Origin: Pedosphaera sp. | GTDB lineage: Bacteria > Verrucomicrobiota > Verrucomicrobiia > Limisphaerales > SXTU01 | DNA length: 38,216 nt | Assembly (NCBI GenBank): GCA_009695395.1 | Contig: SIBB01000001.1 | Span: forward strand, 1 to 38,216 | Reading direction: 5' to 3' | Part shown: positions 1-38,216 of the stretch, one piece after another | How the letters are laid out: each line of letters opens with the position of its first letter | How positions within the stretch are numbered: position 1 is the stretch's first letter | The notes under the pieces: model-generated | What the model was told of the DNA's origin: nothing | Databases searched by the model: none | The model's input: only the letters and a program-made list of their open reading frames with translations | Made by a program: the position numbers and the translations under genes

Positions 1-585
1 GCCCAGTTGCGCGACGGCCTTTTTCTCCTCGGTGACCCACGTGTTCATGAAGAGCATCTGCTTTTGCACCGGGTCGTACGTGAAGCCCCACCACGTGTGC
101 GCGATGATCGCCGGGCCGCCCCGTTTGGTGATGAAAATGCCGTCCTTGAATTCCACGTCGCTGAAATCTTTGCCAAGCCCCGTGTAATCGCGCGCGTTGT
201 CCGGCGCGTACAGCATCACCCAGCTCATCGCGGCCAGATCGAATTCCCACACGTCGTTGATGCGATGCGGCACACCGTGGTTGGCGCCGCAGTAAAGCAC
301 GCGGCGGCGTTCCGGTGCCCAGACCATCTTGATGGTGAAGTCTCGTCCGCGCGGCCCGGTGCGTGGCAGCTCGAATTTCTTTGCCACCTCGTTGAAATCG
401 CCGAGCACCGCCGCCTTGCCCACGATGACGGCGTGGTTGGGTTTGAGCGCACGGATTTTCTCCAGCGCAGATTCATTGACGGCCAGCACCGGTTTGACCG
501 GCTCCGGCGCGGCGGCCCAAGCCTCGGTGGTGAACACGGCAAGGAGGGCGGCCAACAGCGGTTGGAGAATCAGGATGGATTTCAT
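1..585 (-). CDS. Secreted Kelch/galactose-oxidase-like beta-propeller protein (partial; C-terminal part lies outside the window)
   Basis: Absent from the ORF track because it has no stop inside the window. My own reverse-complement translation from 585 to 1 is open for all 195 codons. It reads MKSILILQPLLAALLAVFTTEAWA/AAPEP (signal peptide), then ...RVLYCGANHGVPHRINDVWEFDLAAMSWVMLYAPD... and ...HTWWGFTYDP..., which are Kelch-blade-like motifs. An alternative in-frame ATG lies at 597. It sits 22-34 nt downstream of the DUF1501 stop on the same strand. Confidence 0.6.
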   Translation of the reverse strand, partial: MKSILILQPLLAALLAVFTTEAWAAAPEPVKPVLAVNESALEKIRALKPNHAVIVGKAAVLGDFNEVAKKFELPRTGPRGRDFTIKMVWAPERRRVLYCGANHGVPHRINDVWEFDLAAMSWVMLYAPDNARDYTGLGKDFSDVEFKDGIFITKRGGPAIIAHTWWGFTYDPVQKQMLFMNTWVTEEKKAVAQLG

Positions 586-619
586 TTGGCCTTTCATGTT
601 GGGGACGGCGCGTCGCGTT

Positions 620-1996
620 TCAAGCGAGGATCTCCTGCACGACGCGGCCGTACACATCGGTCAGGCGATAGTCGCGGCCGCCGTGGCGGTAGGTCAGTTT
701 CTCGTGATCGAAGCCCATCAAGTGCAGAATCGTGGCGTGGAGATCGTGCACGTGGACTTTGTTCTGCACGGAGTGCCAGCCGAATTCGTCGGTGGCGCCG
801 TAGGTCATGCCGCCGCGAATGCCGCCGCCGGCCATCCACATGGTGAAGCCGAAGGGATGATGTTCGCGGCCGTCTTTTCCTTCAGCCGTCGGCGAGCGGC
901 CGAATTCGCCGCCCCACAACACGAGGGTGTCGTCGAGCATCCCGCGCGCTTTCAAGTCGGTGAGCAGCGCGGCGATGGGCTGATCCACGGCGCGGCAGCG
1001 TTTGGGCAGATTCTCGCGCAGTCCACCGTGATGATCCCACGCGTTGTTCACGGGCGCATCGAAGAGTTGCACGAAGCGCACGCCGCGTTCGACGAGCCGC
1101 CGCGCGAGCAGACATTGCCGGCCGAACATCTCGGTCGCAGGCTGATCAGTGCCGTAGAGCGCGTGCGTCGCCTGACTTTCGCGGCTGATGTCGAACGCCT
1201 CCGGAGCTTCGCGCTGCATGCGGAAGGCCAGTTCAAAGGAGGCGATGCGGGCGTCGAGCGGGCTGTCGATGACGCGGTCGCGTTTGTGGATTTCGTTCAG
1301 CGTGCGCAACGCGTCGAGCTTCGCGCGTTGCCGTTCCACGTTGCCGGAGGGGTCGCCCAGATTGGCGATGGGATTTTTCAGATCCCGCACGAGCGTCCCT
1401 TGAAAGGTGCTCGGCAGAAAACTGGACGCCCAAAGTTGCGCCCCTTGAAACACCGCCGCCGGACTGACGACGACAAAGCCCGGCAGGTTTTGATTCACCG
1501 TGCCCAGTCCGTACGTGAGCCACGATCCGATGCTCGGCCGCGAGAAGGCTTGCTCGCCGGTGCACATCTGCAGCGCGGCGCCGGTGTGGTTGATGTTGTC
1601 AGCGACCATCGAGCGGATGACGCAGATGTCGTCGATGCGCGAGGCCACGCGCGGCAGCAGTTCGCTGACCTCGACGCCCGAAGCGCCGTGCCGGGAAAAT
1701 TGCCACGGCGATGCCAGCAGGTTGCCGGTCTTGGTACGTTCGAGTTTTGGTTTTTCAAACGGCAACGGCTGGCCGTTGTCCACGCGCAGTCGCGGTTTGG
1801 GATCGAACAGGTCCACATGCGACGGACCGCCGGGCATGTACAGAAAGATGACGCGCTTGGCGCGCGGCGCGTGGGGTGGCGGGCGGACTGAATGCGGCTG
1901 CGTTGCGCGGTCGGGATTCGCGGCCGCCAACATTTCTGACAGCGCCATCAGGCCGAAGCCGCAACCGCTGCGCGCCAACATTTCGCGGCGCGTCAT
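620..1996 (-). CDS. DUF1501 domain protein (sulfatase/alkaline-phosphatase-like fold, Tat-exported)
   Basis: The track ORF is 620..1999; I prefer the ATG at 1996, since the track start at 1999 is GTG. It has a twin-arginine leader (MTRREMLARSGCGFGLMAL). DUF1501 hallmarks are present: VIFLYMPGGPSHVDLFDPKP, WDHH, LVLWGGEFGRSP, DGREHHP. The ATG overlaps the upstream stop by 1 nt (TGATG). Confidence 0.9.
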   Translation of the reverse strand: MTRREMLARSGCGFGLMALSEMLAAANPDRATQPHSVRPPPHAPRAKRVIFLYMPGGPSHVDLFDPKPRLRVDNGQPLPFEKPKLERTKTGNLLASPWQFSRHGASGVEVSELLPRVASRIDDICVIRSMVADNINHTGAALQMCTGEQAFSRPSIGSWLTYGLGTVNQNLPGFVVVSPAAVFQGAQLWASSFLPSTFQGTLVRDLKNPIANLGDPSGNVERQRAKLDALRTLNEIHKRDRVIDSPLDARIASFELAFRMQREAPEAFDISRESQATHALYGTDQPATEMFGRQCLLARRLVERGVRFVQLFDAPVNNAWDHHGGLRENLPKRCRAVDQPIAALLTDLKARGMLDDTLVLWGGEFGRSPTAEGKDGREHHPFGFTMWMAGGGIRGGMTYGATDEFGWHSVQNKVHVHDLHATILHLMGFDHEKLTYRHGGRDYRLTDVYGRVVQEILA

Positions 1997-4143
1997 CACG
2001 GAGTGATGATTGTTTTCGGGAGCAGTGCCGCCAACCGTTGCCGTCCGGCCTCGGTGAGTTTGGCGCGGTTGAGTTGCAGCTTGCGCAGGTTCGTCAGCTT
2101 CGCGAGGTGTTCGATGGACGCATCGGTGACGCCCGCCGAATCGAGCGTCAACTCTTCGAGCGTCTTCACGCCGGCCAGATGCTTCACGCCGGCGTCATCG
2201 AAAATGCCCGACACCAACATCAGCTTGCGCAGTTTGGGCAGGCGGCTGATTTGTTCCAACGCAAGATTGCTCGCGGCGCGATCGTAGATGTCCAACTCGT
2301 ACAACTCGCGGAGCTGGCCGAGAAACGGCAGCGCGCCCGCCGTCGTCTCCGGTCCGTGCACGTGCAGTTGCTGAAGGTTGACCAATCCGGCGAGATGTTT
2401 CAGCCCCGCATCGGTGACGTGTGTATGGACGATCTCCAGCCGCTTCAGGCTCGTGAGCTTGCCCATTGCCTCCAGCCCCGCATCGCTCGCGGGGGCGGAG
2501 TGCAGGTTGATGGACTCGAGTTGCTTCATGCCTTGCAGATGCGCGAAGCCCGAGCCGGTGATCTTCGATGCGCAGATCGTCATCCGTTTCATCTGCGTCA
2601 TCCCGGCGAGATGCTCGAACCCGCGATCGTCGCATGCCGTCAGGCAGAGGTTGAGCCGTTCGAGGTTGCGCAGTTCCTTGAGGTGGATCAGCCCGGCGCT
2701 GGTGACGGCGGTGCCCGACACTTCCAATCGCCGCAAAAGATTTTGTCCAGCCAGCAGCTTCAGCCAATCATCATTGACGCGATCCGACAGTTTTTTCGGT
2801 GTGGGTTCCTTGTGCCCGTCCGTGCGTTCGTTCAACTCGATCTCGACGATGCGGCCGAAGACCGGCAACGCCTCGTCACCGGCGATGGAACGCAACCAAT
2901 CCGGCGCGACGACCTCGAACGTCGCCTTGCCGCCGAGCCGTTTGATTTCGGCGAGCAACACGCGATCCTGTTGCGCCCGATGCGATGCAGCCTCGAATGC
3001 CGGCAAAAGCTTTTGCGTGTCGCTGCGCACTTGCGGATCGGTCAGGTTCGCCGTGAGCGCTTGCAGTTGCGTCCGCGCTGCGTCTTCAAACTTGCCACTT
3101 TCAACTTTCGCATCGGCGGCGACCTTCGCGATCTGCCGCAGCGCAGCCGCATCGGCGTGCGACCGCAGCGGCACGACATTCAAGTGCCGCGCGATCGGCA
3201 GCGGTTTGCCCGGATGCCCCGCGAACCCTTTCACGCCGACCTTCGCGTGGAACACGCCGGGCGGTTCGCCCGTGGTGCAAAAAATCTCATCGTGATTCAC
3301 ACCGCCAAACGCGATGTTGCTGACGACCTTGCTGGGCAGCGGCAGGTACGCGAGCACTTTGGCGTCGGGACTGAGCACCGTGATGCGGCCGGTCTTCGTG
3401 TCGGGCCGATGAAAGTCCGCGACCCACAGATTGCCCGCCGCATCAAACGCGCAGCCATCGCCGCCTGATCCGCCGAGGTCGTAAAACACTTCCGGCTTGC
3501 CCAGCAGTTCATTGTCGGCGGGCAACGCGTAGCGCAGGATTTTCTTCGACTGCGATTCGATGACGAAGAGATGTTTGCTGGCGGGATCCACCTCGATACC
3601 GTTTGGAAACGCGAGTCCCGTGGCGATACGATCCACGCGGCCATCGGGGCGCACGCGGTACAATCGCCCGACGGGTGTCGCCAGTGACGACCCTTCCGGA
3701 TCGGTCCAGTAAACATTGCCGCGCGCGTCCACGGTCAGGTCGTTGAGGCTCGCAAGCGTCTCCATCTCGAAACGCTCGGCCACCACGCCCAGCTTTCCGT
3801 CGGGCGCGAGGTCGAGCAGCGCTTTGTGTTTGTTGTCGCAGATGAGCAAGTGCCCGTTGCCGAGCAGCACCGTTCCCGCCGGGCCGATCTCCAGATATTT
3901 GTGGACCTGTCGCGGCGCGGTCACCCGCAGTAATGCGCCGCTGCAAAAGAACACGCTGCCCTCGCGCCACGTCGGCCCTTCGGAATAACCGGGCGCTTCG
4001 GCGTAGTGATCGAACTTCACGTTGGCCAGTCGCTGCGCCAATGCGCCGGTCGGTTCCGCAGCGTGCGCGGACAGCATTAGCGATCCGAGGGCGAACAACG
4101 CGGTGGCAATTTTCAGAGGTTGCATTCGTGGGGTGCGCGTCAT
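1996..4143 (-). CDS. Secreted fusion protein: SMP-30/gluconolactonase/LRE-like beta-propeller (N-terminal) plus leucine-rich-repeat domain (C-terminal)
   Basis: The track ORF is 1996..4236. I trim the start to the ATG at 4143 (MTRTPRMQPLKIATALFALGSLMLSAHAAEP, a signal peptide) because the upstream gene stops at 4151. SGL-like motifs are present: GPTWREGSVFF, NDLTVDARGNVYWTDP, GLAFPNGIEVD, GGDGCAFDAAGNLWVA. The C-terminus is an LRR array. Confidence 0.8.
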   Translation of the reverse strand: MTRTPRMQPLKIATALFALGSLMLSAHAAEPTGALAQRLANVKFDHYAEAPGYSEGPTWREGSVFFCSGALLRVTAPRQVHKYLEIGPAGTVLLGNGHLLICDNKHKALLDLAPDGKLGVVAERFEMETLASLNDLTVDARGNVYWTDPEGSSLATPVGRLYRVRPDGRVDRIATGLAFPNGIEVDPASKHLFVIESQSKKILRYALPADNELLGKPEVFYDLGGSGGDGCAFDAAGNLWVADFHRPDTKTGRITVLSPDAKVLAYLPLPSKVVSNIAFGGVNHDEIFCTTGEPPGVFHAKVGVKGFAGHPGKPLPIARHLNVVPLRSHADAAALRQIAKVAADAKVESGKFEDAARTQLQALTANLTDPQVRSDTQKLLPAFEAASHRAQQDRVLLAEIKRLGGKATFEVVAPDWLRSIAGDEALPVFGRIVEIELNERTDGHKEPTPKKLSDRVNDDWLKLLAGQNLLRRLEVSGTAVTSAGLIHLKELRNLERLNLCLTACDDRGFEHLAGMTQMKRMTICASKITGSGFAHLQGMKQLESINLHSAPASDAGLEAMGKLTSLKRLEIVHTHVTDAGLKHLAGLVNLQQLHVHGPETTAGALPFLGQLRELYELDIYDRAASNLALEQISRLPKLRKLMLVSGIFDDAGVKHLAGVKTLEELTLDSAGVTDASIEHLAKLTNLRKLQLNRAKLTEAGRQRLAALLPKTIITP
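1999..2739 (-). repeat. About ten consecutive 24-residue leucine-rich repeats (coding repeat inside the SGL-LRR gene)
   Basis: Hand segmentation gives exact 24-aa periodicity. Examples: LKELRNLERLNLCLTACDDRGFEH / LAGMTQMKRMTICASKITGSGFAH / LQGMKQLESINLHSAPASDAGLEA / MGKLTSLKRLEIVHTHVTDAGLKH / LAGLVNLQQLHVHGPETTAGALPF / ... / LAGVKTLEELTLDSAGVTDASIEH. Confidence 0.8.
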
Positions 4144-4150
4144 TTGGAGT

Positions 4151-6217
4151 TCAATCAACATACACAAATTCATTACTGCACAGCAGCACGTGCGCGAGGT
4201 CGGCCCAGCGGGACTGCGGGCTGGCTCGGCCGCCATGCGCCACGAGCTGTCGCGCGATGGCCAACTCCTCCGCGTTGGCCGTGCGACTGAAGAGCAGGCG
4301 ATAGGCGTGGTGGATTCGCGCGTCGTTCACTTTCGCGTCGTCGCCCGGCACATCACGAATCAGGCGATCGGCAAGATGCTTTGCCTGCTCGATCGTGAAG
4401 CTGTTGTTGAGAAGAAAGAGTGCCTGCGGGGCGACGGTGCTGACGTTGCGCGTTTCATCGGAAGCATCGGGATTGGCGGCATCAAACAGCGTGGCGAAAC
4501 TGCTGCGATCCCAGCGGGCCGTTTGTATGTACAGCGATCGGCGTGAGGATGACAATTCGGCATTCGCGGGTCCGGCGGGATTCAAGTCCAGTCGCCCCGC
4601 CACGAACAGCGCGGCGTCCCGGATGGATTCAGCCTCCAACCGGCGCGCAGCGAATCGGCCAAGCCAGCGATTGTCCGGATCCTGCGCGATGACCTTGCGC
4701 GGCGCCGCGCTGGATTGCCGGTACGTCGCCGAAAGCAGGATGCGGCGGTGCAGTTTTTTCAGCGACCAACCTTCCTCAACGAACTTTGCGGCGAGCCAGT
4801 CGAGCAACGCCGGATGCGACGGCGGCTCGGACATCAGCCCGAAATTGTTGGGCGTGTTCACGAGGCCCGCGCCGAAATGCCATTGCCACACGCGATTGAC
4901 GGCGACGCGCGCCGTGAGCGGATTATTCTTTGACGCGACCCAGTCCGCCAACTCTCGCCGGCCGCTGCCGGTGGCAATCGGCGGTTGTTTGTCGCGGGCG
5001 AAGAACGCGGGCATCCGTCGCGGCACCACGGGGCCCAGTCGCGTGTAACTGCCGCGGATGTGCAGCGGCACATCTTGGATGCCAGTAAAAAGTCCGCCGG
5101 GAACAGCGCCGTCGCTCACGGCCAACGCCACGGGCGGTTCGGGCAGCAACTCTTTCTGCAACCGGTCGCGTTGTTCCATCAAGGCGCGCCGCGCGGGATC
5201 TTCGGGCGGCGGTTTGGGCGTCGCTTTGTCCAACGCTGCGAGCTTCGCCGTCAAGTCGGCGATCTGCTTCACCTGTTGATTGCGTTTCTCGATCATCTCC
5301 ATCGGCACCAACGGCCGACGTTGCAGCGTGATCTCGCCACCCTTTGTCCCCAGTTCCTTGAGCATGCGCGTGCTGTAAAAAATTCCGGCCAACCCATAAT
5401 AATCCTGCTGCGAAACCGGATCGAACTTGTGATCGTGACAACGCGCGCAACCGAGCGTCAATCCCATGAACGCCTTGCCGACCGTGTCGATCTGGTCATC
5501 CACCATGTCGCTCACCATCTTTTCCTTGTCCGCATCGCCGCGATCCCAAGCACCGTTGACGAGGAACGTCGTGGCGATCAAACCGCCGGCGTACGGCACC
5601 TTGCCATCCGGCGCGGAGAGGAGGTCGCCCGCGATTTGGTGCACGATGAATTGATCGAAAGGCAGATCGCGATTAAACGACTCCGCCACCCAGTCGCGAT
5701 ACCGCCACGCTTCGAGCGGTTCGCAAACCGGGTTCCGAGCCTTCGCATCCGCGTCGTGATAATCCGCGTAGCGCGCCACATCGAGCCAGTGCCGAGCCCA
5801 GTGCTGGCCATACGCGGACGAAGCCAGCAACCGATCCACCACGCGCCCTTCGGCCGCATCGGATTTGTCCGCGAGAAAAGTATCCACCTCCGCAGGCGTT
5901 GGCGGCAGGCCCGTCAAATCAAACGTCGCACGGCGCAGCCACGTCCGCCGATCCGCCGCGGGCGCAGGCTGCATTTTGTGCGCCTCCAATTCTGCCGCGA
6001 TGAAGCGGTCAATCTCATTGCGCGGCCACGATTTGTTTTTGACACCGGGAACGGGCCGCGACTTGACCGGCTGAAACGCCCACCACTTCTGCTGCGCCGG
6101 AGTTGCCTGAAAACCGCCGTCCTGCACCGCAGCGCCTGCAGGCAACAAAGAAAATCCGGACACGAGCAGCGACATCCACAAGCGGACGCTTGCATCAATG
6201 TCTTGAGACGGGGTCAT
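4151..6217 (-). CDS. DUF1549 (PSCyt2) + DUF1553 (PSD1) domain protein
   Basis: The track ORF is 4151..6283. The start is uncertain (6283, 6217 or 6175); 6217 gives MTPSQDIDASVRLWMSLLVSGFSLLPAGAAV. The DUF1549 signature is WAFQPVKSRPVPGVKNKSWPRNEIDRFIAAELE...ADRRTWLRRATFDLTGLPPTPAEVDTFL. The central motif is GLTLGCARCHDHKFDP. The DUF1553-type C-terminus ends in LLCSNEFVYVD. It lies 13-80 nt downstream of the sulfatase stop. Confidence 0.9.
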   Translation of the reverse strand: MTPSQDIDASVRLWMSLLVSGFSLLPAGAAVQDGGFQATPAQQKWWAFQPVKSRPVPGVKNKSWPRNEIDRFIAAELEAHKMQPAPAADRRTWLRRATFDLTGLPPTPAEVDTFLADKSDAAEGRVVDRLLASSAYGQHWARHWLDVARYADYHDADAKARNPVCEPLEAWRYRDWVAESFNRDLPFDQFIVHQIAGDLLSAPDGKVPYAGGLIATTFLVNGAWDRGDADKEKMVSDMVDDQIDTVGKAFMGLTLGCARCHDHKFDPVSQQDYYGLAGIFYSTRMLKELGTKGGEITLQRRPLVPMEMIEKRNQQVKQIADLTAKLAALDKATPKPPPEDPARRALMEQRDRLQKELLPEPPVALAVSDGAVPGGLFTGIQDVPLHIRGSYTRLGPVVPRRMPAFFARDKQPPIATGSGRRELADWVASKNNPLTARVAVNRVWQWHFGAGLVNTPNNFGLMSEPPSHPALLDWLAAKFVEEGWSLKKLHRRILLSATYRQSSAAPRKVIAQDPDNRWLGRFAARRLEAESIRDAALFVAGRLDLNPAGPANAELSSSRRSLYIQTARWDRSSFATLFDAANPDASDETRNVSTVAPQALFLLNNSFTIEQAKHLADRLIRDVPGDDAKVNDARIHHAYRLLFSRTANAEELAIARQLVAHGGRASPQSRWADLAHVLLCSNEFVYVD

Positions 6218-6296
6218 CGGTACAATTCGGCATCGCCAACGCCGACTCGTCAACCACCGAGTTGCGAGTCCAGCAATGGTCACGCTCGGCGAATGG

Positions 6297-8120
6297 TCAG
6301 GGTTTCAGCGTGAGCATCACCTGCCGCACGTCCATCACGCTCTGGCCGGGGATTTCCAGCGCGCGCAATGTGAGCAGGCCGCGTCCTTTTTCGAGGCGGA
6401 TGTTTCCAAGGTGCAGCGGGCGAAATTCCTTCATCTTCGACTCGGCGGGCGGGCGCGGAATCGTGTCTTGATTCTCATACAGAGCCGGGTTCCACGCGGG
6501 CGCGACTTTGCCGGCGAGCTTGCTGCCGTTGAAACCGAGTTCAACTGTCGCGCCAGATTCGGCGGCGGTGTAATAAAGGGTCACGTCGTAATGGCCTGTC
6601 GTGTTCACAGCGATGTCCCACGTCATCTTGTCGTCCACGGATTTCCAGTTCACGAAATAGGAACAGTTCGGCGCAGGCGCGCTGCGCTTGATGCCGCCTT
6701 GCGCCACACCATCGCGCGCGGGCAAAGGCGTGACGGGAAACTCTGCGTAGCCGACTGGAAACGGCCGGTCATCCGGCAGCAATCCCAGCGACTTGGCTTT
6801 GCCCTTTACGGTCAACGCAGATGTTGCGTCGCGTCCCAACACGTCTTTGCGCCAAGCAGCGACGGCGGCGGCGAACGTCGCAGCGACCTCGGGTTTCGCA
6901 GCCGCGATGTCCTTCGTCTGGCCGGGATCGGCGGTCATGTCGAAGAGCGCACTGCTGTTGTCGTAGCGATATTGCTGAGAGCGCGCGCTGATGTTGCCGT
7001 TCTGGTGTGAGAAAATCATGCGGCTCGGCCAGCCGCGCTGTTGCTTGCCGAGAAGCAGCGGAGAAAGATTTTGCCCATCGAGCGGTTTGTCGCCAACGCG
7101 TTTCACACCAGCCAGTGCGCTCAGCGTTGGCAGAAGATCAATCGCGCCAGCAATCTCGCGGACGACTGTGCCGGCCTGAATGCCGCCGCCGGGCCACCGG
7201 ATGAAAAACGTCGAGCGCACGCCGCCTTCGTCGGCCGAGCCTTTGCGTCCCTTCATGCCGCCGTTCCAACGCCACGAGTTCGGCCCATTATCGGAGAAGT
7301 AAATGACGATGGTGCTGTCGGCGAGCTTGAGTTCATCGAGGCGCTTGAGTACGCGGCCCACGTTCCAGTCGAGGTTTGCCACCATCGCGAGCGCGCAACG
7401 CGTCTCGGCCAGAGTTTCCTTTTCGCCGTCCTGACCGCGCAACGCAATGGGCTGATCCTTGAATGCCTGCCAGAACTTTTCCGGCACGGCCCACGGTGAG
7501 TGCGGCGTGTTGAATGGCACGTAGCAGAAGAAGGGCTTCGCTTGGTTCCGCTCGATGAACTGCAGCGCGTGGTCGGTGAAGTCGTCGGCGATGAAGCCTT
7601 TTCCACGAACCATCTTTCCGTTGTGTTCGAGCGGAGGGTCAAAGTATTCGCCCCAGTGACCGGAGGTGAAGCCGTAGTATTCGTCGAAGCCGCGCGCATT
7701 GGGATGATACGGCCACTGGCTGCCGTTGTGCCATTTGCCAAACGCGCCGGTCGCATAGCCCGCCGCCTTGAACGCGTCGGCGATTGTTTTCTCGTCGAGG
7801 TTCAGACGCTCTTGTCCCGTCGAGACGCCGCGCACACCGCCACGCGGATGGTAGCGGCCCGTGAGAAATTCCGCCCGCGTCGGTGCGCACACGGAGCAGA
7901 CATAGAAGCGATCCAGCGACGCGCCCGCGCGCCCGATGGAATCAATGTGGGGAGTCTTGAGATTCGTGTTGCCGTTGAAGCTGTAGTCGCCCCAGCCCGA
8001 ATCGTCCGCGAGCAGGATGACAATGTTCGGCCGACGAACGGGTTCAGCACCGAACGAATGGAGGGTGTGGAAACAGGCAGCCGCAAGCACGAGCAGACGG
8101 AAAAGAGCGGTCCGGTTCAT
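6297..8120 (-). CDS. Formylglycine-dependent sulfatase (arylsulfatase family) with C-terminal beta-sandwich (CBM-like) domain
   Basis: Signal peptide MNRTALFRLLVLAAACFHTLHSFGA. Sulfatase N-terminus: PNIVILLADDSGWGD. The CxPxR formylglycine motif is C78-A-P-T-R, followed by AEFLTGR (nt about 7875-7889). Other motifs are GKWH and YFSDNGP. The last ~130 aa (...WDIAVNTTGHYDVTLYYTAAESGATVELGF...) look like the carbohydrate-binding-like tail common on PVC sulfatases. Confidence 0.9.
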   Translation of the reverse strand: MNRTALFRLLVLAAACFHTLHSFGAEPVRRPNIVILLADDSGWGDYSFNGNTNLKTPHIDSIGRAGASLDRFYVCSVCAPTRAEFLTGRYHPRGGVRGVSTGQERLNLDEKTIADAFKAAGYATGAFGKWHNGSQWPYHPNARGFDEYYGFTSGHWGEYFDPPLEHNGKMVRGKGFIADDFTDHALQFIERNQAKPFFCYVPFNTPHSPWAVPEKFWQAFKDQPIALRGQDGEKETLAETRCALAMVANLDWNVGRVLKRLDELKLADSTIVIYFSDNGPNSWRWNGGMKGRKGSADEGGVRSTFFIRWPGGGIQAGTVVREIAGAIDLLPTLSALAGVKRVGDKPLDGQNLSPLLLGKQQRGWPSRMIFSHQNGNISARSQQYRYDNSSALFDMTADPGQTKDIAAAKPEVAATFAAAVAAWRKDVLGRDATSALTVKGKAKSLGLLPDDRPFPVGYAEFPVTPLPARDGVAQGGIKRSAPAPNCSYFVNWKSVDDKMTWDIAVNTTGHYDVTLYYTAAESGATVELGFNGSKLAGKVAPAWNPALYENQDTIPRPPAESKMKEFRPLHLGNIRLEKGRGLLTLRALEIPGQSVMDVRQVMLTLKP

Positions 8121-8157
8121 AGGTGAAAACAGTTGGAAGCGTAAGCATCCACGGACT

Positions 8158-8179
8158 CGCTCGCGAGCGCAAATTTGCG
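8158..8179. promoter_or_regulatory. Two abutting perfect 12-bp palindromes in the DUF1501-sulfatase spacer
   Basis: CGCTCGCGAGCG lies at 8158-8169 and CGCAAATTTGCG at 8168-8179; I read them directly. They lie in the only sizeable (64 nt) gap of the minus-strand gene block. The role is unknown: operator, RNA hairpin or attenuator. Confidence 0.25.
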
Positions 8180-8184
8180 TTCAA

Positions 8185-9456
8185 CTACGCCAACTCGAAG
8201 CCGGGGATGGTGCCGGTGCTGGAGCCGAAGGTGTTCACGTCCGCGCCGAGGCGGCGCAGGAATTGCACGTAGAGATTCGAGAGCGGCGGGTTCTTTTTCG
8301 GATCGAACGCAAGATGCTGGCCGTGCCGGAAGCCGCCACCCGCGACGAGGATCGGCAGGTTCTTGTTGTCGTGGCTACTGGCGTTGCCGAGGTTGCTGCC
8401 GAACATCACGATGGTGCGGTCGAGCAAATTGCCGCCCTGTTCCTGCGTGCCTTTGAGTCTCGCCAGCAGTTCGCCGAAGAGTTTCATCTGCTGGATTTCG
8501 AGAACCTTCAGCTCAGTGAGCTTTGCCGGATCCTGACCGTGGTGCGAGAGGTTGTGCCAATCCTGTGTGACGCCCGCAATGACGGGCACGGCGTTGAGAC
8601 CGTTCAACGCGAAGGTGATAAAACGCGTCGAGTCGGTCTGCAACGCGAGGTGCATCAGATCAATCATCAGCCGCACGCGCGCGGGCACTTCGACGGAACT
8701 GGCGATGTCCACGGGCGGCTTTGCGGCGACCTTCGGCTTCGGACGGCGCGCCCAGTCCTGCGCCTTGATCATGCGCAGCTCGACCTCGCGGACGGATGTG
8801 AAGTATTCGTCGAGCTTGTCGCGGTCGGGTTTGCCGAGGCCGCGCTGGAAATCTTTCGCCTCCGCCATCACGGCATCCATGATGCTCTGGCCTTGTTTCA
8901 AGCGCTGCACCTGCGCGTTCACTTCGTTGGCTGTGCCGTCCACGAACATGTTTTTGAACACACGCGACGGGCGTTCATCTGCGGGAATCGGCACGCCGCT
9001 GCGTGTGAATGAAAGGCCGCGGCTGGATGACGACGCGAGTGTGAGCGAGCCGAAGCGCGTGTCGGGCACGAGCTGTTCGATGGCGTATTGATCGAGCGAG
9101 ATGGTGTTCTTGAAATTGTCGGCGCGCGGATGCGGCGCGGCGGTGAGGTAACACAACTCGGCCGGATGCCCGCCGTCCACCTCGGGATGCGAGAGGCCGG
9201 AGAAGACCGTGAAGTCGCTGCGGAACTCGCGGAGCGGTTCGAGATACGGCGTCAACTCGTAGTCGCGTCCCGCTTTGCCCGGAAACAAATTCGGCGTGTG
9301 CAGACCCAGCGTGGTGTTGATGCAGATCATCCGGCGCGGCGGCTGACTTGCAGCCTGCGCGCGCAGCGGCACCATGGATTCCAGCAGCGGCAGTGCGAGC
9401 GTGACACCTGCGCCGCGAAGGAACGTGCGGCGTGAGAAGCGTTGGGGAGTAGTCAT
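8185..9456 (-). CDS. DUF1501 domain protein (Tat-exported), partner of the upstream DUF1592 protein
   Basis: The track ORF is 8185..9501. I trim the start to the ATG at 9456 because the upstream gene stops at 9464. Tat motif: MTTPQRFSRRTFLRGAGVTLALPLL. Family motifs: HPEVDGGHPAELCYLTAAPHP, HNLSHHG, MFGSNLGNASSHDNKNLPILVAGGGF. Confidence 0.9.
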   Translation of the reverse strand: MTTPQRFSRRTFLRGAGVTLALPLLESMVPLRAQAASQPPRRMICINTTLGLHTPNLFPGKAGRDYELTPYLEPLREFRSDFTVFSGLSHPEVDGGHPAELCYLTAAPHPRADNFKNTISLDQYAIEQLVPDTRFGSLTLASSSSRGLSFTRSGVPIPADERPSRVFKNMFVDGTANEVNAQVQRLKQGQSIMDAVMAEAKDFQRGLGKPDRDKLDEYFTSVREVELRMIKAQDWARRPKPKVAAKPPVDIASSVEVPARVRLMIDLMHLALQTDSTRFITFALNGLNAVPVIAGVTQDWHNLSHHGQDPAKLTELKVLEIQQMKLFGELLARLKGTQEQGGNLLDRTIVMFGSNLGNASSHDNKNLPILVAGGGFRHGQHLAFDPKKNPPLSNLYVQFLRRLGADVNTFGSSTGTIPGFELA

Positions 9457-9463
9457 GATGGGT

Positions 9464-11884
9464 TCACTTCTGCTGGAAGAGTTCGCTCGCGACAATCGCA
9501 TGGATCAACGTGCGCAGTCCATAGTCCGACTTCTTCGCCTCGGCGAGAATTCGGTTCACCGCCGCGTGATCGCCAAAACCGACCGGTTGCCCCGTCGCGT
9601 AAGTCACGAGCTTCTCCGTCAGGCAACGCGCGATCTGATCGGGGTTGGTGAGCAACAGTTTCTTGAACTCGGCGATGTCCGCGAACGCGCGCCCATCCGG
9701 CAGCGCGTCGCCCGCGTCCACGGGAAGGCCGAGGCCGTATTGATATGCGGCGAGATATTTCGCCAGCGGGCCGACGCGATTGTTCACCCAGTTCTTGCGC
9801 TCAGCCACGACGCGGTAGCGTTCGCGCCAGCCGCCGATGACGTCGTAGTTCTCCAGCGCGAAGCCCGGCGGGTCGATGCGCGCGTGGCAGCCAGCGCAGT
9901 TCTCCGTCGCGCGATGTTTCGCGAGTTGATCGCGGATGGTCGTCGCGCCGCGAATGTCGGGTTCGACGGCGGGGACGTTCGGCGGCGGTGGCGGCACGGG
10001 CCGGCCGAGAATACGGTCGAGCACCCACACGCCGCGCAGGACGGGCGAAGTCGTCGTGCCATTCGCCGTCACCTTCAGCACGCTCGCGTGTGTGAGGACG
10101 CCGCCGCGATGATGCTCGGGCTTCAGCGCGACTTTGCGGAACGCGACGCCGTGCACGTCGGGGATGCCGTAGTGTTTCGCGAGCCGCCCGTTGATCATTG
10201 CGAAATCCGAGTCCACGAAGTTCCGCACGCTCAGATTTTGTTTCAGCAATTCCTCGAAGAACAGATGCGTCTCGCGCACGGCGGACCATTGCAGCATTTC
10301 CTCCCACTCGGGATAGAGCGCTTTGTCCGGCGTGGTCGCGCCGATGTCGCGCAGGCTCAACCACTGGCCGGTGAAATTCTCCGTGAACGCCTTCGCCTTT
10401 GGATGCTTCAACATCCGCTCGACTTGCGCGCGCAGCACGTCGGACTTGCGCAGTTCGCCCTTGCCCGCGAGCGCGAGCAGTGTCTCGTCCGGCATTGTGC
10501 TCCAGAGAAAATACGAGAGGCGTGACGCCAGCGCGTGGTCGTCCAGCGGCCCCTTCGGTTCGCGCAGGAAAAGGAATTTCGGCGACGCCAACACCGCTTT
10601 GTAGCCCGCGCGCAACGCCGCCTCGAACGGCTGCCCCATCTCCAGCGACTTCGCCACGAGCGCGACGAATGGCTTCACTTCGCTCTCCACCACCGGCCGA
10701 CGGAACGCTCGCGGCAACAATGCGCGCAGCAGTTTCTCCGCGTCCGCTAACTTGCCGAGCTTCGGATCCGTGTCGCCGAACACGCGTCGAAAACTCTCCG
10801 TCGGCCATGCCTCGGGGAACGGCCCCTCGACCTCCATCCAGTGAATCTTCAGCCCCGGTCCGGGATACTCGGGCATGGTCTCGTGCTTGAGATAAACGTA
10901 GGGCAGCGCGACAGGCGTGACCTTGATGGTGTCGTTCTTCGCGCTGAGCCGTTCCTCGAACTCGATGACGGTGGGCTTGCCCGGCGGCGCATCGAAGTAG
11001 CCGAGATGCCGCGAGTAATTTCCGCTCACGACGAAGTTGCCGAGCAGCAACGCCAGCGGCAGCGGCGTCTCGGAGTTGTGCGCGGACGTCGCGATGCGGA
11101 ACCGATAGCGGCCCGGCGCGGGCGCCTTGAACTGCCGCAGGTCGCTCGATGAATCGCCGCTGCTGCGAAATAAAATCACGCCGTCGTCCTGTTTCCAAAC
11201 ACCCGCGACGAACCACGACGGCAACGAGTCGTAGAGGTTGAACCGCTCCATCTTGCTCTCCAGCTTGTGAACGGGGAGCAGCGCCGCCGTGATGACCGCG
11301 TCCGCCGCTTCGAGGTAACGCTCCATCAGCACGGGCGAAATGTTCAGCGCCGCGCCGACGTTATCGAAGCCCTGCGCGATGGTGTCTTCCGGCAGCATCT
11401 CCTTCACCGCCACGTTCACCGCGAAGAGATCGTGCACCGTGTTTTCGTATTCCACGCGATTGAGTCGACGCAAAACCACGCGGCCCTCGGCGCGATGTTT
11501 CGCGGCCGCATCGTCCAAGCGCGCGGACAACTGCCGCACGAACGTCTGCACTTGCGCCGGTTTCGGACGCGGCTCCTTCTTCGGCGGCATCTCGCCCAGT
11601 TGCGCGCGCGGGCTGATCTCGCGCCACCGATCGAAGGTGCTGGGCTTGGCGAAGTCCGTGTCCAACTGGTCCAGCCGCAAATCGCCCTTCGCCTTCTCCG
11701 GCCCGTGGCAGCGGAGGCAATGCTCCTTGAAAAACGGCTGCGCCGAACCACCGTCCGATTTTGATTTGACTGGAGATTCCGCCGCGAAGCCGCCACTCAC
11801 GCCGCAACCCAACCAGCACGCCAACGCCGTGGTGATATTGTGGAAGAACCGGCGCATGCGCCGGTTTGGAGGCCCCGCAGTCAT
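9464..11884 (-). CDS. DUF1592-family protein with N-terminal CxxCH (PSCyt3-like) module and DUF1587/1595/1592/1588/1585-type domains
   Basis: 806-aa ORF with an alternative start at 11857. The heme-binding-type motif FFKEHCLRCHGPEKAKGDLRLDQL lies at nt about 11705-11719 for the CxxCH. A second Cys motif is NCAGCHARIDPPGFALENYD. The C-terminus ...GLRTLIHAIVASELFQQK is typical of the family as I remember it. Confidence 0.85.
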   Translation of the reverse strand: MTAGPPNRRMRRFFHNITTALACWLGCGVSGGFAAESPVKSKSDGGSAQPFFKEHCLRCHGPEKAKGDLRLDQLDTDFAKPSTFDRWREISPRAQLGEMPPKKEPRPKPAQVQTFVRQLSARLDDAAAKHRAEGRVVLRRLNRVEYENTVHDLFAVNVAVKEMLPEDTIAQGFDNVGAALNISPVLMERYLEAADAVITAALLPVHKLESKMERFNLYDSLPSWFVAGVWKQDDGVILFRSSGDSSSDLRQFKAPAPGRYRFRIATSAHNSETPLPLALLLGNFVVSGNYSRHLGYFDAPPGKPTVIEFEERLSAKNDTIKVTPVALPYVYLKHETMPEYPGPGLKIHWMEVEGPFPEAWPTESFRRVFGDTDPKLGKLADAEKLLRALLPRAFRRPVVESEVKPFVALVAKSLEMGQPFEAALRAGYKAVLASPKFLFLREPKGPLDDHALASRLSYFLWSTMPDETLLALAGKGELRKSDVLRAQVERMLKHPKAKAFTENFTGQWLSLRDIGATTPDKALYPEWEEMLQWSAVRETHLFFEELLKQNLSVRNFVDSDFAMINGRLAKHYGIPDVHGVAFRKVALKPEHHRGGVLTHASVLKVTANGTTTSPVLRGVWVLDRILGRPVPPPPPNVPAVEPDIRGATTIRDQLAKHRATENCAGCHARIDPPGFALENYDVIGGWRERYRVVAERKNWVNNRVGPLAKYLAAYQYGLGLPVDAGDALPDGRAFADIAEFKKLLLTNPDQIARCLTEKLVTYATGQPVGFGDHAAVNRILAEAKKSDYGLRTLIHAIVASELFQQK

Positions 11885-11941
11885 AGGTTATTCTGTACGC
11901 GTGCGGAGGTTGAGCAGGTCAATGCGTGAAGTTGGGGTGGC

Positions 11942-12202
11942 TTACGCTGCGGTAATTTCCACGTGGGCTTCGTAGCCCAACTCGCGAAGGATATTTTCAC
12001 AATCTTCCCACGCCAGACCGAAGGCACGGACATCGGCCACACCCAACCGCGCCGGCAAAGAGGCGATCCGATTAGCGTGAGCTTCATCCAGTTCACCGTC
12101 CATCAGCGAGGTTTCCGACCAATCAACCAACTCGGCGGCAGTGATGTCGTGGCGCAGATACGCCATCAACTTTTCCGCGGTGGTTTGTTTGGTGATAATC
12201 AT
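11942..12202 (-). CDS. Small hypothetical protein (86 aa), no family recognised
   Basis: Clean ORF with an ATG at 12202 in a visibly AT-richer stretch. Acidic, helical-looking sequence: ...AELVDWSETSLMDGELDE...GVADVRAFGLAWEDCENILRELGYEAHVEI. It starts 9 nt after the stop of the IS3 orfA stub ORF on the same strand. No motif lets me name it. Confidence 0.5.
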   Translation of the reverse strand: MIITKQTTAEKLMAYLRHDITAAELVDWSETSLMDGELDEAHANRIASLPARLGVADVRAFGLAWEDCENILRELGYEAHVEITAA

Positions 12203-12211
12203 GGTCGCATC

Positions 12212-12439
12212 CTACACTTTCCGGTGGCCCTTATCCACCGGATATTTCTCGTTGATCTCCATGTGTCCAAACTGCTTCTTCCACGGGTCGAAACTCACTT
12301 CTGAGATGTTCTTTTCCGGGCAGATGTCCGCCACGCTCTTTTCCCCGCAATCCGCTTCCCGCAACATCCGGATTTTGTCTTCCGTCGTATATCGTTTGCC
12401 TTTCATCGTCTGGTCCTTTCTTGCGTCCCAGACCATCAC
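12212..12439 (-). pseudogene. Truncated IS3-family transposase orfA (helix-turn-helix N-terminal stub)
   Basis: From the ATG at 12406: MKGKRYTTEDKIRMLREADCGEKSVADICPEKNISEVSFDPWKKQFGHMEINE. This matches the conserved start of IS3/IS911-type OrfA as I remember it (KRYTxEx..ML.EA..G.SV..IC...GIS...FYRWKK.FG.ME). The FYRW motif is degraded to FDPW. Similarity is lost after MEINE, and the ORF ends 11 codons later. There is no leucine-zipper part, no orfB and no recognisable inverted repeats. Confidence 0.6.
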
Positions 12440-12514
12440 ATCAACTGGCCCGAAAAAGTGCAGTCACGTCGCCCTTCTAAAAGCTGCCTTTTCCACCTTC
12501 TACGCACTAAATTC

Positions 12515-12556
12515 CTTGAATATCAAAAAAGCTTGAATACCATGAAGGGCTTGAAG
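12515..12556 (+). promoter_or_regulatory. Three phased CTTGAA(T/G) boxes upstream of moxR (candidate -35 or operator repeats)
   Basis: CTTGAATA lies at 12515-12522 and 12532-12539, and CTTGAAG at 12550-12556, giving a spacing of 17-18 bp. The third box is followed 17 nt later by AAAATT, a weak -10-like hexamer. The boxes sit in the AT-rich region 60-100 nt before the moxR ATG. The sequence could also be IS-derived. Confidence 0.2.
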
Positions 12557-12617
12557 TCTACGAATCGCGAACAAAAATTAAATAGTCACATTAACCATCA
12601 GCCAACAGAATAGAAAT

Positions 12618-13709
12618 ATGTCCCAGGAATCCAAAAGCAGCCCCGGAGCGAAAGATGCCACTTGGCAGCCAGAAATCAGCGACGTCGAAGCAGTCAAAAA
12701 ACTGAAGCAGGCGCGAGAAGACATCACCTTGGAATTGCGGAAAGCGATCGTCGGGATGGACTCGGTCATTGACGAGGTCCTCATCGCGATTTTCTCCCGC
12801 GGTCACGCGCTGCTTGAGGGTGTGCCCGGCCTTGCCAAGACATTGTTGGTGAGTTCCATCGCCAAGACCCTTTCGCTCTCCTTCAAACGCATCCAGTTCA
12901 CTCCCGACCTCATGCCGTCCGACATCACCGGCAGCGAGTTGTTGCAGGACGACGCGGTGACCGGCGCCCGCCGTTTCATGTTCAGCAAGGGACCGATCTT
13001 CGCGAACATCGTTCTGGCCGACGAAATCAACCGGACCCCGCCCAAGACGCAGGCGGCGCTGCTCGAGGCCATGCAGGAGAAGATGGTTTCCGCGGGCGGC
13101 GAAGACTTCGAGCTCGATCTGCCATTCTTCGTTCTCGCCACGCAGAACCCTCTCGAACAGGAGGGCACCTACGCACTTCCTGAGGCGCAGCTTGACCGCT
13201 TCATGTTCAAGATCCATGTCGGCTATCCGAGCCGCAAGGAGGAGATCGGCATCATGCGCAGTGTAACCGGCGGCAAGCGCGCGCCGCTCTCCCAGGTGCT
13301 CAGCAAAGCGGACATCCTCGCACTCCAGGATCTGGTTTCTCGCGTGCCGGTGGCCGATCACATCTTCGAGTACGTCGCCACCCTAGTGCGGGCCACCCGC
13401 CCGATGGAGGAACAGGCCCCGGGGTTCATCAGGGACTTCGTCTCGTGGGGCTGCGGGCCGCGTGCCTGTCTGAATCTGATTACCGGTGCGAAAGCGCGCG
13501 CCATCTTGCACGGCCGTTTCAACGTGTCGGTGGAGGACGTCCAGGCTCTCACTGTCCCTGTCCTGCGTCACCGCATGGGGCTCAACTTCGCCGCCCAGTC
13601 TGAAGGGGTGGATGCCGAGCACGTGGCTAACCGCCTGCTTAAGGAAATCCCCAGCGACGAATCGCTCTACAAGTGGAACCCGAACACCCCGGCAGCGGTT
13701 CGCGCCTGA
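12618..13709 (+). CDS. MoxR-family AAA+ ATPase
   Basis: Walker A is LLEGVPGLAKT (nt about 12819-12842) and Walker B is IVLADEINRTPPKTQAALLEAMQE. Other MoxR-type motifs: FFVLATQNPLEQEGTYALPEAQLDRF and GCGPRA. It is the first gene of the plus-strand block. Confidence 0.95.
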   Translation: MSQESKSSPGAKDATWQPEISDVEAVKKLKQAREDITLELRKAIVGMDSVIDEVLIAIFSRGHALLEGVPGLAKTLLVSSIAKTLSLSFKRIQFTPDLMPSDITGSELLQDDAVTGARRFMFSKGPIFANIVLADEINRTPPKTQAALLEAMQEKMVSAGGEDFELDLPFFVLATQNPLEQEGTYALPEAQLDRFMFKIHVGYPSRKEEIGIMRSVTGGKRAPLSQVLSKADILALQDLVSRVPVADHIFEYVATLVRATRPMEEQAPGFIRDFVSWGCGPRACLNLITGAKARAILHGRFNVSVEDVQALTVPVLRHRMGLNFAAQSEGVDAEHVANRLLKEIPSDESLYKWNPNTPAAVRA

Positions 13710-13837
13710 GTGGCCGGCAAATCGCATGATGAGCGTGCTGCCAGCGCCACCGTTTCAAAACATGCTGGGGACGCTTACCGGACCCCGGCGCATCAAATGC
13801 CTCCGAACCCGCTCCGCTGCGATGCCTGACTCATTGA

Positions 13838-14812
13838 ATGATGGATTCTAAAACCGTTCCAGCCTCTGCCACTGTCGGCGCTTCACGGGCCGTGGTGGAC
13901 CCGTCCAAGCCACGCGCCAAGGCCCAATACCTCGACCCGGCGACCCTCAGCCGCATCGGTTCGCTCGAAGTGGTGGCGCGACAGGTGGTCGAGGGTGTCC
14001 GCATCGGTCATCACAAAAGCCCGGCGCGCGGCGTGAGCAGTGAATTCAACGCCTACCGCCAATACACGCAGGGCGACGAAACGCGCCACATTGACTGGAA
14101 GGCCTACGCTCGGAGCGACCGCTATTACGTCAAGCTCTTCGACGCGGAGACGAACTTCGTCTGCAACCTCCTGCTCGATGCCAGCAAGTCGATGACTTAC
14201 TCGTCCGGGAAAATCTCGAAGATCGAGTATGCCAAGTATCTGGCCGCCAGCCTGGCGTATCTGGTGGTGGATCAGGGCGACTCGGCCGGGATGGCGATCT
14301 TCGACGGCAAGCTGCAGAAATACGTCGAGCCGAAGGGCAGCAAGCGGGTGCTGCAGGACATGTCGAATGAGTTGGAGAAGGTCGTGCCGCAACCGCGCAC
14401 GAACGTGGGAGCGATCCTCCACGACTTCGCCCACCGCATGAAGCGGCGCGGGTTCGTGATGATCTTCTCGGACCTTTTCGACAACACCGACGAATTCATC
14501 GCCGGCCTCAACCATCTTCGTTTCGGCGGGCACAACGTGGTGCTTTTCCACATCCTCGATCCCTACGAGATCGAGTTCCCGCTCGCCGGCATGTGGAAAT
14601 TCCTCGGTCTTGAAGGCGAGGGCGAGGTCATCACCCAACCTTCCCGCGTCCGCGCCAACTACCTCAAGGAACTCGAAGAGTTCGTCGGCAAGATCCGCAA
14701 GGCCTGCGGCAAGGCGCAGGTGGATTACGTGTTGGTCAACACGGCTCAACCCGTCGAGCAAACCATCTCCAGCTATCTCATCCAGCGCACCGCGCTGGCG
14801 AACGCCCGCTGA
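13838..14812 (+). CDS. DUF58 domain protein (vWA-fold partner of MoxR)
   Basis: Family motifs: GHHKSPARGVSSEFNAYRQYTQGDETRHIDWKAYARSDRYYVK, and the MIDAS-like LLLDASKSM (DxSxS). It has the canonical position directly after moxR. Its stop overlaps the next ATG by 1 nt (TGATG). Confidence 0.9.
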   Translation: MMDSKTVPASATVGASRAVVDPSKPRAKAQYLDPATLSRIGSLEVVARQVVEGVRIGHHKSPARGVSSEFNAYRQYTQGDETRHIDWKAYARSDRYYVKLFDAETNFVCNLLLDASKSMTYSSGKISKIEYAKYLAASLAYLVVDQGDSAGMAIFDGKLQKYVEPKGSKRVLQDMSNELEKVVPQPRTNVGAILHDFAHRMKRRGFVMIFSDLFDNTDEFIAGLNHLRFGGHNVVLFHILDPYEIEFPLAGMWKFLGLEGEGEVITQPSRVRANYLKELEEFVGKIRKACGKAQVDYVLVNTAQPVEQTISSYLIQRTALANAR

Positions 14813-16674
14813 TGATTTTCCGCCCGAACAAACTAGCTCTCGCCCTGGCTCTCGCCGCTCTCGCGTCGGGGTTGACTGTGCGGGCTGCGGACGAGGTGAG
14901 TTCGGCGAATCATCCGGTCTTGAAGCGCGCCCTCGCGGAGCATCCCACGGCGGACGCCGATGCCAATGGCACCCTCTCACTGGCCGAATACGGCATCCTG
15001 CAAAAGAAGCCGCTCGTGCAGCCGCCCGCGCAGAAAGACAAGCCGGCGGTCGCGCCTTTGCCGCCTCTCCCGCCCGTCCTGCCGAATGGCGACGTGGTCG
15101 TGTCCGAGTTTGAGGAACCCAATTCGTACAAAGCCTCGGGCTGGACCAATGAAGGCGCCGCCTTTCAGGGCGACCTCGCCGCCGGCACCCGGATGATGAG
15201 ACGCCGAGTCGGTCCTTTTCAGGGAGCGGTTTTCCTCACCACCCACGCCAAATCCGAGTCCGAGATCGGACGTCTTCTCTCGCCGCCTTTCGCGCTCGAT
15301 CTCGATTTCGTCGCTGTCACCATGAGCGGCGGCAGGTTTCCCCAGCGGGTCGGCGTGAACCTGTGGATCGGAGACGAGATGGTCCGCAGCGCCACCGGAA
15401 ACAACGACGACAACTTTGAGACAGTCGCCCTAGACGTGCGCGAATTCCGCGGGCGCATGGCCCGGGTGGAACTCATTGATCAGCACCGCGGCATCTGGGG
15501 ACACCTCAACGTGGATCGCATCGTCCTCACCGCCAAACCCCGCGAGGGCCGCCGCATCGACTCGCGTCCGCCGCCGCCCGCGCTGCTCCCCGGACTTGCC
15601 CTTACCACGACCGGGCGGCAGGCTGGCCCTCTCGCGGTCACCGGCGGGCAACTCACCTCAGCCAAGACGCCGCTCGCGGCCGGGAGCATTCTTTTGGCTC
15701 TCAACGCGCAGGAATCCTCGGCTGATCCGGCACCCAACACCCCGCCACCCAGCGCCGTGCAGTTGATCAGCGGGGAAATCTGGCACGCGCAGATTGTGGG
15801 CCTGGAGGGAAAAACCCTTGCCATCAACAGCCCGCTCATCGGCCAGCGCAAGCTGCCCCTCGAAAGCCTCGCCAGCATCGAATTTCAATACGCCGACCCC
15901 TACGCTCCGCGCGAACCCGGCCACCTCTACCGCACTGGCGCCGAGCCGATTCCCGGCACGCTGGTGTGGATTCGCGACAGAGACATCGCCGTGGACTGCC
16001 CGCTCGGCGTGATTCCCGTGGACCGTCCGGCTGTCGAGCGTTACGTCCTCGCCACGCCCAAACCCGCGGAACCCTCCGGCGCGGATGTCGTCGGGCTTGT
16101 GGGTGGCGGACTGCTGCGGGGGAAGACCGCTTTTGCCGGAAACCAGATCGTTGTGACCCACGCCATCCTCGGCGAACTGAAACTGGACTGGCAAACTGTC
16201 GCCTACCTGCGGCGCGCCGCACCCGGCATGGACTGGCTGGAGGATCTGGCGATGACGGTGGAGGAGCGCCCCGCGCTCTCTTTGCCGCCACCGATGCCGC
16301 AATGGATCGAGGGCGACGTTGACAGCCACCTGCGCGCGCTCCGCATCATGCCGGAGAGCGTGGTCCGCTTCGCCCTGAAAACCAACGCCGGGGGCAAAGG
16401 CCGGGTTCGTGGGGAAATCGCCACCGTGCGCGGCTGCCGGGCCGCGATGAAAGTCACCATTCTCGCCGGCGACACCGCCATTTGGAATCAAACCATCGCC
16501 GCCGGCAGCGCGCCCGTGCCGCTCTCGCTCGACTTCCCAGCCACCAAGCAACTCGCCATCAAGGTTGAGTTCGCCGGCCCGCTCGCCTTCCCTTGCGGAA
16601 TCGAACTGCGCGATCCGCTGGTGCTGAACCTCGCGCAACTCACAACCCAGCCACAATCCACCCAACCGAAATGA
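14812..16674 (+). CDS. Secreted hypothetical protein with an EF-hand-like Ca-binding loop and probable beta-sandwich modules
   Basis: Signal peptide MIFRPNKLALALALAALASGLTVRA. The loop DADANGTLSLAE (aa 47-58, nt 14950-14985) fits the 12-residue EF-hand pattern D-x-D-x-N-G-x-L-x-x-x-E. The middle (...GRLLSPPFALDLDFVAVTMSGGRFPQRVGVNLWIGDEMV...WGHLNVDRIVL) resembles ConA/LamG-like jelly rolls. The C-terminus (...MKVTILAGDTAIWNQTI...LAIKVEFAGP...) resembles NPCBM-like modules. Both fold guesses come from memory only. Confidence 0.7.
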   Translation: MIFRPNKLALALALAALASGLTVRAADEVSSANHPVLKRALAEHPTADADANGTLSLAEYGILQKKPLVQPPAQKDKPAVAPLPPLPPVLPNGDVVVSEFEEPNSYKASGWTNEGAAFQGDLAAGTRMMRRRVGPFQGAVFLTTHAKSESEIGRLLSPPFALDLDFVAVTMSGGRFPQRVGVNLWIGDEMVRSATGNNDDNFETVALDVREFRGRMARVELIDQHRGIWGHLNVDRIVLTAKPREGRRIDSRPPPPALLPGLALTTTGRQAGPLAVTGGQLTSAKTPLAAGSILLALNAQESSADPAPNTPPPSAVQLISGEIWHAQIVGLEGKTLAINSPLIGQRKLPLESLASIEFQYADPYAPREPGHLYRTGAEPIPGTLVWIRDRDIAVDCPLGVIPVDRPAVERYVLATPKPAEPSGADVVGLVGGGLLRGKTAFAGNQIVVTHAILGELKLDWQTVAYLRRAAPGMDWLEDLAMTVEERPALSLPPPMPQWIEGDVDSHLRALRIMPESVVRFALKTNAGGKGRVRGEIATVRGCRAAMKVTILAGDTAIWNQTIAAGSAPVPLSLDFPATKQLAIKVEFAGPLAFPCGIELRDPLVLNLAQLTTQPQSTQPK

Positions 16675-16678
16675 ACTG

Positions 16679-18886
16679 ATGGGATCACTGAATTCATTTG
16701 CCCTTTGGGGCGCACTTGGCCTGGCCGGCGTCGCCGTCCCGATCATCATCCACCTGCTTTACCGGAAGCACCGCAAGGAAACCGACTGGGCCGCCATGGA
16801 GCTGCTGCGTCGCGCGCTGGTCATCCGCTCCGGGCAGGTGAAGCTCGAGGATTACCTGATCCTCTTTCTGCGCTGCCTCGCGCTCGCCCTTCTGGCGTTC
16901 GCCCTCCTGCGGCCCATCATGAATGCGGCGGCGGACAGTTTGCTCGGTGAAAAGAAGGCCGGGATGATCATCGGGATTGATGCCTCGTTCAGCATGGGCC
17001 ACGGCGAGCACTCGCGGTTCGAGCGCGCCCTCGAGAAGGCCCGCCTGATCGTCAAAACCGCGCGGGAAGGCAACCCCATCACCATCGTCCTGATGAGTGA
17101 CCGTCCCAAGGTGCTGGTGCGCGGCGCAGGCTACGTCCCCGCGCAGGTCACGGAACTCCTCGGCTCCAAGACCACGGCGACGCCCTACCGCCTCGGCCTC
17201 GAACGCAATCTCGAACTGCTCAACGAACTGGCCGCGGAAATCAAATCGCCCGGCAAGGAAGTCTTCCTCGTGAGCGACTCGCAGGAACTCGACTGGGCGA
17301 ACCTCTCCTCGGCCGCCCGCGCCTCGTTCGAGCGACTCACCAAGAGCGCCAGGGTGTATGTAATTCCGAGCGGCATGGACGGCGAGGAAAACCTCACCTT
17401 GGAACGCCTCTCCTATTCGTCCGGATCACTGCGCCAGGCCGGCGTCGCGCGCTTTACGGCCGAGGTGCGCAATACCGGGCGTCGCACGGCCGATGCCGGT
17501 TCGGTGGAATTCTTCGTCGGCAACGAACTCAGCAAACGCCTCGCGGTCGGCTCGCTCGAACCCGGCCAGGTTCGCGGCCTTTCCTTCTTCGCGACCTTCG
17601 ACAAACCCGGCGACATCCGGCTCAAGGCCCAGCTCACCCCGGACGATCTCGCGGCCGACAACGTCCGCCACGCCGTCGCCCGCATCAGCTCCCGCGTTCG
17701 CGTTCTCTGCGTCGAGGGCGCCTCGAGTGGCTTGAACAAGGCTGACCGCACCGGTGGTTACTACGCCGTCCGCGCTCTGCGCCTCAAAGGCCGTGGGGAC
17801 GACAGCCCGATCAGGGTCCACCAGATCGAAGCCCCCGACCTCGTCATCGAACAACTCGGCGACTACGACGTGATCCTGCTCGCCAACGTCCCGGACCCTT
17901 CCGCGGAAACGGTGGGTCGCCTCAAGAAATTCGTGCAGCGCGGCGGCGGCCTGATTCTCTTTACCGGCGACCGCGTGGATGCCGACCAATACAACGATCG
18001 CTTCGGCAAAGGTGCCGACGGACTGCTGCCGGCCTCCATCGGCAAAGTCGCCAGCTACACCGGCGATGCGACTGGTTGGGCTATCGGGCCGGTAAAATCA
18101 GATCACCTCCTCGGAGGAGTGGTCTCCCGTCTGCCCGAGAAGCTGCTGGACAGCGCGCGCTTCAGCAAGCTGACCGGCGTTGAACCGGTGTCGGGCAGCG
18201 AAACGATCCTCTCGGTCGCGGAGACCGGCGCCCCCCTCCTGCTGGCCCGCGACTTCGGCGCGGGAACTGTGCTCCTTTTCACCACCTCTGCGGACCGGAC
18301 TTGGAGCGAACTCCCTGTCCACCCGCTTTACGCCATGCTCCTGCAGCAGGCCGTCACCCAGTTGACCAGCCGGCCTGACGCCTCGCAGTTCATCGTGGGC
18401 GCAGACGCCCCGCTCCCCGTGACCGGCCGCCAATTGGGCGAAAACGTCGCGCTGACCAAGCCCGGCGGCGAGGCCTCCTCCATCCGCGTCACGCAGAATC
18501 GCGACGAGCCGGTGGCGGCGGTCGAGTTCGATCAACCCGGCATCTACCAGATCGCGGCGGAGGGGCCAAAGCCCGGCGTGGTGGTGGCCGCCAACGTGGA
18601 CGCGCGGGAATCCGACGTGAAGGTGCTCGGCCCCGGCGCGCTCGAGACTCTGCTCGGCCCGATCGGCGTCACCGTGCTCGGCAAAGACGGCGACCTCGCG
18701 GCCGCCATCGAGAAGAACCGGCGCGGCAGCGAAATGACGCAACTCCTGCTCTGGCTCGCCATCGGGGTCTTCCTCCTCCAGAGCATCCTCGCCCGATACT
18801 TCACCAACAAAATCTCGCGCGACGACGTCCCGGACCTCACCGCCGCGCTGCAAAGCAGCAAGGTCGCCGCGGCTCGCCGGTCCTGA
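16679..18886 (+). CDS. BatA-type (aerotolerance-regulator N-terminal) membrane protein with vWA domain and GATase1-like module
   Basis: The N-terminus FALWGALGLAGVAVPIIIHLLYRKHRKETDW is the typical BatA/double-TM anchor. vWA MIDAS motif: IIGIDASFSM (DxSxS). GATase1-like block: RVLCVEG...YDVILLANVP...LKKFVQRGGGLILFTG. C-terminal TM: LLLWLAIGVFLLQSIL. Confidence 0.85.
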   Translation: MGSLNSFALWGALGLAGVAVPIIIHLLYRKHRKETDWAAMELLRRALVIRSGQVKLEDYLILFLRCLALALLAFALLRPIMNAAADSLLGEKKAGMIIGIDASFSMGHGEHSRFERALEKARLIVKTAREGNPITIVLMSDRPKVLVRGAGYVPAQVTELLGSKTTATPYRLGLERNLELLNELAAEIKSPGKEVFLVSDSQELDWANLSSAARASFERLTKSARVYVIPSGMDGEENLTLERLSYSSGSLRQAGVARFTAEVRNTGRRTADAGSVEFFVGNELSKRLAVGSLEPGQVRGLSFFATFDKPGDIRLKAQLTPDDLAADNVRHAVARISSRVRVLCVEGASSGLNKADRTGGYYAVRALRLKGRGDDSPIRVHQIEAPDLVIEQLGDYDVILLANVPDPSAETVGRLKKFVQRGGGLILFTGDRVDADQYNDRFGKGADGLLPASIGKVASYTGDATGWAIGPVKSDHLLGGVVSRLPEKLLDSARFSKLTGVEPVSGSETILSVAETGAPLLLARDFGAGTVLLFTTSADRTWSELPVHPLYAMLLQQAVTQLTSRPDASQFIVGADAPLPVTGRQLGENVALTKPGGEASSIRVTQNRDEPVAAVEFDQPGIYQIAAEGPKPGVVVAANVDARESDVKVLGPGALETLLGPIGVTVLGKDGDLAAAIEKNRRGSEMTQLLLWLAIGVFLLQSILARYFTNKISRDDVPDLTAALQSSKVAAARRS

Positions 18887-18905
18887 GTCCCAACTACCGA
18901 ATTCC

Positions 18906-21278
18906 ATGCTCAAGAAATTACTGGCTCTCGATCCCTCGCAGGAGGTTGACGGAATTGATCTCGCCTTCCGCGGTGGACTCGTCTTCGCCCTGGCGATGAT
19001 CGTGATCGCCACCGCCTTCGCGATTTACCTTTACCGCTCCGAGCGGCACCTGACTAAAGGCCGCCGCACCGTGATGATGGTCTGCCAAGTCGCGGCCCTG
19101 ATCGGGCTCATCATCATCATCCTCCAGCCTTACGCGCGGATCCGCATGACCAAGGAATTTCAGCGGACGCTCGTCGTTCTGCTGGACAGCTCGCGCAGCA
19201 TGGCTTTCAAAGATCCGCGCAGCACCCCGGCGCACGCCGAGGAAGCGGCCAAGGCGCTCAACAAGGTCTCTCTCGACGCCTCCATACCGAAGGAAAACGT
19301 CGACAGCCTTCTGCAAGACCTGGCCGGCGCCACCCGGATGGACTTGGCCCGGGGCGTCCTGAGTCATCCCGAGATGAAGCTCGTCGAGCAGCTTCGCAAG
19401 AATTTCGACGTGCGCTTCTTCAGCTTCGACGGCCAGGTCCGCCCCGAGGAAGGCCCCGACGCCGGGGACAAATCCATCCTCAAGCGCGAGGCCGCCGGCA
19501 ACTCCTCGCAACTCGGCACGGCGATGGACGAAGCGCTGGGCCGTTTCTCCGGCCAGCCCGTGGCCGGTGCGGTGGTGTTCAGCGATTTCGCATGGATGGA
19601 GGGTAAGGATCCCCTCCGCGTGGCTCGCGAGCTCAAAGCGCGCGCCATCCCGGTTTATACCGTGCCCATCGGCCTGCCCGCGCCGCCGGACATCAAACTT
19701 AGCGGAGTCGTGGCTCCCGAAGTGGTCTTCAAGGGCGACCGCGTGCCGCTGCGCGTGAAGGTCGAGTCCCGCGGCTACCAAGGGCGCACCGTGGATTTGC
19801 AAATGACGGTCGATGGCGAGCAGGGCGCCGTGCAGCAGGTCCAGCTCAAGGGCGGCGTGCAGTATGAGGAGATGACCTTCATCCCGCAGCGCGAGTCGGG
19901 CAGCATCGTTCTGAAATTCCAGATCGCCGCCGTGGCTGGTGAAGCCACCGAACTGAACAACAACGCCAGCCACGAAGTGCGCATCCTCAACGAGAAGATC
20001 AAGGTGCTCTATGTCGAGGGCCTGCCGCGCTGGGAATTCCGCTACCTGCGCTGGGTGCTGCTGCGCGACCCGCGGCTGGACGTGAAATTTCTCATGACGC
20101 AGGGCGACCCCGCCCTTGCCGGCTCCTCGCCGCGCCATCTCGCCCGGTTCCCGCTAGATCCGGCGGAAGCCCTCAAGTATGACCTCATCATCCTCGGCGA
20201 CGTGCCCGCCTCCACTTTCAACTCCGCCCAGACCGAGCTCATCCAGAAGCTCGTCAAGGAGCGCGGCGGATCGCTCCTCATGATCGCCGGCCCCATGGCC
20301 GCGCCGGCCACCTATCGCGAAACCCCGATCGGGGAAATTCTGCCGGTCAACATCGGCAGCAGCGGCTTTCACATCGTGGCTCCCACCGACTCGCCGGAAG
20401 TGACGGCCGCCGGACGCGAGAGCCTCGCCACTTCGCTCGCCGTCTCCCCGGAGGTCAGCGCGCGCATTTGGTCCAATATCAAGCCCATGTATACCCTACC
20501 CCAACTCGAAGGAGCGAAGGCCGGTGCCACCGTCCTGCTCCGCCTCCCGAAAGCGAGCGAGGCAATGCAGGACTATCCGCTTGTGGCCTGGCACCGCTAC
20601 GGCACTGGCAAGGCGATGTTTGTCGGCACCGAAGATCTCTGGCGCATGAGGCTGGAGGTGGGCGACCGCTACCACGCCCGATTCTGGGGCCAGACCATCC
20701 AGTTCCTCACCCTCTCGAGGCTGCTCGGGCTGAACAAACAGATCACCCTCGAAACCGACAAAGGTTCCTACAGCTCCGGCGAGCAGGTCCGCATCTTTGC
20801 GAATGTCCTGACTCAATCCTTCGAGCCCGTGACGCAACCGTCCTACGAAGTGATTCTGGAGACCAAGGGTGAGACCGACAGCGCCACCACCATGGAGCTG
20901 AGTCCCGTTCCTGGAACGCCCGGCCTCTTTTCCGGCACCCACCTCGCGGGCAAGGATGGCAACTACATGATCCGCACCCGCCCGGGCGACGCTGAAATCT
21001 CGAACGAGACCGGCTTCAAAATCGCCACCCAAGCCATCGAGGATCGCGAAACCGCCATGCAACCGGAAGTGGCGCGGCAGATCGCGGAGCTTTCCGGCGG
21101 CCGCCAGTTGTCCCTTGCCAGCCTCGGCAAATTCCCGGCCAGCCTAGGCGAAGAAAAGAAACTCACGAGTGTGGTTCGTCTCGAGAAAGATCTCTGGGAC
21201 GTTCCAATTTGGTTCCTCATCGTCGTTGCGTTCGCCGGTGTGGAATGGTATCTCAGACGCAAGGAAAACCTCGTATAA
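18906..21278 (+). CDS. Membrane-anchored vWA domain protein with GATase1-like module (distant paralog of the preceding gene)
   Basis: Two N-terminal TMs (LVFALAMIVIATAFAIYLY and VCQVAALIGLIIIILQP). MIDAS motif: LVVLLDSSRSM. GATase1-like block: KVLYVEGLPRWEFRYLR...YDLIILGDVPASTF...LVKERGGSLLMIAG. C-terminal TM: IWFLIVVAFAGVEWYL. Confidence 0.8.
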   Translation: MLKKLLALDPSQEVDGIDLAFRGGLVFALAMIVIATAFAIYLYRSERHLTKGRRTVMMVCQVAALIGLIIIILQPYARIRMTKEFQRTLVVLLDSSRSMAFKDPRSTPAHAEEAAKALNKVSLDASIPKENVDSLLQDLAGATRMDLARGVLSHPEMKLVEQLRKNFDVRFFSFDGQVRPEEGPDAGDKSILKREAAGNSSQLGTAMDEALGRFSGQPVAGAVVFSDFAWMEGKDPLRVARELKARAIPVYTVPIGLPAPPDIKLSGVVAPEVVFKGDRVPLRVKVESRGYQGRTVDLQMTVDGEQGAVQQVQLKGGVQYEEMTFIPQRESGSIVLKFQIAAVAGEATELNNNASHEVRILNEKIKVLYVEGLPRWEFRYLRWVLLRDPRLDVKFLMTQGDPALAGSSPRHLARFPLDPAEALKYDLIILGDVPASTFNSAQTELIQKLVKERGGSLLMIAGPMAAPATYRETPIGEILPVNIGSSGFHIVAPTDSPEVTAAGRESLATSLAVSPEVSARIWSNIKPMYTLPQLEGAKAGATVLLRLPKASEAMQDYPLVAWHRYGTGKAMFVGTEDLWRMRLEVGDRYHARFWGQTIQFLTLSRLLGLNKQITLETDKGSYSSGEQVRIFANVLTQSFEPVTQPSYEVILETKGETDSATTMELSPVPGTPGLFSGTHLAGKDGNYMIRTRPGDAEISNETGFKIATQAIEDRETAMQPEVARQIAELSGGRQLSLASLGKFPASLGEEKKLTSVVRLEKDLWDVPIWFLIVVAFAGVEWYLRRKENLV

Positions 21279-21284
21279 CACTGA

Positions 21285-22940
21285 ATGATGGACGCAAACC
21301 AACAAACTTCCATCGAGAGCAAGCTCCAATGGGCCTGGCGCCAGGAGCGACGCTTCATCAACATCCGCGGCGCGTTCCGCGTTTTGATCTGGTTCATCGG
21401 CCTGCTCGCGATCGGCTTCATCATTGATTGGGGTCTCTTCGCCAAAGCCGGCCTGCGCGCCAATTTGGGCATCGTGCTGCTCGTCATCAACGTCGCCATC
21501 TTGGCCTGGGCCGTTTGGCACGAGTGGGTGCGCCACCTCAAGCCTTTTGACGCCGTCCACGTTTCGCTGGCGGTCGAGAGACGCCACAGTGGTCTTAACT
21601 CCCTGCTCGTCTCCTATGCGCAGTTGGATCCGTCCAACACGGACAAGACCACCGTCTCCACGGAATTGATCGGGGCCATGCGCGATGAGGCCGTCATGCA
21701 GGCACGCCCACTCGACTTCCGGGAAATCGTGGATTTCGGTCAGATCAAGAAGCTCATCCTCGTCGGGGTGGGCGTGTTTCTCCTGTTCTCCGTCCTCTCC
21801 TTTATCTGGAGTGATCACGTCGGCGTCTTTTTCAAGCGACTGGCCGGCTCCGATGTCCGCTACCCCACGCAGACGCAGCTCAAGAGCGTTTCAGGCGACC
21901 TGACCGTGCGCGTCGGCGACATCGCCATCATTAACGCCAAGGCCGGCGGTGCTCTGCCACCGGAAGGGCGCCTTTTCACCCGCGCAGCCGGCGGCAAAGT
22001 CTCCTGGAAAGAACTGCCGATGAAATCGGACGAAGACCCGGCGAGCTTCTCGCGCGAGGTGAAAGGCCTGGTCAGCGATCTTCGCTATTACGTGCGCGTC
22101 GGGGACGACCGCAGCGAGGAGTACTTCATTCGTGTCATCACCGCCCCGCAGGTCGTGGCCACCAAGGTCACCATCGAATACCCCGGCTACATGAACAAGG
22201 CCGCCACCGTCAGCGACCAACTCAACCTCGAAGTCCCCGAGGGGACCAAAGTGCGCTGGAACCTGACTTGCGAGCCGCCGGTGAAACGCTGCGAGGTCAG
22301 CATCGGCGAGCGTGCTTTCGACGCCAAACTCGACGCGAGCGGAACCAAGCTCGAATTCGAACACACCGCCAAGGAAGCCTTCAAATACACCTTCCGCTGG
22401 ACCGAGCGGGAAAAGGAATTCAAGTATGACGATGTGCAATATGGAGTCCGGGTCGTTCCGGACGGAATTCCGGAAGTGGAACTCCTGCGCCCCACCGCCA
22501 ACGGGCTCGCCACCGTGGACAAGACCCTCAAGATCACCGCCCGCGCCAGCGACGACCACGGCCTCGCCAAGGCTTGGCTGCTCTATTCCATCAATGCGGG
22601 CAAGGAAGAGCGCATCGAGATCAAGGACTTCCAGGGCGCGCCCGGCCAGGAGTTCACCCACGAGTGGAAACTGAAAAAAACCATTCCCGATCTGAAACCC
22701 CCGGCACAGATTGCCATCGCGATCGAAGTTGACGACCTTCATCCGGACAAGGCCAACCGCAAGCGTCGCTCCTCGACGCGAGTCCTGACCATTGTCGAGC
22801 TCGAGGCCTATAAGGAGTGGTTCCGGGCGGAACTGGCGGCCCAGGCCGAGGAGTTGAAACGCTCGCGCGACTCTGAAATGGCTTCTTCCACGCAGGTCAA
22901 AGCAATCAAAAACCAGGAAAGCGACCCCAAACAAAAGTGA
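21285..22940 (+). CDS. Multi-TM hypothetical protein with Ig-like extracytoplasmic region (resembles the N-terminal half of DUF4175-type proteins)
   Basis: TM segments: VLIWFIGLLAIGFIIDWGLF, LGIVLLVINVAILAWAVW, LILVGVGVFLLFSVLSFIW. These are followed by beta-rich repeats and a charged tail. It is positionally conserved after the BatA/vWA genes in PVC Bat-like clusters as I remember them. The family call is tentative. Confidence 0.65.
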   Translation: MMDANQQTSIESKLQWAWRQERRFINIRGAFRVLIWFIGLLAIGFIIDWGLFAKAGLRANLGIVLLVINVAILAWAVWHEWVRHLKPFDAVHVSLAVERRHSGLNSLLVSYAQLDPSNTDKTTVSTELIGAMRDEAVMQARPLDFREIVDFGQIKKLILVGVGVFLLFSVLSFIWSDHVGVFFKRLAGSDVRYPTQTQLKSVSGDLTVRVGDIAIINAKAGGALPPEGRLFTRAAGGKVSWKELPMKSDEDPASFSREVKGLVSDLRYYVRVGDDRSEEYFIRVITAPQVVATKVTIEYPGYMNKAATVSDQLNLEVPEGTKVRWNLTCEPPVKRCEVSIGERAFDAKLDASGTKLEFEHTAKEAFKYTFRWTEREKEFKYDDVQYGVRVVPDGIPEVELLRPTANGLATVDKTLKITARASDDHGLAKAWLLYSINAGKEERIEIKDFQGAPGQEFTHEWKLKKTIPDLKPPAQIAIAIEVDDLHPDKANRKRRSSTRVLTIVELEAYKEWFRAELAAQAEELKRSRDSEMASSTQVKAIKNQESDPKQK

Positions 22941-24676
22941 GAACCTCTATGAGACATTTCAATAGCCATGTCCGGTTCCTGATTATCGCGCTGGCCATGC
23001 CAGTCCTGCTGGCCGGGGAGGTCCGTGCTCAAAAGGAAGCCGCGCCCGCACCTGCTGCCGCAAAACCCGCTGAGGTCAAAGGCGCGGACGATATCCTGCT
23101 CACCGGCGAACGCCTGTTCAATGAAGAGCGGCGCCAAATGGATGTCTCGCGCCGACTGACGGTCGTCTATCGCCGTTTTGCCTCGCTGCTGGACGACCTG
23201 CAATCCAACGAACTCAGCGAAGAAGGCGGAGCCGCGGCGCTCGTCAAGACCGCGAAAGGCGTCGAAACCCTGCGCACCGGCCGGTTGCCCGTGGCCACCG
23301 ACCATCTGCGCAAGGCGCGCGGCGACCTCGGAAAAGCCCTGCCGCACATTGATGGCGCCGACAAAGAGATCGTGGCCATCGTCGCGGACCTCAACAAGAT
23401 TATCGAGGGAGCCAGTTCCATTCTGGCCGACGACCGCCTGCTCAAGGAAATCCGCGAGATCATCAAGACCGAGGAATTCCTGCGCAAGCAGACGGCCGAG
23501 TGGGGCAAAAAACTCATCCTGAAACCCGAAGCCGGCGCCCTCGACCAGGGCCGGGTTTCGCGCGCCCAGCAAGGCGTCATTGAACGTTACGTCCAGTTTT
23601 TCGAGATGCTGACCACGGCGCGCAAGCAGGCGGTTGATCAGGAACTGGGCGCCCGTTTGGGCAAGACCGAGCAGGTTCTCGTCGAAGGGAAGCCGGACGC
23701 CAGACTGGCCGCGGCCATTGACCAGGTCACCCAGAGTAAGGCGATCGGTGCGGTGGGTGCGCAGGATCAGGCCCTCGTCATTCTGCGGAAAGCGGAGAAA
23801 ATTCTCTCGGAAGAAACCATGTCCGACCTGGTGACCGAACTGGCCCGCATCCTGGCCGCCGAAAAGGATCTCTATCAGGACACCAAACAGGCGGTGGCTC
23901 CGGCGTTTCAGGCCGAGAAGTCGCAATACGAGGCCCGCCAGATCGGGATCGGCAATTTGCTCGACAACGCCATCAAGAATTTCGCCCCCAGCGTGGCCGA
24001 AAAGCTGTTCCCGGCCGCCACGCCGCCGGCGACTCCCGCAGTGCCGACCTTCCCGACATCACCCACCTCCGCCGAAGTCAGCGCATCGCTGACCGAAGCG
24101 CACAAAGCCGTGGGTGTCGCTGTCACCGAATTGAATGCCGGTAAACAGGAGCCGGCACTTGCCGCCGAACTCGCCGTCATCGCGGCGCTCGAAAAAGCCA
24201 TCGCCCAAGTGAAAGCGGAACTCGGAGCCGAAGCGCCGCCCGTCGAGATCGGTGAACTCACCCTGGCGGATCCCGGCGATGCCAGCGAAGGAGCTGATGC
24301 AGCCGGTGAAGGCGCAGGCGCAAGTGATAGTCAAGCGGAGGGTTCCGCCGAAGGCCAGGGAAAGGGCGAGGGCAAGGGCGAGGGCAAGGGCGAGGGCGAG
24401 GGCAAGGGCGAAGGTTCAGGAAAAGGGAAAGGGAAAAAACCAGGCAGGGGGACCCCGCCCAAGTTCGCGGGCGACCCGCCGGATCTCGCGGAAAGTTACG
24501 CCAAAGGGGGGAAAACGGAAATTGACGGGCGAGGTGCGGATGTGAATCGCAAAGGTCACATGCTCGACTCGCTCTCGCGCCGCAATCGCTCGGCGGCCAT
24601 CCAAAACTACGTCCAGCAACTGCCGCCCGAATTCCGGCAACAAGTCGCCGATTACTACGAAACACTCGCCGAATGA
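22937..24676 (+). CDS. Secreted coiled-coil/low-complexity protein with a (GEGK)n tract and conserved C-terminal YYxxLA motif
   Basis: The track start at 22937 is GTG and overlaps the previous stop (GTGA). The first ATG is at 22949 and gives MRHFNSHVRFLIIALAMPVLLAGEVRAQ, a signal peptide. The body is long, helical and Ala/Glu/Lys-rich. The C-terminus is IQNYVQQLPPEFRQQVADYYETLAE. The stop overlaps the next ATG (ATGA). Confidence 0.7.
   Translation: MRTSMRHFNSHVRFLIIALAMPVLLAGEVRAQKEAAPAPAAAKPAEVKGADDILLTGERLFNEERRQMDVSRRLTVVYRRFASLLDDLQSNELSEEGGAAALVKTAKGVETLRTGRLPVATDHLRKARGDLGKALPHIDGADKEIVAIVADLNKIIEGASSILADDRLLKEIREIIKTEEFLRKQTAEWGKKLILKPEAGALDQGRVSRAQQGVIERYVQFFEMLTTARKQAVDQELGARLGKTEQVLVEGKPDARLAAAIDQVTQSKAIGAVGAQDQALVILRKAEKILSEETMSDLVTELARILAAEKDLYQDTKQAVAPAFQAEKSQYEARQIGIGNLLDNAIKNFAPSVAEKLFPAATPPATPAVPTFPTSPTSAEVSASLTEAHKAVGVAVTELNAGKQEPALAAELAVIAALEKAIAQVKAELGAEAPPVEIGELTLADPGDASEGADAAGEGAGASDSQAEGSAEGQGKGEGKGEGKGEGEGKGEGSGKGKGKKPGRGTPPKFAGDPPDLAESYAKGGKTEIDGRGADVNRKGHMLDSLSRRNRSAAIQNYVQQLPPEFRQQVADYYETLAE
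24353..24440 (+). repeat. In-frame GGC-GAG-GGC-AAG microsatellite-like tract encoding GQGKGEGKGEGKGEGEGKGEGSGKGKGKK
   Basis: I read it directly: ggccagggaaag then (ggcgagggcaag)x2, ggcgagggcgagggcaag, ggcgaaggttcaggaaaagggaaagggaaaaaa. Codon phase was checked against the gene frame. Confidence 0.85.
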
Positions 24677-25731
24677 AACATTGCCCCATCACCAAAACCC
24701 TCGTCGCAACCTTGACGGCCGCGGCTTTCGTCGCCGCCTCGGTCCAGTCGGTCCGGGCGCAGGACGAGGGCGCTGGCGAGCAAGTCGTGGGCGTGGTGCG
24801 CCTGACCCCGGAAGTCCGCACCGCCATCACCAAGGGTTTGGATTATCTCGCCAAGGAGGGCGTGCAGAAAGCCGACGGAAGCTGGGGCACCGGGAATAAT
24901 GACGTGGCGGAAACGTCCGCGGCTCTCATGGCTTTCATGCTGAAAGGCTACATCCCGGGCCGCGGTGGCCGCTACGGCGTGGTCATGGAGAACGGGATCA
25001 CCTATCTCATCAACAAAGGCAAAGCCCAACGCGGGTTTCTGGGGACTCCCAACAACCACGCCGGCATGTATGAGCACGGCCTGGCCGTCCTCGCGCTGTC
25101 TGAAGCGTGGGGCCAAAGTAAGAACCCCGCCGTGGGGACCGCCCTGCGGGCCGGCGTGGACATCATCCTCCGCGCCCAAAGCACCCTCGGTGGCTGGCGC
25201 TACTCACCCACGCCCGCCGACGCCGATCTTTCCATGACCGTCATGCAGCTTGTGGCGCTCAACTCCGCCCACGAATCCGGCATCCAGATCCCCATTGCCA
25301 CCATTGAAAAGGCCGTCAAATACGTGAAGTCCTGCCAGGAAGAAGGCAGCGGAGGGTTCAAATATATGCCGACGAGCGGCGACGTCGGCTTTGCGCGCAC
25401 CGCCGCCGGGGTGATGTCCCTCATCATGACCGGCCAGCGCAACAGCAAGGAAGCGCAGCGCGGGCTGGCTTTCCTGAAGGCTTATCCCGACAAGAAGTTC
25501 GAGAAAGGCTACCCGCGCTTCCACTACGCGCACTACTACGCCATCCAGGCCATCTATCAGTCGGGCGAAATGGACTTCCAAAAGTGGTATCCCAAGATCG
25601 CCGCCACCGTCGTCTCCATGCAGGCTGCGGATGGAAGCTGGAATGGCGAAGGCGGCCCAGCCTTTGCCACCGGCATGTCGATCCTCATCATCGGCGTGCC
25701 TTACCGCTTCCTGCCGATCTACCAGCGCTAG
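24673..25731 (+). CDS. Exported prenyltransferase/squalene-oxidase-repeat (alpha/alpha-toroid) protein
   Basis: Signal peptide MKHCPITKTLVATLTAAAFVAASVQSVRAQ. Recurrent toroid-repeat motifs: DGSWG, GGWRYSP, GGFKYMP, DGSWNGEGG. Interleaved helices include DVAETSAALMAF, SMTVMQLVAL and ARTAAGVMSL. Confidence 0.75.
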   Translation: MKHCPITKTLVATLTAAAFVAASVQSVRAQDEGAGEQVVGVVRLTPEVRTAITKGLDYLAKEGVQKADGSWGTGNNDVAETSAALMAFMLKGYIPGRGGRYGVVMENGITYLINKGKAQRGFLGTPNNHAGMYEHGLAVLALSEAWGQSKNPAVGTALRAGVDIILRAQSTLGGWRYSPTPADADLSMTVMQLVALNSAHESGIQIPIATIEKAVKYVKSCQEEGSGGFKYMPTSGDVGFARTAAGVMSLIMTGQRNSKEAQRGLAFLKAYPDKKFEKGYPRFHYAHYYAIQAIYQSGEMDFQKWYPKIAATVVSMQAADGSWNGEGGPAFATGMSILIIGVPYRFLPIYQR

Positions 25732-25798
25732 CGTTGTCTGCCAGGCAGATTGTCTGTAGCACCGAATACGGACCACCGACCAGCCCACCAACCATTCG

Positions 25799-27796
25799 AT
25801 GCCTCCCAAAACACCAGCCCTTGCCTCCCGATCGATCCAGTGGCTGCACCCTTTCCCGGTCCTTCCCCGGCTCAATCTCTTTCTGCTCGCCGCCATGCTG
25901 GCTGGCTGCGCCCTTTCCTCCGCTGCATCTGCGCCTGCTCCCGTGGGAACCGGGCGCATGCTCCAGCAACTCGAATCCGACGATTGGATCCTCCAGGCCG
26001 AGGCCCTGCACTACTTTGGGAAATACCGCGTCATGGACGGGGTCCGGGCCACCCGCGCCCTGCTGGCCAATGAAAAGGCCGCCCCGTGGATCCGCGGACG
26101 CGCCCTCGTGACCCTTTGCGCGCTCGAAAACAAAGTGGTCCCCGCCGAGTTCCAAAAATGGATGGAGCACGCCCGGCCGGAACTTCGGGCCGCCGCCGCT
26201 GAAGTGCTGGAAGTCGGGGGCGGCGACCAGGCCGCCGCATGGCTGCAAACCCTCCTCAAGGACAAGGACGACACCGTCCGCTACCAGGCCGCCGCGGCGC
26301 TCGCCCGGCGCTCGAAAGAAGCCGCGTGGGCGGTGGTGGATCCGCTCACCGCCGATGGGACCGCCGCCCCGGCCCGTCTCGTGGCCCGCACGCTCGCGTG
26401 GACCGGCACCGATGCGGCCCTCCAGCGCCTCGGGGCACTCATGGCCAAACCCGATCAGCTTTCGAAATGCCTCCAGGGCATTCGCGACATCCCATCGCCC
26501 AAACTCGTCCCGCTCATCCTCGCGGCCCGCACCGCCCTCCCGGAGGGTGAGGAGCGGCTGCACGGACTCATCCTCTCCGACCTCCAGACTCGCGACAAAA
26601 AGGATTTGGTCACCGGGCTGGGCAAATTCATGGAGGCGGGCGGCGACCAGAACATTCGCACGGCGGCGCGGATCATCACTCTGCTCGTGCCGGCACCCGA
26701 ATTGGGCGTGGTGCTGCGCACCGCCCTGACGAAGGCCACGGACACCGGAACCATCGAAGCGGGAATGATCGCCCTCGGAATCCCCGCCATCGAGCCGGTG
26801 CGGCACATCGAGTATTTCACCCAGCAACTCGGGCACGCCGATCCGTCCATCCGCGCCCTGGCCATCCGTTGCCTCGCGCACTGCGAGGGCGCGAATCTTT
26901 TCGAAATTCTCAAGCCCAAGATGGCCGATGAAAATGTTTCGGTCGTCGCTGCTGCGCTCGGGGCCCTTTTGCGCAGCCCGGCGGCGAACGCGCCGCGCGG
27001 GACGCTCGTCACCTACCTCAAGGCACCGCTCAGCAGCGCCGACAACAACGTCCGCACTCTCGCGAACGACGTGCTCGCCCATGCCGGGAGTGCCGAGGAC
27101 TACAAGCCGGCCCTGGCCACCCTCGCCAGCCTGCTCCGCGGAAAAGACGATGATCTGCGCGTTTCCGCCGCCAAGGCCCTGGGACAACTGGCCCCGGCCG
27201 GGGAGGTCGGGGACCTGGTTTCGATGCAGGGCTACCTGGCCAAATGGACGATCATTGGCACCTTCCTCAACGACGATAAGAACAGCGGATTTCAGGAGGT
27301 TTTTCCGCCGGAGAAGGCCATTGATTTCCAGGCAAAATATAAGGCCAAGTTCGTGTGGGCTGGCGTGCAGGGGGGCGTGGAGGGAAGCGACAACAAGCCC
27401 ATTGAGCGCGAGGTCGAGTGGTCCAAAGTGATCGTGGATCAGGCCGATGGCCGCCTGCTCATGGCCGCGAATCTTCCTCCGCCCGGCTCGCTGTCCATCG
27501 GCTATGCGGTCTCGGATGTGACCGTGGACAAAGCGTGCGAGGTCATCCTCACCATCGATGGCGACGACGGTTTCCGGGTCCGGCTCAACGGCGCGGTGAT
27601 CGGCGAGCAAATGGCCGTGCCCGATCCCAAGACCAGGGTCGCCGTGGCCACCTTGCCCGGCGTGAAGGTGCAGCTGAAGCAGGGCTCCAACCGCTTCTTC
27701 GTCAAATCCTGCAACATCACCGGCTCATGGTGGGTGCGCATCCGGGTCGCGGATGCCGAAGGGAACCCCGTGGACTTTCGGGCCCCCAAGCCATGA
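25799..27796 (+). CDS. HEAT-repeat lipoprotein with C-terminal jelly-roll (galactose-binding-like) domain
   Basis: Lipobox-like LLAAMLAG/C near the N-terminus. Multiple HEAT/PBS-lyase-type repeats: DKDDTVRYQAAAALAR, HADPSIRALAIRCLAH, DENVSVVAAALGALL, SADNNVRTLANDVLAH, GKDDDLRVSAAKALGQL. The C-terminal ~190 aa read WTIIGTF...IGYAVSDVTVDKACEVILTIDGDDGFRVRLNGAVIG...LKQGSNRFFVKSCNITGSWWVRIRVADAEGNPV. The stop overlaps the next ATG (ATGA). Confidence 0.75.
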   Translation: MPPKTPALASRSIQWLHPFPVLPRLNLFLLAAMLAGCALSSAASAPAPVGTGRMLQQLESDDWILQAEALHYFGKYRVMDGVRATRALLANEKAAPWIRGRALVTLCALENKVVPAEFQKWMEHARPELRAAAAEVLEVGGGDQAAAWLQTLLKDKDDTVRYQAAAALARRSKEAAWAVVDPLTADGTAAPARLVARTLAWTGTDAALQRLGALMAKPDQLSKCLQGIRDIPSPKLVPLILAARTALPEGEERLHGLILSDLQTRDKKDLVTGLGKFMEAGGDQNIRTAARIITLLVPAPELGVVLRTALTKATDTGTIEAGMIALGIPAIEPVRHIEYFTQQLGHADPSIRALAIRCLAHCEGANLFEILKPKMADENVSVVAAALGALLRSPAANAPRGTLVTYLKAPLSSADNNVRTLANDVLAHAGSAEDYKPALATLASLLRGKDDDLRVSAAKALGQLAPAGEVGDLVSMQGYLAKWTIIGTFLNDDKNSGFQEVFPPEKAIDFQAKYKAKFVWAGVQGGVEGSDNKPIEREVEWSKVIVDQADGRLLMAANLPPPGSLSIGYAVSDVTVDKACEVILTIDGDDGFRVRLNGAVIGEQMAVPDPKTRVAVATLPGVKVQLKQGSNRFFVKSCNITGSWWVRIRVADAEGNPVDFRAPKP

Positions 27797-30700
27797 GCGC
27801 GCGGGGTCACATACTAATACTTCTCTCCGTTTTGCCATGGACGCTCGCCGCCCTGGCGGAGCCGCCCCCCAAGGACCCGCGGTGGGAGCAGGCGCAGAAG
27901 GCTTACAACGAAGGTTTCTCCGACGAAGGGCACCGGCTCCTCAAAGCCCTCATCGCCGACCACCCCGGCGATGTCGATCTGGCCGCGGCCTGCTACGAGA
28001 AGATTTTTGACCGAGAATATCGGATCCTGCCAAAACATGTGGCGATCAAAATTCTGGGCGAGCCCATGCACAGTCCCTGGCACGCCACCGCCCACTACAC
28101 GGGGGTCAACTCCAATATGCAGATCCCGCCCGCCGTGGCGCGCATGATGGCGCTCGAGCGGCTCGGCGGGCTTTCCGCCCATACCGCCCTTCTCCGGACT
28201 GCCTGCGGCGCCTCGGTCGAGGGCGGCCTCAACCGGCGCGCCTATATCGAACTGGAGGAGATGCTCTCCCGCATGCAGCGCGAAAACCCTCTCGACCCGT
28301 TCTGGCGGATGATGACTGCATACGCTTTCCAGCGCATGCAGCGCCCCGAGGCCGGGAAACTCGTCGTGGAACTCCGGCGGGATGTCGATCTCGACCATCC
28401 TGACCCCGGAGTGCGCAGTGACTGGATGGTGGCTGCCAGGATGTTCGAAGAGGGCTTCCCAGCAGGCGCCAATGTGAGGGCTGCCGTGCCGGAAGGAAGT
28501 CCGCTCCTTCTGCTGGCACCTGTCAATCCCGCCGATCCCGCCGACCCGTGGCGCATGATCGTGGATCGCTCCCCAAAAGATATTCCCGGCGAGGTGGACC
28601 GACTCATTGCGCTCGCTTCCGGTACCAGGGATTTACTGACGTGGGTGGATACGGAGGGCGGTGGAATTCATCCCACCCGCGCTCTCGATCTCCATCTGCT
28701 CAGCAAACCCTCCCCCGAACTCGACCCCCTGCGCAAGGCGCAGGAAAAGGTGTTCTCCCCCGAAGCCCAGGCCGCCATCCGCACCGAGGCGGACATCCTC
28801 AGAGTGAGCCGACGCTACGCCTGGGCGCGCCCCGCCCAGGTGCTCCAGATGAGAATCGCGAATGAGGCACTCTGGGACGGCCGCTTCGATTCTGCATGGC
28901 GCAGCTTTCAGGAAGTGTTCCTCCACACCTCTGACCCCGCGCTCCGCGAAGCCGCCCAAGTCGGCATCTGGACCGCCTTGGGCCTCTCCGGCGGCGCAGC
29001 GGAAGTGCTCGCACAACCCGCCGCCTTCGAACCCGCCAAGACCTACCCGTGGATGGGGCGCCTGATCAAGGGCTCCGAAATTCGCGCCGCCCTCCAGGCC
29101 ATGGTCCGACCCGCGCCGCCGGTCGTCGCTCCGTCGCTCCAGGATGTCCGCCCGCATCTCCTGAACCTCCCGCCGGTTGCTCCGTGGGTGATGAATACCC
29201 ACGCGGGCGGGGACTTTTCCATCGATCTCCAGGTGGCCGGCAATAAAGTTCTGGCCAGCGGGCGCAACCTCATCGCCGCCTACGACGCCGCAAAACCCGG
29301 CGCCCCGCTGTGGGCTCACGTGCAACAGTTCAGCAGCCCGCCCCATAATAATCGATCACCCTACCCCGGCTACTTCCGCGGACTAATCGAGGACGGGACA
29401 CTTTTTACCCGCTGGGGCAGGTCCGAACTGCCGAGTGGTCTGACCGCTTTTAGCCTCGCCACCGGTGATCCGCTGTGGACGGCGTTCGACGCGATACCCA
29501 AGGGGTTCAGCGGGGAAAATCTGCGGCAACAAAACCTCGTCCCAACCTGCGATCCGGTCCGGGCCGACGGCAGACTGTTCTACATGCACAGGTGCACCAT
29601 CGTCGACGCGGCAGACGGAGGCCGACCCAACTTAAGCCTCGTTTGCTTCGACCCCGGCGCCGCTCGGCCTCGTTGGGCGGCCCCGATTTTTGAGCCCACC
29701 CAAGCGGAACGCCCGCACTTCGACCGCAACTACACATACGCCTACGGCAACGCCGTCACCGTCCACCGTGGAGCCGTTTACAGTTGCACCGGCATCGGGT
29801 ATCTCATCCGCTCCGACGTGCGCGACGGCCGCGTCGAATGGACCCACAAGTATGCCGTGCGCGGTGGCGGAAGCGAGAGTCTCGGCAGCGCCCCCATCAT
29901 TGCCGGCAGCAACGTCATCTTCCTGCCCCGAAATGGGGAACGCGTCATCGCCCTCGACCAGCGCACGGGCTTTCTCGCATGGGAGAATCTCATGATTCGC
30001 GCCTTCGAAGTGCTCGGCCTCTGGCAGGACACCCTCGTGGTGCGCGGGCCCAACCACCTCGCGGGGATCGATGTCGCCACCGGGAACGCCCGCTGGATTC
30101 GGAACCTGACCCAGCGCGCCCTCACCCGCGGCCAGCTCATCGCCGATTCCGTTTACCTCGGGCAGCTCGACGCCCTGCAGCGGTTCGACGCCCGCACCGG
30201 CGAGCTGCTCGAAAGCCGGCCCTGGGCGCTCCAGCCCGAGCGCGCCCTCAGTTTCAACATTTCCGGCCAGGACCTTTACATCGCCACGGACCGGCCCGCC
30301 GCCGACCCCCACCAAAAAGTGAGCCAGCCTCCCGGCCCGGAAGTGGCCTCGTCCACGCAGCCGCTCAAGCTGCCTCTCAAACCCGCGTGGTCGCTCATGC
30401 GCCCGGGTGCCTCCCTCCTGCTCCCGCCCGCCGGAGTCAACCCCGGCACGGCCATTCTCCTGGGCGACGGCATGCTCGAGTGCCTCGAAGTCAGCGAACG
30501 CGGTGGCATCCGCTGGCGCCGCTTCCTTGATCTCAAGATCAACCAGCTCGTCATCCGCTACATCGGCAAGAGCGGAGAGATCCTCATGCTCATGGAACAG
30601 GGCGAGTCCCCCGAGAATCCCCCCCGGGCCCTCGCCCTCGACACCAAGACCGGCGCGACTCTCTGGGACACGACCGTCCCTCCCTGGCGCGACCCACCAC

Positions 30701-31563
30701 CCTCGTTTTGTGGCTCCCTGCTGATCTTCGCCAGCCACGCCCACCACTTGGGCGGCGGGGCGACCGCCATCGACCTCACCACGGGCAAACAACTTTGGCG
30801 GCGCTACCTTCGCAGCCCCGCCCCTCCGGTAGCCAAAGGGGACGAATCTCGTTTACTGCTTCTCGGCGGCCTCTGGATGCCGAAACCCGCCCGCGTGACC
30901 CTCAACGCGCAGACCGGCCAGACCATCGCGGACTCCCCGGAAAAATCCGCATTGCTACCCATGCTTTACACGGTCCACGGCAGAAATGGCCCCAGCGTTT
31001 ATCTCATCCCTCCGGTGGGAGACCCAACGGTCTTCCAGCCACAGGCCGTCATTGTGGACCACATCCCCGGGACTGGCGCTCCCTACTACCTGATCCGGCC
31101 CCGCGACGGTACTGACAAGATCCCCGAGGGCGTCTATCGCGCCGACGACCCATCCTACTTCTGCAGACTCCCGAGCGCTGACGTCCTGTTCGATGGCGAC
31201 TACGCCATCACCATCCATGGCAAATTCGCGGTCACTGACCTCAAAGCCAAACGCCTCTTGCCGCTCCCTGCGACGGACGAAAAGGCGGCCATCAACCGAC
31301 CGGGACTTCTCTGCCGCATCGGCCCCGATCGTTTGCTCAAACTCGTTGACCATGGCAGCGCTAAGAATGTCGTCTTCCTCATTGATCTTGCGAGCGGGGC
31401 CGTGACCGAGGGGAAACTCGAATTGCCGAGTCAGGACGGCCCCATTAACCTGTCGAACTACACCAACCTCACCCCTCAAAACCGGCCGTTTCTTCCGACC
31501 TTCGACCGCGTTTTCCTGACCTACGACACCACCACCATTACCGCTTGGATCGCGGCTCCCTAG
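27793..31563 (+). CDS. Giant secreted protein, paralog 1 (1256 aa): helical N-terminal region plus PQQ/BamB-like beta-propeller repeats plus unassigned C-terminal module
   Basis: The track ORF opens at 27418. I place the start at the ATG at 27793 (MSARGHILILLSVLPWTLAALAEPP, a signal peptide), which forms an ATGA overlap with the HEAT gene stop. Recurrent D/A-x-x-T-G-x-x-x-W propeller motifs: LATGDPLWT, RDGRVEWTHKY, QRTGFLAWEN, VATGNARWIRN, ARTGELLESRPW, TKTGATLWDT, LTTGKQLWRR. Confidence 0.8.
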   Translation: MSARGHILILLSVLPWTLAALAEPPPKDPRWEQAQKAYNEGFSDEGHRLLKALIADHPGDVDLAAACYEKIFDREYRILPKHVAIKILGEPMHSPWHATAHYTGVNSNMQIPPAVARMMALERLGGLSAHTALLRTACGASVEGGLNRRAYIELEEMLSRMQRENPLDPFWRMMTAYAFQRMQRPEAGKLVVELRRDVDLDHPDPGVRSDWMVAARMFEEGFPAGANVRAAVPEGSPLLLLAPVNPADPADPWRMIVDRSPKDIPGEVDRLIALASGTRDLLTWVDTEGGGIHPTRALDLHLLSKPSPELDPLRKAQEKVFSPEAQAAIRTEADILRVSRRYAWARPAQVLQMRIANEALWDGRFDSAWRSFQEVFLHTSDPALREAAQVGIWTALGLSGGAAEVLAQPAAFEPAKTYPWMGRLIKGSEIRAALQAMVRPAPPVVAPSLQDVRPHLLNLPPVAPWVMNTHAGGDFSIDLQVAGNKVLASGRNLIAAYDAAKPGAPLWAHVQQFSSPPHNNRSPYPGYFRGLIEDGTLFTRWGRSELPSGLTAFSLATGDPLWTAFDAIPKGFSGENLRQQNLVPTCDPVRADGRLFYMHRCTIVDAADGGRPNLSLVCFDPGAARPRWAAPIFEPTQAERPHFDRNYTYAYGNAVTVHRGAVYSCTGIGYLIRSDVRDGRVEWTHKYAVRGGGSESLGSAPIIAGSNVIFLPRNGERVIALDQRTGFLAWENLMIRAFEVLGLWQDTLVVRGPNHLAGIDVATGNARWIRNLTQRALTRGQLIADSVYLGQLDALQRFDARTGELLESRPWALQPERALSFNISGQDLYIATDRPAADPHQKVSQPPGPEVASSTQPLKLPLKPAWSLMRPGASLLLPPAGVNPGTAILLGDGMLECLEVSERGGIRWRRFLDLKINQLVIRYIGKSGEILMLMEQGESPENPPRALALDTKTGATLWDTTVPPWRDPPPSFCGSLLIFASHAHHLGGGATAIDLTTGKQLWRRYLRSPAPPVAKGDESRLLLLGGLWMPKPARVTLNAQTGQTIADSPEKSALLPMLYTVHGRNGPSVYLIPPVGDPTVFQPQAVIVDHIPGTGAPYYLIRPRDGTDKIPEGVYRADDPSYFCRLPSADVLFDGDYAITIHGKFAVTDLKAKRLLPLPATDEKAAINRPGLLCRIGPDRLLKLVDHGSAKNVVFLIDLASGAVTEGKLELPSQDGPINLSNYTNLTPQNRPFLPTFDRVFLTYDTTTITAWIAAP

Positions 31564-31567
31564 CAGC

Positions 31568-34500
31568 ATGAAACGTCCGATCCTGATTCTCACCGCCCTT
31601 TTCCTCGGAGCGCTCGTTGCGCCTGCGGCCGCACCCGCCGACGACCCTCGCTGGGCAGACGCGCTCAAGGCTTACTCGCAAGGCCTCCGTGAAGTGGGGC
31701 ACCGCCTCCTCTCCGCCCTTGCCGCGGAGCATCCCGGCGATCTCGACCTGGCCGCGGCGTGCTACGAGCGAATTCTCAAGAACGTAAGCCTCCCCTCCCC
31801 GAAAGCTCCGACGGTCACCGACAACCCCTGGATCACCCTCGCCACGGAACGGCTCCTCGCCCTCGAACGCCTCGGCGCCCACTCTGCGAATACAGATCTC
31901 ATCCGTTCCGCCGCCTCCGTCGAGAGTCGGCTCGCTGTCGCCAGAAGCCATTTCCTTGACGCGTTCGAGACGATCACCCGCCTGCGCGCCGAAAATCCTC
32001 ACGACCTTTTCTGGCGCATGACAGAGGTCCGCATCCTCCGCAGCATGGGGCTGCCGGAAGCCGACGCACGCATCGCGGAACTAAAGCAGGACTACGATCC
32101 CGACCATTCCGACCCCGGCAAGCGCGCCGAGTGGGAATGGATCGCCACGGAAATAAATCCTTCCGGCAATCCTCCCTTGGAGGCCCGTCCGGCGTGGGCC
32201 CGGCAGCAAGTGCGCGTGCCCGACCCCGTCCCCGTCCCTCCGGAGGGTAGCCCAGTCAGCCTGCTCGCCCCCGAAGATCCCGATGACCGCTGGCGCGTCA
32301 TCAATAATCCCTCCCCAAAAGGAGGCGTCGGTGCATTGGATCGCCTCCTCGGTTACACCTACGCCGCCGCCGAGGGCGTGCCGTGGCGGGCCGGCCGCGG
32401 TTTGCTCGATTCCAGCCGCGCGCTCGACCTGCACCTGCTCAGTAAACCCGCTCCCGAACTCGAAGCCCTGCGCCAGGAGCAGGAAGCGCAATTCGCCCGC
32501 CATGCGCAGGCTGCCGGCCGCACCGGGGCGGGCATCCTCGCGGCGAGCCGCCGCTATGCCTGGTCGCGATCGGCGCAGACGCTCCTGATAAAGTTCGCCA
32601 GCGAGGCGCTCTGGGACGGGCGCTTCGAATCCGCGGGGCGCAGCTTTCACGACGTGCTCCTTCACGCCTCTGACCCCGCGCTCCGCGAGGCCGCCCAGAC
32701 CGGCATCTGGACCGCCCTGGCTCTCTCCGGAGGGGCGGCGGAAGTGCTCGCGCAACCCGCCGCCTTCGAGCCCGGCAAGACCTACCCGTGGATGGGACGC
32801 CTGACCAAAGGCTCGGAAATTCGCGCCGCGCTTCAGGCCACACTCAGGCCCGCGCCGCCGGTTGTCGCGCCTTCTCTTCAGACCCTGCGCCCGCATGTCC
32901 TGAACCTCCCGCCGGTGGCTCCATGGCCATCGGGTGAATCCTCGGGGGGCTTCGGCGTCGATCTCCAAGTGGCCGGCAACAGAGTCGTGGCCAGCGCGCG
33001 CAACGTCGTCGCCGTCTACGACGCCGCCAAACCCGGCGCCCCGCTGTGGGCTCACGTGCAGCACCGCTCCGCCGCCCCTCCTCAGCACCACTGGCCCGGC
33101 TACTACCGCGGCCTCATTGAGGACGGCACGATTTTCTCACGCTGGAGCGTGACCGAACTGCCCAGCGGGCTGGCCGCCTTTGACCTCGCCAGCGGCGATC
33201 CGCTTTGGACTGCCCTGAGTGAAAATCCCTGGAACGATCGCGGGGGACCGCGGCCCAAGCGTTCCAGCGATGGAAAAAAGCAGCCGCTGCGTTTCTCGGT
33301 GCCCATGGGCGACCCGGTTCGGGCCGATGGCCACCTCTATTACCTGCAATGGGACTCCGCGCATGACCTCCACTCCAAACAAGGCACGCACCTGAACCTC
33401 GTCTGTTTCGACCCCAGCACCGGTCAGCCCCGCTGGACGGCTTCTCTCACCGATCACCGATTTGTGGGAGATTTCCGCAGTCCCACAACCGCCATCTACG
33501 GCAACTCCGTCACGGTCCATCGCGGAGCGGTTTACAGTTGCAACAACTCCGGCCAGATCTTCCGCTCCGACGTGCGCGACGGCCGAATCGAATGGGCTCA
33601 TAACTATCGCCACCACCCCACCAGCGCCGAGTTTCTCGGCAGCGCCCCCATCATCGCCGGCAGCAGTGTGATCTTCCTGCCCCGCGATTCGGGAGTCGCC
33701 GTCGCTCTTGATCAGCGCACCGGCTTTCTCGTCTGGGAAAATCCCTTCATCCGCGGCGCCGAGGCGCTCGGCATCTGGCAGGACACCCTCGTGGTGCGCG
33801 GTGTCGCCACTCTCGCCGGGCTCGATCTCGCCACCGGCAAGACCCGCTGGTCCCGGAATCTGACCGGGCGCACCCTCGACCGCTCCCAACTCATCGCGGA
33901 CTCCATCTACCTCGGCGGGGCCGACGCCCTCGTGCGGCTCGACGCCCGCACCGGCGAGTCGCTCGAAAGCCGCCCCTGGGCGCTCCAGTCCGAACGCGCC
34001 CTCACTTTCACCATCTCCGGCCAGGATCTTTACATCGTAACGGACCGGCCCACCGACGACCCTCGCCAAAAAGTGGGCCAACCCCTCGGCCCCGAGTTGG
34101 CCTCGTCCGCCGCCCCGCTCAAGCTGCCCATGCAGCGCGCCTGGTCGCTCTCGCGTCCCGATGCCACTGTCGCGCTCCCGCCCCCCGGCGTCAGCCCCGG
34201 CAGCGCCTACGTCATCAGCGACGGCCTCATCGAGTGCCTCGATGTGAGCCAGCGCGGCACCATCCGCTGGCGGCGCTTCCTCAATGCCAGCAGCCCCACT
34301 TTGCACTTCGTCGGCGACACGCTCCTCCTGCGGGAAAAGGAAGTCCCCCACCTCCCGTTTGGCCGCGTCCTGGCCATCGACTCCAAGACCGGAGTGACGC
34401 TCTGGGAAGCGCCCGTGCCCGTCAACCACCAGCACGTCTTCCACTTCGGCACCCGCATCCTTTTTCACGACGGACGCGAAAAACTCGTCGCCCTCGACCT

Positions 34501-35791
34501 CGCCACCGGCCAGCGGGCCTGGCAGGCCACGCTGGTGCCGGCCCATGCCCAGAATCCATACTGGGACGGCACGCGCCTGCATCTTTTTCGCGCCCCCGCC
34601 GCGGGCAATCTCGAGCACTTTACCTTCAACCCCGCCACCGGCGACACCGTCGCGCATCATGAGATCGACACGAGGCCGGAGGGTCAATCGGGTGCGAACG
34701 TCCGCCTGATCCCCGGCGGTGGCTACGAAGTCCGCTTCGCACCCACCTCGGCCCGTTACTTTCGCCTCACCACGCTCTCCAGCTCCGGTGGCACCGGTGA
34801 CTACGCTTCCGCCGCGGAGTTTTACCTGCTCGGCCCCGATCACAAGCGCCTGCCCCGCGACGGCTGGACCGCGACCGCCGATCACGAACCCAACGCCGGC
34901 CTCAGAGCCAAGCCCCGCAACGCCATCGACGGCGACCTCAATACATGGTGGCACTCCCAGTGGATGAATGGCCAGACGCCGCACCCGCACTATTTCACCA
35001 TCGACCTCGGCGCCGCCCAGACCCTTGGCGGCCTTCACTACCTGCCGGCGAAAATCATCAACAACAATGGCATGATCGCCGATTACGAACTCCACGTGAG
35101 TCAGGACGGCAAGGCATGGGGCGCGCCGGTTTCCAAGGGCAGCGTTACCGAAGCCGTCAGGGTCCGGATCCCCGAGCAAGCGGCATCCCTCCCCGCCTTC
35201 TTTGAGGCGCGCCGCTTTCTGCGGGGTGTGGCATCCGTCTATCGCTACGACGCCGCCGGCAAGGCCGTCGCCGTCTATGAAACTGGCAGCCTCCAGCGCG
35301 ACGCCGGACCCTACAGCCTCCTCTCCTTCCGCGACAAACCCGCCGGCCCGGAAACCCTCGTCGTGCGCCGCGCCGACGATCCATCCTACGTCTTCCCGCT
35401 CCCGGTTCCGAATGACCGCGCAAACCACTTCCAATTCGACGGCGACCACGCCATCTCCCAGCAAGGCAGACTCGAAATCATCGACTTTAAAGCCAAGCGC
35501 CTGCTCACCATCCCCGGCGACGAAAAATCGCCCATCCACCAAGCGGGATTCCTCTGCCGCATCGGCCCCGATCGTCTGCTCAAAATCGTCGTCCGCGACA
35601 ACAAGCAGCACGCCTTCAGCATCGACCTCCGGAGCGGGGAAGTCACCGAGGGGGCCTTCGAAAACCAGAGCGAGCCCATCGCCGCGAGCCGCCTCCTCCA
35701 GTCCGGCCACAAATCCCACTACCTGACCTTCGACCGCACCTTCCTCTCCTACGACAACACCACCCTCACCGCCTGGGTTGCCGCGCCATAG
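31568..35791 (+). CDS. Giant secreted protein, paralog 2 (1407 aa): same architecture as paralog 1 plus an inserted F5/8 type C (discoidin) module
   Basis: Signal peptide MKRPILILTALFLGALVAPAAAPA. It is collinear with paralog 1 from the N-terminus (DPRWADALKAYSQG...HPGDLDLAAACYERI) to the C-terminus (...FDRTFLSYDNTTLTAWVAAP). It starts 4 nt after the paralog 1 stop. Confidence 0.85.
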   Translation: MKRPILILTALFLGALVAPAAAPADDPRWADALKAYSQGLREVGHRLLSALAAEHPGDLDLAAACYERILKNVSLPSPKAPTVTDNPWITLATERLLALERLGAHSANTDLIRSAASVESRLAVARSHFLDAFETITRLRAENPHDLFWRMTEVRILRSMGLPEADARIAELKQDYDPDHSDPGKRAEWEWIATEINPSGNPPLEARPAWARQQVRVPDPVPVPPEGSPVSLLAPEDPDDRWRVINNPSPKGGVGALDRLLGYTYAAAEGVPWRAGRGLLDSSRALDLHLLSKPAPELEALRQEQEAQFARHAQAAGRTGAGILAASRRYAWSRSAQTLLIKFASEALWDGRFESAGRSFHDVLLHASDPALREAAQTGIWTALALSGGAAEVLAQPAAFEPGKTYPWMGRLTKGSEIRAALQATLRPAPPVVAPSLQTLRPHVLNLPPVAPWPSGESSGGFGVDLQVAGNRVVASARNVVAVYDAAKPGAPLWAHVQHRSAAPPQHHWPGYYRGLIEDGTIFSRWSVTELPSGLAAFDLASGDPLWTALSENPWNDRGGPRPKRSSDGKKQPLRFSVPMGDPVRADGHLYYLQWDSAHDLHSKQGTHLNLVCFDPSTGQPRWTASLTDHRFVGDFRSPTTAIYGNSVTVHRGAVYSCNNSGQIFRSDVRDGRIEWAHNYRHHPTSAEFLGSAPIIAGSSVIFLPRDSGVAVALDQRTGFLVWENPFIRGAEALGIWQDTLVVRGVATLAGLDLATGKTRWSRNLTGRTLDRSQLIADSIYLGGADALVRLDARTGESLESRPWALQSERALTFTISGQDLYIVTDRPTDDPRQKVGQPLGPELASSAAPLKLPMQRAWSLSRPDATVALPPPGVSPGSAYVISDGLIECLDVSQRGTIRWRRFLNASSPTLHFVGDTLLLREKEVPHLPFGRVLAIDSKTGVTLWEAPVPVNHQHVFHFGTRILFHDGREKLVALDLATGQRAWQATLVPAHAQNPYWDGTRLHLFRAPAAGNLEHFTFNPATGDTVAHHEIDTRPEGQSGANVRLIPGGGYEVRFAPTSARYFRLTTLSSSGGTGDYASAAEFYLLGPDHKRLPRDGWTATADHEPNAGLRAKPRNAIDGDLNTWWHSQWMNGQTPHPHYFTIDLGAAQTLGGLHYLPAKIINNNGMIADYELHVSQDGKAWGAPVSKGSVTEAVRVRIPEQAASLPAFFEARRFLRGVASVYRYDAAGKAVAVYETGSLQRDAGPYSLLSFRDKPAGPETLVVRRADDPSYVFPLPVPNDRANHFQFDGDHAISQQGRLEIIDFKAKRLLTIPGDEKSPIHQAGFLCRIGPDRLLKIVVRDNKQHAFSIDLRSGEVTEGAFENQSEPIAASRLLQSGHKSHYLTFDRTFLSYDNTTLTAWVAAP
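34700..35160 (+). other. F5/8 type C (discoidin)-like module inserted in paralog 2
   Basis: WTATADHEPNAGLRAKPRNAIDGDLNTWWHSQW...PHPHYFTIDLGAAQTLGGLHYLPAKIINNNGMIADYELHVSQDGKAWG carries the NAIDGD-x-x-T-x-W, 'F.IDLG' and 'Y...VS.DG..W' signatures. It is preceded by a partial discoidin-tail-like segment, ARYFRLTTLSSSGGTGDYASAAEFYLLG. Paralog 1 has no counterpart at the equivalent position. Confidence 0.7.
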
Positions 35792-35806
35792 GGTCGGAGA
35801 GGAACA

Positions 35807-35826
35807 CAACAATTGGCAAATTGTTG
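35807..35826. terminator. Hairpin between convergent genes (candidate bidirectional terminator)
   Basis: CAACAATT-ggca-AATTGTTG is a perfect 8-bp stem with a 4-nt loop. It lies 16 nt after the paralog 2 stop and 35 nt after the stop of the convergent minus-strand ORF. The stem is AT-rich and there is no U-tract, so support is weak. Confidence 0.3.
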
Positions 35827-35860
35827 AACACGGTGATGAATCCGCTCCGGGGCCACCACC

Positions 35861-36379
35861 TCAACGGCCGCCGCCATTTCGACGTCGGGGAATTACGGAG
35901 GGAACGTCGTAGGCGCTGCTGAGTTTGAGGGTCAGATCTTTTTCCTCTTTCACGTCCTTGCCTCGGCGGCTGGAGGCCGCTGCTATTTCCTGCGGGTAGG
36001 CGTCTTCGAGGAGCAAGCGGTTGAGCTTGATCAGGGCGTCGCCCTCTCGGTTTTCCCTCAGCAGCCGCCTGGTCTCGGTGCGCAGACGGATGCCCGCAAA
36101 GCGGTTCGTCTCATGCACCAACGGGCCGCGGATTATTTTGTTCAGATCCGCCACCAGGAGTTTTTTCAGTTCGGCGGAGTCTGGACCTGAGTCTTCATAT
36201 TTCGCGAGAGACTGCTTGGTGAGGTCGGACAACTTGCTGTTGAGGTGGGCGGCCAGCTTGTTGTTGTTGTCTTTTAACGAGCTGGCCAACTGTGGAAACT
36301 TGACCAGGTCTGCGGCGACGAATTTCGGGGAAACGCGGCTGACCCTGAGCTTCACCTCGTCGCCTGCCATCAAATCCAT
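35861..36379 (-). CDS. Hypothetical protein or gene fragment (172 aa), no family recognised
   Basis: Only the C-terminal third of track ORF 35861..37312 looks protein-like: MDLMAGDEVKLRVSRVSPKFVAADLVKFPQLASSLKDNNNKLAAHLNSKLSDLTKQSLAKYEDSGPDSAELKKLL...LLEDAYPQEI. It has balanced K/E/D/L/N composition and lower GC. The rest of the ORF is antisense to other gene fragments and is Arg/Gly/His-rich. The ATGs at 36379 and 36370 may be fortuitous if the gene is 5'-truncated. Confidence 0.4.
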   Translation of the reverse strand: MDLMAGDEVKLRVSRVSPKFVAADLVKFPQLASSLKDNNNKLAAHLNSKLSDLTKQSLAKYEDSGPDSAELKKLLVADLNKIIRGPLVHETNRFAGIRLRTETRRLLRENREGDALIKLNRLLLEDAYPQEIAAASSRRGKDVKEEKDLTLKLSSAYDVPSVIPRRRNGGGR

Positions 36380-36403
36380 CTCGGCCGGCGCTTCGACCGG
36401 CCC

Positions 36404-36850
36404 GTGATGAACATCGGCTTTTCCGGCAACGGTCGGATGGACACGGCCGTCGGCGATCTGCTTGCGGAGATTGATGCCGCTGTTTACGTGATCGATTGCC
36501 TCCCAAACATGGGGCCGGCCGACGTGGCGGCGAAGTGCGTGCCGCTGGTGAAACAACTGCGCGCCGCGCGGCCGAACACGCCCATCGTGCTGGTGGAAGA
36601 CCGGCGATTCTCGAACTCGTGGATCACGCCGCTCAAGGAGAAGTTCCACGACGACAACCACGCGGCATTGCGCGCGGCTTACGAGCAATTGAAGAAGGAC
36701 GGCGTCACCAAGTTGCACTACATCGGCGGCGACCATCTCTACGGCGACGACAGCGAAGGCGCGACCGACGCCTCGCACGCCAGCGATCTCGGCTTCATGC
36801 GGCAGGCGGACATCTTCGAGCCGGTGATTCGCGCGGCACTGAAACCGTGA
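36404..36850 (+). pseudogene. 5'-truncated SGNH/GDSL-type hydrolase (C-terminal ~148 codons only)
   Basis: NIGFSGNGRMD...LAEIDAAVYVIDCLPNM...RAARPNTPIVLVED...TDASHASDLGF matches the middle-to-C-terminal part of SGNH esterases, including the catalytic D-x-x-H near the end. The N-terminal block carrying the GDS(L) serine is absent. Similarity begins abruptly at about 36404, next to the end of the oppositely oriented ORF. Confidence 0.6.
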
Positions 36851-36877
36851 GAAATCCCGTGCGCCGTGCGAAGTGAA

Positions 36878-37138
36878 ATGAAATCTTGGGGCAAACAATC
36901 GTTCCGCTCGTGTCTTGCGGTCGTGGGATTCTGGACAACCCTCACCGCACACGCGGCCATCCAGACGCCAGCGGATGAGCAGACCACCGCATTCATCAAG
37001 GAACATTGCCTTCCCTGTCACGGCGCGGAGAAAACGAAGGGCGATTTGCGGCTCGACCAGTTGGACACGGATTTCTTCAAGCCCAGCACCTTCGAGCGGT
37101 GGCGCGAGGTGGTGGTGCGCGTGCAGTCGGGCGAAATG
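36878..37138 (+). pseudogene. N-terminal stub (~87 codons) of a DUF1592/PSCyt3-type CxxCH protein, paralogous to 9464..11884
   Basis: MKSWGKQSFRSCLAVVGFWTTLTAHAA (signal peptide), then FIKEHCLPCHGAEKTKGDLRLDQLDTDFFKPSTFERWREVVVRVQSGEM. The intact gene reads FFKEHCLRCHGPEKAKGDLRLDQLDTDFAKPSTFDRWREISPRAQLGEM. The nucleotide core 37035-37112 aligns by eye to the reverse complement of about 11615-11692 with only about 6 mismatches. Similarity stops at GEM, and an out-of-context tail leads to a stop at 37186. Confidence 0.75.
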
Positions 37139-37208
37139 GTATTCTTGAAATTGTCCGCGCGCGGATGCGGCGCGGATGTAAGATAACACAGCTCCGCCGG
37201 ATGCTCGC
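37131..37208 (-). pseudogene. ~75-nt antisense scrap of a DUF1501 gene, paralogous to 8185..9456
   Basis: The plus strand 37133-37208 (atggtattcttgaaattgtccgcgcgcggatgcggcgcggatgtaagataacacagctccgccggatgctcgc) aligns by eye to plus strand 9101-9176 (atggtgttcttgaaattgtcggcgcgcggatgcggcgcggcggtgaggtaacacaactcggccggatgcccgc). The minus-strand translation HPAELCYLTSAPHPRADNFKNTIS compares with HPAELCYLTAAPHPRADNFKNTIS in the intact gene. Confidence 0.7.
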
Positions 37209-37287
37209 GGGATGAAAAGGCTTGACACCAGCATCCGGCCCGACAACTTTGGATTTGAATCACCCGTCGCGCCGCTTTTTTGCCGCC

Positions 37288-38055
37288 ATGAACATCGCCG
37301 AATTCTCCCCATCCCGTCCGGCGTCCATCCCCATCGTGCCGCGGCGGGGCAGTCGCGCCGCGGGTTTCACGCTTATCGAGCTGTTGGTGGTCATTGCCAT
37401 CATCGGCATTTTGGCCAGCATGCTCTTGCCAGCTTTGGGCAAGGCCAAGGAGAAGGGCCGGCGGGCCAAATGCGTCTCGAATCTGCAGCAGCAGGGCATG
37501 GCCAATGCGGTGTATCAGGACGACTTCGACAGCCGGTTCCCGTCCGCCAAAGACTACCTCCAAACCTACTATTCCTACGGCGGCAAGAACGGCACGGAAT
37601 ACGTCGTGACCAGCCGGTTGCTCAACCCCTACATCGGTATCACCGACCCGGTGACCACCACCACGGAGGGAGCGGCGCTGGCGTTCCGGTGCCCAAGCGA
37701 TAACGGAGCGACGCGGGCCGCATGGCCGGCGGATCGCAAGCCCACGCTTTTCGACACCTTCGGGAGCAGTTATTTCTACAACAGCGCCGCGAACAACAAC
37801 GACGGCACCAAGGGCCTGTTCCAAAAGCTCGCCCCGCAGGTGAACAACCCGGCGAAGGTGATTCTGGCGAACGATTTCTCCTTCGGCGTCCATGGGTTGA
37901 ACAGCGCCGTCTTCCAGTATTCCTACTGGCATGATGGCAGGTTGGGCTTTGGCAGCGTGCTGTTCGTGGACTCGCATGCGGACTACCTCCAGGCGACGCA
38001 AAACGCCCCCGACTTTCAGCACGGGGCGAACTGGACGTTTGTTTACAGCGATTGA
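37288..38055 (+). CDS. Prepilin-type N-terminal cleavage/methylation domain protein (type II secretion pseudopilin-like, DUF1559-like)
   Basis: The track ORF starts at 37222; I prefer the ATG at 37288. The classic class III signal is ...[46 protein letters not shown], with G at -1, F at +1 and E at +5. The C-terminal [21 protein letters not shown] resembles the H-x9-DG-type tail of PVC pseudopilin-like proteins. Confidence 0.85.
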
Positions 38056-38216
38056 AGCCCGGCGGAATCTTGCCGCCTTTGCCGGTTCCATATTGTGCTC
38101 GGTTTGCACTGAAATTGGTTCTGGACAAGGAGCATACCGCGATTTCTACTGGCAAAAAGCTTAAACGCTAGGCGGCAAGTTTGCCGCATAATAAGAATGT
38201 TAGGCCACATTCGCAC

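Follow-up and report, generated by a model that had tools for sequence, protein, structure and literature searches.

The eleven tightly packed plus-strand ORFs at positions 12618–35791 of the window (the whole 38,216-nt stretch of DNA analyzed, from a freshwater Verrucomicrobium) constitute one conserved gene cluster (Table 1), with a PVC-wide core of six parts: MoxR (g1), DUF58 (g2), the vWA proteins g4 and g5, the DUF4175-like g6/g7, and the toroid g8. The reading that we favor, at a probability of about 0.55, is that the cluster encodes an envelope-spanning assembly or maturation machine, powered by MoxR/DUF58, based on MIDAS sites, and having periplasmic partners. The extended cluster supplies concrete candidate partners for the MoxR–vWA machinery; our literature search found no published description of it.

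Table 1. Genes of the cluster, with window coordinates and the basis of each assignment.
Gene	Coordinates	Strand	Product	Basis
g1	12618..13709	+	MoxR AAA+ ATPase, MRP type, cytoplasmic	Pfam AAA_3 E 1.2e-60, AAA_lid_2 E 2e-15
g2	13838..14812	+	DUF58, vWA-like fold, MIDAS DASKS	Pfam DUF58 E 1.3e-42
g3	14812..16674	+	Exported multi-domain beta-sandwich protein	Signal peptide; AF2 model
g4	16679..18886	+	BatA-type inner-membrane vWA protein	Pfam BatA E 3e-12, VWA_2, CARDB; TIGR02226 E 3e-16
g5	18906..21278	+	Distant paralog of g4	Pfam GATase1_like (PF07090) E 2.8e-6
g6	21285..22940	+	N-terminal half of split DUF4175-like protein	DUF4175/Big_7 matches of orthologs
g7	22937..24676	+	C-terminal half of split DUF4175-like protein	DUF4175 matches of orthologs
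g8	24673..25731	+	Exported single-domain (alpha/alpha)6 toroid	Weak Pfam SQHop_cyclase/Prenyltrans; AF2 model
g9	25799..27796	+	Exported HEAT-repeat protein	Pfam HEAT_2 E 1e-20
g10	27793..31563	+	Exported 1256-aa PQQ_2 propeller protein	Pfam PQQ_2 E 2.5e-22
g11	31568..35791	+	Exported 1407-aa propeller protein	Pfam PQQ_2 E 1.6e-32, F5_F8_type_C E 1.4e-15

The original prediction listed eleven consecutive plus-strand ORFs and their junctions; all the ORFs are found at the coordinates it gave, and each junction is reproduced base for base. The g7 stop overlaps the g8 start in an ATGA at 24673, and g9 and g10 share an ATGA in the same way at 27793; the g2/g3 junction is TGATG at 14812, and g6/g7 share a GTGA overlap at 22937, with an alternative g7 ATG at 22949. 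Gaps of 4, 19, 6, and 4 nt separate g3 from g4 (16675–16678), g4 from g5 (18887–18905), g5 from g6 (21279–21284), and g10 from g11 (31564–31567). Hence, the junctions lie between -4 and +19 nt, except for the gaps of 67 nt between g8 and g9 (25732–25798) and 128 nt between moxR and the DUF58 gene; these two showed no excess structure (z = +0.23 and -0.25), and their promoter and terminator matches were no better than chance. Tight spacing by itself is usual in operons; what marks the cluster as a real unit is its colinearity, conserved in >100 independent loci. The eleven genes very probably form one operon, a single transcript being inferred from the spacing and the conserved order only.

Synteny was analyzed in g8-anchored loci from many PVC classes and, independently, in a separate g5-anchored scan. 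The order g2-g3-g4-g5-g6-g7-g8-g9-propeller is seen in Verrucomicrobiales, Opitutia, Kiritimatiellia, Lentisphaerae, Phycisphaerae, and Brocadiia, and moxR opens the cluster in relatives L085, L087, L095, L103, and L121. The g8-anchored loci keep g4 in 33/34 cases, g5 in 35/36, g6 in 41/42, g9 in 72/78, and the propeller in 60/64; the colinear order is retained in 80 genome loci and 80 metagenome loci. The predicted tie of the distal genes to MoxR/DUF58/vWA is borne out by this co-occurrence, as the genes are syntenic far beyond close relatives. Physical linkage is not obligatory, since one Lentisphaerae locus (L003) has toroid–HEAT–propeller with the MoxR core absent within 10 kb, and three loci (L113, L114, and L123) stop after g6. 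As a separate observation, a possibly related cluster of P. limnophila, Plim_1414–1420, was scored non-essential in the laboratory, which counts against the envelope-machine reading.

The cluster exists in two architectures. In Planctomycetaceae/Pirellulaceae loci, which come from MAGs, g6 and g7 are fused into one protein; here the g5-anchored scan reveals g8 in 15/15 loci, g9/propeller in 0/13, and g3 in 0/6. In split-DUF4175 loci of the same scan, g9 follows g8 in 8/8, and g3 is present. The g3 gene, g9 (HEAT), and the propeller form an accessory set, gained or lost together, with g3 co-varying with g9/propeller despite the five core genes between them. The toroid g8, constant in both architectures, belongs to the core: it follows g6/g7 in 25 of the 28 g5-anchored loci with enough flank, is as constant as the vWA genes, and is present even in the lineage without HEAT and propeller. 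The boundary originally drawn at 24673 between a core and distal cargo therefore has to be given up.

All products from g3 through g11 are exported or membrane-anchored, in line with the signal peptides, lipobox, or TM segments predicted for the downstream genes: cleavable-type signal peptides are found in g3, g7, g8, g10, and g11, a lipobox in g9, and TM segments in g4, g5, and g6. The DUF58 protein g2 is presumably a cytoplasmic partner of MoxR, because no signal peptide, TM, or hydrophobic segment was found in it. The g4 protein comprises an N-terminal double-TM hairpin, vWA (MIDAS DASFS), a CARDB-like Ig domain, a GATase1-like/DUF7408 domain, and a C-terminal TM; g5 has a TM hairpin, vWA (MIDAS DSSRS), a GATase1_like domain, and a C-terminal TM. 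Comparison of g4 with the g5 family by hhalign gives a probability of 85% (E 7e-6) over 443 colinear columns. The nucleophile of class I GATases is Cys; the g5 consensus, ERGGSLLMLAGP, contains no Cys. Strict purifying selection acts on each of the three MIDAS sites, which are invariant or almost invariant among relatives: 34/34 for DASKS of g2, 85/85 for DASFS of g4, and 97–101/107 for DSSRS of g5. They had been described as belonging to three successive proteins; the motifs stand, but the succession does not, as g3 lies between g2 and g4. The vWA domain of g4 is probably periplasmic, judging by the positive-inside rule and the BB0173 experiments; for the one BatA-family member tested, the vWA domain was experimentally seen to face the periplasm (PMC5700661).

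The products of g6 and g7 represent the halves of a split protein belonging to a known family, DUF4175. Orthologs of g6 match DUF4175 profile positions ~181–389 in 21/27 cases and Big_7 in 8/27; orthologs of g7 match positions ~646–765 in 6/13. The g6 protein has three TM helices, periplasmic Ig-like domains, and a cytoplasmic segment of ~75 aa between TM2 and TM3. The g7 protein carries a separate signal peptide; helix-forming residues abound over ~400 aa of it, residues ~440–520 form a low-complexity patch of G/E/K/D, and its conserved C-terminal motif, QQLPPEFRQQVADYYETLAE, also ends the fused 1475-aa protein of L147; the search for PDB relatives of g7 returned none.

As g6 and g7 are assigned to a split DUF4175, the core would be closer to the Rhizobium leguminosarum RL3499–RL3502 type than to Bacteroides Bat. 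An MRP-type MoxR stands first in both, and the other three Rhizobium genes we take to encode a DUF58 protein, a BatA_N/vWA membrane protein, and a DUF4175/TIGR02302 protein. On this presumed gene content, the likeness extends to DUF58, to the BatA_N-anchored vWA, and to a DUF4175-type protein that contains a low-complexity region and has its C-terminus conserved; the window differs in the duplicated vWA gene (g4, g5), in DUF4175 distributed over two genes, and in the added constant exported toroid, usually accompanied by g3, HEAT, and propeller. RL3499 belongs to the MRP subfamily of MoxR proteins and plays an important part in membrane integrity and cell morphology (PMC3893208). The RL3499–RL3502 operon is reportedly required both for an intact envelope and for cell morphology. 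For this class, an envelope-related role is the best-supported function (PMC3893208; cited in PMC5700661). In Acinetobacter, an essential division protein is of the DUF4175 family (PMC7481262), and the envelope/division CenR regulon includes both a TIGR02302 (DUF4175-type) gene and a MoxR gene (PMC9275681).

The core had originally been assigned to the Bat type, and an aerotolerance or oxidative-stress system as in Bacteroides, supplying or managing periplasmic reducing power, would share with the window a BatA_N domain and, after MoxR-DUF58, two paralogous vWA/MIDAS membrane proteins with BatA-type N-termini, as in Bacteroides fragilis BatI and spirochaete Bat operons; bat-like genes of Borrelia respond to oxygen (PMC5700661). 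However, domain searches match neither the TPR proteins BatC/BatE nor an SH3 domain nor BatD, with the split DUF4175 seen instead; CARDB and GATase1-like domains are added in g4 and g5, which are much longer; Bat has no DUF4175, toroid, HEAT, or propeller components; and Pfam and NCBIfam searches detect no redox domain among the eleven proteins. The cluster occurs in obligate anaerobes (Kiritimatiellia, Brocadiia) as well as in aerobes, and spirochaete Bat homologs are reported to be without a demonstrated specific function (PMC3557215). We consider an aerotolerance system highly improbable, and propose, from the parallel with genetic work on related operons, that the cellular role would be cell-envelope biogenesis or maintenance, not aerotolerance as such.

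No other protein of the cluster is as conserved as the toroid g8, which shows 49–97% identity across PVC; even the fused-type ortholog is 40% identical and keeps the motifs. Across 24 sequences, 68 columns are invariant, including D, E, H, and C residues, and the C-terminus is invariantly GVPYR[FY]LPIYQR-COOH. The PDB profile search yields one SHC domain (E 5e-11), and the AF2 model (pLDDT 87) aligns in Foldseek at TM ~0.6 with AprG, single-domain SHC-like proteins, GH76, epimerases, and TED domains, indicating no specific structural family.

In the envelope-machine reading, the cytoplasmic MoxR hexamer, together with DUF58 as a vWA-like adaptor, would use ATP to remodel the cytoplasmic faces of g4, g5, and g6. 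The MIDAS metal sites of the periplasmic g4/g5 vWA domains could then take hold of acidic or terminal peptide segments in periplasmic partners and release them again or, alternatively, hand a divalent cation to these partners. Prime candidate partners would be the acidic low-complexity tail of g7 (the DUF4175 rod) and the toroid g8 with its invariant C-terminus. Where present, g3, HEAT, and the propeller/discoidin giant may act as an extra periplasmic, glycan-facing scaffold or client set.

In the g10 protein, BamB-type (PQQ_2) repeats come after an N-terminal region of ~470 aa in which helix-forming residues are abundant, and the C-terminal ~200 aa are conserved; its ATG at 27793 is backed by the signal peptide and by the alignment to the N-terminus of g11. 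The g11 protein shares this architecture and has, in addition, an F5/8 type C (discoidin, CBM32-like) domain at approximately residues 1090–1205, an insert lacking in g10. Two giant propeller proteins had been predicted; the propeller repeats are confirmed, but the two proteins, colinear and 51% identical over 1133 aa, are recent tandem paralogs. The propeller is usually single-copy in relatives, a second copy being seen only in close ones (L006, L008, and L009), and the ancestral single-copy form is represented by g11, with orthologs that come after g9 in most PVC loci. The original prediction would have been refuted had the large proteins belonged to a well-characterized family of unrelated role; profile and structure searches place none of them in such a family.

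The propellers bear on a pure client model, in which MoxR/DUF58/vWA would be a transient metal-insertion chaperone, forming no stable trans-envelope complex, and the toroid and/or the PQQ-like propellers would be enzymes requiring a periplasmic divalent cation, e.g., Ca2+. The precedent is the MxaRSACKL set of Methylobacterium/Methylorubrum, where MxaR (MoxR), MxaS (DUF58-type vWA), and MxaA/C/K/L are jointly required to load Ca2+ into the periplasmic beta-propeller MDH of the same cluster, the only case in which the target of such a module is known (PMC12276312); it serves as a precedent for the envelope machine as well. Both clusters combine MoxR, a DUF58-type vWA, and membrane vWA proteins (MxaC and MxaL in the Mxa set) with a periplasmic propeller of PQQ type; the PQQ_2/PQQ repeats of g10 and g11, the enzyme-like conservation of g8, and an EF-hand-like loop in g3, DADANGTLSLAEY (one g3 ortholog matches EF-hand_1), point in the same direction. 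In the PDB profile search, however, g11, apart from its discoidin modules (E 5e-20), is far nearer BamB (E 8e-10) than PQQ dehydrogenases (1e-6 to 1e-3), so that the propeller is not a recognizable quinoprotein dehydrogenase; it is also accessory, being absent from fused-type clusters. Neither an active site nor a metal site could be identified in g8, and it is not obvious what the DUF4175 rod or the HEAT protein would do in simple metal insertion. Toroid, DUF4175, and HEAT proteins are missing from the Mxa cluster, and the window has no homologs of MxaF/I/J/G. We thus rate the client model as rather unlikely.

Another reading is that g8–g11 and g3 are glycan-binding or glycan-degrading proteins placed beside a MoxR operon by genome compaction or shared regulation, and do not belong to its machine. 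The g3 protein, without sequence matches in Pfam, NCBIfam, and PDB searches, is modeled (AF2, pLDDT 80) as a jelly-roll at residues 78–243, four small beta modules, and a C-terminal jelly-roll; its Foldseek matches, all with low TM, are to CBM51/CBM36, Cry toxin domain III, and BcsB-like modules, and an insert in a GH32 protein is 41% identical to residues 78–243. The CBM-like folds of g3, the domain it has in common with a GH32 enzyme, the discoidin domain of g11, the toroid fold shared with GH76 and sugar epimerases, and the sulfatase genes that adjoin the cluster in Roseibacillus and in fused-type loci would all agree with a glycan-related function. On the other hand, Pfam searches and the PDB profile search of g8 give no match to CAZy-type catalytic families; the gene order persists at class/phylum-level divergence, with g9 and g11 only 26–35% identical; g3 co-varies with g9/propeller across the core; and g8 and g10 each begin within the stop codon overlap of the gene before them (g7 and g9). 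This makes the glycan reading improbable. The HEAT protein g9 has a C-terminal region of ~190 aa richer in beta-forming residues and without a significant Pfam match; it is a predicted lipoprotein here (lipobox LAGC), with a lipobox in only 13 of the 66 orthologs.

The combination of MoxR, vWA, and beta-propeller in one cluster also resembles "ternary" biological-conflict (defense) systems, in which a MoxR and vWA pair is joined by a third component, possibly a beta-propeller, and vWA is proposed to bind peptides under ATP-driven reorganization; such systems are reported in planctomycetes (Kaur, Burroughs, Iyer, Aravind 2020; PMC7159879), and g1 has a secondary Pfam match to bpMoxR (E 7e-12). 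The AAA_3 match is much stronger (E 1e-60), and the P-loop is the standard GVPGLAKT rather than the GXXXTAKS variant (PMC7159879). The vWA proteins carry no fused effector or EAD domains, the components are exported, PADLOC matches nothing but a generic HEAT model, and conservation is vertical across the superphylum, not sporadic. A conflict system is therefore largely refuted, with next to no probability left.

Finally, g10 and g11 are comparable to the PVC membrane-coat-like (MC) proteins, which are likewise large, combine a beta-propeller with helical repeats, and reside in the paryphoplasm/periplasm (PMC2799638). MC proteins are defined by an N-terminal propeller followed by a C-terminal alpha-solenoid, whereas in g10/g11 the propeller starts at approximately residue 470–535, after the helix-rich N-terminus, and is followed by beta-rich/discoidin parts.

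All eleven plus-strand ORFs that the original prediction had placed in one coupled cluster are found in the window, and each of its junctions is reproduced exactly. Overlaps of 1 or 4 nt are seen at g2/g3, g6/g7, g7/g8, and g9/g10; four further junctions are gaps of 4–19 nt; and the two widest gaps measure 128 nt (moxR/DUF58) and 67 nt (g8/g9). RNA folding of the 128-nt and 67-nt gaps is no better than that of shuffled sequence (z = -0.25 and +0.23, respectively). Promoter and terminator consensus scans of the window yield matches at chance frequency and mark no internal boundary, and Rfam and tRNA scans of the window find nothing. From g3 through g11, every protein is predicted to be membrane-anchored or to carry a signal peptide; no export signals are seen in MoxR and DUF58. 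The window, part of a Verrucomicrobiales genome, shows 95% nucleotide identity to a contig of a Lake Zurich MAG and 88.7% to a second lake MAG over 21 kb.

Table. Genes g1–g11 of the cluster, with coordinates in the window
Gene	Position	Strand	Assignment
g1	12618-13709	+	MoxR ATPase; AAA_3 E 1.2e-60 over the full-length profile, AAA_lid_2 E 2e-15
g2	13838-14812	+	DUF58, E 1.3e-42
g3	14812-16674	+	Exported beta-sandwich protein; no Pfam, NCBIfam, or PDB sequence relative
g4	16679-18886	+	BatA/TIGR02226 double-TM N-terminus, vWA, CARDB, GATase1-like/DUF7408 region, C-terminal TM
g5	18906-21278	+	Distant colinear paralog of g4 with a PF07090 GATase1-like domain
g6	21285-22940	+	One half of a split DUF4175
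g7	22937-24676	+	Other half of the split DUF4175
g8	24673-25731	+	Exported single-domain (alpha/alpha)6 toroid
g9	25799-27796	+	Exported HEAT-repeat protein
g10	27793-31563	+	Tandem paralog of g11, BamB-type propeller repeats
g11	31568-35791	+	Tandem paralog of g10, BamB-type propeller repeats and CBM32-like discoidin domain

The components of an MRP-subfamily MoxR operon, i.e., an AAA_3 MoxR with its lid, an adjacent DUF58, and a TM-anchored vWA protein with an intact MIDAS (the DxSxS metal site), are all present here. The DUF58 gene lies directly downstream of moxR, and the same order is seen in three loci of relatives (L085, L087, and L147). Among g4 and g5, Pfam, NCBIfam, and TM prediction recognize BatA_N/TIGR02226, VWA_2, and TM segments; g4 matches BatA_N, g5 falls short of the BatA Pfam model, and the two align as colinear distant paralogs (hhalign probability 85%). 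The MIDAS motif is kept in 34/34 relatives of g2, 85/85 of g4, and about 97–101/107 of g5, and the distal Asp is also conserved. The nucleophile of class I GATases is Cys; the g5 consensus ERGGSLLMLAGP has none, hence its GATase1-like domain, to judge by sequence, is probably non-catalytic. In both g4 and g5, the loop that joins the helices of a TM hairpin is strongly basic, and a further TM segment lies at the C-terminus, which places their vWA domains in the periplasm; experiments on BB0173, a member of the BatA family, agree with this orientation (PMC5700661).

A BatA/BatB-like paralog pair, here g4/g5, is shared with the Bacteroides BatI operon (MoxR, DUF58, BatA–E; the composition is taken in part from PMC5700661), and the cluster could be read as an aerotolerance system of the Bacteroides type. 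We regard this as very improbable: equivalents of BatC, BatD, and BatE are missing, as the TPR, SH3, and BatD families give no match at E ≤ 0.01 in the eleven proteins; none of the eleven has a redox domain; and the cluster occurs in anaerobes and aerobes alike. A ternary conflict (defence) system was also considered and rejected. The AAA_3 match is far better than that to bpMoxR, and the P-loop is the standard GVPGLAKT, not the variant GXXXTAKS; effector domains are absent, PADLOC matches being to a generic HEAT model only; and inheritance is vertical across the superphylum, not sporadic.

Downstream of the vWA genes, g6/g7 supply the DUF4175-type membrane protein of operons of the RL3499–RL3502 type; RL3502 itself we take to be a DUF4175 protein. 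The two genes cover different parts of the DUF4175 profile, with matches at positions ~181–389 for 21/27 orthologs of g6 and at ~646–765 for 6/13 orthologs of g7, while TIGR02302 finds no match in g6/g7 at E ≤ 0.01. In Planctomycetaceae/Pirellulaceae MAGs (Planctomycetia), a single protein of 1450–1530 aa spans g6 and g7 and ends in the C-terminal motif of g7. Ahead of its conserved C-terminus, g7 carries a G/E/D-rich (G/E/K) low-complexity patch. About 30 MAG contigs (loci L012–L049) start in the last 100–150 codons of g7, just upstream of g8, and these starts fall right after the g7 repeat GEGKGEGKGEG... (window ~24250–24500); evidently, the low-complexity stretch breaks short-read assemblies.

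The conservation of the cluster was assessed from two anchors. In the g8-anchored survey of the genome collection (best 80 of 179 matches, with counts made where the flank sufficed), g7 is found upstream in 60/69 loci, g6 in 41/42, g5 in 35/36, g4 in 33/34, and g3 in 28/30; downstream, g9 is found in 72/78 and a propeller gene in 60/64; several of the misses are ORF-filter artefacts. The loci are labelled as Verrucomicrobiales, Roseibacillus, Akkermansiaceae, Opitutia, Puniceicoccaceae, Kiritimatiellia, Lentisphaerae, Phycisphaerae, Tepidisphaerales, Brocadiia, and various Planctomycetota; taxon labels of MAG contigs are given as deposited and some are clearly wrong, e.g., "Akkermansia muciniphila" for lake MAGs and "Euryarchaeota" or "Woeseiaceae" for members of the cluster. 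The g5-anchored survey of the metagenome collection, which is blind to the presence of g8 and required at least 5.8 kb of downstream sequence, finds g8 after g6/g7 in 25/28 loci. The synteny of the distal genes with moxR, DUF58, and vWA genes thus extends far beyond close relatives, with the order kept across many PVC groups in both surveys.

Two clearly distinct architectures are seen. In the split type, to which the window belongs, g3 is present, g6 and g7 are separate genes, g8 is present, g9 is found in 8/8 loci, and a propeller gene is usually present. In the fused type (Planctomycetaceae/Pirellulaceae), g3 is found in 0/6 loci, one gene replaces g6 and g7, g8 is found in 15/15, and g9 and the propeller gene are each found in 0/13, the genes after g8 being unrelated to the cluster. 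Given the counts from both anchors and the two architectures, the core consists of g1, g2, g4, g5, g6+g7, and g8, while g3, g9, and the propeller gene form an accessory set, gained and lost together though five core genes part g3 from the other two. The original boundary, with cargo beginning at the toroid, therefore has to be moved downstream: g8 is a core gene.

The distal genes might also be glycan-degradation genes that hitch-hike with the cluster. Lectin-like folds and the sulfatase neighbours speak for this, but the gene order is kept over phylum-level divergence, g3 co-varies with g9 and the propeller gene, and no catalytic CAZyme family is matched, making the explanation improbable.

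Several loci deviate from these arrangements. In L003 (Lentisphaerae, GCA_016873675.1), the toroid–HEAT–propeller trio stands alone at 10001–17917, with a propeller protein of 1624 aa; it comes after beta-CASP and riboflavin-synthesis genes, and no MoxR core lies closer than 10 kb; in L113, L114, and L123, the cluster stops after g1–g6. Some lineages may carry the cluster as two separate loci. Phycisphaerae loci end at g8; one of them, L077, has neither a HEAT nor a propeller gene within 10 kb, and it has an extra 414-aa ORF (8576–9820) between g7 and g8. In the Kiritimatiellia loci L051 and L060, the last two genes are swapped (g8–propeller–g9), and beyond g9, L051 has additional ORFs that resemble g3 and g7. 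A Tara Oceans relative has moxR as the first gene of its cluster, preceded by a divergent gene. The cluster apparently occurs twice in each of three MAGs, but these copies (99.3%, 82%, and 90% nucleotide identity) stem from redundant bins or mixed strains and are not paralogous clusters.

Conservation within the cluster is highest for the toroid g8, with at least 49% identity in the 120 best matches, 68 invariant columns, and an invariant C-terminus, ...PYR[FY]LPIYQR. Its AF2 model (pLDDT 87) is a single toroid of 310 aa. A profile match to one squalene–hopene cyclase domain is seen (E 5e-11); in Foldseek, cyclases score no better than AprG, GH76, sugar epimerases, and thioester domains (TM about 0.55–0.6), and no function is assigned. 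Squalene–hopene cyclases are two-domain proteins with a DXDD motif, and prenyltransferases have a Zn site (Asp/Cys/His). Assignment of g8 as a squalene–hopene cyclase or protein prenyltransferase beta subunit is rejected: TIGR01787 and TIGR01507 give 24–27 bits against cut-offs of 323–431, the Pfam matches do not exceed the gathering score, and the sequence shows no evident DXDD motif.

The AF2 model of g3 (pLDDT 80) shows an N-terminal helical pair with an EF-hand-like loop, a jelly-roll, four small beta modules, and a C-terminal jelly-roll, in this order. Foldseek finds low-TM likeness only, to carbohydrate-binding modules, Cry toxin domain III, and BcsB, which are generic fold classes that assign no function. 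PDB profile searches with g3, g6, and g7 give no credible relatives, and neither do pieces of g3 against Pfam at E ≤ 1. The first jelly-roll (residues 78–243, window 15043–15546) has no Pfam model and recurs, at 41% identity, as an insert within P0147, a GH32 (fructan hydrolase-type) protein; it is hence a mobile, uncatalogued, and probably glycan-related module.

For g9, the lipobox is confined to this genome and its nearest relatives (13/66 orthologs), and the C-terminal region finds nothing credible in Pfam at E ≤ 1. The giants g10 and g11 align colinearly over 1133 residues at 51% identity, falling to 43% in the last 220; an insert of ~115 aa, the discoidin (CBM32-like) domain, is kept in g11 and missing from g10. 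Both copies occur only in the closest relatives (L006, L008, and L009 among the loci of the best 80 of 179 g8 matches), and g10 is a recent tandem duplicate. In both proteins, an N-terminal region of ~470 aa, rich in helix-forming residues by composition, precedes propeller repeats at about residues 535–1015, and the C-terminal region is conserved; the N-terminal 470 aa of both and the C-terminal 208 aa of g11 find nothing credible in Pfam at E ≤ 1. Against PDB profiles, the propeller matches BamB (E 8e-10) and, over 50–120 residues, quinoprotein dehydrogenases (E 1e-6 to 1e-3). A PQQ-dependent quinoprotein dehydrogenase, the propeller of which is 8-bladed with PQQ/Ca ligands, is rejected on profile matches, these being partial, not full-length, and at the level of repeats only (TIGR03075, E 8e-4). 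We also reject a membrane-coat-like (MC) protein of the PVC type. In MC proteins, a single polypeptide opens with a beta-propeller and ends in an alpha-solenoid, whereas in g10/g11 the propeller follows the ~470-aa region, and Pfam scans find no helical-repeat region after it.

MoxR/DUF58/vWA operons of the MRP type (Bat, RL3499–3502, and similar) are very widespread; they are not known to have a partner or target other than methanol dehydrogenase. Loading of Ca2+ into that periplasmic beta-propeller enzyme, which their own cluster also encodes, depends on each of MxaR, MxaS, and MxaA/C/K/L (PMC12276312). In Rhizobium, intact membranes and normal cell morphology depend in important part on RL3499, the MRP-subfamily MoxR of the RL3499–RL3502 operon (PMC3893208; the primary study is cited in PMC5700661), and published reports link DUF4175 proteins with division and with biogenesis of the envelope, both in Acinetobacter and within the Rhodobacter CenR regulon. 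Given these precedents, together with the conservation of the MIDAS sites and the topology, we favor an envelope-biogenesis or envelope-maintenance machine with periplasmic partners, be they stable subunits or matured clients, at a probability of roughly 55%. MoxR and DUF58 would remodel the cytoplasmic side of a g4/g5/g6 membrane platform, and the periplasmic MIDAS sites would reversibly bind acidic or terminal segments of partners, candidates being the G/E/D-rich patch of g7 and the invariant C-terminal tail of g8; alternatively, the MIDAS sites might transfer a divalent cation, in line with the proposal made for Mxa.

The main competing explanation, in which g8–g11 are purely clients matured by the machinery and there are no stable subunits, seems rather unlikely. 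A PVC-specific trans-envelope apparatus serving envelope growth, budding or FtsZ-less division, or the shaping or tethering of the enlarged periplasm is a long shot. In such an apparatus, MoxR would drive a DUF4175 rod and the toroid from the inner membrane, with coat-like scaffolds in the periplasm provided by the HEAT protein and the helical-plus-propeller giants. The division and envelope ties of DUF4175 and the conservation from Verrucomicrobia to Planctomycetia and Brocadiia lead toward it, as leads and not tests. An essential role in the divisome is disfavored, since Plim_1414–1420 of P. limnophila, a candidate related cluster, is scored as non-essential in the laboratory.

Returning to the envelope machine, the system is of a known kind, and what is new are the conserved candidate partners and the corrected boundary between core and cargo. 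The cluster names fixed, phylogenetically stable candidate periplasmic partners, i.e., the toroid and the co-varying beta-sandwich/HEAT/propeller–discoidin trio, and shows how DUF4175 relates to them. It turns the question of the targets of MoxR machines into specific experiments in PVC bacteria, and provides the first genomic context for large PVC families that are "hypothetical" or misnamed, e.g., as "terpene cyclase/mutase family protein" or "BamB". The related literature covers Bat, the Rhizobium operon, Mxa, conflict ternary systems, and PVC genome evolution; no description of a PVC-wide MoxR–DUF58–vWA–DUF4175–toroid cluster or of the HEAT/propeller extension was found in open-access papers, including Kamneva et al. 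(2012), an absence that is not proof.

On the minus strand downstream of g11, an ORF of 483 aa (35861–37312) has no family match and is probably over-extended; by eye, its C-terminal ~170 aa alone are coding-like. The 733 nt upstream of moxR (11885–12617) have a lower G+C content (about 0.58) and contain two small minus-strand ORFs. One (11942–12202, 86 aa) has no assignment; the other (12212–12439, 75 aa, MKGKRYTTEDKIRMLREADCGEKSVADI...WKKQFG) resembles an IS3-family OrfA helix-turn-helix fragment. Farther upstream, a divergent block on the minus strand (1–11884) encodes PVC-typical proteins of unknown function (DUF1501, PSCyt2/PSD1, an SGL–LRR protein, a sulfatase, DUF1552, and a DUF1592/1588/1585/1587/1595 cytochrome-like protein). 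The sulfatase gene is at 6297–8120 (minus strand); sulfatase genes also adjoin the cluster in unrelated lineages (L001/L002/L011, ~17245–19161; L147, 1435–3030), and in Roseibacillus the adjoining sulfatase is fused to an F5/8C domain.

Follow-up and report, generated by a model that had tools for sequence, protein, structure and literature searches.

Layout of the gene pair and its operon

The window in the present study, by which we mean the whole stretch of 38,216 nucleotides that was analyzed, carries two giant genes, here called A and B, which are the last genes of an 11-gene MoxR-DUF58-BatA/VWA operon. The features to which we refer are as follows.

12618..27796, + strand: upstream operon genes, assigned by Pfam and NCBIfam scans, topology, and synteny
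27793..31563, + strand: gene A, 1256 aa, from its ORF and translation
27793..27858, + strand: putative signal peptide of A, MSARGHILILLSVLPWTLAALA, a hydrophobic N-terminus with a "first-position" 5' end
28669..29196, + strand: junction module of A, aa ~293-468, comprising the last solenoid helices, a hairpin and helix, a Pro-rich strap, and the first propeller strand
30178..30345, + strand: second low-divergence tract of A, aa 796-851, the last propeller 1 blades and the linker start
30676..31122, + strand: most diverged part of A, aa ~961-1110 in propeller 2, equivalent in position to the CBM32 of B
31568..35791, + strand: gene B, 1407 aa, from its ORF and translation
31568..31633, + strand: putative signal peptide of B, MKRPILILTALFLGALVAPAAA, a hydrophobic N-terminus with the "second-position" type of 5' end
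32408..32935, + strand: junction module of B, aa ~281-456, counterpart of 28669-29196
34700..35170, + strand: F5/8 type C (discoidin or CBM32-like) jelly roll of B, within propeller 2 and missing from A

A and B lie head-to-tail with 4 nt between them, and the ATG of A and the stop codon of the HEAT gene before it share bases in the sequence ATGA. They are collinear paralogs that arose as tandem duplicates, with 51% identity over the full length (BLASTP), and the sole break in collinearity is a block of ~150-200 aa found in B only; apart from this block, the ORFs and BLASTP confirmed an earlier note on this DNA that described two collinear genes of 1256 and 1407 aa. Orthologs were found for A (P0001-P0008, 73-99% identity) and for B (P0009-P0015).

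Both proteins are predicted from their N-termini to be Sec-exported. In A, the signal peptide is followed by an alpha-solenoid, the junction module, propeller 1, a Pro-rich linker, and propeller 2, and B has the same architecture with an F5/8 type C domain inserted into propeller 2. The propellers are BamB-like and probably non-enzymatic. The periodicity recognized in the earlier note as typical of PQQ/BamB-like propellers was correctly read, as judged from Pfam PQQ_2 scores of 80 bits for A and 113 bits for B (cut-off 27.6) and from Foldseek matches, and the D-x-x-[TS]-G-x-x-x-W motif occurs four times in A and six times in B. The AF2 model of A (aa 23-1222) had a pLDDT of 75 and a pTM of 0.74, with low pLDDT at aa 1048-1088, and that of B (aa 851-1407) ran from blades through a jelly roll and back to blades. 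The inserted domain scored 58 bits with Pfam F5_F8_type_C (aa 1111-1201), and its sequence matches in the PDB were the galactose oxidase N-domain, a sialidase CBM32, and a beta-galactosidase (E ~1e-22 to 1e-24). Regarding aa 1000-1150, which had been called barely alignable, the region does differ, but it does so as a domain difference: the CBM32 of B is missing from A, and this makes the segment unalignable.

The conserved SDPALREAAQ...LPPVAPW block of the earlier note is present at A aa 379-465 (28927-29187) and B aa 367-453 (32666-32926), and lies inside the junction module of each protein; the module of A was well modelled (pLDDT 76-93). In many distant homologs, N-domain matches were confined to aa ~292-468, which makes this a discrete conserved module.

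The upstream genes encode a MoxR AAA_3 ATPase, DUF58, an unknown protein of 620 aa, BatA_N-VWA-CARDB, a GATase1-like protein, DUF4175, an unknown protein of 579 aa, an alpha/alpha-toroid of 352 aa, and a HEAT lipoprotein-like protein of 665 aa. The synteny of this operon was seen in 20+ loci across Verrucomicrobiota and Planctomycetota, in which the terminal propeller gene is elsewhere single-copy and B-type. Since all the single-copy outgroup genes (P0016-P0028) carry F5_F8_type_C, B appears to be the ancestral type and A a derived copy that lost the CBM32; identity to the outgroup was lower for A (44%) than for B (48%).

Uneven divergence between A and B

Amino acid identity between A and B in 30-aa windows ranged from 0.20 to 0.93 and peaked at A aa 377-437, which bears out the very uneven conservation noted earlier. 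Along the pair, dN varied 13-fold by region (0.07-0.89), being 0.07 in aa 361-450, 0.41-0.89 in the variable regions, and 0.89 in A aa ~961-1110, while dS varied only 2-3-fold (0.3-1.1), and its heterogeneity among regions of the window pair was not significant (4-fold sites, 7 regions, p=0.083). Fixed differences between A and B numbered 25-36 per 90 sites in aa ~961-1110, and in aa 301-450 there were 13 against 47 shared polymorphisms. Silent identity correlated with local amino acid identity (rho 0.19, p=1e-4) and the dS estimators were unbiased by omega in simulation, which together make some real dS heterogeneity likely.

The block had been described as near-identical, many synonymous positions included, on the basis of 28921-29170 and 32651-32900; these ranges are shifted by 9 nt from the true register and only 33% identical, while the in-register ranges, 28921-29170 and 32660-32909, are 85.2% identical. 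The description holds literally but is not distinctive, as 4-fold-site identity in aa 361-450 (0.67) hardly exceeded the gene-wide value (0.64). Identity at codon positions 1, 2, and 3 of the block was 0.91, 0.93, and 0.72, and identical residues used the same codon in 71% of cases in the block and 66% gene-wide, against a codon-usage expectation of 44-46%. The direct repeats were 79% (D1, 28670-28969 and 32409-32708) and 87% (D3) identical.

These values suggest that the patchy similarity mainly reflects uneven selective constraint and the loss of the CBM32, with DNA exchange limited. Unlikely, but deserving consideration, is the explanation that the duplication is old, with its true age given by the dS of ~1.0-1.4 in aa 1-300, 451-650, and 961-1110, and that the similar block or blocks are owed chiefly to gene conversion, which in one or more events would have homogenised the junction module, and possibly also aa 651-900, at a later time, before or during the clade radiation. 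Window-pair dS is indeed 0.30-0.50 in aa 301-450, 651-851, and 852-960 and 0.81-1.11 in aa 1-300, 451-650, and 961-1110, and the A-B 4-fold difference falls from 0.48 (0.42-0.56) in aa 1-300 to 0.32 (0.26-0.39) in the block; however, the high dS values come from gapped regions of 25-45% amino acid identity, in which alignment error inflates dS, and stronger codon bias in conserved regions lifts chance identity to 0.51-0.55. The block also evolves fast relative to outgroups: identity of the junction block to the outgroup was 0.39-0.44, compared with 0.82-0.87 between A and B, and a reading by constraint alone requires a clade-specific gain of constraint, for which old conversion is the simpler account.

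With respect to rates, A had an omega of 0.35-0.57, compared with 0.30 in B and 0.13-0.35 in the remaining genes of the operon; between the A1 and A2 copies of three-copy genomes, omega was 0.63-0.77, reaching ~1.1 in aa 881-1256. The A type is the fastest-evolving, with an omega of 0.35-0.8 overall and ~1 in propeller 2. Of the two explanations in the earlier note, the better fit is a duplication after which selected parts diversified rapidly, given the 13-fold range of dN, the faster evolution of A, and its loss of the CBM32. The further proposal of diversifying pressure at ligand, phage, or host interfaces found no support, because regional omega was below 1 nearly everywhere, defence-system models gave no matches, and the gene is the conserved last member of an envelope operon with wide synteny; nothing that we saw at this locus points to an arms race with phage or host.

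Recombination between the copies and change in copy number

Hybrid genes and changes in copy number among relatives give direct evidence that the copies recombine. Related genomes have one to three copies, with three-copy A1-A2-B loci in L061, L062, and L001/L056/L057. The single gene of L004 joins an A-type 5' end to a B body, and the A2 copies of three-copy genomes combine an A body with a B-type 5' end; the hybrid junctions of both share one ~15-nt stretch, and every gene directly after HEAT, including the L004 hybrid, has the "first-position" 5' end. Copy number changes through unequal crossing-over, both hybrid products of which were found. A1 and A2 share exact runs of 140 and 99 nt in or adjoining the junction module.

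We regard it as highly improbable that the pair is an artefact of assembly or binning, for instance through repeats that were collapsed or fused into chimeras in this metagenome-derived window. Related contigs often end inside copy 2 or 3 (L001, L056, L057, L058, L061, and L062), but the intact A-B arrangement recurs with consistent orthology in the independent assemblies L002, L003, and L055, and P0001 is 99% identical to A. The longest exact run between A and B in the window is 32 nt, which leaves nothing for an assembler to collapse.

The changing copy number and the hybrid genes are also compatible with positive diversifying selection at an external interface, such as a ligand, phage receptor, or host or prey surface, for which the tandem array would serve as a variability-generating cassette system. 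No other operon gene has an omega as high as the A type, which reaches 1.0-1.25 in aa 881-1256 in certain pairs; alleles form mosaics across genomes (A of the window and of L055 are 0.95/0.84/0.98/0.79/0.94 identical by region, and over its C-terminal third the former matches an A2 copy of L061 at 92-98% identity), and B has a lectin-like domain. We nevertheless consider this improbable: gene-wide omega is below 1 in all comparisons, regional values near 1 are explained equally well by relaxed constraint, B and the single-copy outgroup genes lie in strict synteny conserved across two phyla, and the window lacks repeats, DGR-like elements, and RNA features.

Within the window, no tract with dS near 0 was found between A and B, so no recent conversion took place there. 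Among relatives, trees (NJ on JC distances) were based on 5-7 MAG-derived genomes, one "genome" pair of which, L001/L005, depends on binning. Reciprocal monophyly of A and B collapsed in aa 301-465, where B monophyly was 15% versus 91-100% elsewhere, and it was only 23% in aa 801-880. In the A aa 796-851 tract, the A-B 4-fold difference (0.22) is close to that within B (0.24), and a gap of 72 sites has no fixed differences. The silent shared-to-fixed ratio was 12:1 in aa 301-465 and 22:17 elsewhere (p=0.021), and the true genome pairing ranked best among all 24 or 120 permutations in aa 301-465 (p=0.008-0.04), with no excess outside this segment. Taken together, monophyly collapse, excess of shared silent polymorphism, and same-genome covariation suggest weak, localised exchange in aa 301-465, and conversion may be a minor contributor.

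The same shared polymorphism and genome covariation agree with conversion as the main cause, as do several other patterns. In the block, B1 copies are equally near A (0.82-0.87 nt) and B2 copies (0.77-0.80), the NJ values for A+B1 are 47% and 64% in the two low-divergence tracts, and the counts of all-site patterns (x=11, y=5, z=3 in aa 361-440) depart from the gene-wide 81:487:65. Short GENECONV-like fragments were detected at codons 380-395 (L055) and 501-511 (window) with p<=0.0005, under a null that ignores regional constraint. On the other side, the window has no low-dS tract and silent identity of the block equals the gene average, the silent-only topology test (A|B vs B2|rest) did not separate block from rest (p=0.64), the block had silent fixed differences at 1/30 and the rest at 17/174 (p=0.48), and block identity showed no same-genome excess (0.76 for L002_A/L002_B, below 0.81 between L002_A and B of the window). 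Local homogenisation of an old duplication, as put forward in the earlier note, is plausible for aa 301-465 in a minor role but, with no recent tract in the window, is not the main cause.

Proposed origin and comparison with known systems

The reading that we favor, and consider reasonably probable, is that A and B arose by tandem duplication of the gene that ends a PVC-wide envelope operon, that their mosaic is mainly one of constraint, and that B is a scaffold and A an alternative adaptor. The gene would have been duplicated in one freshwater Verrucomicrobiota clade, after which the upstream copy, A, lost its CBM32 and quickly diverged on the solenoid surface, in some blades, and in propeller 2. 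Strong purifying selection may have kept the junction module (aa ~293-468) and the propeller 1 end in both copies, so that the mosaic would mainly be a map of constraint. Unequal crossing-over in the signal-peptide region probably shifts copy number among 1, 2, and 3, and the junction module, as the sole part similar enough for recombination, may undergo short, infrequent exchanges. Domain content and gene order suggest that B is a periplasmic or envelope scaffold, whose conserved junction may dock it to shared partners, for example the toroid protein or the translationally coupled HEAT lipoprotein, and whose propellers and CBM32 may bind a glycan-bearing ligand; A may be a CBM-less adaptor with the same docking site. 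The pair represents ordinary tandem-paralog dynamics.

Among known systems, the propellers resemble BamB (YfgL), the PQQ_2-type eight-bladed lipoprotein of the BAM complex, with PQQ_2 matches in both propellers of A and B, a Foldseek probability of 1.0, and a TM of up to 0.64-0.66 (BamB-normalised). Being exported and showing no sign of catalysis, like BamB, A and B may act as protein-protein scaffolds. However, BamB is a single propeller of ~390 aa, whereas A and B have two propellers behind a 400-aa alpha-solenoid, with a CBM32 added in B; they have a Sec signal without a lipobox, and their genes lie in a MoxR/VWA operon, not beside bam genes.

The Bat (Bacteroides aerotolerance) or MoxR-DUF58-BatA operons are known from Bacteroidota and spirochaetes (PMC3557215, PMC5700661, PMC11834572). 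The present operon has at its head, in the same order, the MoxR AAA_3 ATPase (203 bits), DUF58 (146 bits), and the BatA N-terminal double-TM domain with VWA. BatB-E-type TPR/SH3 proteins were not detected in it by Pfam and NCBIfam scans, and unlike Bat operons, it continues with the GATase1-like protein, DUF4175, and two unknown exported proteins, and adds the alpha/alpha-toroid, the HEAT lipoprotein-like protein, and the giant propeller protein or proteins. Beta-propeller-containing MoxR-vWA ternary systems, which act near the membrane, have been described in Planctomycetes and Verrucomicrobia (Kaur, Burroughs, Iyer, Aravind 2020, PMC7159879), and they share with this operon MoxR, vWA, and a component with helical repeats and beta-propellers. 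The MoxR protein here also matches Pfam bpMoxR (45 bits), although AAA_3 scores higher by 158 bits; the vWA protein has CARDB/DUF7408 and no propeller, the Walker A motif is the classical GVPGLAKT, and DUF58 and BatA are present.

The best whole-model Foldseek matches (E 8e-15) were the luminal tandem beta-propellers of EMC1 and the tandem WD domains of Utp21, which likewise use two consecutive propellers as a scaffold in a large complex, but this is a structural analogy only, at 10-12% identity with eukaryotic proteins of unrelated pathways.

Some bacterial paralogs, for example tufA/tufB, undergo partial concerted evolution through gene conversion and unequal crossing-over, and in classic cases the paralogs stay nearly identical. 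The A/B pair resembles such paralogs in that exchange appears limited to the most similar segment, polymorphisms are shared between paralogs, and hybrid genes occur at copy-number changes, and it differs in that homogenisation of the window pair is weak and old (block dS ~0.5).

The operon of genes A and B

Genes A and B are tandem paralogs located at the end of a run of closely packed genes, the content of which was assigned by family scans and topology prediction.

Genes of the operon and of the divergent cluster upstream (position, strand, description)
12618-35791, + strand: eleven closely packed genes (family scans, topology)
operon gene 1, + strand: MoxR (AAA_3 203.5 bits, bpMoxR 45 bits, Walker A GVPGLAKT)
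operon gene 2, + strand: DUF58 protein (DUF58 145.9 bits)
14812-16674, + strand: exported 620-aa protein without a family match
16679-18886, + strand: BatA_N-VWA-CARDB membrane protein (BatA 47.3 bits, TIGR02226 59.4 bits, VWA_2, CARDB, DUF7408)
operon gene 5, + strand: GATase1-like membrane protein (family scan, topology)
operon gene 6, + strand: DUF4175 protein (family scan)
22937-24676, + strand: exported 579-aa protein without a family match
24673-25731, + strand: alpha/alpha-toroid protein of 352 aa, prenyltransferase/SQHop-like (family scan)
operon gene 9, ending at 27796, + strand: HEAT-repeat protein of 665 aa with a lipobox-like LAGC (family scan, topology)
27793-31563, + strand: gene A, 1256 aa, its ATG overlapping the HEAT stop codon (ATGA)
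31568-35791, + strand: gene B, 1407 aa, starting 4 nt after the A stop codon
1996-11884, - strand: divergent upstream cluster with an SGL/NHL plus LRR protein, DUF1549/DUF1553, a sulfatase, DUF1552, and a PSCyt1/PSD cytochrome-like protein

Besides the two paralogs, the tightly coupled operon encodes MoxR and DUF58 as a cytoplasmic pair, three membrane proteins whose periplasmic domains are of the VWA or another type, and four further proteins that have signal peptides. The order BatA_VWA, GATase1L, DUF4175, the 579-aa protein, toroid, HEAT, and propeller protein is kept in more than 20 mapped loci of Verrucomicrobiota and Planctomycetota, and these syntenic loci include MAGs of the Roseibacillus/Akkermansiaceae type and of Planctomycetota. 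Near-orthologous operon copies with 76-92% protein identity are present in L001, L002 (CAMAUV010000001.1), and L003 (CAMDJP010000008.1), the record titles of which, 'Akkermansia muciniphila' (L002, L003) and 'Chthoniobacter sp.' (L001), are unlikely to be reliable taxonomy. The toroid gene (24673-25731) has a dS of 0.63 against its L003 counterpart (6882-7937) vs. 0.20-0.26 for its neighbors, which suggests allelic replacement via recombination between lineages.

The minus-strand cluster upstream carries signature families of Planctomycetes and Verrucomicrobia (PSD1/PSCyt2, PSD2-5/PSCyt1/PSCyt3, and DUF1552) alongside the sulfatase. The divergent intergenic region of ~730 nt at 11885-12617 is the sole dip (0.53) in a G+C content that is 61-69% over most of the window, and a 483-aa ORF convergent with B (35861-37312, - strand) has no match in Pfam, NCBIfam, or other families.

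A and B are collinear, with 51% identity over 1133 aligned residues and, in addition, 43% over the C-terminal 220, and both have predicted, cleavable-looking signal peptides without a lipobox. Both exceed the gathering score of PF13360 (PQQ_2; 80.1 bits for A and 113.5 for B, cut-off 27.6), while the quinoprotein family PF01011 matches only short partial stretches below its cut-off of 26.7 (13.5 and 25.0 bits). B contains an F5/8 type C domain (CBM32; PF00754, 58 bits, aa 1111-1201, cut-off 28.2), the nearest solved relatives of which are the galactose oxidase N-domain, a sialidase CBM32, and a beta-galactosidase C-domain; a PF00754 search of A gave no match, and the domain is absent from it. 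An AlphaFold2 model of A (aa 23-1222, 28-sequence alignment, pLDDT 75, pTM 0.74) begins with an alpha-solenoid (aa ~23-407), which leads via a hairpin plus helix and a proline-rich strap into propeller 1 (~453-832); a proline-rich linker then connects to propeller 2 (from ~874 onward). For B, the modeled part (aa 851-1407, pLDDT 76) runs from blades to a jelly roll and on to further blades, and CBM32 is therefore predicted to be an insertion inside propeller 2; the stretch of A at the corresponding position is short and of low model confidence. Foldseek matched the model to the tandem propellers of EMC1, to BamB (probability 1.0, TM up to 0.66 relative to BamB), and to Utp21, all of which are scaffolds, not enzymes. 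Regarding the lectin-type domain, the gene directly after the propeller gene of a marine relative (L059, 14247-16181) encodes a sulfatase with a fused F5/8 type C domain, which hints at a link between such domains of this neighborhood and sulfated-glycan handling.

Uneven divergence and probable exchange between the copies

The strongly uneven conservation of A and B reported in the earlier note was borne out: identity in 30-residue windows ranges from 0.20 to 0.93 and peaks at A aa 377-437. The block that had been called nearly identical even at many synonymous positions (A aa 379-465, B aa 367-453) is indeed 85% identical in register, with 0.91/0.93/0.72 at the three codon positions, but the nucleotide ranges compared in that note were 9 nt off and are only 33% identical as written. 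In the model of A, this block is confidently predicted and extends from the last solenoid helix across the junction to the first propeller strand. A second well-conserved tract, aa 796-851, forms the last blades of propeller 1, and the two may touch via closure of the propeller by its first strand.

Silent sites are far less uneven. Identical residues use the same codon in 71% of cases in the block and 66% gene-wide (44-46% by chance), and four-fold degenerate identity is 0.67 in aa 361-450 compared with 0.64 for the gene as a whole, the heterogeneity among seven regions giving a chi-square p of 0.083. By NG86, dN of the window pair rises from 0.07 in the block to 0.89 in aa 961-1110, with dS between 0.30 and 1.11. 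The mosaic is thus mostly one of dN. No segment with the strongly reduced dS that recent conversion would leave was found in the window pair, and the longest exact run between A and B is 32 nt. Silent identity tracks local protein identity (rho 0.19, p=1e-4), and this correlation is partly due to stronger codon bias in the conserved parts (chance identity 0.51-0.55); simulation showed the dS estimators to be unbiased by omega. We set aside the NG86 dS of 1.0-1.4 in poorly conserved regions as a measure of duplication age, alignment error at 25-45% identity being a likely cause. Rfam families and tRNAs were absent from the window, and a reading of the block as RNA- or nucleotide-level constraint was rejected.

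Older exchange was examined using A and B of the window, L002, L003, L055, and L001+L005, together with extra A or B copies and outgroups, in NJ/JC trees of 5-7 MAG-derived genomes, one genome pairing of which relies on binning. Reciprocal monophyly of A and B has 91-100% bootstrap support in all regions but two: in aa 361-465, B monophyly falls to 15% and A plus a B subgroup reaches 47%, and in aa 801-880, the corresponding values are 23 and 64%. Fixed A/B differences and shared polymorphisms number 13 vs. 47 in aa 301-450 and 527 vs. 205 elsewhere. Since purifying selection alone removes fixed replacement differences, these tests were repeated at silent sites, where the topology pattern of the block was not distinguishable from that of the rest (p=0.64). 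Fixed silent differences are rare everywhere (1/30 in the block vs. 17/174 elsewhere, p=0.48), a comparison low in power given the turnover of silent sites inside both groups of paralogs. Shared silent polymorphisms, however, outnumber fixed silent differences by 12:1 in aa 301-450 vs. 22:17 in the remainder (p=0.021). When the sites of aa 301-465 that vary in A as well as in B are scored, the true genome pairing comes out best among all 24 permutations with four genomes and all 120 with five, the same tests showing no excess outside this segment, and codon 441 (Ala/Val) covaries between the paralogs in 5/5 genomes. A home-made GENECONV-like permutation scan, the null of which ignores regional constraint, returned only fragments of 30-50 nt at codons 380-395 and 501-511 (p<=0.0005).

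In our reading, exchange between the copies has been weak, short-tract, mostly old, and limited to the junction module (A aa ~293-468), and is superimposed on strong constraint. Old gene conversion as the main cause of the mosaic is an unlikely alternative; the best argument for it is the low identity of the block to outgroup sequences (0.39-0.44). A of the window carries B states in the block (8/19 vs. 64/623, p=0.0005), and conversion was rejected as their origin; the A gene of L002 is identical in this respect, which marks them as derived states of the L003/L058/L001 subclade.

Two local observations may be added. In the window genome, Leu (CTG) occupies A codon 424 (29062-29064) and B codon 412 (32801-32803), where all other A and nearly all other B genes, including the closest relative L055, have Pro (CCG); with flanking mismatches within 7-11 nt, this is either micro-conversion or parallel change. 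At 30178-30345 (A aa 796-851), dS among A orthologs is 0.09-0.14 vs. 0.2-0.5 elsewhere, B orthologs being normal (0.36-0.58), so that a single A allele of the segment seems to have spread between lineages.

Ancestry, copy number, and selection

A protein search recovered eight orthologs of A (1252-1257 aa, 73-99% identical), seven of B (74-94% identical to it), and thirteen distant proteins (34-47% identity), all of the B type with F5/8, while a genome scan yielded 54 loci, mostly from Roseibacillus/Akkermansiaceae-type MAGs and some from Planctomycetota MAGs. The more than 20 mapped syntenic loci always contain one B-type gene each. This and the presence of F5/8 in all distant homologs indicate that the tandem pair is a clade-specific duplication and that A is the derived copy, having lost the lectin domain. 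Searching 1.84 billion representatives with the N-domain gave only 113 relatives; many match just aa ~292-468, and the junction is thus a discrete conserved module. Roseibacillus-type genomes (L026-L045; e.g., L036 9950-13954 and L027 10061-14152) have one or two additional paralogs (~35% identical to B) that stand alone, away from any MoxR operon, and L060 has a 1570-aa PQQ_2 protein nearby on the opposite strand.

The comparison of copy number in related genomes that the earlier note had called for revealed variation from one to three, with hybrid 5' ends. L004 has only a B-type gene, which is sister to that of L002 although L002 has an A, whereas L061 (5095-13992) and L062 (6575-15229) have three genes in the order A1-A2-B. 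In L001 (4767-9508), L056, and L057, the contig ends ~310-325 codons into a second A-like gene, and its last 55-99 nt are identical to the first A from codon 295; the contig ends of L061 and L062 do not match other copies, so that exact repeats explain the breaks in the former three only.

The gene directly after HEAT starts ATGAGCGCGCGGGGTCA... (MSARGH...) in all genomes but L061, the B-type gene of L004 included; in L061, the first A copy begins 194 nt past HEAT and has an MK.PIL-type start. The second and third genes, A2 copies included, all start ATGAA.....CCGATCCTGAT... (MK.PILIL...). The type of 5' end is set by position, not by gene type, and the switch occurs in the same ~15-nt stretch of the signal-peptide region. 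These hybrids are both of the reciprocal products expected of unequal crossing-over between A and B. A1 and A2 share exact stretches within or adjoining the junction module, one of 140 nt in L062 (codon 392) and one of 99 nt in L001 (codon 295). Orthologs are also mosaic between genomes: A of the window and of L055 are 0.95/0.84/0.98/0.79/0.94 identical by region, and A of the window is 92-98% identical to A2 of L061 in the C-terminal third and 65-93% in the N-terminal half.

Between the window and L003 and L002, omega was 0.57 and 0.35 for A and 0.30 and 0.30 for B, with 0.13-0.35 in five other operon genes. Between A1 and A2 and in other A-type pairs, it was 0.5-0.8 over the whole gene, whereas the junction gave 0.3-0.6 and parts of propeller 2 gave 1.0-1.25, a pattern indicating relaxed constraint or some positive selection. 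PADLOC, repeat, Rfam, and tRNA scans gave no other pointer to the arms-race pressure at a phage or host interface that had been suggested previously. A reading as a defense system was rejected, the PADLOC match being generic HEAT-repeat similarity only.

Taken together, the mosaic is real and largely explained: a duplication, the loss of a domain, uneven constraint, and limited recombination between the copies are all processes of known kinds. It represents a clean but ordinary case of tandem paralogs in which one copy drops a domain and accelerates and recombination is confined to the best-conserved segment.

Possible function and comparison with known systems

A tentative functional sketch, to which we give slightly less than an even chance, is that the operon builds an envelope complex. 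B would be its distal scaffold, which is held by the conserved junction and displays propeller faces together with a putative glycan-binding domain, and A would share this anchor and may offer a different head without the lectin domain. A bolder view, which we consider improbable, is that the last gene of a MoxR/VWA envelope machine specific to PVC bacteria is a copy-number-variable adaptor cassette: one to three copies would arise by unequal crossing-over at a fixed signal-peptide point, a common docking module would occasionally be homogenized, and the outward-facing propeller 2 would shed its lectin domain and evolve with an omega close to 1. If true, the organism would swap or multiply ligand-recognition heads on a common chassis.

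No description of the 11-gene operon or of the propeller family in PVC bacteria was found in the searchable literature, and the operon is a more promising lead than the paralog pair. What Bat-type MoxR operons do has long been a puzzle, and both the lectin domain and the conserved junction (aa ~293-468) provide concrete handles for work on interactions and ligands.

Among known systems, the YebA-type MoxR-vWA-transglutaminase system (PMC3495828) was ruled out by the absence of a transglutaminase-like protein from the operon, and the mucin utilization loci of Akkermansia are unrelated, their published genes being different (the Amuc_1099-1102 pilus locus and the Sus-like MUL1). The head of the operon is similar to that of Bat / MoxR-DUF58-BatA operons (PMC3557215, PMC5700661, PMC11834572), with MoxR (AAA_3) followed by DUF58 and BatA_N plus VWA, whereas the tail is not: the BatB-BatE components of Bacteroides and Leptospira comprise a second VWA protein and TPR and SH3 proteins, and no TPR or SH3 family match was obtained in the 11 operon proteins, and other genes are present downstream instead. 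In the beta-propeller MoxR-vWA ternary conflict systems (Kaur et al., PMC7159879), the vWA protein carries a C-terminal beta-propeller of ~4 blades, and a GXXXTAKS P-loop variant of MoxR is frequent, but not universal. By family scan, the vWA protein in the present operon (16679-18886) appears to lack a fused propeller, and the Walker A motif is the canonical GVPGLAKT, with bpMoxR scoring 45 and AAA_3 203 bits. The operon resembles these ternary systems, but does not match them.
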